This document shows positions 1 to 64,000 of a stretch of 64,000 nt of DNA, in pieces. Made by a program: the position numbers and the translations under genes. Every line of letters starts with the position of its first letter. Position 1 is the first letter of the stretch. A model generated the notes under the pieces. That model saw only the letters and a list, made by a program, of their open reading frames with translations, did no database searches and had not been told where the DNA came from. The DNA is from Candidatus Methylomirabilia bacterium (lineage in GTDB: Bacteria > Methylomirabilota > Methylomirabilia > Rokubacteriales > CSP1-6): the NCBI GenBank assembly GCA_041490825.1, contig JBGPTW010000001.1:9478-73477 (forward strand), read 5' to 3'.

Positions 1-75
1 AGCGAGTCGGCGAAGGCGAAGATCGAAGCCAAGGGAGGGCGCGTCGAGCTGCTCTCCGCCACGACGGCGTCGTGA
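1..75 (+). CDS. rplO: 50S ribosomal protein L15, C-terminal fragment
   Basis: Frame 1 reads SESAKAKIEAKGGRVELL...*, a typical uL15 C-terminus. The stop overlaps the secY GTG. Confidence 0.9.
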   Translation, partial: SESAKAKIEAKGGRVELLSATTAS

Positions 76-1406
76 TCGAAAGCCTGCAGTCCTTCCAGAA
101 CGTCTTCAAGATCCCGGAGCTCAAGCGCCGCATCCTGATCACGACCGGCTTGCTCATCGCCTACCGGGTCGGGGCGCACGTGCCGACCCCTGGAATCGAC
201 GGGCACGCGCTCGGCCAGTTCTTCGATCAGGTCCAGGGCACGCTCCTCGGCATGGTCGACTTGTTCTCGGGCGGGAACCTGCGCCGCCTCTCGATCTTTG
301 CGCTCGGCATCATGCCGTACATCTCGGCGTCCATCATCCTCCAGCTCCTCACCGTCGTGATCCCCGCGCTGGAGCGAATCGCCAAAGAGGGCGAGGCCGG
401 ACGCAAGAAGATTACCCAGTACACGCGGTACGGCACCATCGTCCTGTCCTCGGTGCAGGCGCTGGGCATCGCGTATGGCCTCGAGGGGATGCGAAGCCCG
501 ACCGGTGTCTCGATCGTTCCCACGACGGGCTGGGGCTTCCGCCTGCTGACGATGCTGACGCTCACCGCGGGCACCGCGCTCATCATGTGGCTCGGCGAGC
601 AGATCTCCGAGAAAGGCATTGGCAACGGCATCTCGCTGATCATCCTCGCCGGGATCGTCGTGCGGCTGCCGTCCGCGGTTTCGGCGTCGTACACGTTGAT
701 CACCACGGGTGAGCTGAAGCTCTTCGTGTTCGGGGTGATCATCGCGATGATGATCGCCGTCACCGCGGCCGTCGTGCTGATGCAGGAGGGCCAGCGGAAG
801 ATCCCAGTGCAGTACGCCAAGCGCGTCGTGGGCCGACGCGTCTACGGCGGGCAGTCGACGCACATCCCGTTGCGGATCAACACGGCGGGCGTCATTCCCG
901 TGATCTTCGCCTCGTCGCTGATCCTCTTCCCGGCGACGCTCACGCGATTCGTGCCGCATCCGTGGATGCAGGCGATCGCCGACGCGCTGTCACCAGGCCG
1001 CTTCACGTACACGCTGCTCTACATGGGCCTCATCATGTTCTTCACGTACTTCTACACGGCGATCGTGTTCAACCCGATCGACCTGGCGGACAACATGAAG
1101 AAGTACGGAGGGTTCATTCCGGGCGTTCGCCCCGGAAAGAAGACGGCGGAGTACATCGATCGCACGCTGACCCGCATCACGCTGCCCGGCGCCCTGTTCC
1201 TCGCGCTGATCTCGGTGCTCCCTGATCTCTTGATCCGCTGGTTCAACGTCCCGTTCTACTTCGGTGGCACCAGTCTCCTCATCGTGGTCGGCGTGGCCCT
1301 GGACACCGTGCGGCAGATGGAGTCGCATCTCCTGATGCGGAACTACGAAGGATTCCTGCGGCGGTCCAAAGCGCGCCCTAGCGGCGTCTTCGCGCGCAGG
1401 ACCTGA
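72..1406 (+). CDS. secY: preprotein translocase SecY
   Basis: SIFALGIMPYISASII, GIGNGISLII and FGGTSLLIVVGV motifs; spc operon position. Confidence 0.99.
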   Translation: MIESLQSFQNVFKIPELKRRILITTGLLIAYRVGAHVPTPGIDGHALGQFFDQVQGTLLGMVDLFSGGNLRRLSIFALGIMPYISASIILQLLTVVIPALERIAKEGEAGRKKITQYTRYGTIVLSSVQALGIAYGLEGMRSPTGVSIVPTTGWGFRLLTMLTLTAGTALIMWLGEQISEKGIGNGISLIILAGIVVRLPSAVSASYTLITTGELKLFVFGVIIAMMIAVTAAVVLMQEGQRKIPVQYAKRVVGRRVYGGQSTHIPLRINTAGVIPVIFASSLILFPATLTRFVPHPWMQAIADALSPGRFTYTLLYMGLIMFFTYFYTAIVFNPIDLADNMKKYGGFIPGVRPGKKTAEYIDRTLTRITLPGALFLALISVLPDLLIRWFNVPFYFGGTSLLIVVGVALDTVRQMESHLLMRNYEGFLRRSKARPSGVFARRT

Positions 1407-1410
1407 CGCG

Positions 1411-2061
1411 ATGCGGTTGGCCTTCCTCGGACCTCCAGGAGCCGGCAAGGGCACCCAGGCGCGCGCACTCGCGCGCGAGTGGGGTGTGCCGCACCTGGCG
1501 ACCGGGGACATGCTCCGTGAGGCGCTCGCCGCCGGCACGCCGCTCGGGCTCGCGGCCAAGCGCTACATGGACCAGGGCGCCCTCGTGCCTGACGACGTCA
1601 TCGTCGGTCTCATGCGCGAGCGGCTCGCGAACCCCGATGCCGCCACTGGCTTCATCGTCGATGGCTTTCCGCGCACGATCGCCCAGGCTGAGGCGCTGGC
1701 TCAGCTCCTCAAGAACATGGGCCGCGAGCTCGACGCCGTGATCTTCTTCGACGTCTCCGAGCCCGAGTTGCTCCGGCGCCTCACGGGAAGACGGGTCTGC
1801 CGCCTGTGCCAGTCGACCTATCACGTCATCTCGGCTCCTCCAAAGATGTCGGGCGTGTGCGACAAGTGTGGCGGCGAGCTCTACCAGCGCGACGACGACA
1901 GCGAGGCGACCGTGCGGAACCGGCTCGGTGTGTATGCGCGCCAAACGGCGCCGCTGCTCGACTATTACCGGGAGCGCGGTCTTCTCGTCACCGTGGCCGG
2001 CGAGGGCGCGATCGACACGATCCGCGCGGCCATCCGTCGCGCCACCGAGACAACAAGGTAG
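1411..2061 (+). CDS. adk: adenylate kinase (Zn-lid type)
   Basis: GPPGAGKGT P-loop, DGFPRT, CxxC...CxxC lid. Confidence 0.98.
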   Translation: MRLAFLGPPGAGKGTQARALAREWGVPHLATGDMLREALAAGTPLGLAAKRYMDQGALVPDDVIVGLMRERLANPDAATGFIVDGFPRTIAQAEALAQLLKNMGRELDAVIFFDVSEPELLRRLTGRRVCRLCQSTYHVISAPPKMSGVCDKCGGELYQRDDDSEATVRNRLGVYARQTAPLLDYYRERGLLVTVAGEGAIDTIRAAIRRATETTR

Positions 2062-2825
2062 TGATCGTTCTGAAATCGGCGCGCGAGATCGACCTGATGC
2101 GGCAGGGCGGCCGCATTCTTGCCGACATCATGGACCTCCTGCGCGGGTTTGTGAAGTCCGGGATGTCGACGCTGGAGATCGACGAAGAGGTCGAAGCGTT
2201 CATTCGAAAGCAAGGGGCGCGTCCCGCCTTCAAGGGCTACCGAGGATTTCCGGCGACCGTGTGCATCTCCATCAACGAGGAGATCGTTCACGGGATTCCG
2301 TCGGCGCACCGGCGGATCAAGGAGGGCGACATCGTCGGACTGGACCTCGGGTGTATCGTGGATGGGTACTACGCCGACTGCGCTTTCACCCTCGCCATCG
2401 GACCAGTGCCGGACGAGGTCCAGAAGCTGATCGACGTCACCCGGGAAAGTCTGGAGCTGGCCATCGAGGCGTGTGTCCCGGGTCGCCGGCTGTCCGACGT
2501 TTCCCATACCGTCCAGAGTCACGTGGAGCGGCACGGGCTGGCAGTCGTCCGGGCGTTCGTCGGGCACGGCATCGGTCGCGCGCTCCACGAGGAACCGCAG
2601 GTGCCCAACTTCGGGGAGCCAGGTCGCGGACCGCAGCTTCGCCCCGGCATGGTGCTGGCGATCGAGCCCATGGTGACGATGGGAAGCTGGGATGTTCGCA
2701 TTCTCGACGACGGGTGGACCGCGGTGACGAAGGACGGCAGCCTGGCCGCCCACTTCGAACATACGATTGCGGTGACCGACAATGGGCCCGACGTGCTGAC
2801 CCGAAAAGCGGCGAAAGCCGCGTGA
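2061..2825 (+). CDS. map: methionine aminopeptidase type I
   Basis: GTG start overlaps the adk stop; HGIP, GHGIG, HEEP, AIEPM, AHFEHT motifs. Confidence 0.97.
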
Positions 2826-2838
2826 GCTTGGCGACAGC

Positions 2839-3057
2839 ATGCCGAAGGGAGACGCGATTGAAGTGGAGGGCACCGTGGTCGAGCCGCTGCCCAACGCGAT
2901 GTTCCGGGTGGAGCTCGAGAATGGCCATCGGGTGCTGGCGCACGTCAGCGGCAAGATGCGGATGAACTTCATCCGGATCCTGCCGGGCGACCGCGTCAAG
3001 GTCGAGCTGTCGCCGTATGACCTCACGCGGGGCCGTATCACGTACCGGTTCAAGTGA
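2839..3057 (+). CDS. infA: translation initiation factor IF-1
   Basis: [13 protein letters not shown]...[18 protein letters not shown]. Confidence 0.99.
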
Positions 3058-3085
3058 TAGCCGTAGCGAGAATAGAGGCGAACGA

Positions 3086-3199
3086 GTGAAAGTCCGACCG
3101 TCAGTCAAGGTGCGCTGCGAACATTGCAAGATCGTGAAGCGCGCGGGCGTGACCCGCATCATCTGCAAAAACCCGCGGCACAAGCAGCGACAAGGCTAG
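3086..3199 (+). CDS. rpmJ: 50S ribosomal protein L36 (Zn-binding type)
   Basis: GTG start; MKVRPSVK...CEHC...[12 protein letters not shown], 37 aa. Confidence 0.98.
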
Positions 3200-3210
3200 G
3201 GGAGCGACAC

Positions 3211-3621
3211 ATGGCGAGAGTGGCTGGCGTGGATCTGCCCCGAGAGAAGCGCGGCGAGGTCGCGCTGACGTACATCTACGGGATCGGCGTGCCGACGTCG
3301 CGGCGGGTGCTGCGCGAGGCGAACGTGGACCCGAACAAGCGCGTCAAGGCCTGGAACGACGACGAGGTCGGCCGCGTCCGGGCAATCATCGAGCGTGCGC
3401 TGAAGGTCGAGGGTGATCTTCGGCGCGAGGTGTCGATGAACGTCAAGCGCCTGATGGACATCGGCGCGTACCGGGGCATCCGTCACCGTCGCGGTCTGCC
3501 GGTCCGGGGGCAGCGCACGCACACGAACGCCCGCACGCGGAAAGGCCCGCGGCGCGGCGTCATGATCAAGAAGAAGCCGAGTGCGGCCCCGACGGCGCCG
3601 GCGAAGAAGGCGGGAGCATAA
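3211..3621 (+). CDS. rpsM: 30S ribosomal protein S13
   Basis: [10 protein letters not shown]...[18 protein letters not shown]; GGAG SD upstream. Confidence 0.99.
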
Positions 3622-3624
3622 GAC

Positions 3625-4035
3625 ATGGCTGACGAGAAGGGCAAGCCGGCCCCCAAGAAGAAGGGCGGCAAGAAGCGTGAGCGTCGCGAGGTCCGGACGG
3701 GCATCGCGCACGTGCAGGCGACGTTCAACAACACGATCGTGACGCTGACGGACAAGATGGGCAACGTCGTGTCCTGGTCGAGCGCGGGCACCGCCGGCTT
3801 CAAGGGCTCGCGGAAGAGCACGCCCTTCGCCGCGCAGACTGCGGCCGAGCTGGCCGCGCGGAAGGCGATGGAGTTCGGGCTCAAGCAGATCGAAGTCTTC
3901 GTCCGGGGCCCCGGTGCCGGCCGCGAGGCGGCTATCCGGTCGCTGCAGGCGGTGGGGCTCGAAGTCACCGCGATCCGTGACGTCACACCGATTCCCCACG
4001 ACGGCTGCCGCCCGCCCAAGCGGCGGCGGGTGTAG
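3625..4035 (+). CDS. rpsK: 30S ribosomal protein S11
   Basis: [40 protein letters not shown]. Confidence 0.99.
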
Positions 4036-4044
4036 GAGGCGGAC

Positions 4045-4668
4045 GTGGCGCGATATCGTGACGCGAAGTGCCGGCTCTGCCGGCGTGAAGGCATGAAGCT
4101 GTTCCTGAAGGGTGCACGATGCTTCACCGACAAATGCGCCATCGAGCGCCGGAACTATCCGCCGGGTCAGCACGGACTGAGCCGGGGCAAGCTCACGCCG
4201 TTCGGCGTGCAGCTCCGCGAGAAGCAGAAGGCCAAGCGGATCTACGGCGTGATCGAGGGGCAATTCCGCAAGTACTTCGAATGGGCCGAGCGCGAGAAGG
4301 GTGTCACCGGAGAGAATCTATTGAGGCTCCTCGAGTGCCGCCTCGACAACGTGGTTCATCGCTTGGGGTTCGCGGCGTCGCGGCGGGAAGCCCGCCAGAT
4401 GGTCGCGCACGGTCACTTCCAGGTCAATGGTCGCAAGGTCAGCGTCCCCTCGTTCCTGGTCTCGGTGGGCGACGTGGTGCAGGTCCGCCCGAGCTCGAAG
4501 CATCAGGCGCGCGTGGACGACAATCTCAACGCCGGTCGCGGCCAGATCCCGCAGTGGCTCGACCTCGATCCGAACGAGAAGAAGGGCACGGTGCGGAGCC
4601 TGCCGCTTCGCGAGGACATCCAGATCCCCGTGGCGGAGCAGCTCATCGTCGAGCTCTACAGCAAGTAG
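4045..4668 (+). CDS. rpsD: 30S ribosomal protein S4 (Zn-binding type)
   Basis: [24 protein letters not shown]...[16 protein letters not shown]. Confidence 0.99.
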
Positions 4669-4682
4669 CGAAAGGCGTACTC

Positions 4683-5657
4683 ATGCCGCGTATTCCGTTC
4701 CAGAAGCCGAAAAAGGTCGAGTGGGAGATCCTGAGCGAGCGGTACGGCCGTCTCGTGGCCGAACCCTTCGAGAAGGGCTACGGGTTGACGACGGGCAACT
4801 CGCTGCGGCGCACCTTGTTGTCGATCGTCGCCGGCGCCGCCGTGTCCTGGGTGAAGATCGACGGCGTCAGGAGCGCCGAGGCCAAGATTCCCGGCGTCAC
4901 CGACAGCACGATCGACGTGCTCCTGAATCTCAAGAAGCTCGCCATCCAGATCCCCGCCGGCGAGCCGCGGACGATCCCGATGCAAGTCAAGGGACCCCGC
5001 GAGGTCACGGGCGCCGACGTCCCTGAAACGGACGTCGAGATCCTGAATCCCGAGATTCATCTCTTCACCATCGAGAGCGCCACGACGGTGACCATGGAGC
5101 TGGGCGTCGGCGTCGGGCGTGGATACGAAGCCGCCGACCGGAAGGCGATCCCCGTGCCGACCGGCGCGCTGCCGCTCGACGCGGCGTACTCGCCGATCAC
5201 ACGGGTGTCGTACAACGTCGAGATGTCGCGCCTGGGCAAGATCACCGACTACGAGAAGCTCGTGCTCGAGATCTGGACCAACGGTTCGGTTGGCCCGGAC
5301 GACGCGCTCACCCGGGCTGCGACCTACTTGAAAGACCACTTCGCGCCGCTCACCACGCCGAGCCCCGACGACGAAGCCGAGGCCGCCTCGGGCGAGGCGT
5401 ATCTGCGCGATGCGCTCGGCAAGACGCTCGAAGAGCTGCCGTTGCCGGCCCGCGCCATCAACGCGCTCAAGACCGCCGACCTGAAGATCGTGGCCGACCT
5501 CGCGCAGAAGACCGAGGCTGATCTGGAGGACGTGAAGAACCTTGGCGAGAAATCGATCGACGAGATCAAGGCGGCGCTCGCGTCGCTCGGACTGTCGCTC
5601 GGCATGCGGATCGATCCCAACGTGCTGGGCGCGCTCGGCCGGGGGGTGGTTCGATGA
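4683..5657 (+). CDS. rpoA: DNA-directed RNA polymerase alpha subunit (divergent)
   Basis: [42 protein letters not shown]; lies between rpsD and rplQ. Confidence 0.95.
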
Positions 5658-6124
5658 GGCACGGTGTCGCCGGGTTCAAGCTCGGCCGGCGGACGCAGCA
5701 CCGGTGGGCGCTGTTTCGCAATCTGCTCATCTCGCTCTTCCGCTACGAGCGCATCACCACCACCGAGGCCAAGGCGAAGGCGATGCGTGGCCTGGCCGAC
5801 CACGTGATCACGCTGGCCAAGCGGGAGAATCTGCACGCTCGCCGGCAAGTCTTGGCCCTCGTCCCTGACGTGGCCGTCGTGCGGCGGATCTTCGACACGA
5901 TTGCGGCGCGCTTCACCGATCGGCACGGCGGGTACACGCGGATCATCAAGGCCGGCGTGCGGCGAGGTGACGCGGCCTCAATGGTGCTGCTGGAGCTGGT
6001 GGATCGCCCTGAAGTGCCGAAGGATACGGCGAAGGGCGACAAGAAAGAGAAAGCGCCCAGAGGCGAGGCCGGCGCAACCGGCAAGCGGAAGAAGAAAGAA
6101 AAGGCCGCCGCCGCGTCCGCGTAG
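5654..6124 (+). CDS. rplQ: 50S ribosomal protein L17
   Basis: MRHG...ITTTEAKAK...GGYTRIIK...RRGDAA. Confidence 0.99.
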
Positions 6125-6140
6125 CGATTCCCGCGAAAAC

Positions 6141-6208
6141 GCGCCGAAGGGCGCACACCTCAGTTGCGCGAATGACCCACTCGCACTGAGGTGTGCGCCC
6201 TTCGGCGC
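6141..6208. terminator. perfect 24-bp inverted repeat between convergent rplQ and egtD
   Basis: GCGCCGAAGGGCGCACACCTCAGT (6141-6164) is the reverse complement of 6185-6208. No strong U-tract follows. Confidence 0.6.
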
Positions 6209-6269
6209 TTCCGCCAGCCTCCCCCGCTTCGCGCTCGCCAAGCGTCTCTTCAGCAGTTTCCCGTGCGGG

Positions 6270-7286
6270 TCAGGCGATCGTAGTCAGCACGTTTGCGCTG
6301 AAGCGCCGTCCGGAATCGAGCCACCGGTGGTCCACGACGAAGCCCGTCGCAGCCGCGAGCGCGTCGATCTCCTCGGGGGAGTACTTGTACGAGTTCTCGG
6401 TATGAATCATCTCGCCAGCGGCGAACGGCACCTCGAGCCCGAGCGCGTCGATCGTGACGATCTGGCTGCGGTCGCTCACGAGATACATCTCGATCCGGCC
6501 TTGATCCTCGTCGTAGACCGCCCGGTGCCGGAAGTGGGCCAGGTCGAAGTGGCCGCCGAGCTCCCGGTTGATCCGCGTCAGGAGATTCAAGTTGAAGGCA
6601 GCCGTGACGCCACGCTCGTCGTCATAGGCCCGTTCCAGGACCGCGCGCTCCTTGCGCAAGTCGACGCCGATCAGCAGACGGTCGCCGGCGGACACGAGGC
6701 TTCGTACGTCGTTCAAGAACGCGATGGCCTCTTCGCGTGTGAGGTTTCCGATGTTCGATCCGAGCCACAGGACGAGCTTCGGTTGCCCGGCGTAACCCCG
6801 CAGGTGCTGGAGGCCGTCACCGTATTCCGCCGCGACCATCTCGATCTCGAGCTCCGGATACCGCGCCAGCAACGCCTTGGCGCTGTCGTCGAGCGCCGAT
6901 CGTGACACGTCGACAGGGACGTAGCGCAGGACGCCGTGCCTGGCCAGCAACGCCTCGATGATCAGCCGCGTCTTGACCGCGCTTCCGCTGCCGAGCTCCA
7001 CGAGCACGACGCCCGGCGCCGTCATGCTCGCCAGCTCGATCGCGTGCGACGACAGCACTTCGCGCTCGGCGCGCGTCAGGTAGTACTCCGGCAGGTCGCA
7101 GATCTCGTCGAACAGCCGCGACCCTTCGTCGTCGTAGAAATACCGGCACGCCAGACGTTTCGGCGCGCTGGTGAGCCCGACCCGGACGTCGCGCGCGAAG
7201 TCATCCCGTTCGCGGCCCATGCCGGCGTCGACCCGTTGCAGACGTGCCGCCGGTCCCGCGCTGCTCTTCAGCGGTCCAGCGCGCAT
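6270..7286 (-). CDS. egtD: L-histidine N-alpha-trimethyltransferase
   Basis: YFYDDEGSRLFDEICDLPEYYLTRAE, VELGSG, LGSNIGN, YDDERGVTAAFNLNLL, IHTENSYKY. Start is 7286 or 7220. Confidence 0.95.
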   Translation of the reverse strand: MRAGPLKSSAGPAARLQRVDAGMGRERDDFARDVRVGLTSAPKRLACRYFYDDEGSRLFDEICDLPEYYLTRAEREVLSSHAIELASMTAPGVVLVELGSGSAVKTRLIIEALLARHGVLRYVPVDVSRSALDDSAKALLARYPELEIEMVAAEYGDGLQHLRGYAGQPKLVLWLGSNIGNLTREEAIAFLNDVRSLVSAGDRLLIGVDLRKERAVLERAYDDERGVTAAFNLNLLTRINRELGGHFDLAHFRHRAVYDEDQGRIEMYLVSDRSQIVTIDALGLEVPFAAGEMIHTENSYKYSPEEIDALAAATGFVVDHRWLDSGRRFSANVLTTIA

Positions 7287-8587
7287 GTCCTGAACCCCGC
7301 CCAAACGTCTCGGCGGTCCGGGGTGTAGAAGTTCCGCCACGTGTTTCGCAGCAGTCGTGCTCGCGTGGTCCAGCCGCCGCCGCGAAGCACCTTGTGAGTG
7401 CCGAACCACGGCTCGGAGTATTCCTTGTACGGGTCGCGCTCGAACCCCGGGTAGGGCATGAAGTCGCTGCTCGTCCACTCCCACACATTGCCGATCATGT
7501 GACGGCAGCCGAACGCGCTGTCGCCGTCGGGCAAGGCGCCGACGTCGACGCAGCCCATCGCCGACCAGTCCAGCGCCGCGCGCTCCGAAGACGGTGGCGT
7601 ATCACCCCAGGGGAAGCGTCGCTTGCGCGGAGACAGCCGGCTGCCCGTGCTGTCCGGCTCGCCCGCCGCGGCGACCTCCCACTCCACCTCGGTGGGTAAT
7701 CGACGGCCCGCCCACCGGCACCACGCCTCGGCCTCGTACCAGTTGACGTGGATCACGGGACGGTGTGGCTCGAGCGACACCCAGCGGTCGAAGTGTCGGC
7801 GCAGCCAGGCCCCATCGCCGACCGCACGCCAGTACACGGGGTGCCTGGCGCCCGCCGCCTGCCGCCAGCGCAACCCATCGACGCTCCAGAACTCGTCCCG
7901 CCGATAGCCGCCCTCGTCGACGAAGCGAGCGAAGTCCTCCTGCGTGATGGGCGCCCGCGCGATCCGGAACGCCTGCACGTCAACAGGGTGCGCCCATTTC
8001 TCGTTGTCGAACACGAAGGTTTCGTCGCGCGATGCGCCGACGCAGAAGGTTCCGCCCGGAACGCCAACGTCCCCGACCAATGGACCTCCGCCAGCCAGAT
8101 TCTGGCCCGGCGACAGCGACAGCCGGGGCGGCGGGTAGCCAAGGGTCTGGCGCGTGTAGCTGAACGCCTCGTCGTGCATGTCCTCGTGGAAGACCGAGAG
8201 CAGGACGAAGTATAGCTCTTTCGGATCGCGTGCACCGACTGCGAGCCGGGACAGCACCCGATCGCGGACTGCTCTCAGATAGGCTAGCGTCTCACCGCGC
8301 GGGGGGAGTGGCAGGTCCCAGCGGGTGTCGTGAGACACGACAGCGGAATTGTACAGGCTCGCGCCGTCCGTTCGCACCGGCGGTAACCCCGCGGCATGGC
8401 GGAGCGCCCAGTGCTCCTGAAACCAGGCGACGTGACCGATCTCCCAGTGGAGCGGGTTCACGATCGACAGGCGAGGCCCGATGAGTTCCTCGTCGGAGAG
8501 ATCGTCGACCAGCTCGAGAGTTCGCGTTCTGGCCTCGGCGACCCAGGAGGCTATCGGCAAGCATGCGATGTCTTCGCCCGATGTCAT
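7268..8587 (-). CDS. DinB + FGE-sulfatase non-heme Fe sulfoxide/selenoxide synthase, SenA-like (EgtB superfamily)
   Basis: NPLHWEIGHVAWFQE, HDTRWDLPLP, HEDMH metal motif, GNVWEW, RNFYTPDRRDVWAGFRTC. From memory these motifs are closer to SenA than to HEQQH-type EgtB. Confidence 0.8.
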   Translation of the reverse strand: MTSGEDIACLPIASWVAEARTRTLELVDDLSDEELIGPRLSIVNPLHWEIGHVAWFQEHWALRHAAGLPPVRTDGASLYNSAVVSHDTRWDLPLPPRGETLAYLRAVRDRVLSRLAVGARDPKELYFVLLSVFHEDMHDEAFSYTRQTLGYPPPRLSLSPGQNLAGGGPLVGDVGVPGGTFCVGASRDETFVFDNEKWAHPVDVQAFRIARAPITQEDFARFVDEGGYRRDEFWSVDGLRWRQAAGARHPVYWRAVGDGAWLRRHFDRWVSLEPHRPVIHVNWYEAEAWCRWAGRRLPTEVEWEVAAAGEPDSTGSRLSPRKRRFPWGDTPPSSERAALDWSAMGCVDVGALPDGDSAFGCRHMIGNVWEWTSSDFMPYPGFERDPYKEYSEPWFGTHKVLRGGGWTTRARLLRNTWRNFYTPDRRDVWAGFRTCALDR

Positions 8588-8622
8588 TGGGTTGACCAAT
8601 AATACCGTGCATCGGCCGCGGC

Positions 8623-8651
8623 TTGACGGTTGTCCGTTACGACGCTAAGCT
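8623..8651 (+). promoter_or_regulatory. sigma70-type promoter for the fbp remnant/fbaB
   Basis: TTGACG-N17-TAAGCT. Confidence 0.6.
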
Positions 8652-8687
8652 CGTCGCACTCGTGCGTCGTCCCTCTCCTGTCGAGCC

Positions 8688-8873
8688 GTGCCGATTCACC
8701 GCTATGTCGCGCATCTGCTCACCCAGGACGGGGAGTCCGGGTGGCCAAACGGCGCGCGCCATGTTGGCTCGCTCGTGACCGACGTTCACCGTACACTGCT
8801 CGAGGGCGGCGTGTTTCTGTACCCGGACGACGACGTGGCGCTAGCCGAAGACTTCGTAGCAGGACGCCGCTGA
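8688..8873 (+). pseudogene. fbp: remnant of class 1 fructose-1,6-bisphosphatase
   Basis: [24 protein letters not shown] matches the FBPase RY.GSLVAD.HR.L..GG.F.YP motif and is fused directly to a C-terminal DDVALAEDF. It lies upstream of an aldolase. Confidence 0.75.
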
Positions 8874-8893
8874 GAGGCGACGAGGAGGACATC

Positions 8894-9817
8894 ATGTCGG
8901 AACGCGCACAAGAGATCCTGAGCTGGTACGGCAGCGACAATCCCGGGACGCTCACCAACCTTGCCAGGCTCCTGAATCACGGCGCCCTCGCCGGGACCGG
9001 CAAGCTCGTGATCCTGCCGGTCGACCAGGGCTTCGAGCACGGCCCGGCGCGCAGCTTTGCGATGAACTCGCCGGCGTACGACCCGCGGTACCACTTCGAG
9101 CTGGCGATCGCGGCCGGGTGTAACGCCTACGCCGCTCCGCTGGGTTTTCTCGAGGCCGGCGCGCGCGAGTTCGCGGGACAGGTCCCGTTGATCCTGAAGC
9201 TGAACAATCACGACGTTCTGCTCGAGGAGAAGGACCCCGACCAGGCGATCACCGGCAGCGTGCGTGACGCGATCCGGCTCGGGTGCGTCGGTATCGGCTA
9301 CACGATCTATCCGGGCTCGGTCCATCGTCTGGAGATGTACAGCCAGCTCCGTGCCCTCGCCGAAGAAGCGAAGCAGCATGGCCTGGCGGTGATCGTATGG
9401 TCCTATCCCCGCGGGTCGGGGCTGTCGAAGGAGGGCGAGACTGCGCTCGACGTGACCGCGTACGCGGCGCACATCGCGGCCCAGCTCGGCGCCCACGTCA
9501 TCAAGGTCAAGCTGCCGACCGCGCACCTCGAGCAGGCGGCGGCGAAGAAGATCTACGAAAAAGAGGACGTGCCGCTGGGGACGCTGGCCGAGCGGGTCCG
9601 GCATGTCGTGCAGTCGACCTTCGACGGGCGCCGGATCGTCATCTTCTCCGGAGGCGCCGCCGACACGGACGCCGCAGTGTTCGAGCAGGTGCGAGCAATC
9701 CGCGACGGAGGCGGGTTCGGCTCCATCATCGGGCGCAACTCGTTCCAGCGGAAAAAACCCGAAGCGCTGCGCTTTCTCCGGAGCGTGATCGACATCTACG
9801 CGGGCACCGCGAAGTAG
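8894..9817 (+). CDS. fbaB: class I fructose-bisphosphate aldolase (DhnA/FbaB)
   Basis: LPVDQGFEHGP, WSYPRG, IKVK Schiff-base Lys, GSIIGRNSFQR; GAGGAGG SD. Confidence 0.95.
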   Translation: MSERAQEILSWYGSDNPGTLTNLARLLNHGALAGTGKLVILPVDQGFEHGPARSFAMNSPAYDPRYHFELAIAAGCNAYAAPLGFLEAGAREFAGQVPLILKLNNHDVLLEEKDPDQAITGSVRDAIRLGCVGIGYTIYPGSVHRLEMYSQLRALAEEAKQHGLAVIVWSYPRGSGLSKEGETALDVTAYAAHIAAQLGAHVIKVKLPTAHLEQAAAKKIYEKEDVPLGTLAERVRHVVQSTFDGRRIVIFSGGAADTDAAVFEQVRAIRDGGGFGSIIGRNSFQRKKPEALRFLRSVIDIYAGTAK

Positions 9818-9838
9818 CGGCGCCCGCCTCGTCGCTCG

Positions 9839-10513
9839 CTACTTCAAGTTTTTCCGGAAGAATGCGAGCGTTCGCCGCCAGGCATCGTCGGCGGCGGGTT
9901 TGTTGTAGACGTCGGCACGCTCGTCGTTGAAGAAGGCGTGATCCACGCCTGGATAGATGTGGATCTCGGACTGCTTGCCCGCCTTCTTGACGGCCGCGTC
10001 GACGTCCTTTGCCACCTGCGGTGTCACGAAGCCGTCCTTTTCCGCGAACAGACCGAGGACCGGGCCGGACAGCTTCGAGTAGTCGGGCTTCACGTTGGGA
10101 TGGATGCCGTAGAAGTTGACCGTGGCGCCCACCGACGGGTTCAGCGTCGCCGCGAACAGCGCGAGCTGCCCGCCCATGCAGAAGCCGACCGCGCCGATCT
10201 TCGAGGTCGAGGAATGCTGCGCCAGATACTGGGTGGCGCCACGCAGATCCTTCTCGGCCTGCGCGATGTTGAGCGCCATGAACAGCTTGCCCGCCCCATC
10301 CGGCTCGTCCGCCGTCCGGCCATGGTACATGTCGGGCGCCAGCGCGCTGACGCCTTCGGCGGCGAAGCGGTCACACACATTCTTGATGTGACCCACGAGG
10401 CCCCACCACTCCTGGATGACGAGCACCCCCGGTCCCTTGCCGCTCACCGGCGTCGCGAGATAGGCGGACGTCTTCGTGCCGTTCGACGGGAACTCCACCA
10501 TTTTGCCGGCCAT
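9839..10513 (-). CDS. dienelactone hydrolase family protein
   Basis: QEWWGL, GFCMGG nucleophile, YPGVDHAFFND. Confidence 0.93.
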   Translation of the reverse strand: MAGKMVEFPSNGTKTSAYLATPVSGKGPGVLVIQEWWGLVGHIKNVCDRFAAEGVSALAPDMYHGRTADEPDGAGKLFMALNIAQAEKDLRGATQYLAQHSSTSKIGAVGFCMGGQLALFAATLNPSVGATVNFYGIHPNVKPDYSKLSGPVLGLFAEKDGFVTPQVAKDVDAAVKKAGKQSEIHIYPGVDHAFFNDERADVYNKPAADDAWRRTLAFFRKNLK

Positions 10514-10537
10514 GGGGTACGCCTCCTTTAGAGTTTT

Positions 10538-10586
10538 GCTCGCCTCGAACGGCGGGGCCCAGCCCCGCGACGTTCTGCGGCTCGCC
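10538..10586. repeat. small hairpin element flanked by GCTCGCC direct repeats
   Basis: GCTCGCC at 10538 and 10580; stem GAACG-GCGGGGC/GCCCCGC-CGTTC. Confidence 0.45.
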
Positions 10587-10592
10587 CTGCTG

Positions 10593-11861
10593 TCAGGTCG
10601 TCGTCGCTGTCGAGGGCGCTTCGGCGCCGGCGGGCCGCGCCGGCGCGATCTTCACTGCCATCACCCGACGCGTGTCAGCTTCCAGCACGGTGATCGCGTA
10701 TCCAGGGATCTGGAACTCCTCGCCCGTGCGAGGGATGCGGTGCAGGGTCGCGAGCACGAGACCCGCCACCGTCTCGTAGTCTTCCTTCGGCAAGCTCCAG
10801 TCCAGCTCTTCGTTCAGCTCGTCGATGTGGGTGCGCGCGGCGACCCAGTAGCTGCCGTCCGGAAGTCGCTCCACCGAGGCGGGCGTGCGATCGTGCTCGT
10901 CCTCGATCTCGCCGACGATCTCCTCGAGGACATCCTCCAAGGTCACGATGCCGGTGCTGCCGCCGTACTCGTCCACGACGATGGCCATGTGGCTGCGCGC
11001 GCGCTGCATCTCACGGAGCAGATCGTCGATCCGCTTGGTTTCCGGCACATAATACGGCTGCCGCATCAGCTCGTCCACCCGGCGGGCCTCGGCGCCGCCG
11101 CGAAGCAGATCCATGGCTGCCACCACGCCGACGATGTTCGTCTCGCGAGAGGTGAAGATCGGGATTCGCGAGAAGCCGCGTTCTTGCACGACCGCGACGG
11201 CATCGGTCGGCGAGGCAGTGACCGGAAGCATCACCACGTCGACGAGCGGCACCATGACTTCGCGCACGGTCGTGTCGCCGAGGTCGAAGATCTTGTCGAT
11301 CATCTCGGCCTCCTGCGACGTCACGTCGGCCTCGCCCGGATTCATCTGCAACAGCGCCTTCAGCTCTTCCCGCGACACGAACTGACGGACGGCCGCGGGC
11401 CGGGCCCCGAAGAGGCGAAGAAGCATCGAGACCACCGTGTTGGCGAGCGAGACGATCGGCGCCATCACCAGGCCCGCCCAGGTGAGGGGCCGGTAGAGCT
11501 TGAGGATCAGGGTCGTAGCCCACTCGCGCCCAATGGCCTTCGGGATGATTTCACCGAACACGAGCATGACGGGCGTGAGGCCGGCGGTGACGACCAGCGG
11601 GGCGACTCCGCCGAGGACGGGGAGAAGGCCGGCCGTGGCTGTCGAGGACGCCACGATGTGCGCAATGGTCACACCCATCATCGCGGCGGACAGGGCCCGC
11701 TCGGGTCGACGGAACGCCTCGAGATATCGCTGCGCGATCTCGTGACCTTCGGCCGCGAGGTGCCGGATCTTCACGCGGTTGGCGGCGATGAATGCCATCT
11801 CCACCGCCGAGAAGAACATGGCGGCCACGAGGCAGAGCGCCACGACGGCGAGGAGCAGCAT
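10593..11861 (-). CDS. hemolysin/CNNM (DUF21-CBS-CorC) family protein
   Basis: [41 protein letters not shown]; ATG overlaps the upstream TGA. Confidence 0.93.
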
Positions 11862-13138
11862 CAGGCGGCCGCCTCGCCCTGATGGCTGAGCTTGCGAAGC
11901 GCCACCAGCACCTCGACGATCCGCGTGCGCTCCACCTTCTCGACCGTTACCGTGAGCTCGGGGGTCTCGGCGCGCTCGGCCATGCGCGGGACGCGCCCGA
12001 ACAAGTCGAGCACCCACCCGCCGACCGTGTCGTAACTCTGGTTCGATATCGACAACCCGGTGGCGACGTTGAGGTCTTCGATCGGCAGTTTCCCGGCCAC
12101 CCGGTACGTCGTCGCGTCCAGGCGCTGGATGAGTCGCTCTGGCTCGTCGTACTCGTCGGCAATCTCGCCCACGACCTCCTCCAGGAGGTCCTCCAGCGAG
12201 ATCAGGCCGGCCGTACCCCCGTACTCGTCCACCACGATCGCCATGTGAAGCTTCTTGGCCTGGAACTCCTGGAGGAGCGTGTCGGCCCGCTTCGACTCGG
12301 GCACGAAGTATGGGGGGTGGAGGCGCGCGCGGAGCTCGAAGTCTGCTGGTAGTCCGCCCATGTATGGCAGAAGATCCTTGGTGTAGAGGACGCCAACGAT
12401 CACGTCGATCGATCCCTCGTACACCGGCACCCGGGAGTGCAGGTTTTCCCGGAGAGCGGGAAGAATCTGATCGCTTGGCATTTCGACGTCGAGGCAGAAC
12501 ATGTCGGTTCGCGGCACCATCAGGGACCGTACGAGCGTGTCCTCGAGCTCGAAGACCTTGTGGATCATCTCGCGCTCTTCGCGCTCGACGACTCCCTCGC
12601 TGGCTCCGACGTCGACCAGCGTGCGCAGCTCTTCCTCCGTCAGCTCCGGCTGCGCTTCGTTCTCCCGACCGACGAGCCGCACCGTGAGCGAGGTGAGGGC
12701 GCTCAGCACGATCCGCACGGGCGTCAGCAGCGTCTCCAGCCAGGCGACCGGTGTGCGCGCCCACGCGAGGAACCCCTCCGGCCGATTGACGGCAACCGTC
12801 ATCGGCAGGACCTCGCCGAAGGTCGTGAGGACCAGAACCATCGCGACGACGTCGACGATGACGGCAAAGCGATGGCCAACGAGCTCTTCCGCGAGTGTTG
12901 CTGCGACGGCCGTGGCGCCGATGTTGATCAGGGTGATTCCGACGAGGAGCGTCACGAGCAGGTCATGCGGCCGCTCGAGCATCGGGAGCTGACCCGAGCT
13001 GGGAGGCCCGTTACCCTTGAGATGCTTGAGCCGCGCTCGCCCCAGCGAGAAGTACGCCTTTTCGGCGCCGCTGAGGACCGCCGAGCAGGCGACGAGAACG
13101 ACCAGCGCGAGGACCCGAATGACGAATGTGTTCGACAC
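11861..13138 (-). CDS. hemolysin/CNNM (DUF21-CBS-CorC) family protein
   Basis: FGEVLP, MVPRTDM, HSRVPVY, VVDEYGGTAGLISLEDLLEEVVGEI. Confidence 0.93.
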   Translation of the reverse strand: MSNTFVIRVLALVVLVACSAVLSGAEKAYFSLGRARLKHLKGNGPPSSGQLPMLERPHDLLVTLLVGITLINIGATAVAATLAEELVGHRFAVIVDVVAMVLVLTTFGEVLPMTVAVNRPEGFLAWARTPVAWLETLLTPVRIVLSALTSLTVRLVGRENEAQPELTEEELRTLVDVGASEGVVEREEREMIHKVFELEDTLVRSLMVPRTDMFCLDVEMPSDQILPALRENLHSRVPVYEGSIDVIVGVLYTKDLLPYMGGLPADFELRARLHPPYFVPESKRADTLLQEFQAKKLHMAIVVDEYGGTAGLISLEDLLEEVVGEIADEYDEPERLIQRLDATTYRVAGKLPIEDLNVATGLSISNQSYDTVGGWVLDLFGRVPRMAERAETPELTVTVEKVERTRIVEVLVALRKLSHQGEAAA

Positions 13139-13139
13139 G

Positions 13140-14156
13140 TCAGTGGCGGGTCGCGAAGTGCTCGAAGCCCGCAGCCACTGTCACGACGCGCCCGCCGTGG
13201 TCGATGAAGCTGACTCCAGCAGCGGCGTTCACGATCTCGCCGACGGCGTGAAGCCGAGTCCCCGCGGCTCGCTCCAGACCGTCACTCAGACGCATCAGCG
13301 CCGCCGGGTCGCAAGTCAGGAGCAGCTCATAGTCCTCGCCGCCGCCCGCGATCCACGGTACAGGATCCTGCCCGAGCGCGTCGGCGAGCTGCCGGGTCCC
13401 GGCGCTGATCGGGATCCGATCCAGCCGGACGACCGCGCCGACCGCACTTTCTGCGGCGATGTGACCGAGATCCGTGACGAGGCCATCGGAGAGATCGATC
13501 ATCGCGCTGACGCCCCCGGCTGCGCCGAGCCACTGACCTTCCCTCGTGCGGGGGCGCGGTCGAAGGTGCGCGGTCGTCACGTCGGCGAGCGCGTCTGCGG
13601 GAATGCCTGCGGGCGCGGATTCGCGTTCGAGAAGCGCCAGCCCGGCGGCCGCACGACCTAATGGACCAGTGACCGCAATGAGGTCGCCCTCTCGCGCCGT
13701 AGAGCGCAGGACCGGTTGGACGGCATCGCCGAGCAGCGTGACGTTCACGACCCAGCCAGCGGCCGACTCGGTCGTGTCGCCGCCGACGACCGCTGTCTCG
13801 GAGTCGCGCGCGAGTGCCAGCATCCCTTCGTAGAACGCTTCGACCTCTTCAGCGCGCGTGTCGGCGGGACATGCGAGTGCGACGAGCGCCCAGCGCGGTC
13901 GACCGCCCATGGCAGCGATGTCGGACAGGTTGACAGCCAGGGACTTCCATCCGATGTCCGCGGGCTCGGCGTACCGTCGGCGGAAGTGCGTTCCTTCGAG
14001 CAGAAGGTCGGTGGTGGCGAGGAGAACCGTTCCCGGCTCCGGCCGCAGCACGGCGCAATCGTCACCGATCCCCACGATCACTCCGGGCACGGCACCACGC
14101 ATGGACCGGCGGATGCCCGCAATCACACCGGCCTCGGTCACGCGCTTGGCGGTCAT
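13140..14156 (-). CDS. thiL: thiamine-monophosphate kinase
   Basis: GIGDDCAV, NLSDIAAMG, VGGDT, IDLSDGL, GGEDYEL. Confidence 0.96.
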   Translation of the reverse strand: MTAKRVTEAGVIAGIRRSMRGAVPGVIVGIGDDCAVLRPEPGTVLLATTDLLLEGTHFRRRYAEPADIGWKSLAVNLSDIAAMGGRPRWALVALACPADTRAEEVEAFYEGMLALARDSETAVVGGDTTESAAGWVVNVTLLGDAVQPVLRSTAREGDLIAVTGPLGRAAAGLALLERESAPAGIPADALADVTTAHLRPRPRTREGQWLGAAGGVSAMIDLSDGLVTDLGHIAAESAVGAVVRLDRIPISAGTRQLADALGQDPVPWIAGGGEDYELLLTCDPAALMRLSDGLERAAGTRLHAVGEIVNAAAGVSFIDHGGRVVTVAAGFEHFATRH

Positions 14157-14251
14157 CGCGCTCTACCCGCCAGGAAGTCCTCGCGGGCTCGAGAGATCTT
14201 GGAAGGCTAAACCGGCGGTACTAATTGCCTGCCGTGGTTGCGACGAGCCGC

Positions 14252-14581
14252 TCAGGCGAGGGCGTCGAGCTTCTTCTGCAACTGCGCCTTCGGCACGGCG
14301 CCGACGACCTGGTCGGCCACCTTTCCCTGCTTGACGAGCAGGATGGTCGGGATCGAGCGAATCCCATAGCGAGCGGCCAGTCCCGGGTTCTCGTCGACGT
14401 TGACCTTGGCCAGGGTCAGTGCCCCCCCGGATTCCCGAGCCAAGTCGTCCAGGACAGGCGCGATCTGCCGGCACGGCCCGCACCATTCCGCCCAGAAGTC
14501 CACCATCATGATTCCCTGCTGGGCGGCGAGGGCCTCATCGAAGTTCTGCTCGGTCAGGTGGAGGGTAGCCTCGTCCGGCAT
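14252..14581 (-). CDS. trxA: thioredoxin
   Basis: DFWAEWCGPC, IRSIPT. Confidence 0.97.
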   Translation of the reverse strand: MPDEATLHLTEQNFDEALAAQQGIMMVDFWAEWCGPCRQIAPVLDDLARESGGALTLAKVNVDENPGLAARYGIRSIPTILLVKQGKVADQVVGAVPKAQLQKKLDALA

Positions 14582-14614
14582 AGGTTGTCTCCTCGAATAA
14601 AAAGGCCAACAGCC

Positions 14615-14643
14615 ACGGTAACATGCCGATCGGCTTGGTGCAA
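14615..14643 (-). promoter_or_regulatory. sigma70-type promoter of trxA
   Basis: Minus strand TTGCAC-N17-TACCGT with TG extension. Confidence 0.45.
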
Positions 14644-14690
14644 GGTCGCTCGTCCTGGCCCGTCCTGCCCGGAAGAATGCCTTGTCACTT

Positions 14691-14706
14691 TGGCACCCGG
14701 TCTGTT
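14691..14706 (+). promoter_or_regulatory. sigma54-like promoter (-24 TGGCAC, -12 variant TGTT)
   Basis: TGGCACCCGGTCTGTT; GG-N10-GT. Confidence 0.45.
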
Positions 14707-14718
14707 AGAGTCCTTAGC

Positions 14719-16071
14719 GTGGAACCGGCGAAGATCCTCGTCGTTGACGACGAGACCTCCATCCTCATGCTGTTGAAGGAAGCGCTCAGCAAGTGGGGGT
14801 ATCACGTCACGACCGCGAGCACGGGCTCGGAGGCGCTGGAAGTCATCCGCAGCGGCCTCTTCGATGCTGCCCTCATGGACGTGCGCATGCCGGACATGAA
14901 CGGGCTGGATCTTCTCAGAGCCGTCAAGGCTCAGGACGAGTCCATCGAAGTCGTCATCATGACGGGCTACCCGACGATTTCCTCCGCGGTCGAGGCATTA
15001 AAAGAAGGCGCGTACGATTATCTGTCGAAGCCCTTGATCCTGGACGAGCTACGGCACCTGATGGGCCGGTTGATGGAGCGCCGGTTCCTGCGCGGCGAGA
15101 TCCACTCCCTCCGTGCTCGGCTCGGCGAGGAGTTGACGGTCAGCGAGCTCATCGGGAACTCGCCGCCCATGCAGTACGTGAAGGACGTCATCAGCAAGGT
15201 CGCCGTGACGGACTCACCGGTTCTGATCGAAGGCGAGAGCGGCACCGGCAAGGAGCTCGTGGCGGCGGCGATCCATCGCCTTTCTGAACGCGCCAAGCGG
15301 CCGTTCATCCCCGTCAATTGCAGCGCGATTCCGGCGGATCTGCTCGAGTCCGAGTTCTTCGGCCATGTCCGCGGCGCGTTCTCGGGCGCCGTCGCTGACG
15401 CACTCGGGCTGTTTCGTAGCGCCAACGAAGGCACGATCTTCCTGGACGAGATTGCCGAGCTGCCACCGTCGCTCCAAGTGAAGCTGCTGCGTGTGCTGCA
15501 AGAGATGCAAGTACGCCCGGTCGGTTCGACGAAAGCGTACCCGGTGGACGTCCGGGTCATCGCCGCCACGAATCGGAACCTTGAACAGGCGATGACCGAG
15601 GGGACATTCCGGCAGGACCTGTTCTATCGGCTGAACGTCGTCCGCATCAGCCTCCCGCGACTCCGTGATCGGCAGGACGACATCCCTGCGCTCGTCAATC
15701 ATTTCCTCAGGCGGTTCAATCGTCGGTTTCGTCGCGACGTCCGCGGCGTGACGGCCGAAGCCATGGCCGTCCTCGCGGCGTATGAGTTCCCGGGCAATGT
15801 GCGCGAGCTCGAGAACCTCATGGAGCGCGCGTTTGCAATGGGCGCGCGCGATCAGATCACGATCGCCGATCTGGCGACGGTGGTCCGGCCCGTCACGTCG
15901 ACACCACCAGCAATGTCGTCGAAAGGCATTCCCACACTCGCCGAGGTCGAGAAGGACCTGATTCTCAAGGCCCTGTCCGTGTTCAAGAACGACAAAGAGG
16001 CGGCTGCACGCGCGCTGGGACTGTCCCGCCGGACGATTTACCGCCGTCTCAAGGAGTACGGGATCCTGTAA
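14719..16071 (+). CDS. sigma54-dependent NtrC-family response regulator (REC-AAA+-Fis HTH)
   Basis: VDDE...DVRMP receiver, GESGTGKE, ESEFFGH.RGAFSGA, FLDEI, FPGNVREL, HTH. Confidence 0.96.
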   Translation: MEPAKILVVDDETSILMLLKEALSKWGYHVTTASTGSEALEVIRSGLFDAALMDVRMPDMNGLDLLRAVKAQDESIEVVIMTGYPTISSAVEALKEGAYDYLSKPLILDELRHLMGRLMERRFLRGEIHSLRARLGEELTVSELIGNSPPMQYVKDVISKVAVTDSPVLIEGESGTGKELVAAAIHRLSERAKRPFIPVNCSAIPADLLESEFFGHVRGAFSGAVADALGLFRSANEGTIFLDEIAELPPSLQVKLLRVLQEMQVRPVGSTKAYPVDVRVIAATNRNLEQAMTEGTFRQDLFYRLNVVRISLPRLRDRQDDIPALVNHFLRRFNRRFRRDVRGVTAEAMAVLAAYEFPGNVRELENLMERAFAMGARDQITIADLATVVRPVTSTPPAMSSKGIPTLAEVEKDLILKALSVFKNDKEAAARALGLSRRTIYRRLKEYGIL

Positions 16072-16081
16072 CGCCCCCGGT

Positions 16082-16135
16082 TGTCGGACCAGCGAGACGG
16101 GTGACGAACTGTCCGTCGCTGGTGCCCGGCCGACA
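16082..16135. other. imperfect inverted repeat after the regulator stop (terminator or activator site)
   Basis: TGTCGG-ACCAGCGA-GACGG ... CCGTC-GCTGGT ... CCGACA. Confidence 0.35.
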
Positions 16136-16187
16136 CCTCTGACGCCCGACAGCACGGCAAAGCATTAAAATCATGTATCTTTCGGTC

Positions 16188-16203
16188 TGGCACCCTGTCT
16201 GCA
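16188..16203 (+). promoter_or_regulatory. sigma54 -24/-12 promoter
   Basis: TGGCACCCTGTCTGCA gives GG-N10-GC. An AT-rich, possibly IHF-binding tract lies at about 16160-16182. Confidence 0.7.
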
Positions 16204-16216
16204 CTCTGGTAGCGGC

Positions 16217-17218
16217 ATGATTCAGACGTCTCCGCTCCAGTCTTCTCAGGGCGCGATCGTGCGCTCTTCTCAGGGCGCGATCGTGCGCTCTTCTCAGGGC
16301 TCGACGCTGCGTGCAAGTACGGGCTTCAGTGACCATCCTGATTCTCTTCAAGCGGGCTCGCGAGCCGCTGACGCCGCGCGTCTCGGCCTCGGAGGGGCCG
16401 TGCCTCAGCTGGCACTGGTCGTCACGGCGGGTCCTCGGACGATCGATCCCACGTCCGCAGTCCGTGAGGTGCTCGGTCCTGTTCAAATCGCCGGTGGGGC
16501 AGCCTCGGCACTTCTCACCGATAGTGGACCGATGATGGATGGAACGCTCATCGTCGCCATCGCGCTCGACGGTGACGCGGCGAGCGGTGTTGCGTCCGCC
16601 TCCGGACGGGACCTGACCGAAGCCGGTCGTGCCGCCGCCAGGATCGTGATGGCGGGATGGCCGTTTCGCCTTCGCTATCCCCGCGGTCTCGGCATCGGCT
16701 TCGCAGCGCCGGTTGCAGGGTCGTCACTGCTCCATTTCCTCGAGGCTTGGCGGCAGTTCATGGGCCCGAAGATGCGCACGGTGTGTGGTGTCCTCCCACA
16801 TGCGATCACCTACGGTTCCGCGAAGGCCGGCGCGGTGGCGAGCGTTGTCGCGCTCGAAGCGTCTTACACGACCGGCCTCGGTTACGCGGAAGGGTTCGTG
16901 GCTGGCGAACCACTTCCCGCCGCGGATGTGCTGATCCAGGGGACTGCCGATGCCGTGAACACCGCGCTCAAACGCCTCGATGAGGGATCGGCGCGCCTCG
17001 CGATCGTGCTCGAGAGCGCATCGCGGCGAGAAGCGCTCGGAGCGGCAGCGGCCGCCGAGTGGGCTCGAGTCCAGTTCGTCGTCGGCGAGCAGGCGCCGTG
17101 CGTGGGCTGGGTGTGCGAGCGAGTGGCTGGCTACGGGCGCGGTATCCAGCCTGTGGACGAGCCCGGGTCGCTCGTAGTCGCCGCTATTGGTGATCCGCCG
17201 TCGGCCCGGCTCACGTAG
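16217..17218 (+). CDS. FIST-like signalling domain protein (degenerate)
   Basis: N-terminal STGFSDHPDSLQAG..AA..A...P.LALV and C-terminal SASRREALG...E...V...P.VGW resemble FIST_N and FIST_C. Confidence 0.55.
   Translation: MIQTSPLQSSQGAIVRSSQGAIVRSSQGSTLRASTGFSDHPDSLQAGSRAADAARLGLGGAVPQLALVVTAGPRTIDPTSAVREVLGPVQIAGGAASALLTDSGPMMDGTLIVAIALDGDAASGVASASGRDLTEAGRAAARIVMAGWPFRLRYPRGLGIGFAAPVAGSSLLHFLEAWRQFMGPKMRTVCGVLPHAITYGSAKAGAVASVVALEASYTTGLGYAEGFVAGEPLPAADVLIQGTADAVNTALKRLDEGSARLAIVLESASRREALGAAAAAEWARVQFVVGEQAPCVGWVCERVAGYGRGIQPVDEPGSLVVAAIGDPPSARLT
16241..16300 (+). repeat. 24-bp in-frame tandem repeat x2.5 (SSQGAIVR)
   Basis: TCTTCTCAGGGCGCGATCGTGCGC at 16241 and 16265, partial copy at 16289. 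Confidence 0.95.
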
Positions 17219-17787
17219 CCTTCCTCGAGATCTCGCGCGATGAGCTCCGGGTCACGGAGGTCCGGACGGCCGTAGCCGCCTCCGCCAGGTAAGCGCGCCT
17301 CGACCAGAACGCCGGGGGCGAGCAGTTGCTCGGCCTTCGGGTTGGCGGGCGGTGCTCCGTCGATCAGCACCGCTCCTCGCGCGCCGGTACCGCCACCGAG
17401 AAATCCGGCAGCCGGTGTTCGCGTGCGGTCGCCGAGCACCGAGCAGACGAACGGCTCACCTGTCCGTACCCGAAACGCGATGGTCTGGCCGAGCCCGCCC
17501 CGATACTTGCCCGGACCACCTGAGTCCTCGCGGAGAGTCTTCCGCTCCACGATGAGAGGTGAGAGGCTCTCGATGACCTCCACCGGCGTGCCGTGCGCCA
17601 CCGCATGGACCATCCTCGCCGGGACGGCCGCGTCGCCGAGCAACGTCTGGGTCGCCTGCTCGACCGCGTGCGCGGGATCCTTCGGCGTGGTGAGGATCTT
17701 GCCGACGTGCATCCGGCCGGTCGATTCGTCGACGAGCACGATGTCGGTGAATGTCCCGCCGATATCGACCCCGATCCGCGCCGACAT
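17131..17787 (-). pseudogene. in-frame fusion of hydantoinase/oxoprolinase A N-terminus and B C-terminus
   Basis: IGVDIGGTFTD...TTPKDP...HGT joins PVEVIE...DSGGPGKYRGGLG...PGGGGYG.P..RDP; only 218 aa. Confidence 0.8.
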
Positions 17788-17810
17788 GGGCGCAGTGTAC
17801 CAGAGCGAGT

Positions 17811-18803
17811 TCAGCTCGGCGCTCGGGTCCCGCTCGCGGCCCAGCTGTTGGCGTGATGCCACCGCAGCGAGTCGAGACGCAGCGCGCCGGCTCGGAAGCA
17901 TGCTTCGACCTCGCCGCGCGACATGTAATGGGCCACGGGCGCCAGGAGCTGGTCGAACGCGATCGAGTGGATCTCCCGGAAGGGAAAGGGCGCCAGATCG
18001 GAGAGGTAGCTCTGATATGGCAGGAGCGAGCGCAGCCATCGCCGCGAGCGTGCAGGCCCGTACAACGTCCGGATCGCCGCCCACAGCGGTGCGCTGAATC
18101 CCCAGGCCAGCGCGCTCACGATCGGCAGCGGCAGACGGCGCGTGGCTCGCCGGGTCGGATCGACGAGCGCGAGCACCCAGCCGTTACCCTCGCGAGCATA
18201 GAGCCAGGCGACCAGCCGCCCACCCTCGACGAGCAGGGTCGCGAGGGCCCGAAATCCGTCGGCCGGCTCGGGAAGATGGTGGAGCACGCCGATGGAGTAC
18301 ACGAGATCGATCACGCCGGGTCTGATCGGCGGCCGTGTGAGATCGCCTTGCACCAGGTGGACGTTCGGCACGTCGGCGGTGTTGGACGCCGCCACGTCGA
18401 TGGCGGGGCCCAGATCGACGCCGATCACGTCTTCAGCGCCGAACTCGGCGGCAAGACGCAGGTGGCGCCCCTTGCCGCATCCCGCGTCCAGCACCCGGCG
18501 TCCCTGGAACGCCTTCGGCTCCACGGGCGCGATCCAGCCCCGGAACTGCTCCGCGTACTCCGACCGGATCTCGGCGAAGCGCGTCCACTCGTAGCCAAAG
18601 CGCGCCGCAGTTGCGGCCGCCGTGGCTTCGAGTGCGCCGGGGACGAGCCGCGGAATGCCGCGCGTGATCGGGTAGCCGCGGCCACACGCATCGCAGCGCA
18701 ATGTGCCCTCGTGGACCTCGTCGCCTTCGAGTCGTGTCGGCTCCAGCGAAAACGCCGTCCGACACAGCGGACAGGCAATCCAGGCAAGGAGTCGGGTCTT
18801 CAG
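17811..18803 (-). CDS. Trm112-like Zn-ribbon + class I SAM methyltransferase
   Basis: IACPLC...LRCDACGRGYPITRGIPR, FGYEW, LDAGCGKG, GVLHH. Probable CTG start at 18803 with GGAG SD. Confidence 0.85.
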   Translation of the reverse strand: MKTRLLAWIACPLCRTAFSLEPTRLEGDEVHEGTLRCDACGRGYPITRGIPRLVPGALEATAAATAARFGYEWTRFAEIRSEYAEQFRGWIAPVEPKAFQGRRVLDAGCGKGRHLRLAAEFGAEDVIGVDLGPAIDVAASNTADVPNVHLVQGDLTRPPIRPGVIDLVYSIGVLHHLPEPADGFRALATLLVEGGRLVAWLYAREGNGWVLALVDPTRRATRRLPLPIVSALAWGFSAPLWAAIRTLYGPARSRRWLRSLLPYQSYLSDLAPFPFREIHSIAFDQLLAPVAHYMSRGEVEACFRAGALRLDSLRWHHANSWAASGTRAPS

Positions 18804-18828
18804 CGATCGTTCTCCGGATTTCGCGCAC

Positions 18829-20715
18829 TCAGGACGGACGGTAGCGCGCGGCCCAGAGCTGGAAGACCAGCAGCGTGTACAGCTTCTTCCGGTGATCGCG
18901 CGCGCCGTTTTGATGTTCGCGTACGAGACGCTCGACCACCTCGGGTCGGAAGAGGCCGTGCCGGCGCAGCGCTGCGGGAGCGAGGACGTCGGCCAGCAGG
19001 GGCGCGAGCTCGCGCCGGAACCATCGCGCCAGAGGAACTCCGAAGCCTTGCTTCCGCCGGTCGATGATGTCGCGCGGCAGACCGTCGCGCATGGCCTGCT
19101 TGAGCACGTACTTGGTCGTCAGGCCACGGAGCTTCATGTGGGCCGGCAGACTGGCGGCGAGCTCGACGACCGCGCGGTCCAGCAGCGGCACCCGGACCTC
19201 GAGCGAGCACGCCATGCTCGCGCGATCGACTTTGGTCAGCACGCCCTCGCCCAGATAGCCCTTCAGATCCAGGTAGAGCAGCCGGGCGAGCGGATCGCCG
19301 GCGGCGACCTGAACGGCGGTGTCCCGGACGGTGTCGTAAGGGGCGCCCTCGATCCGCGCCGCCGCCTCGGGTGTCAGCAGCTCACGCTGTTCTTCAGGCG
19401 TGAACGAGCCCATCCAGCGCGCGTGGCGCTCCACATCGTCGTCGACCATGCCCTCGACGAAGCGCTTCAGGCGGAAATCGAGGCTGAGGTTCCCGTGCGA
19501 GACCGGCATCGCCTCCACGAGCGGCCGGATGACGCGCTCACGTACGACCCGGGGGACGCGCCGGTACGCGCGGGCCAGACGATGCGCCTGGTACGTTGGA
19601 TAGCCGGCGAAGAGCTCGTCGCCGCCGTCACCCGACAGCGCGACCGTTACCGAGCGGCGCGCGAAGCGCGAGAGGAGATAGGTCGGAAGAATGGAGGCGT
19701 CACCGAGTGGCTCGTCGAGGAGATCAGGCAGTCGGTCGACCAGCTCGAGCGCGGCCCGCGCGTCCAGAATCTCTTCGTGATGCTCGGACCCGACGGCCCG
19801 GGCAACCCGGCGGGCGTGCGCGGCCTCGTCGAACGAAGGGTCCGTGAAGCCGACGGAGAACGTCTGGAGGCGGCCGGTGACGTGGGACGCGGCGAGCGCC
19901 GCGACGGTCCCGGAGTCGAGGCCTCCCGAGAGGAAGACACCGAGCGGGACGTCGCTGACGAGATGACGTCGAACCGCGGCGTCCAGCGTCGCGCGAAGCT
20001 TCTCGGCCGCTTCACGTTCATCGAGCGCCGAGGGTCGTGAGAAGTCGAGATTCCAGTACGGCTCGACCTTGACTCGGCCGTCGGTGTAGCTGAGCCAGTG
20101 CCCGGCCGGAAGCTTTCGAACGCTCCGAAAGATCGCGTGCGGCGCCGGCACGTACTCGTACGCGAGATAGCGGGAGACACTCGGGATGTCGAGTGTCCGA
20201 TCGACCTCGGGATGCTCGAGGAGTGCCTTGATCTCCGACGCGAACACGAGCTGATCGGGCAGGACCGCGTAATACAGCGGCTTGATGCCGATACGATCGC
20301 GCGCGAGGACGAGCGTGCGGGCCGACTCGTCCCACACGGCAATGGCGAACATGCCATCGAGCTCGTTCAGGACGCCGAGCCCGAGATCTTCGTATCCGTG
20401 CACGATCACTTCGGTGTCGGACCTGGTCTGGAAGACATGACCCCGGGCGCGCTGCCGGTCGGTCAACTCGCGGTAGTTGTAGATCTCGCCGTTGAAGACG
20501 ACCCACACGCGCTGATCTTCGCCGGCCATCGGTTGATGTCCGGTCGCGAGGTCGATGATCTCGAGCCGGCGCATACCGAGTGCTGCCGGGCCCCGTACCA
20601 CGGCGCCCGCGTCATCGGGGCCGCGATGGCGGAGGCGGTCGGTCATGCGGGTGAGGACCACGGGATCGGGCCGGCGGTCAGCCTGCGCGCAAACGATTCC
20701 GGCGATACCGCACAT
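18829..20715 (-). CDS. asnB: asparagine synthase-like glutamine amidotransferase
   Basis: MCGIAG, HRGPD, FNGEIYN, LSGGLDS, LSGDGGDE, KVDRASM. Confidence 0.96.
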   Translation of the reverse strand: MCGIAGIVCAQADRRPDPVVLTRMTDRLRHRGPDDAGAVVRGPAALGMRRLEIIDLATGHQPMAGEDQRVWVVFNGEIYNYRELTDRQRARGHVFQTRSDTEVIVHGYEDLGLGVLNELDGMFAIAVWDESARTLVLARDRIGIKPLYYAVLPDQLVFASEIKALLEHPEVDRTLDIPSVSRYLAYEYVPAPHAIFRSVRKLPAGHWLSYTDGRVKVEPYWNLDFSRPSALDEREAAEKLRATLDAAVRRHLVSDVPLGVFLSGGLDSGTVAALAASHVTGRLQTFSVGFTDPSFDEAAHARRVARAVGSEHHEEILDARAALELVDRLPDLLDEPLGDASILPTYLLSRFARRSVTVALSGDGGDELFAGYPTYQAHRLARAYRRVPRVVRERVIRPLVEAMPVSHGNLSLDFRLKRFVEGMVDDDVERHARWMGSFTPEEQRELLTPEAAARIEGAPYDTVRDTAVQVAAGDPLARLLYLDLKGYLGEGVLTKVDRASMACSLEVRVPLLDRAVVELAASLPAHMKLRGLTTKYVLKQAMRDGLPRDIIDRRKQGFGVPLARWFRRELAPLLADVLAPAALRRHGLFRPEVVERLVREHQNGARDHRKKLYTLLVFQLWAARYRPS

Positions 20716-20720
20716 CGCCG

Positions 20721-21776
20721 CTACTCCGGCCGGTCGAGACCGACCGTCTCGCGCACGTAATACGTGCGCTTGCGCTGGGTCTCGTAGAATCCGCGGATGA
20801 CGATCTCGGCCAGAAAGCCGATGAACAGCGACAGCACCCCGGTCAGGAAGAAGACCACCATGAGGAAGACGAGCGGGGTGGCTTCCAGTCGGTGCAGCAC
20901 GAACAGACGGTACGCAACCACCCCTAATGCCGCGAACCCCAGTCCGAGATTGATGAGCCCGAACGTGCCGAACACGTAGTTCGGTCGCGCCGAGAAGTCG
21001 CCGATGAACTTCAGCGTGATGAGATCGATGATGACCTTGTAGGTCCGGAGCAAGCCGTACTTCGAGCGGCCGTGCCGCCGCGCATGATGCGTCACCTCGA
21101 TCTCGGCGATCCGTCCGCCGACCCACGCCGCGAGCACCGGTAGGAACCGATGCATCTCGCCATACAAGTTCACGTCGTGGAGGACGTCGCGCCGGTAGGC
21201 CTTGAGCGTGCAGCCGAAGTCGTGGAGGGGAATCCCGCTCACGAGGCGGATGAGACCGTTGGCGATCTGGGACGGCAGCCGCCGCGTCAGCCACCGATCA
21301 TGGCGGTGACGCCGCCAGCCCGATACGACGTCGTTCCCCTCGTCGAGCTTCGCGAGGAGTGGGGCGATGTCCGCGGGGTCATTCTGGAGGTCGGCGTCCA
21401 GCATGATGAGAACGGGATGCCGCGCGTGCTCGAGGCCCGCGGCCAGCGCTGCCGTCTGACCGAAGTTCTTGCGGAGGCGAATCAGGCGGACGTGATCGTC
21501 GGATGCGGCCAGGCCTCGCAAGATCTCCCAGGACTCGTCGGTGCTTCCATCGTCGACGTAGATGACTTCGTAGTCACGTGAGAGGAGCTTGACGGCATCG
21601 CTGATGCGGCCGTGGAGGGGCTCGAGATTCTCACACTCGTTCAGGACCGGCAGGATGAGCGAGAGCCCGTCCGGGTGCGCGCGCGGGTCGCGGCGGCCAG
21701 TCCGGCCACTCTGGTCGGTCAGGCCACTCTGGTCGGTCAGGCCACTCTGGCCACTCAATGAGCGGGAGATTTCCAT
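20721..21776 (-). CDS. GT2 polyprenol-phosphate glycosyltransferase (ArnC/DPM-like) with 2 C-terminal TMs
   Basis: VDDGSTD, NFGQTAA, DADLQNDP, HDFGCTLKAYRR, GEMHRFLP. Start is 21776 or 21758. Confidence 0.92.
   Translation of the reverse strand: MEISRSLSGQSGLTDQSGLTDQSGRTGRRDPRAHPDGLSLILPVLNECENLEPLHGRISDAVKLLSRDYEVIYVDDGSTDESWEILRGLAASDDHVRLIRLRKNFGQTAALAAGLEHARHPVLIMLDADLQNDPADIAPLLAKLDEGNDVVSGWRRHRHDRWLTRRLPSQIANGLIRLVSGIPLHDFGCTLKAYRRDVLHDVNLYGEMHRFLPVLAAWVGGRIAEIEVTHHARRHGRSKYGLLRTYKVIIDLITLKFIGDFSARPNYVFGTFGLINLGLGFAALGVVAYRLFVLHRLEATPLVFLMVVFFLTGVLSLFIGFLAEIVIRGFYETQRKRTYYVRETVGLDRPE
21704..21750. repeat. 18-bp in-frame tandem repeat x2.6 (QSGLTD) in the GT2 N-terminus
   Basis: GGCCACTCTGGTCGGTCA at 21704 and 21722, partial copy at 21740. 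Confidence 0.9.
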
Positions 21777-23323
21777 CGGTAGATCTCGGTCTCCCCGATC
21801 TTGTCGACCATCACGTAGCCGCTCTGCGCGAGAATCTGTCGGTACCTCGGCTTCACGTCCCAGACCCAGTTCCCGAGGGCGACCACGTTGGCGGTGTGGT
21901 GCATGATATGCCACACGAGCTCGTCGAAGGAGATGTAGTTGTACCGGCCGACGTCCTCGGGCGCGAGATGGACCGAGTACCAGAGGTTGAAATGATTCTC
22001 GGTCCTGGGAAGGATCGTCGCCTTCGACTCGATGAGATAGCCGGGCCACCAGGTGATGACGAGCGGGTTGTCCGCCGTGATCTGCGCGTCGATCGCGCGA
22101 CTCACGCGATTGATCGTCGGAATTCGCCAGTCGTCGAACTTGAGCAGTGGGGGCGAGTCCCAGCCGACGACGTAGCGATGGACGTCGCCGGCGGCGACGG
22201 CGATGTAGATTCCGAGCAGCAGCACGAGCACGTGCTTCAGCCGCCGGCCTGCCACGAGACCGACCGGAGCGTCGCCAATGAGGTCCGCAATCAGCAACGC
22301 GGCGTTCATGATCATGAAGGGGGCCGGCATGCACGCGTACTGAGTGTAGATCGGCGTGGGCAGGAGACTGACCGCGATCAGCAGCCCTGCGATCGACACC
22401 GACGGCGGCAACGGCTGCCGCATCCTCAACCGTGACACGACGAGCGCCACGTTGAGAAACAGCAGGACGCTGAACTGGATGGTGGTCGCGCCCTCGGTCC
22501 CGTCCAGGCCGATCATCGCGAGGATCGCGCTCATCTTCTGCGGGAAATCGCCGACCGGCCCGCCGCCTGGCCAGCGAATCGCGTGGTGCCCGAAGACGTT
22601 GAACACGAACGTGTCAGGGCTCAGGACGAACAAGAAGAGGTTTGGCGCCAGCGCGAGCGCCAACCCCGCGGCCAGCAGTCCCAGCTCACGGGGGATTGCC
22701 GCTCCGCGTTCCCGGCGGACCACCTCGATGGCGAGCGTGAAGATGACCACGAACACGTAGAATCGGGTGTCGACGGCCAGGCCGAGGAACAACCCGCTCA
22801 GGAAGTATTTCCACCGGATCGCCGAATCGAGGATCGCACACGCGAGGAAGACCATCAGGGTCGGGAAGACGAAGCTCTTCACGAGGGGAAACCACGCAAA
22901 GGCCAAACCGGTGAACGCGTACGCGACGGTGGTGAGGAAGGCGAGGGTTGCCCGTCCCGTGAGCCGTGCGGTCTGACGGTAGAGGGCCAGCCCCAGGAGG
23001 ACCGAGAAGAGTGCAGACAGGAGGCGACCCGCGTACCACGAGATCCCGAACACCTTCATCCAGGCGCCGTAGAGATACGGCAGGAGCGGCATCTGAGGAT
23101 ACGAGAAGTCGTGGTAGAGGAGCTTGCCCTGCATGACGAGCTTGGCCGCGATCAGGTATGCGCCTTCGTCGGCATCGACGACGCGCACGATCGATGCCGG
23201 GACGAAAACGCCGACGAGGATGACGGCAAGCACCGCATACGTGACCCGCCGGTTCGTGCCCGCCACGATGCCGGCCCATGTGATTTCGGAGGCCGATGGA
23301 CCGGCGCGCTCCAGCACACTCAC
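21755..23323 (-). CDS. GT-C (ArnT/PMT-2-like) membrane glycosyltransferase, paralog 3
   Basis: TM followed by DADEGAY...G.L.Y.DF...Q.PL; polytopic. Confidence 0.75.
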   Translation of the reverse strand: MSVLERAGPSASEITWAGIVAGTNRRVTYAVLAVILVGVFVPASIVRVVDADEGAYLIAAKLVMQGKLLYHDFSYPQMPLLPYLYGAWMKVFGISWYAGRLLSALFSVLLGLALYRQTARLTGRATLAFLTTVAYAFTGLAFAWFPLVKSFVFPTLMVFLACAILDSAIRWKYFLSGLFLGLAVDTRFYVFVVIFTLAIEVVRRERGAAIPRELGLLAAGLALALAPNLFLFVLSPDTFVFNVFGHHAIRWPGGGPVGDFPQKMSAILAMIGLDGTEGATTIQFSVLLFLNVALVVSRLRMRQPLPPSVSIAGLLIAVSLLPTPIYTQYACMPAPFMIMNAALLIADLIGDAPVGLVAGRRLKHVLVLLLGIYIAVAAGDVHRYVVGWDSPPLLKFDDWRIPTINRVSRAIDAQITADNPLVITWWPGYLIESKATILPRTENHFNLWYSVHLAPEDVGRYNYISFDELVWHIMHHTANVVALGNWVWDVKPRYRQILAQSGYVMVDKIGETEIYRWKSPAH

Positions 23324-25062
23324 CGCGTCGTCTCCGGCGTGATCTCCACCATATAGACGTCGGCGTCGGCGTTCGACGCCTCATCGATCAGCCGGAGGAA
23401 GCGTGGCCGGCGCTCGCGGAACGTAGCGAGCAGGGCACGCTCGGTGGCGCCTTCGTGACTCTCGTCGCGCTTCTGACTGAACAGCACGTACTGCACGCCG
23501 CTCCCCCGAAGCTGGGCCAGGCGCGAAGCCTCCGGGGCGCCGGGCTCCATGAAGCGAGCCCATCGGCGCATCGCATCGAAGAAGTCAGGCGTCTCGCCCC
23601 AGTGGCCGGCGTTCACCGGATGACCGGTCAGCGCCGGGGTGAAGCACGCCACGGAGTAGTCGAAGAATGCCGCGCGGCCATCCGGGCCTGGGACGATCCA
23701 GGGTAGCGGCTGCACGGGCGCGCCGTCTGGCGCGTGGCGACTGATCCAGTCCAGCGCCGAGACTTCCCCCGCGTAGAGGAACGAGCGCACGGGTGGCTCG
23801 TTTCGCGTGAGGCTCTCGACGTCGCGGCCGAGGACCCGGATGTTCGTCAATGGGAGCAGCAGCGCGGCGCCGAATAGCACCGCGTACCGGACGGAACGCG
23901 TTCCAACGTGACCCTCCATCGGCGCGGAGATGAGGCCTGCCAGCCAGCAGAGACCGATGCCGGCCAGAATCCCGAGCGCCACGTGCTCGCCCATGATCAT
24001 TTTTCGCTGGAACGGCAAGGGCAGATAGGCGACGCCGAGATTCACGACGGCCCACACGACCAGGAGCAGGCGAGGATTCCGCGTCGCGCGCGGCCCAGGG
24101 CTTCGATACCTGAATACCTCGACATCTGCAGGGACGAATGCTCCGGCCACCGCGAGCGCGAGCACCAGCCCGTATCCTAGCAGATACCAGCCGGCGGACG
24201 GCGAGGCAGTCGGGACGGCCATGCGTCGAGCGAACACTGGCTCGACGGCAACCAGATACGCCGTGTAGCCCGTGGAGAGCGCCGCCAGGCCACTGGCGAT
24301 CAGTGCCCGCCTCCACGAGGCCGCCTCGATCCGTCGATCGATGGTGGCTCGCACGACGAGATATCCCCACCAGATCGCCGTGACCGTGATCACGTCGTAC
24401 GTGTGGACGTTGCCGAGTAGCAGCCCGCAGAGGCCCGCATACACGGCGTGCCGCGTCGAACGCCGGTGCTCGGCGACCCAGAGCCACCCGATGAAACCGA
24501 GCATGAGGGACAGCGCGACGAGGAAGAGGGGGAACATGTAGAGCGACAGAAATGTCACGCTCTCGGGCTGCCAGACGTCGACCGGCCCCGTACTCCCGCG
24601 TTCCCACAAGCCCGGCACCCATCCCAGCCCGGCCGACAGACAGATCACCAGAAACGCGGCGCGGCGCGCGCGCTCCGAGACGAGGAGAAGGCCGAGCAGC
24701 CACCACACGATGCGCAAGAAGGTCAGACCCGAGACGATCCGCGCGAGGTGATAGATGGCCGAGAGAGGAAGATGCGTCACACGAGCGACCGTGCCGAGCG
24801 CGACGAAGAAGACGTTCACCTGCCAGCCACGCTGGGACTCGGTGGTGAAGAGGTTGCCCTGAAGGATGTGACCCTCCGCGGCTTGCCGGATCCAGGAGAG
24901 GTGCACGCAGCTGTCCGCGACGTTGACCGTGAATCCGGAGAACCATCCGAGCGCCGGTCGAGCGCCGACGATCGCATGACCCGCGACGTACGGCAACGTG
25001 GTCACCGCCATCACGACGACGCTGATACCGAGCGCCCAACGCCGACCCGAGACCGGTCGCAA
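23320..25062 (-). CDS. polytopic membrane protein, probable GT-C fold
   Basis: Many TMs, periplasmic loop D...HLSWIRQAAEG, soluble C-terminal domain; operon context. Confidence 0.55.
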   Translation of the reverse strand: MRPVSGRRWALGISVVVMAVTTLPYVAGHAIVGARPALGWFSGFTVNVADSCVHLSWIRQAAEGHILQGNLFTTESQRGWQVNVFFVALGTVARVTHLPLSAIYHLARIVSGLTFLRIVWWLLGLLLVSERARRAAFLVICLSAGLGWVPGLWERGSTGPVDVWQPESVTFLSLYMFPLFLVALSLMLGFIGWLWVAEHRRSTRHAVYAGLCGLLLGNVHTYDVITVTAIWWGYLVVRATIDRRIEAASWRRALIASGLAALSTGYTAYLVAVEPVFARRMAVPTASPSAGWYLLGYGLVLALAVAGAFVPADVEVFRYRSPGPRATRNPRLLLVVWAVVNLGVAYLPLPFQRKMIMGEHVALGILAGIGLCWLAGLISAPMEGHVGTRSVRYAVLFGAALLLPLTNIRVLGRDVESLTRNEPPVRSFLYAGEVSALDWISRHAPDGAPVQPLPWIVPGPDGRAAFFDYSVACFTPALTGHPVNAGHWGETPDFFDAMRRWARFMEPGAPEASRLAQLRGSGVQYVLFSQKRDESHEGATERALLATFRERRPRFLRLIDEASNADADVYMVEITPETTR

Positions 25063-25065
25063 TTT

Positions 25066-26805
25066 TCAGCCGTCGAAGCGAAAGATCAAGAACTCCTCCA
25101 GGGGTCCGCTGCGCGGGGACCATCCCCATGGCATGCGTCCGCCTCGCGTGTCTCCGTAGAGAAAGATGAGGCCGACGGGATCGCGGGTGCGGGGCAGCCA
25201 CCGACTCGCCGCGACACGCTCGCTGGCGACGAGGCGGCAGCCACGCAGGATGTCGGCGATCGGCAGCGGATAGTCGACGTTCCTCGGAAACACGAGGACG
25301 TCACCCGGGATCAGTCGCGTGAGCAGCGGATCGAACTGCGCCATGCCCGCGGCACCGGCATAGTGCTGCCATCCCCAGTGCCCCAGGAAGTACATCGTCC
25401 CGCGAGCCGGTCGATACTTCGCGACGAGTCGTGGCGCCCACTCCCGGTACACGTTCGCCCATTCGAGGTCGGCCACTCCAACCGCAAGCCCCACGGCGAC
25501 GGTGAGAGCGAGCGCGGCGCCTCGCGCAACGCATCCGGGCCTGGCTGTCCGCGTCCCGAGGCCCTGCACCAGCAGCCCGAGCGAAAGGAGACACGGCACC
25601 ACGCTGCGCGGCGCGACGAACGGGCCGCTCATGGCTCCGAGATACCAGAACCCGACGGTCCAGACGATCAGCATGGCCACGTCGCGCGTCGACATCAGAG
25701 CATCGGGCTCGGCCGCGGTGTCCTGGCGAGCCTCGCGGATGGTCCTCACGCGGATGAGCTCCGTCGCGACCCAGACGACCGCGAGCCATCCGCTGAACGC
25801 AAAGACAGCGGCGTGGACGAGGGCGGTGGTGTCCACGTGCGTCTCGACGTGCCGCAAATCGACGATGGCCGCGGTGGCGCCGGCGAGCGCGACGCCGATG
25901 CGAATCCCGGCCATCCGCGAGCGCTGAACGACTGGTCCACAGAGAAGCGCCAGCCAGGCGACGCCGGCACCGAGATACAGGATGGACGACGATAGCCGAT
26001 GCAACACGTCACTCCAGTGGGATGGCCACTGACTGCCCATCCAGTCTCGAGCGTGCAGCACCTGGGGTGTGCCGTAGACCACCGTGCTGGCCGCCTGGCC
26101 GGCCAGGAAGAGCATCAACCCGGTCGCGCCGGCGATCAGCATCCGCCGGCGCCGCCAAGCAATCGAATCGATCGCCATCACGGCAACCGCCACGATCCCG
26201 GAGTACTTCACGTTGACGGCCAGGCCGGCCAGCACGCCCGCCAGCAGCGCCAAGCCTTGCGAATTCCGGTCGCACGCGGACAGGTAGACGGCGATCGCGC
26301 TGGTGGCCAGCGCCAGCATCGGCACGTCGAGCATGAGATTTTGCCCGGCGACGATGAATGGGCTGGCCACGACGAGCAGGGTGGCGCCGACGGGCCAGCT
26401 TCCGAGTCGCCGGGCCCACGTGTAGGTCGCGAGCGCCAGCACGATCGTCCACGCGGCCCCGACGAGATGCAGTCCGAGGTGGCTCGTCAATCCGAGCGCC
26501 ATCCACGTCGCGAGCCAGTAACTGTAGCCGGGAGGGCTCAGCATCACGTTCCAGGTCGGTTCCGTGATTTGCTGCCAGTTGATCGGAGCGCTGAACGGCA
26601 GGATCGGATCCGTCACGATCTGGTGCGCGATGCTGAGATACAGCGGATCGTCGACGTGGACTGCCTTGCTCGCGAAGGCGGCGGCCGCGATCGCCCCGGC
26701 GACGCTGACGAGCGCCACGTCGCGGACCAGCGCTCGCTTCGGCACCGCCGCGGCCGCCGCCGTGAACACCGCGCGGCCGTCGTCGGCTACGGTCTGCGGT
26801 CCCAC
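25066..26805 (-). CDS. GT-C (GT39/PMT-2-like) membrane glycosyltransferase
   Basis: HVDDPLY acidic loop, M.DVPML, KYSG, polytopic, GHWGWQHY. Confidence 0.75.
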   Translation of the reverse strand: MGPQTVADDGRAVFTAAAAAVPKRALVRDVALVSVAGAIAAAAFASKAVHVDDPLYLSIAHQIVTDPILPFSAPINWQQITEPTWNVMLSPPGYSYWLATWMALGLTSHLGLHLVGAAWTIVLALATYTWARRLGSWPVGATLLVVASPFIVAGQNLMLDVPMLALATSAIAVYLSACDRNSQGLALLAGVLAGLAVNVKYSGIVAVAVMAIDSIAWRRRRMLIAGATGLMLFLAGQAASTVVYGTPQVLHARDWMGSQWPSHWSDVLHRLSSSILYLGAGVAWLALLCGPVVQRSRMAGIRIGVALAGATAAIVDLRHVETHVDTTALVHAAVFAFSGWLAVVWVATELIRVRTIREARQDTAAEPDALMSTRDVAMLIVWTVGFWYLGAMSGPFVAPRSVVPCLLSLGLLVQGLGTRTARPGCVARGAALALTVAVGLAVGVADLEWANVYREWAPRLVAKYRPARGTMYFLGHWGWQHYAGAAGMAQFDPLLTRLIPGDVLVFPRNVDYPLPIADILRGCRLVASERVAASRWLPRTRDPVGLIFLYGDTRGGRMPWGWSPRSGPLEEFLIFRFDG

Positions 26806-28298
26806 CGGTAGATTTCGGTGTCGCCGATCTGGCGCACCATCACGTAGCCCGCGTCGACGAGGACTTGACGCCAGCGAGGTTTCGTGTCGAAGAGGAAGAT
26901 CCCCAGCACGGCCACGCGGGCCGTGTGGTGCGCGATGTGCCAGGCGAGCGCCGGCGCCGAGATGTAATGGTAGCGTCCGATCTCTTCAGCGGTGAGCGCT
27001 GGCGAGTACCAGAGGTTCAGGTGATTTTCCAGTCCCGGCAGGATCGACGCTTTCGTTCCGATCACGTAACCCGGCCACCAGGTGATCACGGTCGCGTTGT
27101 CAGCGGGAAGCTCTTCATCGATCGCGCGGGCAACCCGACGGATCGTCGGAAGCTTCCAGTCGTCGACGTGATGGAGGGGCGGCGCGTCCCAGCCGACGAT
27201 GAACCGGTACAGGTCGGCCGGCGCGGCGACCACGTAGAGTCCGACGAGGAGCCACAGCACATGCTGGAGCCGCCGCCGGACGGCCGTCGTGTCCGCGACC
27301 GCCTTCAGTTCCCGCTCGAGGTCCACGATCAGCAGGGCGACGTTGACGATCATGAACGGCAGCGGCAGGCACACGTACTGCGTGAAGGTGGGCGTGGGCA
27401 GGATGCTCACGAGCAACAGCAAGAGCGTGATCGAAGTCGAGGGCGGGAATCGCTCCCGGAACGCCAGGCGAGACACCACGAAGGCCAGATTCAGGACGAA
27501 CAGGATCGTGAACTGCAGGCTGGTGGCGCCCTCTGAGCCGTGGACCGTGAGGAGCAGGAGGACCGTGCTTGCCTTCTGCCAGAGATCGCCGACCGCTCCG
27601 ACCCCACCGGAGCGGATCACGTGATGGCCCACGACGTTGAAGACGAACGTGTCGGGGTCGATGAGGAAGAAGAACAGATTCGGCGCCAGCGCGAGCGCGA
27701 GCCCGCCCACGAGCCAGCCGAGCTGCCGCAGTCCTGTCCGCCCCGGCTCCCGGCGCACGACTTCGATGGCGAGGACCAGGAGGACGACGATCACGTAGAT
27801 GCGGGTGTCCACGGACAGGCCGAGGAAGAGACCGCTCAGGAAGTACTTCGCTCGAGGCGGCCCCCAGTCCAGGACCGAATACGACAGGAACAGGAGCAGC
27901 GTGGCGAGCCCGAGAGTCTTGACGGTCGGATACCAGGAGAAGCCGACGCCGCTTGCCGCGAACAGGATCGTCGCCAGCAACCCGACTCCGACGCGTCCGG
28001 TGACCCGGACGACCTGTCGGTAGACGGCGACTCCGAGTGCGATCGCCAGGAGGGCGGATAGAAGCCGGCCGCTGTACCACGACACGCCGAACAGCTTCAT
28101 CCACGCGGCGTAGAGATACGCCATGAGCGGCGTGTGCTGATAGGAGAAGTCGTGGTAGGGCAGCTTGCCGTGAAGAACCAGATCGGACGCGATCAGAAAC
28201 GCGCCCTCGTCCGAGTCCACCATCCGGACGAAGGCGACCGGCAGGAATGCCGCGCCGAGGATGCTCAGCACCAACGCCCAGGTCAGGCGCCGGGCCAT
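26787..28298 (-). CDS. GT-C (ArnT/PMT-2-like) membrane glycosyltransferase, paralog 2
   Basis: Starts MARRLTW; DSDEGAF...GKLPYHDFSYQHTPL. Confidence 0.75.
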   Translation of the reverse strand: MARRLTWALVLSILGAAFLPVAFVRMVDSDEGAFLIASDLVLHGKLPYHDFSYQHTPLMAYLYAAWMKLFGVSWYSGRLLSALLAIALGVAVYRQVVRVTGRVGVGLLATILFAASGVGFSWYPTVKTLGLATLLLFLSYSVLDWGPPRAKYFLSGLFLGLSVDTRIYVIVVLLVLAIEVVRREPGRTGLRQLGWLVGGLALALAPNLFFFLIDPDTFVFNVVGHHVIRSGGVGAVGDLWQKASTVLLLLTVHGSEGATSLQFTILFVLNLAFVVSRLAFRERFPPSTSITLLLLLVSILPTPTFTQYVCLPLPFMIVNVALLIVDLERELKAVADTTAVRRRLQHVLWLLVGLYVVAAPADLYRFIVGWDAPPLHHVDDWKLPTIRRVARAIDEELPADNATVITWWPGYVIGTKASILPGLENHLNLWYSPALTAEEIGRYHYISAPALAWHIAHHTARVAVLGIFLFDTKPRWRQVLVDAGYVMVRQIGDTEIYRWDRRP

Positions 28299-29827
28299 CG
28301 ATAGATCTCGGTGTCGCCGATCCGCCGGACGAGCGTGTAGCCACTTTCCGCGAGCAATCGCCGGTACAGCGGCTTGCCGTCGTAGACTTGACTGCCCGGC
28401 CGCCCGTCGAAGACGAAGAGCCCGAGGACGACCACGTTCGCTTTGTGGCGGCGGATGTGATCGATCAGCTCGAAGATCGAGATGTAGTTGTAGCGCCCGA
28501 CATCGGACGGTGACATCTCGAAAGAGTAGTAGAGGTTCAGGTGGTTCTCGGTGTGGGGCAGGATGGACGCCTTGGACTCGATGAGATAGCCGGGCCACCA
28601 CGTGATGACGACGGGATTCCCCGCCGGGACCGCTTCATCGATCGCCCGGGCGACGCGATTGATCGTCGGGATCTTCCAGTCATCGACTCTGATCATCGGC
28701 GGCACGTCCCGGCCGACGATGAACAGGGACAGGTCCACGGGCACGACGAGCACGTAGAGCGCGAGGAGGACGGCGGCCACGTGCCCGAGCTTTCGACGCG
28801 CGCCTGTCCCCGCGATTCCGCTCGGGAGCGCTTTCACGATATCGGCGGCGAGGAGCGCGGCGTTGACGATCATGAACGGCAGCGGGATGCACGCGTACTG
28901 CGGGTAGGTCGGCGTCAGCATGACGCTCACCAGCAGCAAGAGCGCGGCGATCGGCGCGGACGGCGGCAAGCGCTCCCGCATGATGAGCCGCGACACGCCG
29001 AGCGCCGCGTTCAAGAACAGTAAGATTGTGAACTGCAGGCTGGTGGCGCCTTCCGAGCCGACCAAGGTCAGGAGCAGGAGCACCGCGCTGACCTTCTGCG
29101 AGAAATCACCGACGGCGCCCAGACCCCCGGAGCGGATCACATGGTGGCCGATGACGTTGAAGACGAACGTGTCGGGATCGATCAGAAACAACGGCAGCAT
29201 CGGGAGGAACGCCACGCCAAGCCCGGCGGCGAACCAGCCGAGCTGTCGGGCGCCGTTCCGCCCCGGCTCCCGGCGCACGACCTCGATGGCGAGGACGAAG
29301 ACCGCCACCAGCGCGTAGATCCGCGTCGCGACGGCGAGCCCGAGGAAGAGCCCGCTCAGGAAATATTTCCAGCGCTGCCATCCGGAGTCGAGAACCGCCC
29401 AGGCCAGGAAGAGCATCAGCGTGGGGAAGACGAACGTCTTCACCGCCGGGTACCACACGGCGGCGAGGCCGCTGGACGCGAACGCCACCGTGGCGAGGAC
29501 GGCGATTCGTCGATCACGTGTGAGGTGGAGCACCTGACGGAAGAGGGCGAGCCCCAGCGCCACCGCGAACGCGGCCGACAACAGGCGCGCAGAGTACCAG
29601 GAAACACCGAACAGCTTCATCCACGCGCCGTAGAGATAGGGCAGCAGCGGCATCTGGGGGTACGAGAAATCGTGGTACAGCAGCTTGCCCTGCATGACCA
29701 GCTTCGCCGCGATGAGATACGCCCCCTCGTCGGAGTCCGCGATGCGGGCGATCGACATCGGGATGAACACGGCGGCCAACACGACAGCGAGGACGAGATA
29801 CGTCAGGGAGAGAGAAGGCCTCGCCAC
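28283..29827 (-). CDS. GT-C (ArnT/PMT-2-like) membrane glycosyltransferase, paralog 1
   Basis: DSDEGAYLIAAKLVMQGKLLYHDFSYPQMPLL; polytopic. Confidence 0.75.
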   Translation of the reverse strand: MARPSLSLTYLVLAVVLAAVFIPMSIARIADSDEGAYLIAAKLVMQGKLLYHDFSYPQMPLLPYLYGAWMKLFGVSWYSARLLSAAFAVALGLALFRQVLHLTRDRRIAVLATVAFASSGLAAVWYPAVKTFVFPTLMLFLAWAVLDSGWQRWKYFLSGLFLGLAVATRIYALVAVFVLAIEVVRREPGRNGARQLGWFAAGLGVAFLPMLPLFLIDPDTFVFNVIGHHVIRSGGLGAVGDFSQKVSAVLLLLTLVGSEGATSLQFTILLFLNAALGVSRLIMRERLPPSAPIAALLLLVSVMLTPTYPQYACIPLPFMIVNAALLAADIVKALPSGIAGTGARRKLGHVAAVLLALYVLVVPVDLSLFIVGRDVPPMIRVDDWKIPTINRVARAIDEAVPAGNPVVITWWPGYLIESKASILPHTENHLNLYYSFEMSPSDVGRYNYISIFELIDHIRRHKANVVVLGLFVFDGRPGSQVYDGKPLYRRLLAESGYTLVRRIGDTEIYRWPGA

Positions 29828-29836
29828 TGCCCGGCG

Positions 29837-29845
29837 ATTTTAGCA
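29837..29845 (-). promoter_or_regulatory. extended -10 promoter of the glycosyltransferase operon
   Basis: TGCTAAAAT 9 nt before the GTG; no SD. Confidence 0.55.
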
Positions 29846-29869
29846 CGGGCTCGCCGGCGAGCCGCGGGG

Positions 29870-30337
29870 TCAGGACGAGAGCCGGACCGGGTCGCCCTCA
29901 CGGATCCTGCCCTCCGCAAGCACCCGGGCGTACACGCGGCTCCATCCCGGGTGACGTTGTTGCGACACGCGCGAGTCATCGCCGTCGGCGAACACCGATC
30001 GGATGTTACGACAGGGACTCGTATACCGCGCGATCTCGAGCGTCACGCCGTCAGCGATCACGATCTGCGCCCCGGGAACGACGAGATCCCAGTCGAGTCC
30101 CTCGATCGTGACGTTCTCGCCGATCGCGCCCGGGACGATCGTGTGCCCTTCCTGCCGCAGCGCCGTGATGCGCTCGTTCGCGTAGAGGCACACCGCGCGC
30201 TCGGGCCCGCCGTGATGCTCCGTGGCGCGCTGCCGGTCGCCTTCCACGCCGGAACGGCTGATGCGGGTGACCGGCACGCGGAGCTTCGGCACGCCACCGG
30301 GTGACACGCTGATCTGGACGACCCGCGCCGGAGTCAC
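29870..30337 (-). CDS. MOSC domain protein
   Basis: GGVPK, HHGGPERAVCLY, GENVT, PC, RVYARVL.EG. Confidence 0.9.
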   Translation of the reverse strand: MTPARVVQISVSPGGVPKLRVPVTRISRSGVEGDRQRATEHHGGPERAVCLYANERITALRQEGHTIVPGAIGENVTIEGLDWDLVVPGAQIVIADGVTLEIARYTSPCRNIRSVFADGDDSRVSQQRHPGWSRVYARVLAEGRIREGDPVRLSS

Positions 30338-30374
30338 CAGCCTCTTCCTGGACGCACCAGCTCCGCCTCGCCAC

Positions 30375-31361
30375 TCACCAGCCGAGCTCCGTGCCGATTC
30401 CGTGAGCGATGGCTCGGGTATAGGCGAGGCGGGCCGTGGCGAGATCCTCGAGTGCAAAGCCCACGGACTTGAAGAGCGTCACTTGATCCTCCGTCGTTCG
30501 GCCGCGCCCGGGATCGCCGACGAGCTCGGACAGCTCGGCGACGATGTGGCTGCGATCGATGAGCCCTTCCGCCAGCGGGATCAGCAAATCTCCGGCGTCT
30601 TCGAGGGCGCCGGCGTAGGAGTCGACGACGATCCGCGCGCGCCGCACCGTTTCGCTGTCGACCTCCCGTGTCTTCGGGCTGAACGCGCCCACGGCATCGA
30701 CGTGCGCGCCCGGCGCCAGATCGACACCGTGGACCACGGGCGTGGTCGAGGTCGTCGCACACGTCACGATGTCGGCGCGCTTGACCGCCTCGCGCGGATC
30801 GTCGGCGACTGCGACCGGCACACCGAGAAGCGCGGTCATCCGGCCCGCGAACGCCTGCGCGCGTGCCCGGTCGCGACCGATCACCGCCACGCCTTGCACC
30901 GGCCGCACGGCGGCGAGGCAGCGGAGCTGGAACTCGGCCTGCACGCCGGCGCCGAAGCAGGCGACGCGCCGCGCGTCCGGTCGCGCCAGGTACCGGGCCG
31001 CGAGCGCGGACGCGGCGCCGGTGCGGAGCGCCGTCAGATACGTGCCTTCCAGGAGCGCGACCGGCTTTCCGCTCGCGCGCTCCATGAGCACGTAGCTTGC
31101 GTGGATCGTCGCGTGCCCGCGCGCGCGATTGCCCGCGTAGTACGTGACGAGCTTGGTGCCCAGCGCGCCGTCGCCGCCGCCGGCGGCATCCATCGCGGCC
31201 GGCATCAGGATGAGGACGCCGTCGTCGGTGACCGGGACAACCGTTCGCGGGGGAACGAGTGTCTGGCGTCGGGCGTGGCGGGCGAACGCGTCGGCGAGCG
31301 CATCGACCACGTCGGCGGGTGTCAGCAGCGTCTCGAGGTCGGCTCGGGCCAGGAGCAGCAC
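30375..31361 (-). CDS. ornithine cyclodeaminase/mu-crystallin family protein
   Basis: LTALRTGAAS, GAGVQA, FKSVGFALED. Confidence 0.93.
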   Translation of the reverse strand: MLLLARADLETLLTPADVVDALADAFARHARRQTLVPPRTVVPVTDDGVLILMPAAMDAAGGGDGALGTKLVTYYAGNRARGHATIHASYVLMERASGKPVALLEGTYLTALRTGAASALAARYLARPDARRVACFGAGVQAEFQLRCLAAVRPVQGVAVIGRDRARAQAFAGRMTALLGVPVAVADDPREAVKRADIVTCATTSTTPVVHGVDLAPGAHVDAVGAFSPKTREVDSETVRRARIVVDSYAGALEDAGDLLIPLAEGLIDRSHIVAELSELVGDPGRGRTTEDQVTLFKSVGFALEDLATARLAYTRAIAHGIGTELGW

Positions 31362-31364
31362 GGG

Positions 31365-31832
31365 TCAGTGTGTACCGTGTGCCGCCGCCCGGCGGATCAT
31401 GCGCCGGATCTCGGCCTCGAGCACCACCTCGTTGCGCTGGTTGAGAATCCGGTGACGGTACGTGACGATGCCCCGGTCGGGCTTCTTGCTCTCCCGCTTC
31501 TGAGTCACCTCGACCTCGACGTGAATCGTGTCACCTTCGAAGACTGGCGCGACCACGCGGAGGTCGCCACCGAGGAACGCCATGCCGGTGCCGTGGATCA
31601 GACCGAGCTGCATGATGAGCCCTTCGGAGAGCGCGAACGTCAGCGCCCCCGGCGCCGCGCGCCGCCCGAACACCGACTCGCGCGCGACGTATTCCATGTC
31701 CATGAAAAGCGGCTCGGTGAAGCCGCACAGGTTCACGAAGGTCACGATATCGGTCTCCGAGACGGTGCGGGCCAGTGTCGTGTACGTCGCGCCGATGTGG
31801 TGCTCTTCGAACGTCGCTCCTTGGCTCAGCAT
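31365..31832 (-). CDS. MaoC-like hotdog dehydratase
   Basis: RTVSETDIVTF, FGRRAAPG, PVFEGDTI, NQRNEVV. Confidence 0.85.
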   Translation of the reverse strand: MLSQGATFEEHHIGATYTTLARTVSETDIVTFVNLCGFTEPLFMDMEYVARESVFGRRAAPGALTFALSEGLIMQLGLIHGTGMAFLGGDLRVVAPVFEGDTIHVEVEVTQKRESKKPDRGIVTYRHRILNQRNEVVLEAEIRRMIRRAAAHGTH

Positions 31833-32056
31833 TGGCGTGTCCTTCTACAGGGCACGGGCACCCGGGCTTTCGCCCGCCCGTGCCCCGCCGCGATCAGCGT
31901 GGTTGCCCTCTCGAACGGTTTGGCGTCCGGCTCTCCCTCACGTAACCGTCGCCCGTGCCCCGCCGCGATCAGCGTGGTTGCCCTCTCGAACGGTTTGGCG
32001 TCCGGCTCTCCCTCACGCAACCGTCGCCCGTGCCCCGCCGCGATCAGCGTCCTCAC
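31826..32056 (-). CDS. putative repeat-derived 76-aa ORF coupling livF to the MaoC gene
   Basis: GTG overlaps the livF stop; the stop overlaps the MaoC start. Confidence 0.3.
   Translation of the reverse strand: MRTLIAAGHGRRLREGEPDAKPFERATTLIAAGHGRRLREGEPDAKPFERATTLIAAGHGRAKARVPVPCRRTRQC
31875..32050. repeat. 75-bp tandem repeat x2.35
   Basis: Units start at 31875, 31950 and 32025, with one SNP between the full units. Confidence 0.97.
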
Positions 32057-32754
32057 TCGCCGAGATAGGCACGACGAACTTCCGGGTTCTCCGACAGCTC
32101 GACGGCGCTACCAGCGAGGACCACGGCGCCGGTTTCCAGCACATAGCCACGATGCGCGATCGACAGCGCCATGGCCGCATTCTGCTCGACCAGCAAGATC
32201 GTCGTTCCCTGCCGGTTGATGTCCACGATCGTTTCGAAGATCTGCTCGACGAGCACCGGGGCCAAGCCCATGCTCGGCTCGTCGAGCAACAAGAGGCGCG
32301 GGTTCGCCATCAGCGCACGCCCGATCGCGAGCATCTGCTGCTCGCCCCCGGACAGTGTTCCGGCCACCTGGGCGAAGCGCTCCTCGAGGCGCGGAAACAG
32401 CGCGACGACGCGTCCGACGTCGCGCTCGATGCCGCTATCGCGCCTGAGATATGCGCCCATCATGAGATTCTCCCGGACGCTCAGACGGTTGAAGATCCGC
32501 CGGCCCTCGGGCACATGCGCGATGCCGCGCAGGACGATTTCGTGCGCTGGCACGCCGCCGAGCGGTTCGCCGTCGAAATGTACGCCGCCGCGCCGAGGAC
32601 GCAGCAACCCGGACACGGTCCGGAGCGTTGTGGACTTGCCGGCGCCATTATTGCCGAGGAGTGCGACGATCTCACCCTGTCCCACCGTCAGGGCCACGCC
32701 GCGGAGCGCCTGGATCTCTCCGTAGAAGACCTCCAGGGCCTCGATGGTCAGCAC
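32053..32754 (-). CDS. livF: branched-chain amino acid ABC ATPase
   Basis: GNNGAGKST, VPEGRRIF, LSGGEQQM, LDEPS. Confidence 0.95.
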   Translation of the reverse strand: MLTIEALEVFYGEIQALRGVALTVGQGEIVALLGNNGAGKSTTLRTVSGLLRPRRGGVHFDGEPLGGVPAHEIVLRGIAHVPEGRRIFNRLSVRENLMMGAYLRRDSGIERDVGRVVALFPRLEERFAQVAGTLSGGEQQMLAIGRALMANPRLLLLDEPSMGLAPVLVEQIFETIVDINRQGTTILLVEQNAAMALSIAHRGYVLETGAVVLAGSAVELSENPEVRRAYLGE

Positions 32755-32792
32755 GTTCGCCTCACGGTGACGCGCTTCCGCCTTTGGCGACA

Positions 32793-33578
32793 CTACGTGG
32801 TCCCAGCCCGCGAGGTCCGACGACCGCGACCCAGGTAGGCCTCGATCACGTGTGGATCGGCCTGGACGTCGCGTGGCCTGCCCTCGGCGATCTTCTCGCC
32901 GTGATCGAGGACCGTGACACGATCGGACACCTCCATGACGACCCGCATGTTGTGCTCGATGAGGATGATCGCCAGGCCGAGCTCGGCCACGAGCCGGCGA
33001 AGGAGCTGCATGAGCAAGGACGCCTCGCCCTGCGTCATGCCGGCCGTCGGCTCGTCGAGAAGGAGCAGCGCCGGATCCGAGGCAAGGGCCCGCGCGAGCT
33101 CGAGTCGCCGCTGGTCGCCGTAGGGAAGGCTGCGCGCCACCGTATTGGCGCTGGCGTCGAGGCCCACGCGCTCGAGCAGTGTGCCGGCCCGCGCCCACAG
33201 CTTGCGCTCGGCGCGCTGAAAGCCTGGGCCATGGGACAGGACGTCCCAGAGCCCGAGCGGGATGCGCGCGTGCATGCCCACCAGCACGTTTTCGATCGCG
33301 GTCATGTTGCCGAACAGCCGGATGTTCTGGAACGTGCGACAGACGCCGAGCGCGGTGATCTGGTCGGGGCGCAGGCCTGCGAGCGGCTGGGCACGAAACG
33401 TCACGGCGCCCTCGTCGGCGCCGTACAGTCCCGTGAAGATGTTGAACAGGGTCGTCTTTCCCGCGCCATTGGGGCCGATGATCGACACGATGCCGGCGTC
33501 CACCGCGAAGTCGACGCGGTTGAGCGCCGTCAGGCCTCCGAACCGCTTCGTGACGCCGCACGCTTCGAAGAGGCTCAC
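32793..33578 (-). CDS. livG: branched-chain amino acid ABC ATPase
   Basis: GPNGAGKTT, RTFQNIRLF, LPYGDQRRLE, VIEAYLG. Confidence 0.95.
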   Translation of the reverse strand: MSLFEACGVTKRFGGLTALNRVDFAVDAGIVSIIGPNGAGKTTLFNIFTGLYGADEGAVTFRAQPLAGLRPDQITALGVCRTFQNIRLFGNMTAIENVLVGMHARIPLGLWDVLSHGPGFQRAERKLWARAGTLLERVGLDASANTVARSLPYGDQRRLELARALASDPALLLLDEPTAGMTQGEASLLMQLLRRLVAELGLAIILIEHNMRVVMEVSDRVTVLDHGEKIAEGRPRDVQADPHVIEAYLGRGRRTSRAGTT

Positions 33579-34807
33579 GAGGTGACCGCCGTCGACTCAG
33601 CGGCAGGGCTATGGCGCACACCGACGAGCTCCCGCTGCCGGCGACGCACGGGGAAGATGCCTTGCGGGCGGAAGATCATCATGACGACGAGGATGATCCC
33701 GAAGATCATCCGCTCGTACTTGGCGGGTTCGAGCTGCGTCGGCAGGTTGGCGAGGTTATAGCCGAGCACCGTCACGCCGGCGTTCTTCAGCTCGTTCAGC
33801 CAGAGGGAGAATCCCTTCAGCACCTGGAGATTCAGGACCGTGACAACCGTCGCGCCGAGCACGGCGCCCGGGATCGAGCCCATCCCACCCAGGATGACCA
33901 TCGAGAGCACGCCGATCGATTCGAGGAACGTGAACGATTCGGGGTTGATGAAGACTTGCTTGGCGGAGAACACGACACCCATCACGCCGGCGAACGAAGC
34001 GCCGCAGGCGAACGCGAGCAGCTTCGACCGGACCAGCGGCACGCCCATCGCTTGCGCGGCCAGCTCGTCCTCGCGAATCGCTTCCCATGCCCGACCGATG
34101 TGCGAGTTCTCCAGCCGGAGGTTGACGAGCACGACGACAGCCACGATCAGCAACACCAGGAAGTAGAACGCCTCGGCGTACGAAACGTTCACCGGCAGCG
34201 GCGGCCGCCCGATCGGTGTGATGCCTTTGGGGCCATTCGTGATGTTGATCGGCTTGTCGAGATTGTTGGCCAGCACCCGGATGACTTCGCCGAAGCCAAG
34301 CGTCACGATCGCCAGATAGTCGCCGCGAAGGCGCAGCACGGGGAGTCCGAGCAGCACGCCGGTGCCCGCGGCCATCACGAGACCGACGCCGAGGAAGACG
34401 TAGAACCACCCTGGCGCCAGCGGAAAGCCGGTGCCGAACACCGCGTTGCCTTGCGGTGATCCGAAGATCGCCCACGTGTAGGCGCCCACGGCAAAGAACG
34501 CCACGTAGCCGAGATCGAGAAGACCCGCCAGTCCGACGACGATGTTCAGGCCGAGCGCCAGCGCGACGAAGATGCCGACCTGGGTCGCGACTTCCAGGTA
34601 ATATCCGTTGGACGCGCCGATGACCGGCATCATGACGAGAAGCGCGATGGCCAGCAAGGCGGCGCGCAGCCAGCCCGGGATCTTCGCGACGTACACGATC
34701 AGCACCGACGTCTGGAACAGCAGGAAGGCCAGGACGGAGCGCGGGAAGCTCGCGACGGCGAGTCCGGACACGATCAGCAGCCCGACCGTCAGCGCGATCC
34801 TCGTCAC
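33575..34807 (-). CDS. livM: branched-chain amino acid ABC permease
   Basis: GLLDLGYVAF, LRLRGDYLAIVTLGFGE. Confidence 0.95.
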   Translation of the reverse strand: MTRIALTVGLLIVSGLAVASFPRSVLAFLLFQTSVLIVYVAKIPGWLRAALLAIALLVMMPVIGASNGYYLEVATQVGIFVALALGLNIVVGLAGLLDLGYVAFFAVGAYTWAIFGSPQGNAVFGTGFPLAPGWFYVFLGVGLVMAAGTGVLLGLPVLRLRGDYLAIVTLGFGEVIRVLANNLDKPINITNGPKGITPIGRPPLPVNVSYAEAFYFLVLLIVAVVVLVNLRLENSHIGRAWEAIREDELAAQAMGVPLVRSKLLAFACGASFAGVMGVVFSAKQVFINPESFTFLESIGVLSMVILGGMGSIPGAVLGATVVTVLNLQVLKGFSLWLNELKNAGVTVLGYNLANLPTQLEPAKYERMIFGIILVVMMIFRPQGIFPVRRRQRELVGVRHSPAAESTAVTS

Positions 34808-35775
34808 GCGCGCTCCCGCACGACCTCACCCAGGAGGCCCTTCGGCCGGAAGATGAGGATCAGGATCAGGATCGAGAAGGCGAAGATGTCCTTGTACTCG
34901 GCGCCGAACGCGCCGCCGGTCAGCAGGGAGAGGTAGGACGCGGCGAAGGCCTCGAGCAGCCCCAGCACGATGCCACCGACCATCGCGCCGGGGATGTTGC
35001 CGATTCCGCCGAGGACGGCGGCCGTGAACGCTTTCAGGCCCGGGATGAACCCGGTGTAGGGGTTGATGAGCCCGTACTGCACGCCGAAGAGCACCCCGGC
35101 AGCGCCGCCCATCGCGCCGCCGATGAGAAACGTCAGCGAGATGATGCGGTTGACGTTCACGCCCATCAGGCTGGCCGCGACCTGGTCCTCCGCGACGGCG
35201 CGAATCGCGGTGCCGATCTTCGTGCGGTTCACCAGCATGTGGAGCGCCCAGAGCATCAGCAGCGCGGCGCCGATCACGACGAGCGACTTCACGGAGACGT
35301 CGATGGTCGACGTGAGCTCGAAGCGGCGGTTCAAGCCGCTCATCGTCGGATAGACGAGGTTGAAGGCGTTGCGCCAGATCGACTCGACGAGGCGAATCGC
35401 GTCTTGCAGGAAGAAGGAGACACCGATCGCCGAGATCAGCGGGATGAGTCGCGGGGCGTGGCGCAGCGGGCGGTAGGCCACGCGCTCGATGGTGACGGCG
35501 AGCAGCCCGCTGACCACCATGCCCGCGACGATGATCAGCGCGAGGACGAGGACCCAGGGTAACCGTTCGAGCAGGCCGGCGGCCTTGAGGCCGAGCAGGA
35601 TCTCGACCCCGACGAAGGCGCCGACGATGAAGATCTCGCTGTGGGCGAAATTGATGAACTCGAGCACGCCGTACACCATCGTGTATCCGAGCGCGATGAG
35701 CGCGTACATGAAGCCGAGGATGAGCCCGTCGAGGAGGACCTGGGGGAAGATGCTGATGAGGAGCTGAAAATCCAT
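34804..35775 (-). CDS. livH: branched-chain amino acid ABC permease
   Basis: ALGYTMVYG..INFAH, KAFTAAVLGGIG. Confidence 0.95.
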   Translation of the reverse strand: MDFQLLISIFPQVLLDGLILGFMYALIALGYTMVYGVLEFINFAHSEIFIVGAFVGVEILLGLKAAGLLERLPWVLVLALIIVAGMVVSGLLAVTIERVAYRPLRHAPRLIPLISAIGVSFFLQDAIRLVESIWRNAFNLVYPTMSGLNRRFELTSTIDVSVKSLVVIGAALLMLWALHMLVNRTKIGTAIRAVAEDQVAASLMGVNVNRIISLTFLIGGAMGGAAGVLFGVQYGLINPYTGFIPGLKAFTAAVLGGIGNIPGAMVGGIVLGLLEAFAASYLSLLTGGAFGAEYKDIFAFSILILILIFRPKGLLGEVVRERA

Positions 35776-35803
35776 CGCAGTGCCGGGCGCGAGAAGACGG
35801 TCA

Positions 35804-35878
35804 GGCCGAGGGCGGGGGCACCCTCGGAAAACCGTGGTAGTCGTAGTCGGTTTTCAGAGGGTGCCCCCGTCCCCGGCC
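35804..35878. other. 31-bp stem-loop between the SBP and permease genes
   Basis: 35804-35834 pairs with 35848-35878 with 3 mismatches. Confidence 0.75.
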
Positions 35879-35883
35879 GGCCC

Positions 35884-37080
35884 CTACTTCTTGGCGCCGG
35901 GCGCGGCGATGGTCAGTCGCTTGACTTCCTTGTTGTCTCCCCACTTCTCCGGATTCTCGTCCGCCACCTGCAGCACGAAGTAGAGAGCCTTCTTCGGGTC
36001 GCCCTTCTCGTCGAACTCGACCGAGCCGGTGATCCCCGTGTGCTTCACGCCCCTGATCGCCGCCGTGACGGCGTCGCGAGTCGGTACCTTGCCGCCCTTG
36101 GTCGCGGCCTCGATGGCCTTGATCGCGATCGCCGTGGCGTCGTAAGCCTGCGCGGAAAACGGTTCGGGGTTCTTGCCGAACTTCTTCTTGTACTCGTCGG
36201 CGAACTGCTTGGCCTGCGGATACACCGAGACCGGCCCGGCCACCGACGTGTAATACATGCCGACCACGGCGTTGCCGGCGATCTTCACGAGATCGGATGA
36301 GTCCAGGCCGTCCGGGCCCATGAACTTGGCCTTCACGCCCTTCTCGCGCGCCTGCTTGAAGAAGGGCCCCGCTTGCTCGTAGATCCCGCCGAAGTAGATG
36401 AGATCGGGATTCTTGGCCTTGATCGGTGTGATGATCGGATCGAAGTTCGACTTTTCCTCGGTGCCCTCGAAGCCGACGACCTTGATGCCCTTCTTCTCGG
36501 CGTCCGCCTTGAAGAACTCCGCCACGCCCTGGCCGTACGTGGTCTTGTCATGCATCACGTACACGGTCTTGACCTTCATCGTCGAGCTGGCGAACTCGGA
36601 ACCGACGACACCCTGGACGTCGTCCCGCCCGCACACGCGATAGATGTTCGGGTAACCGCGGTCGGTGATGGTCGGATTGGTGTTCGCCGGCGAGATCATC
36701 GCCAGGTTCACCTCTTTGTAGACCTCGGAGGACGGAATCGCGACGCCGGAGTTCAGATGGCCGATGACGACCATGATCTCCTTGTCGGCGATGATGTTCT
36801 TCGCGTTGGCGACGCCGACGTCGGGCTTCGCCTGGTCATCGAACGGCACCAGCTCGACTTTGAAGCCCTGTTTCTCGAGCGTGCTCCTGAACTTCTCCAC
36901 GGCGAGCTGCGTGCCCAGCTTGATCCCTTCGCCCAGGGCCGCCTGCCCGCCGGACAGGGGACTCTGGCTCGCGATCTTGATCGTGGCCTTGCTCTGGGCA
37001 GCGATGTTGGAGCCGGCAGGCAGGAGCGCGAGCGCGAACGCCACGCAGAGGATGAGGGTCGAGCGAGCGTAGGTGATCAT
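35884..37080 (-). CDS. livK: branched-chain amino acid ABC substrate-binding protein
   Basis: Signal peptide, PLSG, GHLNSG, RDDVQG, YGQG. Confidence 0.93.
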   Translation of the reverse strand: MITYARSTLILCVAFALALLPAGSNIAAQSKATIKIASQSPLSGGQAALGEGIKLGTQLAVEKFRSTLEKQGFKVELVPFDDQAKPDVGVANAKNIIADKEIMVVIGHLNSGVAIPSSEVYKEVNLAMISPANTNPTITDRGYPNIYRVCGRDDVQGVVGSEFASSTMKVKTVYVMHDKTTYGQGVAEFFKADAEKKGIKVVGFEGTEEKSNFDPIITPIKAKNPDLIYFGGIYEQAGPFFKQAREKGVKAKFMGPDGLDSSDLVKIAGNAVVGMYYTSVAGPVSVYPQAKQFADEYKKKFGKNPEPFSAQAYDATAIAIKAIEAATKGGKVPTRDAVTAAIRGVKHTGITGSVEFDEKGDPKKALYFVLQVADENPEKWGDNKEVKRLTIAAPGAKK

Positions 37081-37121
37081 CGGTGTCGCCTCCTGGACGC
37101 GGCGGTGTGGAGCGCGTCGTC

Positions 37122-37150
37122 ATTATAGCGGTGGCCCCTGGAGGGCTCAA
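37122..37150 (-). promoter_or_regulatory. sigma70 promoter of the liv operon
   Basis: TTGAGC-N17-TATAAT; GGAGG SD downstream. Confidence 0.7.
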
Positions 37151-37151
37151 G

Positions 37152-37793
37152 TTACCGCTGCGACGTGCGTTGCCGGCGCGCGGCCTCGATGGCGTCGAGA
37201 AACCGGCGCGTCGCCACCGCCGGGTCGTCGGCGGCGCACACGGCGGAGATGACCGCGACGCCGTCGGCACCGGCGAGGATGACCTCAGCGAGATTCTCGA
37301 GCGTGATCCCGCCGATGCCGACGAGCGGGACCGTGATTTCGCGCCGCACGGTGCGTATGAGCTCGGGACCGACCAGCTCGAAGTCGGGCTTGCTCGCGGT
37401 CGGGAACATCGATCCGACTGCCACGTAGTCGGCGCCCTCGGCCTGAGCGGCGCGCGCCTGGGCGAGACTGTGCGTCGAGCGGCCGAGGAGCATGCCGCGC
37501 CGGAGGAGCGGTCGTGCCGCGCGCGACGGCAAGTCATCCTGGCCAAGGTGGACGCCGTCGGCATCGACGGCCAGTGCCATGTCCAGCCGGTCATTCACGA
37601 TGAAGGTCACGCCCGCGCGCCGGCACCGCTCGCGCATCCGCTCGGCGATCGGCAGAAGCTGGCCCGAGGGCCACTCCTTTTCACGGAGCTGCACCATCCG
37701 GACTCCGCCGGCAATCGCCGCCTCCAGGACGGTTTCAAGATCTCGGCCGCGCGCGGCGACGCGGTCGAGGATGACGTACAGGGTCGGGTTCAT
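37152..37793 (-). CDS. thiE: thiamine phosphate synthase
   Basis: QLREK, NDR.D.A....ADGVHLGQDD, STH, IGGI. Confidence 0.96.
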   Translation of the reverse strand: MNPTLYVILDRVAARGRDLETVLEAAIAGGVRMVQLREKEWPSGQLLPIAERMRERCRRAGVTFIVNDRLDMALAVDADGVHLGQDDLPSRAARPLLRRGMLLGRSTHSLAQARAAQAEGADYVAVGSMFPTASKPDFELVGPELIRTVRREITVPLVGIGGITLENLAEVILAGADGVAVISAVCAADDPAVATRRFLDAIEAARRQRTSQR

Positions 37794-37990
37794 TGTAGCG
37801 GGGGCCGCGAGCCAGGGACCATCGAGGGTGGGCTGTATCCAGATGGGGCGCGTCGAGCCTCCCGCGAGCCAGGGACCATCGAGGGTGGGCTGTATCCAGA
37901 TGGGGCGCGTCGAGCCTCCCGCGAGCCAGGGGCCATCGAGGGTGGGCTGTATCCAGATGGGGCGCGTCGAGCCTCCCGCGGAATGGACAT
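37790..37990 (-). CDS. putative repeat-derived 66-aa ORF between accC and thiE
   Basis: ATG 10 nt after the accC stop; TGA overlaps the thiE ATG (ATGA). Confidence 0.3.
   Translation of the reverse strand: MSIPREARRAPSGYSPPSMAPGSREARRAPSGYSPPSMVPGSREARRAPSGYSPPSMVPGSRPPLQ
37805..37980. repeat. 57-bp tandem repeat x3
   Basis: Units start at 37805, 37862 and 37919, with one SNP in the third. Confidence 0.97.
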
Positions 37991-38000
37991 CGGAGTTCGG

Positions 38001-39338
38001 TTAGCCGTGAAGTCTGAGACCGTCGGCGCTGGTGAAGCGCCCGCTCACGAACGCTGGATCGCTCAGCACCTTGAGCTGAAATGGGATCGTCGTCTTGACG
38101 CCCTCGATCACGGTCTCGGCGAGGGCGCGCCGCATCCGGTCGATGGCCTCGGCGCGATCGCCGCCGTGCACGATGATCTTGGCCAGCAGCGAGTCATAGA
38201 ACGGCGGCACGGCATAGGGCGCCATGAGGTGGCTGTCGACCCGCACGCCGAAGCCGCCCGGCGGGACCCAGGCCGTGACCCTGCCGGCGCTCGGCGCGAA
38301 TGTCTCCGGGTCCTCGGCGTTGATCCGGCACTCCATGGCATGGCCGTCGAAGCGGATGGCGTCCTGCCGAAACCCCAACGACTCGCCGGCGGCGATCCGG
38401 ATCTGCTCGCGCACCAGATCGATGCCGGTCAGCACCTCCGTCACCGGATGCTCCACCTGGATCCGCGTGTTCATCTCGATGAAGTAGAAGCGCTCGGCCT
38501 CGTCCACCAGAAACTCCACGGTGCCGGCGCTGACGTAGTTCACGGCCGCTGCGGCAACCAGAGCGGCCCGATGCAGTCCCGCGCGCGTTTCAGCGGACAG
38601 GCCGAACGCCGGGGACTCTTCGAGCAGCTTCTGGTGGCGACGCTGGACCGAGCAGTCGCGCTCGCCGAGATGCACGCGGATGCCACTCCGATCGCCGAGC
38701 ACCTGCACCTCGACGTGCCGGACGTTCTCGATCAGTTTCTCGCAGTAGATCTCGGACGAACCGAATGCGGCGCCGGCTTCGGACTGACAGGCGGCGAAGG
38801 CCTGGGCCGCGGTCTCCGCCTCGCGGACGATTCGCATGCCGCGGCCACCGCCACCGGCGGCTGCCTTGAAGATCACCGGATAGCCGACTTTGCTGGCGAC
38901 ATCCGTCGCCTCGGCCACGTCCTTCAACGGATGCTGGCTGCCCGGGACGATCGGGACGCCGGCGTCTCGCGCGATCTGACGGGCTTGCGCCTTGTCGCCC
39001 ATGAGCCGGATCGCTTCAGGCGATGGACCGATGAACGTGAGCGAGCAGGCCCGGCAGATGTCCGCGAAGGTCGGATTCTCGGCGAGGAAGCCGTAGCCGG
39101 GATGAATGGCTTCGCTGTCGGTGATGACCGCAGCGGACACGATCGCCGGAATGTTCAGGTAGCTGGAGCGCGCGTCGTCGGGCCCCACGCAAATGGCTTC
39201 GTCCGCCAGCCGGACCGGCAACGACTGGGCGTCCGCCTTCGAGTGTGCGATGACGCTGCGAATCCCCATCTCCCGGCACGTGCGGATGATCCGGAGCGCG
39301 ATCTCGCCTCGATTGGCGATCAGCAGCTTGTGGAACAC
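38001..39338 (-). CDS. accC: acetyl-CoA carboxylase biotin carboxylase
   Basis: LIANRGEIA, HPGYGFLAEN, GGGGRGM, EMNTRIQVEH. Confidence 0.97.
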   Translation of the reverse strand: MFHKLLIANRGEIALRIIRTCREMGIRSVIAHSKADAQSLPVRLADEAICVGPDDARSSYLNIPAIVSAAVITDSEAIHPGYGFLAENPTFADICRACSLTFIGPSPEAIRLMGDKAQARQIARDAGVPIVPGSQHPLKDVAEATDVASKVGYPVIFKAAAGGGGRGMRIVREAETAAQAFAACQSEAGAAFGSSEIYCEKLIENVRHVEVQVLGDRSGIRVHLGERDCSVQRRHQKLLEESPAFGLSAETRAGLHRAALVAAAAVNYVSAGTVEFLVDEAERFYFIEMNTRIQVEHPVTEVLTGIDLVREQIRIAAGESLGFRQDAIRFDGHAMECRINAEDPETFAPSAGRVTAWVPPGGFGVRVDSHLMAPYAVPPFYDSLLAKIIVHGGDRAEAIDRMRRALAETVIEGVKTTIPFQLKVLSDPAFVSGRFTSADGLRLHG

Positions 39339-39355
39339 CTGGGAAGGCCGCCGGC

Positions 39356-39727
39356 CTATTTCTGCTTGAACTCGGCGGGCAGCTTCTGCCACTGGTACGC
39401 GCCCACGTTGACTTGCACCAGCGTCATCCGCTCGGGGTACCAGTATCCCGTCGTGGTCTCGGTCACCACGTAACCAGGGATCTCGACGCTCTGAGGCTGC
39501 AACTGGTCGCGCGGGCCACCCGGCGCAGGGACCTGAACCGTGACCTGCTGAGCCGGGACCTGGACGTAGCGAACGAACTCGCCGTAGGTCGCCTTGTTCG
39601 GATTATAGAGATTCCACGGCATATTCGGGTGCGGCGGGCTGGTGGGGCTGACCTGAGCCCACGCCGGAACAGCCAGGACGACGACGGCGAGACCCGTGAA
39701 CGCCACTCTGCGACGAGCGTCCATCAT
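39356..39727 (-). CDS. hypothetical secreted protein
   Basis: Signal peptide ending AWA-Q; GGGAGG SD; beta/Pro-rich mature part. Confidence 0.7.
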   Translation of the reverse strand: MMDARRRVAFTGLAVVVLAVPAWAQVSPTSPPHPNMPWNLYNPNKATYGEFVRYVQVPAQQVTVQVPAPGGPRDQLQPQSVEIPGYVVTETTTGYWYPERMTLVQVNVGAYQWQKLPAEFKQK

Positions 39728-39752
39728 GTCGCTTGCCCTCCCGGTGGTCGCT

Positions 39753-40229
39753 TCACTGGCTGGGATCGATCAGGAAGAGCGGCTGACCGTATTCCACCGG
39801 CTGGCCGTTGTCCACGAGGATCTTGGTGATCCGGCCGCTGACCTTCGATTCGATCTCGTTCATGAGCTTCATGGCTTCGATGATGCACAGGATCTGACCT
39901 TGCTTGACGATATCGGCTTCACGCACGTACGGCTCGGCGGTGGGAGAAGACGCGCGATAGAACGTGCCGACCATCGGCGATTCGATCGTGGCGAGGGGGC
40001 CTGCGGACGGCCCCGCTGACACGTCGGCGATCACCGTGGCGTGCGGCGGCGCCACGGGCGCGCCCGCGACAGCCGCGGGCACGGAGCCGGCGCGGGAGAG
40101 TCGCACGCGCACGTCGCCGGACGTGACCTCGACCTCGAACAGCGCCAGCTCGTTCATCACGCCCGCGAGCTGGCGAACCAGGTCGACGACGGCGCGATGC
40201 TCGGTCGCTCGGCGGCGCGGGAGAGCCAT
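39753..40229 (-). CDS. accB: biotin carboxyl carrier protein
   Basis: [15 protein letters not shown]. Confidence 0.97.
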
Positions 40230-40798
40230 CAGCCGGCCACCGCCACCCGGCCGAGGTACTCACCGGTTCGCGTGTCGACCTTCACGACGTCACCTTCGTT
40301 CAGGAAGAGCGGAACTTGAACGATCGCGCCGGTCTCGAGGGTCGCGGGCTTGTTGCCGCCCTGCGCGGTGTCTCCGCGCACGCCAGGGTCGGTCCGGGCG
40401 ATCGCGATCTCCACGAAGTTCGGAAGATCCACCGTGATCGGGGCGCCGTCGATGTAGAGGACGTCGACTTCGGTGTTCTCCTTCAGATACTGCCGCGCCT
40501 CGCCGACCTCGTCCGCGGACAGCGAGACCTGTTCGTAGGTCTCCATGTCCATGAAGTGATAGCGGTCGTCCTTGTAGAGGCACTGCATGTGCTTCTCCTC
40601 GGAGTCGACCAGCTGCACCTTCTCTCCCGAGCGGAAGGTATTGTCGATGACCTTCCCGATTTTCATGTGCTTCAGCTTGGTCCGGACGAAGGCGCCGCCT
40701 TTGCCGGGCTTGACGTGCTGGAAGTCGACGATCATGTACGGCTGGTCGTCGAAGACGATGCGCAGCCCCTTCTTGAACTCGGCGGTCGATACCTGCAT
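40229..40798 (-). CDS. efp: elongation factor P
   Basis: [25 protein letters not shown]. Confidence 0.98.
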
Positions 40799-40804
40799 CG
40801 AGCG

Positions 40805-41464
40805 TCAACCTTTCCGTCTCGGGCGCGCGCGCAGCGCGGATTCGAGCCCATCGCGCGCGCCGGAATGATGCGGATCCTTCTGGAGGATCCGGCTGAAGAC
40901 CGTGACCGCCTCCTCGGCACAGCCCTGGTCGAGGCAGAGCGCGCCGAAGGAGACCGTCGCGAACACATCGTCGCTCAGGATCCTGCCCAAGCCGCCGGCC
41001 TCGCCGGCCCCCGGATCGGCTCGCAACAGGCCGACCAGTGCGCGAGCTTCGCGGTCGCCGTGGTCGAGCTTCACGACCGTTTCGAGATGGCGGACGGCCA
41101 CGTCGATGTGACCGCGCCGCCGGTGGATCTCGGCGGCGAGCCGGTGTGCCTGGACGTCCTTGGCGTTCGTTTCGAGAATCGTCTGTGCCTCCGCCGCGGC
41201 TTGCTCCAGGTGGTCGGCGGCCATCAGCGCCTTGGCGAGGATCAGCCGAGCCGTCGCGTACTGAGGATAGCGTACCAGCCCGTCACGGCAGATCGCCACC
41301 GCCTCAGCGAGGCGCCCGGCCTTGCGGTAGAGGTCGGCGAGCTGCGCGAACGCGAGGGATGAGGGATTGCGAGCGAGCCGCTCCTCGTGACGGCGTATGG
41401 CCGCGCCGAGCGCGAGATCGATCTCCGTCGAGGACGCGCGGTCAGCCGCGGTGATGTCGGTCAT
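40805..41464 (-). CDS. tetratricopeptide repeat protein
   Basis: FAQLADLYRKAG...EA...C..GL..YP.Y..ARL.LA TPR pattern. Confidence 0.8.
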   Translation of the reverse strand: MTDITAADRASSTEIDLALGAAIRRHEERLARNPSSLAFAQLADLYRKAGRLAEAVAICRDGLVRYPQYATARLILAKALMAADHLEQAAAEAQTILETNAKDVQAHRLAAEIHRRRGHIDVAVRHLETVVKLDHGDREARALVGLLRADPGAGEAGGLGRILSDDVFATVSFGALCLDQGCAEEAVTVFSRILQKDPHHSGARDGLESALRARPRRKG

Positions 41465-42540
41465 GCCTCGGCCGCCAGAGCGGCTCGGACGTCCCCGTGA
41501 GGGACGTCGTACACCAGGCGAAACGTGCCGATCGCGGGCGCCAGCACGAACGGGATGCGACCGTCGCGGCCCTTCTTGTCACGGGAGATCGCGGCGATCA
41601 CCGCGTCAACGTCGATTCCGGTCACGCGTGTCGGCAGCCCAAGTCGGGACAGAACCTGTTCTTGCCGTTCGACTGTCTCGGCGCCGGCAAGCCCGAGTCG
41701 GTGCGCGAGTCGGGCCTCCGCGACGATCCCGAGCGCAACCGCTTCGCCATGCGTCCAGCGATCGAAGCCCGTGGCCGCCTCGAGAGCATGGCCGATCGTG
41801 TGGCCGTAGTTCAAGACCGCACGCAGATCCGCCTCTCGCTCGTCACGCGCCACGACGTCCGCTTTGAGACGGCATGAGCCGCCGATGAGCCGTTCAAGGG
41901 TCGGCAGATCGCGGGCCAGCAGCGCGCCGGCGTTTCGTTCGATGTCGTCGAAGTAGGCGACGTCAAGCACGATGCCATGCTTGACCATCTCCGCCAGCCC
42001 CGACCGGAACTCTCGCTCGGGCAATGAGCGAACGGTCGCCGGATCGACCACCACCAGACGGGGCTGGTAGAATGCGCCGACGAGATTCTTGGCCCGCGGG
42101 TGATCGATCGCGGTTTTCCCGCCGATCGAGGCATCGACCTGGGCGAGGACCGTCGTCGGCAGCTGGACGAAGTTGGTTCCCCGCATGTAGGTCGCAGCGA
42201 CGAACCCGGCCAGGTCACCGACCGCGCCGCCCCCTAACGCCAGGACGGTGGAGGAGCGATCGAGCCCTGCGGCGAGCAGCGCGTCCCAGCATCGCTCGGC
42301 CGTCGCCAGCGTCTTGGCGGCTTCACCGACCGGCACATCGACAGCCGTGACCGTGAAGCCGGCGGTGCGAAGGCTGTCGGTCACCGCCTCGCCGTAGAGT
42401 CGGCGCACGGCCGGGTCGCTGACGAGCGCCATGCGGGAGCCCAGGCCGAGTGGCCGGGCGTGATCGCCGACCTTCACCAGCGCGTCGGTCTCCACCACGA
42501 TCGAATACGACCGGGCTCCAAGATCGACCGGAATGATCAT
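41461..42540 (-). CDS. aroB: 3-dehydroquinate synthase
   Basis: LGGGAVGDLAGF, VDASIGGKT, LNYGHTIGHA, HGEAV. Confidence 0.97.
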   Translation of the reverse strand: MIIPVDLGARSYSIVVETDALVKVGDHARPLGLGSRMALVSDPAVRRLYGEAVTDSLRTAGFTVTAVDVPVGEAAKTLATAERCWDALLAAGLDRSSTVLALGGGAVGDLAGFVAATYMRGTNFVQLPTTVLAQVDASIGGKTAIDHPRAKNLVGAFYQPRLVVVDPATVRSLPEREFRSGLAEMVKHGIVLDVAYFDDIERNAGALLARDLPTLERLIGGSCRLKADVVARDEREADLRAVLNYGHTIGHALEAATGFDRWTHGEAVALGIVAEARLAHRLGLAGAETVERQEQVLSRLGLPTRVTGIDVDAVIAAISRDKKGRDGRIPFVLAPAIGTFRLVYDVPHGDVRAALAAEA

Positions 42541-42607
42541 CGGTTGATGCTCGTATCGCTCACCGTGGGCAGCGGGGCCGCAGCTCCGCCGATTCCGGAG
42601 ATCCGCG

Positions 42608-43783
42608 CTACCATGCTTTGAGCTGCTCCTGGTAGGCGGCGTAGTTGCGGCGGATCTCGTCGATTCCATCGCCGCCGAACTTTTCGAGAAACGCGTTGGC
42701 CAGCACGATGGCCATCATGGCCTCGCCCACGATCCCGGCTGCAGGGACAGCGCACACGTCGCTGCGTTCGACAACCGCTTCCACGGCTTCTTTGGTCACC
42801 ACGTCCACCGAGCGGAGCGGCGTGCGGAGCGTCGAGAGCGGTTTCATTGCAGCCCGCGCGACGACAGGCTGGCCGTTGGTCACGCCACCCTCGAGGCCGC
42901 CCGCATTGTTCGTTGCGCGCCGGAAGCCATCGGCGGCGTCGAACAAGATCTCGTCGTGCACCGCGGAACCAGGTCGGCGCGCGGTCTCGAATCCGAGCCC
43001 GACCTCGCAGCCCTTGATCGCCTGGATGGAGCAGAACGCCTGCGCGATGCGGCCATCGAGGCGGCGATCCCACTGGACGTACGAGCCCAGTCCGACAGGG
43101 CAGCCGAGCGCGACGACCTCGAAGACGCCACCGAGCGTGTCGCCTTTGGTCTTGGCTTCGTCGATCGCCGCGATGATCGCGCGCTCCGTCTCGGGATCGG
43201 CGCAGCGTACCTCGGACGTCTCGGCCCGCTGGCGCAACTGCTCCCAGGGCAGATCGAGCTCCGGCGAGATCCGAACCCCGCCGATCTCGGTGACGTGGCT
43301 CAAGATCGTGATGCCGAACTCGCGCAGGAGGCGCTTGGCCACTCCGGCGACGGCCACCCGGGCGGTCGTTTCCCGAGCGCTCGAGCGCTCGAGGACGTTG
43401 CGGATGTCACGGTGTCCATACTTCATGGCCCCCGCGAGATCGGCGTGTCCTGGCCGCGGCTGGGTGACCTGCTTTGGCGCGGTCCCGGATTGGAGCGGCG
43501 CCACCGACATCGTGGCCTTCCAGTTTTCCCAGTCACGGTTGGCAATGGTGAGCGTCAGTGGACTGCCGAGCGTCAGACCCCACCGGACGCCCGCACTGAT
43601 GTGCGCCTGATCGCGTTCGATTTTCATACGCCCGCCGCGCCCGTAACCTCGCTGACGCCGGGCGAGATCCTCGTTGATGTCGGATTCGGCCAGAGGAAGC
43701 CCCGCCGGCACCCCGTCGATGACGGCGGTCAACGCCTCACCGTGGGATTCGCCAGCCGTGAGAAAACGAAAGATCTCGGCCAT
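42608..43783 (-). CDS. aroC: chorismate synthase
   Basis: [28 protein letters not shown]. Confidence 0.98.
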
Positions 43784-43859
43784 AGGGTGAAGGAAGCTTA
43801 CCACGCGGCCGCGACGGCGGCTGCCGCCGCGGCGACTGCGGCCGCGGCGACTGCCGCTT

Positions 43860-43956
43860 CTAGCGAACTGGGGGCCTCGAAGGCCCCCAGACCCCCATAC
43901 GCTCGGCGCACCCCAGCAAAGCTGTGGCGCTCCTCGATACTCCGACAGGCTCCTAG
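43860..43956. mobile_element. ~97-bp MITE/REP-like element, copy 1
   Basis: Bounded by CTAG at both ends; two internal hairpins; 62/65 identical to copy 2 over 43891-43955. Confidence 0.65.
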
Positions 43957-43957
43957 C

Positions 43958-46231
43958 CTAGCGGACCGGCGGCACTGTGGGGCCGGTCGCCCGGGGAGCC
44001 TCCCTCAGAACGGTCGGCGTGATGAAGATGACGAGCTCACGGTTTGGGCTGGTCGAGCGCGTCGTTTGCTTGAAGAGCCAGCCGATCACTGGGATGTCGC
44101 CGAAGAGCGGCACCTTGCTGGTATTCTCCGTGTCCGTCCGCTGCGCGATGCCGCCGATGACGAGAGTCTCGCCTTCCTTGACGATGACTTCGGTCTCGGC
44201 CTTCTTCTTGGCGATGAGCGGCAGCGTTCCGCCACTGGTTCCCGCCGGTACGGAACCGCTGACCGAATTGTCCTCGATGTTCAGCTTCATCTTGATCTTC
44301 GTCACCTGCGGCTCCCGGATGACCGTGGGCGTCACCTCGAGCTTGAGCGTGGCGTCCTTGAACGACACCTGGGTGCCCGCCGAGCTGACCGTCGCGAACG
44401 GCACGTCGGAGCCGACGGCGATGATGCCCTTGACGTTCTCGATGGTCACGATCTCAGGTCGCGAGAGTGAGCGGGTCTTCCCCAGGGTCTCGAGGGCGCT
44501 CAGCGCCAGGTTCAGATTGAACCGAGGACCGATGATGCCGAAGCCGATGCCGAGGCCGCTTCCGGGACTCGACGACGGCAGGTTGACGATATTACCGCCG
44601 AGCGGCAATCCCGTCACGGCACTCACGGGAAGACCGAACGGCACGCGTTGCGTCCCGTCGGCCGCGGTCAAGAATGGGTTGTTGAACGGGGCGGACGGCA
44701 CGCCCGTGCCGGCGTTTGCCGTGTTGATGCCTTGACCGACGAGAACGTTCCGGAAGTCGCGGCCGATCCCGGCGCCACCCCAGGACACGCCCAGGTCGAG
44801 CAGATCGGTCCGGTTGATGTCGTTCAGCCGCGCCTCGATCTTGATCTGCGGGAGCTGCACGTCGAGTGACTCGCGAATCAGCTTCTTGATGCGTTCCAGG
44901 TCCTTGTCATAGTGACGGATGAAGATCGAGTTCGTCGGCTTGTGTGCCCGGATGCTGATGCCCTTGGCGAGCAAATCTTGCGAGGGCATCGGAGGAAGCG
45001 ACGGCGCCCCGATTGCCCCCGTGCCGAACACCCCTGAGAACGGTGGCGCCGGTGCCGCGGCCGCCTCGCCTCCTGTGGCTGACATCCCGAGCAGGCCCTG
45101 GAGTGTCTTGGCCACGTCATCGGGATCCGCGTACGCGAGACGGATCGTCTCCTCGCGCAGTGGCCCGCGGGCCTGTTGCTCGGCGAACGCGGCCTCGGCG
45201 GCCGCCGCCCGCTGGCGCGCCTCCTGCTCCTTGATCTGCGCCTCAGCGGCGCGGGTGCGGATCTCGGCGTCCGCCTTGCCTCGCGCCTCTTCAGCCCTGA
45301 CCCGTGAGTCTTCCAGCTTCGCCACGGCGTCGCGCTCCTTCGTGAGCTGGTCGCTCGTGATGATGCGGAGCACGTTGCCCTTCTCAATTTTCCGGAGGTC
45401 TTTGGCCTCCAGGATGATCTCGAGCGCCTGCTCCCACGGAACGTTGCGGAGCGTGATCGACATCTTGCCCTTCACGTCATCGCCGATCACGATGTTCTTT
45501 CCGCTCTCAGCGGCGAGGATCCTGAGGAGATTGACGACGTCGGCGTCCTTGAAATCCAGCGAGATCAGCCCGGTGGAGGAGCCGACGGGCTGACGCGGCG
45601 GGGCCGATGGGGCCGCCGGCACCTGGACGACACGGATCTCGGGAAGCGGCAGCGGCTTTCGGTCGACTTCTGCGCGCGGGTTGGGCTGAACCACGGTGGA
45701 TTCCGGCACGACCACTGCCGTGGAGCCCGCACGGGCTGAAAGCGCAGCCGTCACTACCGCCGGTGGCTTTAGCACGGCAACCGGCTTGACGACCGCCGGC
45801 GCCGCCGGAGCGGATCGCGTGGGCGGAGGCGAGGCCGGTCCGGCCTTCGGAACCACGATGGCGAGGCCGTCGGATTCCTCGGTGATGACATAGCCGGCCT
45901 TCCGGGTGAACTCGATCACCACCCGGGTCAGTCCCTTGCGGTACTGACTCCCGCGGACCTGTCTGAGAGGCGCCTCGGAGAGCTGCAGAGGCGTCTTCCG
46001 CCATTCGAGCGTCGTGTCCTGTAAGTCCACGACGAGGCGGTAGGGAGAATCCATGAACTCGGCCTGATACTGGGCCGGGGCCGAAGTCTTGAGCACGATC
46101 GTCGTGGCGTCCTGCCCATTCACCACCACGACATCGTGGAGTCTCGCGATCCCCGGGGCCTGAAGCTCTCCGGCCGCAGCGGTGACCGGCAGTAGCATGA
46201 TCAACGCGAAGCGTCGGGCAAATCCGAGCAT
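43958..46231 (-). CDS. pilQ: type IV pilus secretin PilQ (AMIN-N0-N3-secretin)
   Basis: AMIN domain, ISLDFKDAD, L.NVPW.QAL, KVPLFGDIP.IGWLFK, ELVIFITP; last gene of pilMNOP. Confidence 0.93.
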   Translation of the reverse strand: MLGFARRFALIMLLPVTAAAGELQAPGIARLHDVVVVNGQDATTIVLKTSAPAQYQAEFMDSPYRLVVDLQDTTLEWRKTPLQLSEAPLRQVRGSQYRKGLTRVVIEFTRKAGYVITEESDGLAIVVPKAGPASPPPTRSAPAAPAVVKPVAVLKPPAVVTAALSARAGSTAVVVPESTVVQPNPRAEVDRKPLPLPEIRVVQVPAAPSAPPRQPVGSSTGLISLDFKDADVVNLLRILAAESGKNIVIGDDVKGKMSITLRNVPWEQALEIILEAKDLRKIEKGNVLRIITSDQLTKERDAVAKLEDSRVRAEEARGKADAEIRTRAAEAQIKEQEARQRAAAAEAAFAEQQARGPLREETIRLAYADPDDVAKTLQGLLGMSATGGEAAAAPAPPFSGVFGTGAIGAPSLPPMPSQDLLAKGISIRAHKPTNSIFIRHYDKDLERIKKLIRESLDVQLPQIKIEARLNDINRTDLLDLGVSWGGAGIGRDFRNVLVGQGINTANAGTGVPSAPFNNPFLTAADGTQRVPFGLPVSAVTGLPLGGNIVNLPSSSPGSGLGIGFGIIGPRFNLNLALSALETLGKTRSLSRPEIVTIENVKGIIAVGSDVPFATVSSAGTQVSFKDATLKLEVTPTVIREPQVTKIKMKLNIEDNSVSGSVPAGTSGGTLPLIAKKKAETEVIVKEGETLVIGGIAQRTDTENTSKVPLFGDIPVIGWLFKQTTRSTSPNRELVIFITPTVLREAPRATGPTVPPVR

Positions 46232-46255
46232 CGTGTGACCTCGTCGGCGTCCCAT

Positions 46256-46768
46256 TCAGTCCGTCTGCATCCTTAGGACGACCCGGTTAGTGGTGGACCC
46301 CGGTTTTGGCGCGACGGCAAACACGATGCTGTCCACGCCGATCTCGACGACTCGCCCGTCGCCGAGAGTGTCACCGGGCTTGAGGATGTAGCCGATGCCT
46401 TTGGCGTCTTCGACCAGTGCCAGCGTTATCGCGCCGCGAACGATCGCCGTCAATTTCGTCGCGGTCACCGAGAGACCGGCGGGAGCGTCCTGCAGCCGGG
46501 CCTCGATGTTTTCGAACGGATCGCGGCGGCCCTTCGGCTCATAACGGACGCGCGCCGTGGTCAGCGCCTGGGCCATCGACTGCGAGGTCAGGGCGGCCGC
46601 CTGCGGGTTTGCCAGGTTCGGAACCGGCTTGACGGCAGACGCCACGGCCACCGGCGCCGGCCGCTGCGGTGGAATGGCAACTGGCTTCGGCGCCGGCGGT
46701 GAGCCGCCACACGCCGACAGCGCCATCGTGAGCGCAAGCGACCAGAGGACCAGGTTGCGGTGGCGCAT
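46256..46768 (-). CDS. pilP: PilP-like lipoprotein
   Basis: Lipobox LSAC, YEPKGRRDPF, ALVED..G.GY...G. Confidence 0.8.
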   Translation of the reverse strand: MRHRNLVLWSLALTMALSACGGSPPAPKPVAIPPQRPAPVAVASAVKPVPNLANPQAAALTSQSMAQALTTARVRYEPKGRRDPFENIEARLQDAPAGLSVTATKLTAIVRGAITLALVEDAKGIGYILKPGDTLGDGRVVEIGVDSIVFAVAPKPGSTTNRVVLRMQTD

Positions 46769-47370
46769 CACTTCGTCACCGGCTTCGGCGGCGCCGGCGA
46801 GCCGACCGGTCTGTACGTGTACGTGGCGAGCGTGAGCTCGGCTCTCATGGTGTTCTTGTTCTTCACCAACCCGAGGAACTTCCAGTCATTGACCGTGACG
46901 ATCCGGGGGAGCCCCGACAGTCGATCGAAGAACGCGCCGATCTGGTGATAGCCGCCTTCGGCCGTGAGCGTGATCGGGATCTCGGCGTAGTAGTCGCGGA
47001 TGCGGGGGTCCCGCGGCTGGAAGAGCGCGACGTCCAGCGCCGACTGGTACGCCGTTTCGTGGATCGTGCGGTAGAGCTGCGGCATTTCCTTCTCGCTGGG
47101 AAGCTTTTCCGTGAGCGCGGCGAGCTTTTGCTCCACCTCGCCGGCCTGCTTCTTCAGCGCTTCGAGCGTGGCCAGGTTCGCGCGATTCTGCGCGATCTCG
47201 GCCTTCAGCCCGGCGTACTGCTTCTCGAGCCCCAGAATCTGCGCCTGGGCCGGAGCGAACACCAGGTAGTACGAGAGCCCGCCGATCAGCGCGAGTCCGG
47301 CAAAGCCGATGATCAGCTTGTGCTGCTTCGGGAGATTGACGATCGGGTCCAGGAACGCTGGTAATTCCAT
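46768..47370 (-). CDS. pilO: type IV pilus assembly protein PilO
   Basis: TM, coiled coil, LP.EKE.P.L, GYHQIG.FF......RIV. Confidence 0.9.
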   Translation of the reverse strand: MELPAFLDPIVNLPKQHKLIIGFAGLALIGGLSYYLVFAPAQAQILGLEKQYAGLKAEIAQNRANLATLEALKKQAGEVEQKLAALTEKLPSEKEMPQLYRTIHETAYQSALDVALFQPRDPRIRDYYAEIPITLTAEGGYHQIGAFFDRLSGLPRIVTVNDWKFLGLVKNKNTMRAELTLATYTYRPVGSPAPPKPVTK

Positions 47371-47372
47371 TT

Positions 47373-47942
47373 TCAACTCTCAAAACGACAGGTGATCTCG
47401 AAGTTCACCAGACGGGGGCTCCGGGTGAGGTCCTGTCGGGAGCTGACGATGTCGATCTCTTTGAAGCGTCCCGACGACCGGAGATTGGACATGAAGTCGG
47501 CGATAGCCGTGGATGTGAACGACGCCCCGGTCACGCGGATCGTGGCGCCACGCTCCTCCAGGCCGGTCAGCCAGAGATCGCGGGGCACCGTGTCGGCCAT
47601 CGAGTCCAGCATCACGATGAGTCGCGTCTGGCTCTTCGTCAGCTCCTGGACGGCGTCGACCCGCTTGAGGAGGTCCGCCAGCTGATCCTTGATCCTGCCG
47701 GCCTGACTGACCTTGATTCTCAGGGCATTGAGCTCTGCGGTGGACTGTGTGACGTGCACGGTCAGCTCGGCTTCCCGGCTCTGGAGGTGATTCCACCACA
47801 AGCCTCCACCGAGGACCGCGACGACATAGAGGCCGGCGAAGGCCATGCCGATGTTGAACTCTGGAAGTCGGAACTGGAACGATGGCCCGCCGGCCTTGCG
47901 TCGACCGCGCCGCTCTGGAGGCGCGAGATTGATCTTGATCAT
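47373..47942 (-). CDS. pilN: type IV pilus assembly protein PilN
   Basis: MIKINL, TM, P..LWL, IADFM.NL..S..F. Confidence 0.9.
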   Translation of the reverse strand: MIKINLAPPERRGRRKAGGPSFQFRLPEFNIGMAFAGLYVVAVLGGGLWWNHLQSREAELTVHVTQSTAELNALRIKVSQAGRIKDQLADLLKRVDAVQELTKSQTRLIVMLDSMADTVPRDLWLTGLEERGATIRVTGASFTSTAIADFMSNLRSSGRFKEIDIVSSRQDLTRSPRLVNFEITCRFES

Positions 47943-49003
47943 TACTTCTTACCTTTGTCTCCCGATCTCCGGAGTCCCAGCCCGACCGCCACGGCCAGCG
48001 CGGGTCCGGAGGCTGCTACGGCCTCCGCCAAGGCATCATCCACGGAGATGCGCTCGAACGGGCGGGCCAATTCGACGGGGATGCCCCAATTCGACGACAG
48101 ATATTCGGTCAGCCCGGCCACCTGCGCCGACCCACCGGCCAGGATGATCTTGCCGATCCTCTCCGACTCCGTGGTCGAGGCGAAGAAGTCGAACGTGCGC
48201 TGGACTTCGAGCGAGAGCTCGTGTGAGACGTCTTCGATGGCCGGGACCAGCGCGTCCCACTCCACGCTGGGGTCCTTGCCGAGCTTGGCGGCTTCGGCCT
48301 GGTCGAACGGGATCGACAACCGCTGTGCGATGGCCTGCGTGTACTGGTTCCCGCCAAACGGGATGTCGCGGGCGAAGATCGTCGCGCCGTTGCGCACGAC
48401 GTTGGTCTTCATGACCGAGGCACCGATGTCGATGAGGGCGACCGCCTCGTCGCTCGACTCGGGAACGTTCAGCTCGAACTGGTTGCCGAGCGCGAACGTG
48501 TCGACGTCGACGACGATGGGATTGAACCCCGCATCCTCGACGACACCGACGTACTCCTGAACCTTGGACTTCTTCACGGCGACCAGAATCAGATCGAGGT
48601 TGCCGTCGTCAACGCCGACCACGTAATAGTCGATGTACACTTCCTCGACGGCAAACGGAATGTGATGCTCGGCCTCGAGCAGGATGGCGCCCTGGAGCTC
48701 TCGAGGCGGGACCTCCGGCATCTGGATCTTCTTGATGATGAGCTCCCGCCCGCAAATGCTGATGGCGGCGTCATGGCCCTTGATTCCAGCGGTGGTCACT
48801 GCTTCCTTGATCGCGGCGCTCACTGTCGCCGCGTCCTTGATGGCACCATCAGAGATTGCATCGACCGGAAGCGGTACGACGCCAAGCGCGCTCAGCGTGT
48901 AGCCGCCATTGGACGGCGTGACCTGAACGACCTTGATGGTGCTGGACCCAATGTCCAAGCCGAACATCTCCGGCGGCTTGCGCAAGAACTTCAGATTAAA
49001 CAT
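47942..49003 (-). CDS. pilM: type IV pilus assembly protein PilM
   Basis: GLDIGSS.IK, IDIGA, FGG, LAGG, AVGLGLR. Confidence 0.95.
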   Translation of the reverse strand: MFNLKFLRKPPEMFGLDIGSSTIKVVQVTPSNGGYTLSALGVVPLPVDAISDGAIKDAATVSAAIKEAVTTAGIKGHDAAISICGRELIIKKIQMPEVPPRELQGAILLEAEHHIPFAVEEVYIDYYVVGVDDGNLDLILVAVKKSKVQEYVGVVEDAGFNPIVVDVDTFALGNQFELNVPESSDEAVALIDIGASVMKTNVVRNGATIFARDIPFGGNQYTQAIAQRLSIPFDQAEAAKLGKDPSVEWDALVPAIEDVSHELSLEVQRTFDFFASTTESERIGKIILAGGSAQVAGLTEYLSSNWGIPVELARPFERISVDDALAEAVAASGPALAVAVGLGLRRSGDKGKK

Positions 49004-49020
49004 GTCTTTTTCACTCGTTT

Positions 49021-49073
49021 GCGAAAGAGTAGAAGTTAGTATAGGGGTCTAACCTCACAGGACAAACGTTTTC
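49021..49073 (-). promoter_or_regulatory. shared promoter motif, copy at pilM
   Basis: GAAAACGTTTGTCCTGT...CCCCTATACTAACTTCTACTCTTTCGC. Confidence 0.75.
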
Positions 49074-49245
49074 TGATATACCACGCCTTGGGTTTTCGCC
49101 GAGGGATGCCACTACGTCTCGGCGATTTGGCCGTCTTCGGCCGGCTGGCCGTAAGTGCATACCGACGCGTGAACGAGGCCGTGCTACGCGGATCCACCTG
49201 CGTGCCGCGCCGAGCAAGGGGCTCGTCACGCCGTCCGCTGTGGGA

Positions 49246-49345
49246 CTAGTAAACGTGGGGGCCCCGAAATGGCCCCCACACCCCCAGACGCTCGGCGCAC
49301 CCCAGCAAAGCTGTGGCGCGCCTCGATACTCCGACGGGCTCCTAC
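49246..49345. mobile_element. ~100-bp MITE/REP-like element, copy 2
   Basis: CTAG...CTAC ends; direct repeat of 43860-43956. Confidence 0.65.
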
Positions 49346-49620
49346 GGCAAGCGCTGCCGGCAACGCGAAGACGGCGAGTGCGCCCTCGAAGAAGGTGTGG
49401 GCTTGGCGATCTCGCCGGCACATCGGTCTAGGGTCCAGGCACCATCGGACGCTTCTTCCGTTTCATAGTCGGCCGCGCCCGCGGCACGCAAGGAGGGGGC
49501 CAATCCGGAGTCACGGTCCAGGCGAAAAACGCCTCGAACATCGCGCGATTCGAGCCACGGAGCTCGTCGGGTCGCCAGATTGACAAGGACGCCTGGCCAA
49601 AATGCCGGCCAGGGATTCGT

Positions 49621-50253
49621 CTAAAGCTTCGACCGGGATACCGAGACCTTCACCTTTCCGTCCAGCCCGGGTCTTTCGCCGCCAGATACCTTGAACCTCT
49701 GTCTTCCCCCGGGAACGCCGTCGACTTCGGCATCGATCGACCCGGTGCCTGTCACGACTTTCAATCTGCCGGAACCATTCATGGTTGCCGTGGGCGGCAG
49801 CGGTAGGGCGGCGAGCGTGAAGTCCTTGGAGGACACGTCCTTGAAGAAGAGAGTGACCTCTCCGGACTTATAAGAACCTGAAACATAGCCACCGGAAGAC
49901 GTATCCGCCCTGAAGCCGATCTCTGGCTGGAACGATGCGAGGCTCGACAATGTCGGGCCGAGTGTCAACGAGTTGAGCTTCATCATGAACGCTTGCGGGG
50001 CTGGGTCTCCCGGGACTCCCGCGTCGGACGCCTGGTTCGCTACGGACAATCCTGTCAGCCCCAGATCGAGATTCCATCGTATGTGCACCTCGTCGATGGA
50101 AACGCTGGCATGGAGAGTCTGCCCGAGCTTCCCGGCGAGCCAGCTCCTTGCCGTCTCCGCAGGAAAACCCGCGAGGAAGAAGCCCCAGAAGGACCCGATC
50201 CAGAGTGAGGACCAGCCGATGATCGTCACAGACTGCCTGAGGGTGAAACGCAA
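49621..50253 (-). CDS. GspN-like T2SS protein (short)
   Basis: N-terminal TM with FP, beta-rich; last gene of the gsp cluster. Confidence 0.55.
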   Translation of the reverse strand: MRFTLRQSVTIIGWSSLWIGSFWGFFLAGFPAETARSWLAGKLGQTLHASVSIDEVHIRWNLDLGLTGLSVANQASDAGVPGDPAPQAFMMKLNSLTLGPTLSSLASFQPEIGFRADTSSGGYVSGSYKSGEVTLFFKDVSSKDFTLAALPLPPTATMNGSGRLKVVTGTGSIDAEVDGVPGGRQRFKVSGGERPGLDGKVKVSVSRSKL

Positions 50254-51123
50254 TTATTCTTCCTTCCACGCGATGACCCGCACCGACCCACCGTCCCGGC
50301 TGACGAACGCTGAACCTCTCTTGACGACGTCCGCGACTTTCGCTTCCGCTCGAACACGGAAGGTCGAGCTTTTCACGTCGATGACATCGCTGAACGTGTA
50401 GAGAATCTCGTCGTTCATCCCGGACACCTTCTTCACGTCGCCGATCTCTCGAAAAGGATTCTCAATCCTCCGATTGAGGATGCCGTCGATCAGCGCGCCA
50501 CTCAGTTTTGGAGAAAGGGCCGCCAGAACGTCCCGTCCCGCGGTATTGACGTTGATGTTTCGGCCGTTCACGGGATCGGTGTAGACGGTGAGGGAGTTCT
50601 CGACTCTCTTGAATGCCTCGACTGTCAATCCGGGCACCAGGAGGAGCTCGGAGGGGTCTCGGAAGGTATAGGAGGGGTCGGCCCTCTGACTTCTCAGCCA
50701 TTCTGCGACTCTCTGCGCGAGCCCGTCATCGTTGCCAACCGTCTTGAGCAGTCTGCCGAACCGCTCGACGGCCTTGTCGTCGATCTTTCCCTGGGGGGTC
50801 ACGAGCGTGTTGATATTGAATCTCGATGCCTCGTCCTCGATGTGAATGGACACCATTCCGTCTCCGACCGGGAACTGCGTGACGTCTTGTGCCCATACCT
50901 CGGACAGCGCATCGATCGTGCTTTCGCGGGCATCCCGTTCGAGGAACGCCATGGCGGCTGAGATCCCGGACCGCATGATGTAAGCCGCATTGAGCGCATC
51001 GACACTCTGTTTGGCCCTCGTGACCGCCAGAAGGCTGCGGGTATTCATGGCAAGGACCAGGACGGAAAGCATCGCGACGACCAGAAGAGTCATGAGGAGA
51101 GCTATGCCCTTGTCGTTGTTCAC
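50254..51123 (-). CDS. gspK: T2SS minor pseudopilin K
   Basis: KG/IALL.TL, D...E.W, IEDE..RFNIN, ININTA. Confidence 0.9.
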   Translation of the reverse strand: MNNDKGIALLMTLLVVAMLSVLVLAMNTRSLLAVTRAKQSVDALNAAYIMRSGISAAMAFLERDARESTIDALSEVWAQDVTQFPVGDGMVSIHIEDEASRFNINTLVTPQGKIDDKAVERFGRLLKTVGNDDGLAQRVAEWLRSQRADPSYTFRDPSELLLVPGLTVEAFKRVENSLTVYTDPVNGRNINVNTAGRDVLAALSPKLSGALIDGILNRRIENPFREIGDVKKVSGMNDEILYTFSDVIDVKSSTFRVRAEAKVADVVKRGSAFVSRDGGSVRVIAWKEE

Positions 51124-51130
51124 TTCTGCG

Positions 51131-51658
51131 CTACTCCCGTTCCACTGTGTTTGCGATCAGGGTGGCATTGAACGCGGCCGGGTCCTCGTAGGTGGCTTTG
51201 ATGAGGATCCTTTCGACCGCGATGGGATGTCCGTCCGCCTCCAGGGCGCCGATCAATCCGGACAGGTCGGCAAGCGATATCCTCTCGAAGGACATTTCGG
51301 CCTTGATTGCCTTGACGCCGTCGGCAATCGGCTTCGTCGTGGCTTTCACGGACGCCATCTTCTTCTTCAGGCCGGCCTTGACCACGATGGCATCGAGTCC
51401 TGAAAGAGACGCGCCGCTCCCGCTGAAGGCCGTTGTCCTGATGCCATCCAGATCCGTCTTCACGGAGAGATAGTCTCGACCCAGCGACATGACAGAGGCC
51501 AGCCGCTGTCGCTCTTCCGCGGATGTTTTCTCGAGCTGCCTTCCCCGACTGTAGAGCGGGACGTCGACGAACAGCACGATCGAAATGACGACGGCAACGT
51601 ACGCTCCTACGCCGAGCAGGCGCCGGTCTCGCTCGGTCAGGCTTCTCAACAGCGCCAT
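51131..51658 (-). CDS. gspM: T2SS inner membrane protein M
   Basis: L..RDR.LL then TM, coiled coil; gene position. Confidence 0.75.
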   Translation of the reverse strand: MALLRSLTERDRRLLGVGAYVAVVISIVLFVDVPLYSRGRQLEKTSAEERQRLASVMSLGRDYLSVKTDLDGIRTTAFSGSGASLSGLDAIVVKAGLKKKMASVKATTKPIADGVKAIKAEMSFERISLADLSGLIGALEADGHPIAVERILIKATYEDPAAFNATLIANTVERE

Positions 51659-52987
51659 TCACTTCACCTGAACCTTGACCCGAAATCGGTACGTATTGGG
51701 GTCCACGCCCTGGACCAGCTCCTCCACCTGCGCTCCCTGCGCACCGTCGATGGCGGAAAAGAGCTTCTTCAGCCCGTCACTCCCGACACCGCGCCCATCC
51801 CCGATGACCGTGAGGCTGCCCGCCTCGACGGCCGCCTCCCTGACCTTCAGCTCGGGGTGATCAATGACGAGCCTGCCGAGACCGTGCGCGATGGCGAGAT
51901 ATGAAGGAGACGATGCGCCGAGGAGCGCGTCCCTCGTTTGCCGCTCCGAGACCAAGGCAACCTTCAGCTGCGCGTCTTCCTTGACGATATGTTTCACCTG
52001 CGGCATCACCGAGGAAAATACCCGCCTCGACTCGGCCTTCAATGCCGCCACCGCGTCTGACGCCGTCCGGTACCGCACATACGTATCCGCTGTCCCGAGA
52101 ACCAGGACGATCGCGCTTCCGACCGAGAGGATGCGTAACGTCCTCGTGAACGTGCCGTCGTCGGCGTGTACGCCGAGGACGTTGAAGCTCGAGAATTCGG
52201 AAGCGCTCAGCGCTCCGCCAGCGACACCGGCCCAGGCAGGCCATTCCCGGGTGTCGACACCCTTCACGGCCTCAGGGCGAGGTGCGATCTGGGCCATGCG
52301 TGGGAGGAGCGGCAGGACGTGCGCTGCCGCGGCACCGGTCACGTACAGAATGTCGACCTGGTTACCCTCGTTCCGCAGCGGTGTGATGGTCGCCTCGATC
52401 CACGGCACGATGGATCGCCAGTCACCGTCGGTTCTCGTCGACCGCATCGCGAGCGGCCTTCCATCGCCGATGATCACGACGCTCGCCGAGTCGCCGTCGA
52501 TGTCGAGCACTCCGTATATCCCATTGTCGTCATGGCAATGCCGGGCAAGCGATAACAGGGCAATGAAATCCGGGACGATGCGTACGGGTTTCCTTCCGTC
52601 CGGGAACAGCGCCATGTAATCGGCGGCAGTCTTCTTGGGAAGCGCCAGCGCGAACACGACGGTCCCTTTGTCCGAGCGAGCCGCCGGCGCGTTCTCGATG
52701 AGGAGGTCTTCGATGGGGAGAGGGAGGGTTCCGTCCAGCTCCGAGGGGAGAACCTTCCGGATGATTTTCGCATCGGCGAATGGCACCGTGACCGTTCTCG
52801 TCATGAACAGATGGCCAGGCAACACGGCCGTGATCGGAGCATCGGAAGGAAGCTCGGACAAGAGCTCCTCAATGGCGGATGAGGACTGCGTTTTCTCGAC
52901 CTTCATTCTGCCGAATAACGACGAAAACAGCAGGCCTCGGACCTCGTGAGCGCCGATCGCGACGATGATTCCCGTGCTGCGTATCAT
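51659..52987 (-). CDS. gspL: T2SS protein L
   Basis: Actin-like cytoplasmic domain (VPF....I..VLP.EL...LP), TM, periplasmic domain. Confidence 0.75.
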   Translation of the reverse strand: MIRSTGIIVAIGAHEVRGLLFSSLFGRMKVEKTQSSSAIEELLSELPSDAPITAVLPGHLFMTRTVTVPFADAKIIRKVLPSELDGTLPLPIEDLLIENAPAARSDKGTVVFALALPKKTAADYMALFPDGRKPVRIVPDFIALLSLARHCHDDNGIYGVLDIDGDSASVVIIGDGRPLAMRSTRTDGDWRSIVPWIEATITPLRNEGNQVDILYVTGAAAAHVLPLLPRMAQIAPRPEAVKGVDTREWPAWAGVAGGALSASEFSSFNVLGVHADDGTFTRTLRILSVGSAIVLVLGTADTYVRYRTASDAVAALKAESRRVFSSVMPQVKHIVKEDAQLKVALVSERQTRDALLGASSPSYLAIAHGLGRLVIDHPELKVREAAVEAGSLTVIGDGRGVGSDGLKKLFSAIDGAQGAQVEELVQGVDPNTYRFRVKVQVK

Positions 52988-52996
52988 GTCGTCGTC

Positions 52997-53530
52997 CTAC
53001 TTCCTGCTCCACACCGGCATCACGGTGTTGATGTCCTTGCCTTTATACGAGAACGTCACTCTGACTCCAGCCGGAAGTTTGTCGGGCGAAGGCCATTCGT
53101 CCTTCCACTGCCGCCCGTCGAAGAACGAGAACGACGGATCGACGACGTGATCCAGGAGCAGGAAGGTTCGCAGATCGCTCACGGCGAGTCCCGGCTGAAC
53201 GATCTTCCTCAGCAATTTGCCCTGGCCGAACTCGTAGGCCACCGTCTGAACCCAGGGCTTCGTATCCGGGTGGAATGGCGTCAGGACCGTGAAGATGATC
53301 TTGTCATTCGTGCCCGAAAACGCCACAGAGGCGCTCCTCACCTCGTGGCTGAGGGTATCGAGGGCTCCGGTGAGGGACGAGAGCTCGTCCGCTCTCTCGT
53401 CGACGGCGCGGGCGATCACCGCCGACGTCGAGAACGTGCCGAAGAGGATCGTCATCACGATGGACAGGATGCTGAGGGCGATGAGGATCTCGACGAGGGT
53501 GAATCCCCCGGCGGCTCGCCTACCGCCCAT
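52997..53530 (-). CDS. gspJ: T2SS minor pseudopilin J
   Basis: G/FTLVEILIAL, W...W....LP..V. Confidence 0.85.
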   Translation of the reverse strand: MGGRRAAGGFTLVEILIALSILSIVMTILFGTFSTSAVIARAVDERADELSSLTGALDTLSHEVRSASVAFSGTNDKIIFTVLTPFHPDTKPWVQTVAYEFGQGKLLRKIVQPGLAVSDLRTFLLLDHVVDPSFSFFDGRQWKDEWPSPDKLPAGVRVTFSYKGKDINTVMPVWSRK

Positions 53531-53894
53531 AGAGGTACTCGGCGAGCTTCAGCGTTTCGCCTCGGCGTCCTTCATTCCATGAGATCTGGAGGGATAGTTG
53601 CCTTCCGGGGAGCATCGGGACTCCCTGGGGCATGGATTCCGGGGTCGTCCATGTCTCCGTCAGCGTCCACGTATATGGCCCTTCGCTGCCTGTCGTTTCG
53701 CCTCCCGGCACGCCCGTCAATTCTCCTTCGCCCATCAGCCTCTCGGCCACGAGCCTCGCGCCCTCCAGCATCTCCGCGGACTCCGCCATCATCACCGAGC
53801 GACTCTGAAGCGACAGAAGCGCGACCAGCGCGACGGCGATGATGGCGATCGAGACGAGGACTTCCAGCAGTGTGAAGCCTCGCTCAGTCCTCAC
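53520..53894 (-). CDS. gspI: T2SS minor pseudopilin I
   Basis: G/FTLLEVLVSIAI; gene position. Confidence 0.85.
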   Translation of the reverse strand: MRTERGFTLLEVLVSIAIIAVALVALLSLQSRSVMMAESAEMLEGARLVAERLMGEGELTGVPGGETTGSEGPYTWTLTETWTTPESMPQGVPMLPGRQLSLQISWNEGRRGETLKLAEYLYGR

Positions 53895-54354
53895 GGACTT
53901 CGAACCTCTCCCCGAGAGCGGGAATCACGACGGTGTAGGCCGTTCCACCCGTGCCCGAGAGTGTGATCGACGCCTCGTCCCTGAATCCGGACGGAAAGAA
54001 GCTGATCGACACCAGTCCCGTCGTCACAGGCTCGGTGCCGATCACCACATTCCGGATGAAGACCCGGCTCGGCACGCGCGACCTCACGCCGCCATCTCCG
54101 TCCCAGTATTCACGGCTGTCCAGATCCAGCGTGAGGACGCGCTTCTCCTTCGTGAAGAGGGCTTCGTCCGAGAGCCGCCTGACGGTATAGACGAGTCTCC
54201 TGGCTGAGCCCTTGAGCTCCGCGGTCTCTCCTCCCGCGAGCTTTGGCACCACATACGACAGCGTGATCGCGAGGATGCTGAGAACGACCAGCAGCTCGAC
54301 GAGAGTGAAGCCGCGGGTCGCAGCGTCACATGTTCCAGCTTTGGAGGTCGGCAT
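53884..54354 (-). CDS. gspH: T2SS minor pseudopilin H
   Basis: G/FTLVELLVVL, FFPSG. Confidence 0.85.
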   Translation of the reverse strand: MPTSKAGTCDAATRGFTLVELLVVLSILAITLSYVVPKLAGGETAELKGSARRLVYTVRRLSDEALFTKEKRVLTLDLDSREYWDGDGGVRSRVPSRVFIRNVVIGTEPVTTGLVSISFFPSGFRDEASITLSGTGGTAYTVVIPALGERFEVRED

Positions 54355-54769
54355 CCTTACCGTCGCCCTCGGGTCCGAGGGAATAAAGGTCGAACGTCCC
54401 GTGCTCTCCGGGCGACAGATATTGATACGGCCTGCCCCACGGATCACTGGAAGCCTTGGAGAGATAGCCTCCCTCTTTCCATCTTCGGGGGAGCGGGGCA
54501 ATGTCCGGCTTTCTGACGAGAGCCTCGAGCCCCTGCTCAGTCGTCGGATAGGCTCCGTTGTCGAGCTTGTAGAGATTCAACGCACCTTCGATGCCCTTGA
54601 TGTCGACCTGCGCCTTGGTCTTCTTCGCTTCCTCAGGCCTGCCCATGATTCTCGGGACGATGATGCCGGCCAGAATGGCAAGGATGACGACGACGATCAT
54701 GACTTCGATGAGCGTGAATCCTCGTGAGTCGCGCGGCGCGCGGCGCACAGCCAGGTCGCCCATCGTCAT
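54326..54769 (-). CDS. gspG: T2SS major pseudopilin G
   Basis: G/FTLIEVMIVV, YKLDNG.YPTTEQGL.AL, DPWG.PY.Y..PG. Confidence 0.96.
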   Translation of the reverse strand: MTMGDLAVRRAPRDSRGFTLIEVMIVVVILAILAGIIVPRIMGRPEEAKKTKAQVDIKGIEGALNLYKLDNGAYPTTEQGLEALVRKPDIAPLPRRWKEGGYLSKASSDPWGRPYQYLSPGEHGTFDLYSLGPEGDGKDADLQSWNM

Positions 54770-55980
54770 CTCAGGTGGCTCATCTCCAGGACGGGGAGCA
54801 ATATTGCAAAGACGATGAAGCCGACGATCAGGCCCATGACGAGGATCATCATCGGCTCCAGGAGGGTGAGAGCTGTCTCGAGTCTTCGGTCGAGCTCCCG
54901 TTCCTTGGTATCTCCGATTCTGGCGAAGATCTCTTCGAGGTTTCCGCCCGCCTCGCCGACGGTGATGAGGCTGAGCGCGCTTTGCGGGAAGAAGCCTGAT
55001 TCCCTGAGCGTGTGGGTCAACGATTGTCCCTCCAGCACGGCCTCCTGCGCGTTGGACAAGACCTTCTCCATTCCCGAATGTCCGGCGGCCTTGCTGGCGA
55101 TCCCGAGTGACCGTGACAGCGGTACCCCGCCTTTCAAGAGCGCCTCCATGATCCGGCCGAACCGCGCCGTCCGCATGGAGTGAAGGGTGCCGCCGATGTA
55201 GGGGAGCCGATCGACAACGCGCTCGAATAGCTGCCGCCCCTTGTCCGTCTCTGAAAACCGGTAGCCGGTGTACGAGATCACGACGATCAGCAGGAGGATG
55301 ACGGGCCAGTACGTGGAAAGGACGCCCGTGAAAGCGATCAGCACGATGGTCGGCCAGGGCAGCGCCTTCCCCACGTCCTGAAATATCGTCACGACCTTCG
55401 GCACCACCGACGTCAACAGGTACGAGAGGATCACGAAACCGATCAGGGCCATGAACGCAGGATATGTCATGGCCGCCCGGACCTTGCTCACGACCCTTTC
55501 ACGTCGTTCGAGGTGCTCCGAGAGGTGCGCGAGGGCGTCTTCGAGCATGCCTCCCGCATCTCCCGCGGCGACCATGTTCACGTAGAGCTCGTTGAAGACG
55601 TCCGGGTCGTGGGACAGCGCAATCGCAATGGCCTCGCCGTCCTTCACCTTGTCTCTGACACCGGCCAGGACGGCCTTGAATCGCGAGTTGCTCTCTTCGT
55701 CCACGAGAACCGTCAGAGCCTCGATCATGGGGAGACCTGACGTCAGCAGTGTCTTGAGCTGATACGTGAACAGCGCCAGGTCCTTGAGCCCCGGTCTCGT
55801 CGCCCATCTCAATCTGGTGAAGATCGACGACGCCTCTCGTCTGGTTTCCGTGAGAGGCTCCATGAGGAATACTCCGCGATCTTTCAGCGAGCGTCTGGCT
55901 GTGGACTGGTCCTCGGCATCGATCACACCGGAGGTGGTCTTTCCGGTCGCCCTGTAACCTCGGTATCCGTACAACGGCAT
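54766..55980 (-). CDS. gspF: T2SS platform protein F
   Basis: SGLP..EAL, YVNMVAAG, AMTYP, LLEP. Confidence 0.93.
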   Translation of the reverse strand: MPLYGYRGYRATGKTTSGVIDAEDQSTARRSLKDRGVFLMEPLTETRREASSIFTRLRWATRPGLKDLALFTYQLKTLLTSGLPMIEALTVLVDEESNSRFKAVLAGVRDKVKDGEAIAIALSHDPDVFNELYVNMVAAGDAGGMLEDALAHLSEHLERRERVVSKVRAAMTYPAFMALIGFVILSYLLTSVVPKVVTIFQDVGKALPWPTIVLIAFTGVLSTYWPVILLLIVVISYTGYRFSETDKGRQLFERVVDRLPYIGGTLHSMRTARFGRIMEALLKGGVPLSRSLGIASKAAGHSGMEKVLSNAQEAVLEGQSLTHTLRESGFFPQSALSLITVGEAGGNLEEIFARIGDTKERELDRRLETALTLLEPMMILVMGLIVGFIVFAILLPVLEMSHLR

Positions 55981-55995
55981 AGGGTTGGAGAGACC

Positions 55996-57480
55996 TCATT
56001 CCTCCTGCATGACCCGCAGAACCTCTTCGATCGACGTCGTTCCCGACAGCACCTTCTCCGCGCCGTCGACGATCATCTTCTTCATCGCCTTCTTGTCGGC
56101 TTCCGTCCTGATGCTCCTGGAATCCCCCCCCTGCAGGATGACCTTGCGTATGTCGTCGTCGATCTCGAGCAACTCATAGACGCCGTTTCGGCCGAGATAG
56201 CCCGTCCCGAGGCATTCATCGCAGCCACCCCGACGGTACAGGATCTGATGAACTGGCCGCGACGTGTGGCCCACGACGCCCAAGACCCGAAGATCATCGG
56301 CGCCCGGCTCGTAGTGCTCCCGACATCGAGGACAGAGCACTCGTATCAACCGCTGGGCGATCACCCCGATGAGGGACGACGAGACGAGGAAGGGCTCGAT
56401 CCCCATGTCGACGAGTCTGGTGACTGCTCCGGCTGAATCGCTCGTATGCAGGGTCGAGAGCACCAGGTGCCCCGTGAGGGCGGCCTGGATGGCCATGTCG
56501 GCGGTCTCTCTGTCCCTGATCTCGCCGACCATGATGATGTCGGGATCCTGCCGAAGGATGTGCCTCAATCCTCGGGCAAACGTCAGTCCGACCTTCGGGT
56601 TCACCTGCATCTGTCCGATCTGTTTCAGCTGATACTCGATGGGATCCTCGACCGTCAGGATGTTCTTCTCGGACGAGTTCATGGAGGAAAGCGACGCATA
56701 CAGCGTCGTCGTTTTTCCACTTCCGGTCGGGCCCGTGATGAGGATGATTCCATTGGTCCTGTTGATGAGCCTCGAGTAACGCCGAAGCATCCCGGTCGCG
56801 AGCCCGAGATCCTCGAGGCCGATCATGACGCGCTCGCGATCGAGGAGCCTCAGGACGAGACGTTCTCCAAAGGCCGTCGGGATGGTGGACGCCCTGATGT
56901 CCACGTCGCGTCCGGCGATCCTGACCCGTATTCCTCCATCCTGGGGAAGTCGCCGCTCCGCCACATCCATGCCGGCGATGACCTTCGCCCTGGACACCAC
57001 GGAACGATACAGTCCCTTCGGGATGGACTGGATCTCGTGCAGGATCCCGTCGACCCGGAACCGGACCTTCGCCTCGGTCGCCAGCGGCTCGAAATGAATG
57101 TCGCTGGCCCTCTTCTGCAGGCCTCGCGAGAGCAAGGCGTTGACCAGCCGGACGGCCGGCGCCTCGTCGTCAGACCATTCGAGAAGATCTTTGCTCTCTT
57201 CGACGGCTGAGACGTCGTCGATCACGAACGTCGCGTGTTCGTCGCTGGCGGCTTCGTGGTAGACCTTGTTGATCAGGTCGAGCAGTTCCCGTTCATCCAT
57301 GAACATCGCTCGGACCGGAGCATTGAGGATGTGTCGGAGATCGTCGATGGGCTGAAAGTCGTCAGGGTGAGACGACGCCACGACCACCGTGTCTCCCTCG
57401 GTCCTGATCGGTAAGAGCGAGAACCTCTTGGCGTACGAGAACGAGACGTGCTTCAGGAGGGATCTATCGATATCCGTCAT
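55996..57480 (-). CDS. gspE: T2SS ATPase E
   Basis: ASDIH.EP, GPTGSGKTTTLY, LRQDPDIIMVGEIRD, tetracysteine motif. Confidence 0.96.
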   Translation of the reverse strand: MTDIDRSLLKHVSFSYAKRFSLLPIRTEGDTVVVASSHPDDFQPIDDLRHILNAPVRAMFMDERELLDLINKVYHEAASDEHATFVIDDVSAVEESKDLLEWSDDEAPAVRLVNALLSRGLQKRASDIHFEPLATEAKVRFRVDGILHEIQSIPKGLYRSVVSRAKVIAGMDVAERRLPQDGGIRVRIAGRDVDIRASTIPTAFGERLVLRLLDRERVMIGLEDLGLATGMLRRYSRLINRTNGIILITGPTGSGKTTTLYASLSSMNSSEKNILTVEDPIEYQLKQIGQMQVNPKVGLTFARGLRHILRQDPDIIMVGEIRDRETADMAIQAALTGHLVLSTLHTSDSAGAVTRLVDMGIEPFLVSSSLIGVIAQRLIRVLCPRCREHYEPGADDLRVLGVVGHTSRPVHQILYRRGGCDECLGTGYLGRNGVYELLEIDDDIRKVILQGGDSRSIRTEADKKAMKKMIVDGAEKVLSGTTSIEEVLRVMQEE

Positions 57481-59824
57481 TCTTGTCGCGGCCGTCCATC
57501 TGTTCCCGGGATTTCTCGAGCTCTCTCCGTTTCTTCTCCGTGATCTCGCCGAGGGTCGAGTCCTTCACGATCGTCGGCGTGATGAATATCAGAAGGTTCG
57601 TCTTCTCGTCTTGCCGATTGTAGTAGCGGAATAGCCAACCCAGAATGGGGATGTCCCCCAGGAGAGGGACTTTGCTGCGTAGCCTGGTCGAGTTGTCCTT
57701 GATCAGGCCGCCGATGGCGATTGTTTCTCCATCCTTGGCGACGACGGTGGTGCTGGCATACCTCTTGTTGATGACCGGGCCGATCTTGTTCGGATCGAAG
57801 CCGACCTCCTGGGTTAGCGAGGATATCTCCTGATAAATGTCCAACTTCACGAAATTGCCTTCGGTGACGCGAGGGGTGAGCCTCAGCGTGATGCCGACGT
57901 CTTTTCGGTCGACGGTGGTGAGGACGTTTCCGCCCGAGGTTTGGCTCTGCCCCGAGACGAACGGGACGTTTTCGCCGACGACGATCTCCGCCTTCTGGTT
58001 GTCGGTCGTCAGCAGGTGAGGGGTGGAGAGAACGTTGACGCCTTTCTCGGTCTGCAACGCCCTGACAAAGGCCAGGACGTTCACGAACTGCACTCCATTG
58101 AAGGTGATGAAACCCTTCACGACACCGGCGGCCAGACCGGACAGGCCAGCCAGGCCTGACGGTCCTTGGGAAGCGGCGGCAATGCCGCCGAAGCTGGTGC
58201 CGGCGAAGCCGGTCGTCGATCCACTGCTCGGAACGGTATCGCCGAGCTTGAACTCGACTCCCAGTTCCCTCAGCTTGGTGTCGGAAATCTCGATGATCGC
58301 GGCTTCGACGTACACCTGTCGCCGCCGGATATCGAGCTGCTTGATGACCTGCTTCAGAGCATCGTAATCCTCGGGCGCTGCGACGATGACGAGGGAGTTC
58401 CTGGCCTTGTCCGCGGTGACGGTGACCGGCCCGGTCAGTGTCACGCTGATAGGGAGCTGACCTGGTTGGGTCGATTGAGCCGGTTGCCTCGCGAAAAGGG
58501 TCGTGAGCGTCTTCGCGATGTCTTCCGCCTCGGCATACTCCAGCGGATAGACGTTGATCTTTCCTTCCTGTCTGCGTTTGACGTCGAGCTTTGCAATGAC
58601 GTCCTTCATCACGGCGTAATCTTCCGGCGCTGCCACGACGATCACGGCGTTCCTGGTCTTGTCGGCGGTGACGCTGACCGGGCCGGTGAGCGTCGCGCGC
58701 ATGCCCGGTGGCGCAACTGGTTGCGTGGGCTGCTGTCTGGAAAACACCGCCGTTAGGCTCTTGGCGATTTCTTCGGCATCGGCGTTGTCCAGGGTGTAGA
58801 CGTGCAGCTCGGCTTTTCCGCGCGGCGGTTCCTTGTCGAGGCCGGACAGCACGGAGGCGAGCCGCTCGACGTTTCTCGCCGCGTCGGTGAGGATGATGGT
58901 GTTCGTCTGGAGATCGGCACTGACCACGCCATTCCTCGACACCAGAGGGGTCAGAATCCGGATCGCTTCATTGGCGTTGAGATAACTCAAAGGAATCAAG
59001 CGGGTGACGAATCCTTCACCGCTTCCCTTCGATACGACCTCGGTCCAGTTCTGTCTCGCCTCGCTGAGGGGGATGATCTGAATGAGATCGTCGGCAGGCA
59101 CGGCAGCGTAGCCCTTGAATTGGAGAATTTCGAGGAGCAGTTGGTACAACTCCTCGACGGGAACGTCTTTCGGCGTGATGACCGTGACCTTTCCCGTGAC
59201 CCTCTCGTCGAAGACGAAATTCTTGCCGGTGACGTCGCTGACCAGCCGGATGAAGACCGGAAGCTCGACGTCCTTGAAGTCGACCTTCACGGCTTTCGGG
59301 CGTTGCGACGGCTTTGCCTCACGGACCGAACGACGCTCGACGTCGACAGCCTGAGCGGAAGAGGCCACGATCGCTGCCGGCGTGGTGGACGAGCGTGCCA
59401 GCGAACGGTCCGTAATCGCCCCGGCGGCGGGCCGCGGCATGACGATGCTCAGGCCCGTCGGATCGCTGTGAATTGCATACTCGGAGCGACCCGTCAGCTC
59501 GACGATGACTCGGGTGACACTCTTGCGGTACTGCGTGCCGTGAATCTGCTTGACTGGCTCCGTTCCCACGACGAGTGGCGTGGCCTGCCAGCCGTAGGTC
59601 GTTTCCTGGAGGTCCAGCACGAGCCGCGGAGGGGAATCCAGCAGCCTGGCGCGATATTTCGGGAGGCTCGAGATCTCGAGATGGACGGTGACCGCCTCCG
59701 GCTCGGCCGCCACGGTCACGTCGATCAGCCGAGCCGTTGCTGCCGGGTCGCCCGAGGCGACGACGGCGAGAAGCACCACCAGGGCGAGGCTGATCGGGAA
59801 CGTGGCCCCTCGTTGGGCCGCCAC
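57464..59824 (-). CDS. gspD: T2SS secretin D with N-terminal AMIN domain
   Basis: N0 (F.DV.L..FI..VS..TG.NF), QVYVEA.I.E, RKDVGITL, KVPLLGDIP.LG.LF. Confidence 0.93.
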   Translation of the reverse strand: MAAQRGATFPISLALVVLLAVVASGDPAATARLIDVTVAAEPEAVTVHLEISSLPKYRARLLDSPPRLVLDLQETTYGWQATPLVVGTEPVKQIHGTQYRKSVTRVIVELTGRSEYAIHSDPTGLSIVMPRPAAGAITDRSLARSSTTPAAIVASSAQAVDVERRSVREAKPSQRPKAVKVDFKDVELPVFIRLVSDVTGKNFVFDERVTGKVTVITPKDVPVEELYQLLLEILQFKGYAAVPADDLIQIIPLSEARQNWTEVVSKGSGEGFVTRLIPLSYLNANEAIRILTPLVSRNGVVSADLQTNTIILTDAARNVERLASVLSGLDKEPPRGKAELHVYTLDNADAEEIAKSLTAVFSRQQPTQPVAPPGMRATLTGPVSVTADKTRNAVIVVAAPEDYAVMKDVIAKLDVKRRQEGKINVYPLEYAEAEDIAKTLTTLFARQPAQSTQPGQLPISVTLTGPVTVTADKARNSLVIVAAPEDYDALKQVIKQLDIRRRQVYVEAAIIEISDTKLRELGVEFKLGDTVPSSGSTTGFAGTSFGGIAAASQGPSGLAGLSGLAAGVVKGFITFNGVQFVNVLAFVRALQTEKGVNVLSTPHLLTTDNQKAEIVVGENVPFVSGQSQTSGGNVLTTVDRKDVGITLRLTPRVTEGNFVKLDIYQEISSLTQEVGFDPNKIGPVINKRYASTTVVAKDGETIAIGGLIKDNSTRLRSKVPLLGDIPILGWLFRYYNRQDEKTNLLIFITPTIVKDSTLGEITEKKRRELEKSREQMDGRDKNDGYR

Positions 59825-60030
59825 GTCAGTCGGTTGCCAGCTTCAGGGTCACGCGGCTTGTCTTCGACCCCGCTGGCGTGATCGTGAACATCGGGCTGCC
59901 TGCCGCCGTTTCAGAGATACGACCGTCGCCGAGTGGTTCGGCAGTGTGAGGACCGGACGTCAAAACCGAAAATTCGCTTCCGGTACAGGAGCCCCCATGG
60001 CAAACGGATCGTCGTCACCCCGGTGCGGCC

Positions 60031-60068
60031 TAGTATAGGGGGCGCCGGCGCGCGGCCCAACGGTTTTC
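60031..60068 (-). promoter_or_regulatory. shared promoter motif, copy at gspD
   Basis: GAAAACCGTTGGGC...CCCCCTATACTA. Confidence 0.65.
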
Positions 60069-60098
60069 TTGGCAGGGCGTCGTTGCAGGCCTCGCGTG

Positions 60099-60875
60099 CT
60101 AACGGATCTCGATATTCGCGGTCTCGCGTCTTCCGTTGCGACTGTAGTCCAGGGCGATTTTCGGCTGATTCCGTATCTGCTGGAATAGCTGGTAGAGCGC
60201 ATCCGGGCTCTTGATCTCGACGCCGTTCACTCTCTCGACGACGTCGTTGTTCTGGAGGCCCAGCTTGGTGTAGAAGCTCGCGGGGGCGATGTCGAAGATC
60301 GTGTAGCCGGCTATCTTTCCGCCAACCAGGTAGGGAACCACTCTCGCCTGGGTCATGACCTTGTTGAGGTCCGACAGCGCGCCTTCCACGTCCCGTGGGT
60401 CGAGCCGTATCCCCGCTCGCATCGAGGGAGTTGCGCCGATCCCCTGCGGGTTCGGAGGCTCGCCGTCCACGAACTTCACCTCCACGACTGCCTTTTGGTC
60501 TCCGTTCTTCAAGACAACCCTGTTCACGCCGATCTCATCGATGAGCCAGCCGCCACCGACGTCGTCCCTGAGCCTATAGAGTTCCTGTGCCTTACCGGCC
60601 GGGGCAAGGATCACTGCGGACGGATAGGCTCCGGTTGTCGTACCGATGAGCTTCACCGGCGGCGCAGGTCCTACAGCAGGCTGAGCCGCGATTTGCGCTT
60701 CAAGGACGCGAGGGGGCAAGGACCGAACCGGCGTCCCGACCGCTCGAGGCATGACAAACGAAGGGGGCCGTTGCAAGGCCCCCTTGACGACGGTATTCAC
60801 GAGGTCCGCGGCAATGAACGTCGAGACGACGACGAAGCAGAAGGTCAACAACGGATTGAGCAGCCGCGACGTCAA
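60099..60875 (-). CDS. gspC: T2SS protein C (TM-HR-PDZ)
   Basis: TM, KLIGT..G...SAVI HR domain, PDZ LGLQNNDVV..VNG. Confidence 0.88.
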   Translation of the reverse strand: MTSRLLNPLLTFCFVVVSTFIAADLVNTVVKGALQRPPSFVMPRAVGTPVRSLPPRVLEAQIAAQPAVGPAPPVKLIGTTTGAYPSAVILAPAGKAQELYRLRDDVGGGWLIDEIGVNRVVLKNGDQKAVVEVKFVDGEPPNPQGIGATPSMRAGIRLDPRDVEGALSDLNKVMTQARVVPYLVGGKIAGYTIFDIAPASFYTKLGLQNNDVVERVNGVEIKSPDALYQLFQQIRNQPKIALDYSRNGRRETANIEIR

Positions 60876-60941
60876 GAGTTGGCCGGGTTACCGATACGCC
60901 AGCGGCCCGCCATCACTCTGTCTCGATCTCTCCTCTTCGCT

Positions 60942-62987
60942 CTACTTTGGAGTCTCTGTGGTACAGTCCGAGCTCTGCCCGAAGGGACTTACGACGCCAG
61001 GCGGCAGGAGACTCGCCGAGGTCACATCCCCGAACGCAACAGGCAGAGTGAACGTCGTGGACGATGTCCCTTCGGTGCCCGAGACCGACGCTCTCGCCGT
61101 CAACGTGACGACAGTCCAGTCGGCGAATTGTTTGGCATACGTGATGGTCGCCAGGGCCGAGCCATTGCTGTCCGTCGCGGCCACCGTATTGACGCTCGCG
61201 ACGTTGCCCGGTGTCAGTTGGCCGTCGTTATTCGTGTCCTCGCCTGGATCCAGGATACCGTTGAAATTGGTGTCCTCATTGAGGCAGGACGCCGAAACAA
61301 TCGGTAACCACTGCGATAAGCTCACCAGAGCCCCGCACACCAACGGGTTGATCGGGGGAGGGGCCGGCGGTGTCGGGGGTGGGTTGTTCAGGATGCAGAA
61401 GACCCGCACTCCTTTGAAGTAGGCGAAGGGTGGGTCGGATGTCGCCTGTGCCGGCCGCACCGTGAACTGGACCGTGGCACCAGGCACGGGATTTCCCGCG
61501 GCATCGGTCACCAGCGCTGAGTAGCGTTTCTGGTAGTTCAAGCCGGCGGACGCCAAGGTGTTATCGGTGCCGAGGCGCACGAACAGCGGCTGTCCGCCCA
61601 CGGTGAGCGTTGTCTGATTCGACACACCGGTCACCGGCACCCCGCCGAGATCGGTGACGGTGGCGGTAATGACAATGGCGTTCCCGGAGGGATTCGGACC
61701 GCAGCAGGTGACGGTGCCGGCAACGTAGGTGACCGCCGCAACCCCGGAGGCGTCGGTGATGGCCGAGGGCGACGTCAGGCTGCCGCCGCTGGGATCGTTC
61801 GTGATCGAGAAATTCACCCGGGCGTTCTTCACGAGATTGTCCGCGGCATCGCGCACGACCGCGGTGATCGTCGACGTATTGGCCGACGAGCCAACCAGGT
61901 TGACTGGCACCGTGGACGGGTTCGCCTGGACGTCCACTCGACTCACCGACGTCGCGACGAAGGTCACGTTGACGGAGTTCACGGGGGTACCGCCCGGTCC
62001 GGCCGCAGTGATAGTCGCCGGGCCGGCGGATGTCGACGATATGGTCACCGTCGCGTTGCCGGCACTGTTTGTCGTCGCAGGGCTACCCGTGAGGGCGCCC
62101 CGTGTCGCGGAGAAGGACACGGCGGCTCCGGCCACGGGCACGCCACTCTGGTCCCAGTGGACCGTCAGCGTGGCCGGTTTCCCGACCGGGAGTTCAGTGC
62201 CGCTCGCCGGTGCAGTGAAGCCGAAATTGGCGGCACTGACGGTGAGCGCGAAGGTCTTCGTCACCCCGATGCCAGAGGCGGTGATCGTGTCACTGCCCGC
62301 CTTCGTGCCTGTGACGGTGGTGGTGAACTGGCCAGTGGCGTCCGTCGTTCCGGACGCGGGTGTCAGGGTATTACCCGCTGCGGACGTGACCGTGATGGGG
62401 GCGTTCGATATCCCATTGCCCACCGAATCCTTCGCGGTGATGGTCAATGGTGTGGCGTTGCCGAAAACGAGCGAGCTGTTGCCGGAGATATTCACGGTGG
62501 TGCCGATGACGTTCACGCTGTTCGTTGCCGTGATGCCATCAGCGGTCGCGGTGAGCGTGATCGTGCGGTTGCCTTTGTTGGTGCCGAGATTGAGCTTGGC
62601 GATCACCTTGCCATTGGCGTCCGTAACGCCGCTGGAGCTGATGTCGCTGAGAAATGCCTTCGGGGCGACATCCGTGACCGAGAGCGTCACCGTCTTGCCG
62701 GTGATCGTTCGGCTGTTCGCGTCCAGGACGACGGCGGTCACGTCGACCGTGCTGGCGCCCGACGACGGGAGATTGGGGGAGCTGACGAGGAGCTCCTCCG
62801 CGGCGGCAGGCGGAGGTGGGGGGGTGCCGGTTCCTCCCGTACCGCCGGTCGCGCCGGTCCCGCCCGTTCCCGCGCTGGCGGTGGATCCGCCGCCCCCGCC
62901 TCCGCCGCAGCCTCCCAGCAGGCCGAGAAGGGCGCCCGTGACGAGCAGCAGACGCACCGATGTCCAGGCGGAGCCAGTCGTTAGCAT
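60942..62987 (-). CDS. lipoprotein with tandem bacterial Ig-like (Big_1/invasin-like) domains
   Basis: Lipobox LGGC plus poly-Gly; repeated D..GN.V.G..V.F / TD..G.A modules; EDTN.NG.LD.GEDTN.DG; AAGGAG SD. Confidence 0.85.
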   Translation of the reverse strand: MLTTGSAWTSVRLLLVTGALLGLLGGCGGGGGGGSTASAGTGGTGATGGTGGTGTPPPPPAAAEELLVSSPNLPSSGASTVDVTAVVLDANSRTITGKTVTLSVTDVAPKAFLSDISSSGVTDANGKVIAKLNLGTNKGNRTITLTATADGITATNSVNVIGTTVNISGNSSLVFGNATPLTITAKDSVGNGISNAPITVTSAAGNTLTPASGTTDATGQFTTTVTGTKAGSDTITASGIGVTKTFALTVSAANFGFTAPASGTELPVGKPATLTVHWDQSGVPVAGAAVSFSATRGALTGSPATTNSAGNATVTISSTSAGPATITAAGPGGTPVNSVNVTFVATSVSRVDVQANPSTVPVNLVGSSANTSTITAVVRDAADNLVKNARVNFSITNDPSGGSLTSPSAITDASGVAAVTYVAGTVTCCGPNPSGNAIVITATVTDLGGVPVTGVSNQTTLTVGGQPLFVRLGTDNTLASAGLNYQKRYSALVTDAAGNPVPGATVQFTVRPAQATSDPPFAYFKGVRVFCILNNPPPTPPAPPPINPLVCGALVSLSQWLPIVSASCLNEDTNFNGILDPGEDTNNDGQLTPGNVASVNTVAATDSNGSALATITYAKQFADWTVVTLTARASVSGTEGTSSTTFTLPVAFGDVTSASLLPPGVVSPFGQSSDCTTETPK

Positions 62988-63087
62988 GGAGACTCCTTGA
63001 CGGCGCTGGAGCCGATGCCCAGCCCCGAGATCCCCAACTGCCTGTTCTTTTCGAGGAACATTAGTTGAACGTGTCCACCGCTCACGA

Positions 63088-63140
63088 GCGGAAGAGTAGC
63101 AAGTAGTATAGGGGCCCGGCCGTACACGGCAAAAGTTTTC
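63088..63140 (-). promoter_or_regulatory. shared promoter motif, copy at the Ig-like lipoprotein
   Basis: GAAAACTTTTGCCGTGT...CCCCTATACTACTTGCTACTCTTCCGC. Confidence 0.75.
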
Positions 63141-63226
63141 CGTCACGGCGTGTGGGCGGGGTCCCGTCTCAGAGTGTCCCGATCGATCCCTGATCCGCGG
63201 ACGTTCCCGGCCGTCAGGGATGGCCG

Positions 63227-63733
63227 TCACGGATAGAGGATGGTGATCCGGCCGGAGGTGGCCACGCGGACGGTCGCGGTCTGATTCGTCGTGGGGTTCC
63301 GGACCTTGAAGTCGCCTGACGTGCCCGCCGGTGGGGAGGCGGCACCGAGCGCCGTGAAGACGACGCCGGTGGCTGGCGCCCCGACTTGAACGGCGTTCGA
63401 GAGCGTGATCGATCCATCGCTCGCGGTCCCTGTCCCGGTCCACGCAGCAGCCGAGCAGACCGAGAGGTGATACGTGATCTTCGTCCCGTAATTCGGGGAC
63501 GTGCCGTTGCTCGTGATGCAGACCGGCACGTTCGCCCGGATCGCCAGTCCTCGGGCTCCGTTCAAGATCGTCACGAGTTCCTGGGCGCCCGCCTTCAACG
63601 TCGATGTCTGCCAGTAGCTGATGAAGAGCGGCATGCTGACCGCGGTCACCACGGCCAGCACAGCCACGACGATCACCAGCTCGATGATCGTGTAGCCGCG
63701 GCGACCTAACTGGCAAATCCGCTCAGGTACCAT
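63227..63733 (-). CDS. FimT/FimU-like minor type IV pilin
   Basis: G/YTIIELVIVVAVL, L..AR..AI..N..V, V.F...G, V..SGRI. Confidence 0.85.
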   Translation of the reverse strand: MVPERICQLGRRGYTIIELVIVVAVLAVVTAVSMPLFISYWQTSTLKAGAQELVTILNGARGLAIRANVPVCITSNGTSPNYGTKITYHLSVCSAAAWTGTGTASDGSITLSNAVQVGAPATGVVFTALGAASPPAGTSGDFKVRNPTTNQTATVRVATSGRITILYP

Positions 63734-64000
63734 CGCGCGATTCTATCGCCCCATAGGAGACCGGTCGCACCACCGACAGCAAGGAAGGGGCCAAAGGGGA
63801 TTGGATCCTTGCGCCGCATACGTCCGGACAGGAGAAAGACCGTCGCACAAATTCCTCCGAGCATCACGGCGACGAACAGGGAAACGAGCGTGATTTTCCA
63901 GCCGAGGAACGCGCCGAACATCGCGGCCAGCTTCATGTCTCCACCACCCATCCCGCGGCCCGCCGTCGCCAGGATGATCACGAAGAAGATTCCGCCGCCC
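63706..64000 (-). CDS. pilD: prepilin peptidase, C-terminal part
   Basis: GMGGGDMKLAAMFGAFLGW, IPFGPFLA; truncated by the window edge. Confidence 0.93.
   Translation of the reverse strand, partial: GGGIFFVIILATAGRGMGGGDMKLAAMFGAFLGWKITLVSLFVAVMLGGICATVFLLSGRMRRKDPIPFGPFLAVGGATGLLWGDRIARWYLSGFAS

What the first reader, a model, noticed from the sequence alone, without database searches (positions are those of the whole stretch)
49021..63140. One bipartite promoter motif heads the T4P operon, the T2SS operon and the Ig-like lipoprotein: a candidate novel regulon
Seen on the minus strand. pilM: GAAAACGTTTGTC-N13-CCCCTATACTAACTTCTACTCTTTCGC. Lipoprotein: GAAAACTTTTGCC-N13-CCCCTATACTACTTGCTACTCTTCCGC; this matches pilM at 23/27 and 11/13 with identical spacing. 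gspD: GAAAACCGTTGGG-N14-CCCCTATACTA. The spacer is only partly conserved (TGT in two copies), which points to selection on the boxes. TTG...TATACT fits sigma70-family geometry, and CCCC before the -10 recalls RpoH-type promoters. Inference: a dedicated sigma factor or activator co-induces pilus, secretion system and adhesin (an attachment, predation or competence programme).
Basis: partly seen in the sequence, partly recalled or inferred. Interest (0 to 1): 0.78.

Follow-up and report, generated by a model that had tools for sequence, protein, structure and literature searches.

The report
Copied pilus promoter drives acquired secretion genes
Three near-identical promoters in a Rokubacteria genome are copies of that phylum's conserved pilM promoter, and two of them were duplicated along with scraps of pilus genes and now sit in front of a foreign type II secretion cluster and an adhesin-like lipoprotein.

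Summary
CCCCTATACTA occurs three times in the window and nowhere else in the 6.44 Mb genome. Each copy lies 13-14 nt downstream of a GAAAAC..TTG box.

The motif is the conserved pilM promoter of Candidatus Rokubacteria: GGAAAAYR-TTGGYC-N17-19-CCTATACT-ACT, with sigma-70 geometry. A profile built only from relatives finds one strong site in each of 17 related genomes, always in front of pilM. In this genome it finds exactly three.

The two extra copies arose by duplication.
- The lipoprotein copy carries the pilM 5'UTR and about 24 decayed pilM codons.
- The gspD copy is followed by a pilP 3' remnant and a PilQ-type AMIN domain fused to GspD.
- A pilD remnant lies at the far end of the inserted block.

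The T2SS genes and the lipoprotein were not found in 40 relatives. The closest T2SS matches are in Deltaproteobacteria, Nitrospinae and Nitrospirota MAGs, none of which carries the motif.

In the pilM/lipoprotein pair the boxes stayed 22/24 identical while flanks fell to 75/125, which argues that this extra copy still works.

So co-regulation of pilus platform, T2SS and lipoprotein is plausible, through promoter reuse within one locus. A genome-wide regulon or a dedicated sigma factor is not supported. No transcript data exist.

The parts
49037..49073 (-). P(pilM), the resident pilM promoter. A-tract/-35 box GAAAACGTTTGTC at 49073-49061; TTTGTC-N17-TATACT; -10 box CCCCTATACTA at 49047-49037; 34 nt from the -10 hexamer to the pilM ATG.
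   Evidence: 32.0 bits; E 1e-4. Homologous position and sequence in 49 of 72 relatives' pilM loci.
43958..49003 (-). pilM (47942-49003), pilN (47373-47942), pilO (46768-47376), pilP (46256-46771), pilQ (43958-46255).
   Evidence: Pfam PilM_2, PilN, PilO, and Secretin+AMIN for PilQ. pilP is named by position and has no Pfam hit.
49436..49612 (-). Decayed pilD (prepilin peptidase) 3' fragment between the gspN stop and P(pilM). It marks the right-hand end of the duplicated pilD..pilM segment.
   Evidence: three collinear blastn matches to the genome's own pilD (78% over 68 nt, E 2.5e-10; 83% over 29 nt; 71% over 72 nt), and tblastn E 3e-5; 76-81% identity to relatives' pilD DNA.
49621..57480 (-). 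gspE (55996-57480), gspF, gspG, gspH/I/J-like pseudopilins, gspL, gspM, gspK, and an unassigned 210-aa last gene (49621-50253).
   Evidence: Pfam T2SSE, T2SSF, T2SSG, N_methyl, T2SSJ and T2SSK above cut-off; GspL_C and T2SSM below cut-off.
57464..59824 (-). gspD, a chimeric secretin. Residues 1-137 are a PilQ-type signal peptide plus AMIN domain. From about residue 166 it is a GspD N0/N1-3/secretin like that of Deltaproteobacteria and Nitrospinae MAGs.
   Evidence: 43% identity to own PilQ, E 2e-30; 42-49% in the 12 best-scoring relatives' matches, on pilM-locus contigs; non-Rokubacterial GspD matches start at residue 113-192 in the loci not cut at the contig end.
59829..59939 (-). pilP 3' remnant (last 38 codons, then the stop) lying in the gspD 5'UTR just before the gspD GTG.
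   Evidence: tblastn with PilP residues 134-171: 17/38 identical, E 2e-8.
60029..60068 (-). P''(gspD), a promoter copy between the gspC stop (60099) and gspD. GAAAACCGTTGGG at 60068-60056; TTGGGC-N17-TATACT; CCCCTATACTA at 60041-60031; about 200 nt of 5'UTR.
   Evidence: 26.6 bits; E 0.0098 and 4.4e-4. The generic scan does not flag it, because its -35 is weak.
60099..60875 (-). gspC (PDZ).
   Evidence: Pfam PDZ_2 and T2SSC, both below cut-off. 60% identity to GspC of L125, in the same gene order.
60942..62987 (-). Lipoprotein of 681 aa with five Big_1 (invasin/intimin-type Ig-like) repeats and a lipobox LLGGC.
   Evidence: Big_1 E 1.4e-44. Translation. No homologue at E<=1e-10 in 40 relatives.
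62995..63097 (-). Remnant of the pilM 5'UTR plus about 24 pilM codons (ATG changed to ACG, an in-frame TAA, indels). It now forms the lipoprotein 5'UTR, and its last codons supply the AAGGAG ribosome site.
   Evidence: (score 27; 0 of 500 shuffles). Also 84-94% identity to relatives' pilM codons 11-20, for example L076 93.5% over 31 nt, E 3.8e-8.
63100..63142 (-). P'(lipoprotein), a promoter copy. GAAAACTTTTGCC at 63140-63128; TTTGCC-N17-TATACT; CCCCTATACTA at 63114-63104.
   Evidence: 43.0 bits, the best match in the genome to the relatives' profile; E 1.1e-6.
63227..64000 (-). Intact left-hand copy of the flank: GspH/FimT-like pilin (63227-63733) and prepilin peptidase pilD (63706 onwards; it runs off the window to about 64566).
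   Evidence: GspH, N_methyl; same pilD - pilin - pilM order in L072, L078, L079, L081, L092 and L015.

Best explanation
The three sites are paralogous copies of one ancestral element, the pilM promoter of Candidatus Rokubacteria.

Structure of the element. It is a sigma-70-family promoter with a weak -35 (TTGGYC or TTTGTC), a 17-19 nt spacer and an invariant -10 (TATACT). It also has lineage-conserved extras: an A-tract GGAAAAYR abutting the -35, CC at -14/-13, and A(CT) after the -10.

Distribution. In relatives it occurs once per genome, in front of pilMNOPQ.

What happened in this genome. An accessory block was inserted between the pilD-pilin genes and pilM. The block holds a Big_1 lipoprotein and gspC-N. 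Its closest gspC-G relatives lie outside Rokubacteria. The block is framed by decayed direct repeats of the pilD..pilM-5' segment, so a second promoter copy (with a pilM stub) now reads into lipoprotein-gspC. A third copy lies in front of gspD. It is followed by a pilP 3' stub and a PilQ-type AMIN domain fused to GspD, which looks like a collapsed second pil operon.

Inferred mechanism. The same RNA polymerase holoenzyme, and whatever factor reads the extra conserved bases, initiates about 7 nt downstream of each TATACT. The pilus assembly platform, the acquired T2SS and the lipoprotein would then be switched together.

Shown: the motif, its uniqueness, its conservation, the duplicated flanks, the foreign affinity of the T2SS genes, and the differential preservation of the boxes in the pilM/lipoprotein pair.
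Inferred: promoter activity, start sites, co-regulation, and which sigma factor is used.
For: Uniqueness:
- 3 of 3 genomic CCCCTATACTA lie here.
- The PWM built only from relatives gives 43.0, 32.0 and 26.6 bits, against 12.2 for the next site and 14.9 for the control.

Conservation:
- 49 of 72 relatives' pilM loci carry the element (45 distinct sequences). Spacer is 17 nt in 29, 18 nt in 4 and 19 nt in 12 (alignment A1).
- Model R1 finds one hit at E<0.01 in each of 17 of 60 relatives, and all 17 lie directly upstream of pilM. Only G000 has three.

Sigma-70 geometry and contrast with housekeeping promoters:
- tRNA promoters here read TTGACA/TTGACT-N16-18-TAnnnT without an A-tract.
- 27 of 167 TATACT have TTG at N16-18, including sites before groES, GAPDH and RNase Y. 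Only these three have GAAAA upstream.

Duplication:
- pilM/lipoprotein homology downstream of the boxes scores 27, with 0 of 500 shuffles reaching it.
- The stub matches relatives' pilM.
- pilP stub E 2e-8; AMIN graft; pilD stub; synteny pilD-pilin-pilM in relatives.

Foreign block:
- gspD has at best 35% identity in 2 of 40 relatives. The lipoprotein is found in 0 of 40.
- Closest gspC-D-E-F are in 33 loci, mainly Deltaproteobacteria, Nitrospinae and Nitrospirota MAGs and none titled Rokubacteria, with GspE up to 75% identical. None of the 33 has the motif.
- GC is 60-63% in the block against 64-70% (mostly 66-68%) over the first 46 kb of the window.

Selection on the boxes: 22/24 against 75/125 identical, Fisher one-sided p=0.0016.

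Real arrangement: contigs from sediment metagenome runs not flagged as the possible source bridge each promoter.
Against: - There are no transcript data. No RNA run holds the locus, so neither promoter activity nor start sites are shown.
The family alignment defines them independently, but the test is still small.
- The pilM stub behind the gspD copy is only suggestive (18/24 nt; 29 of 500 shuffles reach its score). Descent of that copy rests mainly on the neighbouring pilP and AMIN pieces.
- 12 of 45 relatives' promoters have a 19-nt spacer, which is long for a plain sigma-70 -35/-10 pair. The A-tract/TTGG box may therefore be read by something other than sigma region 4.
- No same-genus genome was available, so neither the order nor the date of the events can be fixed.
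Confidence: 0.75

Rival explanations
1. One reading: the boxes are read by a dedicated alternative sigma factor or activator that defines an attachment, predation or competence regulon. This partly overlaps the best explanation, because a specific factor could read the copied promoters.
For: - Positions outside the housekeeping consensus are strongly conserved in 45 sequences: A-tract 44-45/45, C(-13) 45/45, and TATACT invariant including its middle bases.
- The element is unlike the TTGACA-type promoters of tRNA and other genes here.
- C(-13)+TATACT is the core of the E. coli sigmaS extended -10, TCTATACTTAA (passages of PMC3367168).
- The genome encodes RpoD, two RpoD-like paralogues below the RpoD cut-off, a 305-aa RpoS/SigA-like sigma and 12 further sigma-70-family genes.
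Against: - There is one site per genome in 17 relatives and no further site in this genome. That is a single operon, not a regulon.
- No sigma or regulator gene lies in the part of the cluster that I annotated (window 39.7-64 kb) or on contig C1.
- The extra copies are explained by duplication.
- The short sigma is conserved across the whole order, including lineages whose pilM promoter is TTGACT-N17-CATACT. Its presence therefore does not track the motif.
- Spacing does not fit ECF, sigma-54 or sigma-32 consensus (consensus sequences recalled from memory).
Confidence: 0.2
2. The extra copies are neutral relics of the duplications and are not used. The T2SS genes are transcribed from elsewhere or are silent.
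For: - Both copies sit among decaying pil fragments.
- There is no expression evidence.
Against: - In the lipoprotein copy the boxes are 22/24 identical while the co-duplicated flanks are 75/125.
- Around the gspD copy the co-duplicated sequence has decayed almost beyond recognition, yet the boxes still score 26.6 bits.
- Each copy lies in the only non-coding gap upstream of its unit.
- In 46-64 kb the generic scan flags no other sigma-70-like site on either strand.
- All T2SS reading frames are intact.
Confidence: 0.1
3. Assembly or binning artefact: the repeated 40-50 nt element caused a chimeric join of a Rokubacterial pil locus with a foreign T2SS contig.
For: - The genome is a 261-contig MAG with 4.3% estimated contamination.
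- The block has lower GC and non-Rokubacterial best matches.
Against: - Contigs from other sediment metagenome runs span the joins: gspN-pilM (X8 record 17, 47500-49820), gspC-gspD (X8 record 21, 56524-60554; X7 record 14; X9 record 30), and the pilin-lipoprotein join (X7 record 16, 62672-63800).
- The block contains Rokubacteria-type pieces inside it: the promoter copies, the pilP stub and the PilQ-type AMIN domain.
Confidence: 0.02

Closest known systems
Promoter reuse, capture or propagation in prokaryotes (Nijveen, Matus-Garcia and van Passel 2012, PMC3575422; I read the abstract and opening paragraph)
   Same: Highly similar promoter sequences lie upstream of non-homologous genes in one genome. 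This rewires the regulation of newly placed genes without a known mobile element.
   Different: Here the route is visible: the copies still carry stubs of the genes they came from (pilM, pilP, pilQ-AMIN, pilD). The source promoter is a phylum-conserved, single-copy element. The recipients are an acquired T2SS block and a lipoprotein inserted next to the source operon.
E. coli sigmaS-type extended -10 (TCTATACTTAA; C(-13) contacted by K173; passages of PMC3367168)
   Same: C at -13 directly before TATACT, a degenerate -35, tolerance of 17-19 nt spacers, and an A/T start to the discriminator.
   Different: Position -14 is C, not T. An A-tract abuts the -35. The organism is not a proteobacterium. 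Its closest RpoS-like protein scores below the NCBIfam RpoS cut-off (310.8 against 378.7 bits) and is as close to Firmicute SigA as to RpoS. There is one site per genome rather than a stress regulon.
Housekeeping sigma-70 promoter with a proximal UP-element subsite (A-tract; adenines at -41 to -43 matter in rrnB P1; passage of PMC4390567)
   Same: TTG at -35, N17, TAnnnT at -10, and an A4 run at about -41 to -38 where alpha-CTD binds in E. coli.
   Different: The -35 departs from the TTGACA used by tRNA and other promoters in this genome. The A-tract is short and flanked by conserved G. The middle -10 bases are invariant, which plain sigma-70 recognition does not require.
CRP-S/Sxy (TfoX) competence regulon of Pasteurellaceae and Vibrionaceae, where one site type heads the pilMNOPQ-homologous com operon and other uptake genes (recalled, not checked here)
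   Same: A shared upstream element would co-induce a pilMNOPQ-type operon with other envelope machinery.
   Different: No palindromic CRP-like site is present. There are no further sites at pilA, pilB or com genes. The sharing here arose by copying one promoter within one locus.

Membership tests
Sigma-70-family (group 1/2) promoter | -35 TTGnnn and -10 TAnnnT separated by 16-18 nt | tested here: met
   In G000, TTTGTC, TTTGCC and TTGGGC each lie 17 nt from TATACT. Two of the three pass the generic 9/12 scan. Among relatives, 33 of 45 have N17-18 and 12 of 45 have N19.
Sigma-70-family (group 1/2) promoter | Located in a non-coding gap at a workable distance upstream of the gene it serves | tested here: met
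   34, 117 and 207 nt from the -10 hexamer to the start codons of pilM, the lipoprotein and gspD. In relatives the distance to pilM is about 19-42 nt in most loci and 77 nt in one.
Sigma-70-family (group 1/2) promoter | Transcription start 5-9 nt downstream of the -10 hexamer | not testable with these tools
   No RNA run holds the locus.
E. coli-type sigmaS-selective promoter | C(-13) with a TATACT-like -10 and a degenerate -35 | tested here: met
   C(-13) in 45/45 and TATACT in 45/45 relatives, and in all 3 G000 copies. The -35 is TTGGYC or TTTGTC. The consensus comes from PMC3367168.
E. coli-type sigmaS-selective promoter | An RpoS orthologue whose region 3.0 lysine (K173) reads C(-13) | tested here: inconclusive
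   The best candidate (C69, 305 aa) is below the RpoS cut-off and is equally close to SigA chains. I did not check the residue equivalent to K173 with a tool alignment.
E. coli-type sigmaS-selective promoter | Many such promoters forming a general stress regulon | tested here: not met
   The full element is single-copy in 17 relatives and is limited to this locus in G000.
RpoH (sigma-32) promoter (consensus CTTGAAA-N13-14-CCCCATNT, recalled) | Conserved CCCC before the -10, a CTTGAA -35, and an RpoH gene | tested here: not met
   Only the two C next to TATACT are conserved. The two before them read A11/C21/G11/T2 and A12/C17/G8/T8. The -35 is TTGGYC. No protein reaches the rpoH_proteo cut-off; the best scores 168.6 against 323.1 bits.
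Reused or duplicated promoter (promoter propagation) | Near-identical promoter upstream of non-homologous genes, with evidence of common descent | tested here: met
   The downstream genes are pilM, a Big_1 lipoprotein and gspD. Homology extends into the co-duplicated pilM, pilP and pilD stubs.
Regulon (one factor, several dispersed transcription units) | Sites at several unlinked loci, conserved across relatives | tested here: not met
   All three sites lie within 14 kb. There are no others in 6.44 Mb. Relatives have one site each.

The most novel reading that the evidence does not exclude
The Rokubacteria-wide pilM promoter may be a dedicated switch. It could be read by a lineage-specific factor, either a group-2 sigma with a sigmaS-like preference for C(-13)TATACT or an activator on GGAAAAYRTTGG. 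On this reading, the genome has deliberately wired a foreign T2SS and an Ig-like adhesin into that pilus switch. It did so in two ways: by copying the promoter twice, and by grafting the PilQ AMIN (peptidoglycan-anchoring) domain onto the foreign secretin. Pilus and secretion machine would then be made at the same time and placed at the same envelope site.
Probability: 0.25. Interest if true: 0.6.

Novelty: new member of a known kind. Interest (0 to 1): 0.42.

Why it matters
- It gives a readable, step-by-step example of how a horizontally acquired multi-gene machine is plugged into a host circuit. Native promoter copies, still attached to stubs of their source genes, sit in front of the foreign operon, and a native targeting domain is fused to the foreign secretin.
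- It defines the first candidate promoter consensus that I know of for an uncultivated phylum. My only search for prior work was (a two-of-three-terms search, listing only), and none of the 10 papers listed describes Rokubacterial promoters. The consensus is GGAAAAYR-TTGGYC-N17-19-CCTATACT for pilM, against TTGACA-N17-TAnnnT for tRNA genes.
- This consensus can guide annotation and heterologous expression of Rokubacteria genes.
- It corrects an attractive but over-broad reading (a novel regulon with its own sigma factor) into a testable, local one.

Tried and rejected
- Exact and degenerate pattern searches in 60 relatives found either nothing or only pilM sites. They were superseded by the profile search.
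- Rfam search at E<=1 over 48.8-64 kb gave no riboswitch or leader in the long 5'UTRs. The only hit was a chance CsrC match at 15.6 bits.
- Transcript evidence: no RNA holder was listed for the locus, so start sites and expression could not be examined.
- Phylogenetic profile of the short RpoS/SigA-like sigma against promoter type was uninformative. The sigma is found in 56 of 61 genomes across the order.
- ECF, sigma-54 and sigma-32 readings were rejected on spacing and on which positions are conserved. The consensus sequences were recalled from memory, not taken from a call.
- I looked by eye for a CRP/FNR-like palindrome around the A-tract and found no consistent inverted repeat across relatives. 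This was not formally tested.
- A stringent local alignment found only the boxes for pairs involving gspD. A lenient alignment of the sequence downstream of the boxes gave 18/24 nt, with 29 of 500 shuffles reaching the score. I treat this as suggestive only.
- My crude GC3-based gene caller covered only 74% of the genome and mis-called low-GC3 genes in the island. I did not use it for any count.
- Earlier findings of this scan: three look-ups returned nothing.
- Supplementary files of the cited papers were not consulted.

Full report
**1. The observation**

- CCCCTATACTA occurs three times in the window against 0.02 expected, and no shuffle of 100 reached three.
- These three are the only copies in the 6.44 Mb, 261-contig genome G000.
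- Each is preceded by GAAAAC-N1-2-TTG.
- With the -10 read as TATACT, the -35 hexamers are TTTGTC (pilM), TTTGCC (lipoprotein) and TTGGGC (gspD), all at 17 nt.
- A generic sigma-70 scan of 46-64 kb flags only two sites on either strand, and they are the pilM and lipoprotein sites. The gspD site misses the threshold because its -35 is weak.

**2. Gene context**

- Pfam confirms pilM, pilN, pilO and pilQ. pilP is named by position only and has no Pfam hit.
- Upstream lie gspE, F, G, the pseudopilins, K, L and M, plus an unassigned last gene.
- gspD is a secretin with an N-terminal AMIN domain. gspC has a PDZ domain (weak matches).
- The lipoprotein is 681 aa with five Big_1 repeats and a lipobox.
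- Beyond it lie a GspH/FimT-like pilin and the prepilin peptidase pilD.
- Record titles of the closest pilM loci identify the organism as Candidatus Rokubacteria (Rokuibacteriota/Methylomirabilota).

**3. What the motif is**

I took the sequence upstream of pilM from 72 related loci: 21 from the genome search and 51 from named MAG records.
- 49 of them carry the same element, giving 45 distinct sequences.
- The consensus is GGAAAAYR-TTGGYC-spacer-CCTATACT-ACT. The spacer is 17 nt in 29, 18 nt in 4 and 19 nt in 12 (alignment A1).
- More distant genera of the family have GAAAAnnTTGACn-N17-TATAAT. A sister family has TTTTAAAAnTTGACT-N17-CATACT.
- So this is a sigma-70-type promoter with an upstream A-tract that has drifted within the order.

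A weight matrix built from the 45 relatives' sequences alone, with G000 left out, was run over the G000 genome.
- It scores 43.0 bits at the lipoprotein, 32.0 at pilM and 26.6 at gspD.
- The next best site scores 12.2. The best site in the reversed genome scores 14.9.

A sequence-only Infernal model of A1 (R1) was run on 60 relatives.
- It gives exactly one hit at E<0.01 in each of 17 genomes.
- 12 of these coincide with the pilM loci. The other 5 were checked and also lie directly upstream of pilM.
- G000 is the only genome with three hits (E 1.1e-6, 0.0023, 0.0098).
- Two of the 17 genomes (G009, G022) are flagged as unpublished. Without them the count is 15, and nothing changes.

**4. How it differs from ordinary promoters of this genome**

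- Of the 18 of 49 tRNA genes with a scored upstream site, those scoring 9-10 of 12 mostly show TTGACA or TTGACT at N16-18 from TAnnnT, 8-18 nt before the mature 5' end. None has a GAAAA run.
- Of the 167 TATACT in the genome, 27 have TTG at N16-18. These include sites before groES, GAPDH, RNase Y and several small antitoxin-like genes, mostly with TTGAC-type -35 hexamers.
- Only the three sites studied here have GAAAA upstream.
- TATACT is therefore a usual good -10 here. The special features of the pil element are its weak -35, the A-tract with flanking G, and the invariant C(-13).

**5. Origin of the extra copies**

The similarity between the pilM and lipoprotein sites does not stop at the boxes.
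- When only the sequence downstream of the 11-mer is aligned, the score is 27. Shuffles have mean 8.8 and maximum 17, and 0 of 500 reach it.
- The alignment runs through the pilM 5'UTR and about 24 codons. It ends at 62995, eight bases before the lipoprotein ATG.
- In the copy the ATG is ACG, codon 4 is TAA, and there are indels.
- The stub also matches relatives' pilM codons 11-20 at 84-94% (L076 93.5% over 31 nt, E 3.8e-8).

Behind the gspD copy:
- The last 38 codons of a pilP, followed by the stop, lie just before the gspD start (17/38 identical, E 2e-8).
- GspD residues 1-137 are a PilQ-type AMIN domain, 43% identical to G000 PilQ. In the 12 best-scoring relatives' matches, which lie on the contigs of the pilM loci, identity is 42-49%.
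- In the loci not cut at the contig end, the closest non-Rokubacterial GspD proteins match only from residue 113-192 onward, and the intergenic gap there leaves no room for the domain.
- A possible pilM stub between promoter and pilP stub is only suggestive (18/24 nt; 29 of 500 shuffles reach its score).

At the far end of the block, between the gspN stop and the pilM promoter, lies a decayed pilD fragment (three collinear matches to the intact pilD, best E 2.5e-10).

The closest relatives have the order pilD - pilin - about 580 nt - promoter - pilM. The inserted block in G000 is therefore framed by two decayed copies of the pilD..pilM-5' segment. The left copy keeps pilD, the pilin, the promoter and a pilM stub. 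The right copy keeps a pilD stub, the promoter and pilM. This pattern would arise from integration by a single crossover of DNA that carried such a segment. It would equally arise from a tandem duplication with an insertion. The data do not decide between the two.

**6. The block is accessory and probably foreign**

- gspD finds at best 35% identity in 2 of 40 relatives. The lipoprotein finds nothing at E<=1e-10 in 40.
- Among one genome per species of 185,579 species, the 33 loci that encode a relative of this GspD are mainly Deltaproteobacteria, Desulfuromonadales, Nitrospinae and Nitrospirota MAGs. A few are titled Bdellovibrionota, Myxococcia or Proteobacteria, and none Rokubacteria.
- The best of them share the gspC-D-E-F-G order, with GspE 75%, GspF 72% and GspC 60% identical.
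- None of the 33 carries the promoter element.
- GC is 60-63% across the block against 64-70% (mostly 66-68%) over the first 46 kb of the window.
- Contigs from other sediment metagenome runs bridge gspN-pilM, gspC-gspD and pilin-lipoprotein. This excludes a chimeric assembly.

**7. Are the copies used?**

In the pilM/lipoprotein alignment the two boxes are 22/24 identical. The spacer, 5'UTR and coding stub together are 75/125 identical (Fisher one-sided p=0.0016).

Around the gspD copy the co-duplicated sequence has decayed almost beyond recognition, yet the boxes still match the relatives' profile.

Each copy sits in the only non-coding gap before its unit, and all T2SS frames are open. I take this as purifying selection on working promoters. 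It remains an inference, because no RNA run holds the locus.

**8. Which factor reads it?**

The geometry fits a group-1 or group-2 sigma. G000 has the following sigma genes:
- RpoD;
- two RpoD-like paralogues below the RpoD cut-off;
- a 305-aa sigma closest to RpoS models but below their cut-off, and as close to Firmicute SigA chains as to E. coli RpoS;
- 12 further sigma-70-family genes;
- no RpoH above cut-off.

C(-13) followed by TATACT is the core of the E. coli sigmaS extended -10, where C(-13) gives sigmaS selectivity (passages of PMC3367168).

The A-tract falls at about -41 to -38. This overlaps the place where adenines of the rrnB P1 proximal UP subsite matter (passage of PMC4390567).

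Either reading, or an unknown activator, could explain the conserved extra bases. The N19 spacers in 12 of 45 relatives argue that the upstream box is not a simple -35.

None of this makes a regulon. The element is single-copy in relatives and confined to one locus here. The 'RpoH-like CCCC' is not conserved beyond the two C adjacent to the -10.

**9. Comparison and verdict**

The closest known phenomenon is promoter reuse or capture (PMC3575422, abstract and opening paragraph). This case is a clear new example. The route is preserved in the stubs, the source is a phylum-conserved promoter, and the recipient is an acquired secretion system that also received a native AMIN domain.

The inference of co-regulation is reasonable. 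The proposal of a novel regulon with its own sigma factor is not supported.

Interest is moderate. This is a tidy evolutionary mechanism and a first promoter consensus for an uncultivated phylum, not a new kind of system.

Noticed in passing
window 57464-59824 (gspD), residues 1-165: The T2SS secretin is a chimera. A Rokubacterial PilQ-type signal peptide plus AMIN domain is fused to a GspD body whose closest relatives (Deltaproteobacteria and Nitrospinae MAGs) lack that domain.
   Followed up: partly
window 49132-49675, especially 49229-49439: Summed contig depth rises 10-50 fold in four sediment runs. Strain variants in two runs lack 211 nt (49229-49439). Several 'goes back' joints fall at 49244-49345. 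A GC-rich hairpin (GTGGGGGCC..GGCCCCCAC) lies at about 49250-49280. This looks like a dispersed repeat in the pilM upstream gap.
   Followed up: no
window 52011-53814: In three runs a contig form joins 52011 to 53814 with 34 other letters between (depth 8-19). If it comes from this organism, it would remove part of gspL, all of gspJ and part of gspI. It may instead come from another organism (table 5c).
   Followed up: no
relatives' pilM loci (L044-L094), about 10-30 nt upstream of the A-tract: A second conserved block (CCAAGCCTTGTGTG or AATGTAGTACGTG) and a GC-rich hairpin precede the promoter in many Rokubacteria. The block is partly recognisable before the G000 pilM and lipoprotein copies, but not before gspD.
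   Followed up: no
G000 contigs C25, C29, C2, C69: There are three RpoD-like sigma genes (one true RpoD and two paralogues of 470-500 aa) plus a 305-aa RpoS/SigA-like sigma. The last is conserved in 56 of 61 genomes of the order.
   Followed up: partly
window 39753-43804: pilQ is followed by aroC (chorismate synthase, Pfam). After that come ORFs that, by my reading of the translations alone, look like aroB, a TPR protein, efp and accB. This would be the pilMNOPQ-aro linkage known from proteobacteria (recalled).
   Followed up: no
L094 (record titled Chloroflexia) and L046, L053, L083 (titled Gemmatimonadales, Binatia, Acidoferrum): Several MAG records with Rokubacteria-type pilM (64-69% identity) carry other phylum labels, which may be mis-binned or mislabelled contigs. 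In L046 and L053 I also saw the Rokubacterial promoter. L083 shows no such element. In L094 the -10 part of the promoter is missing.
   Followed up: no
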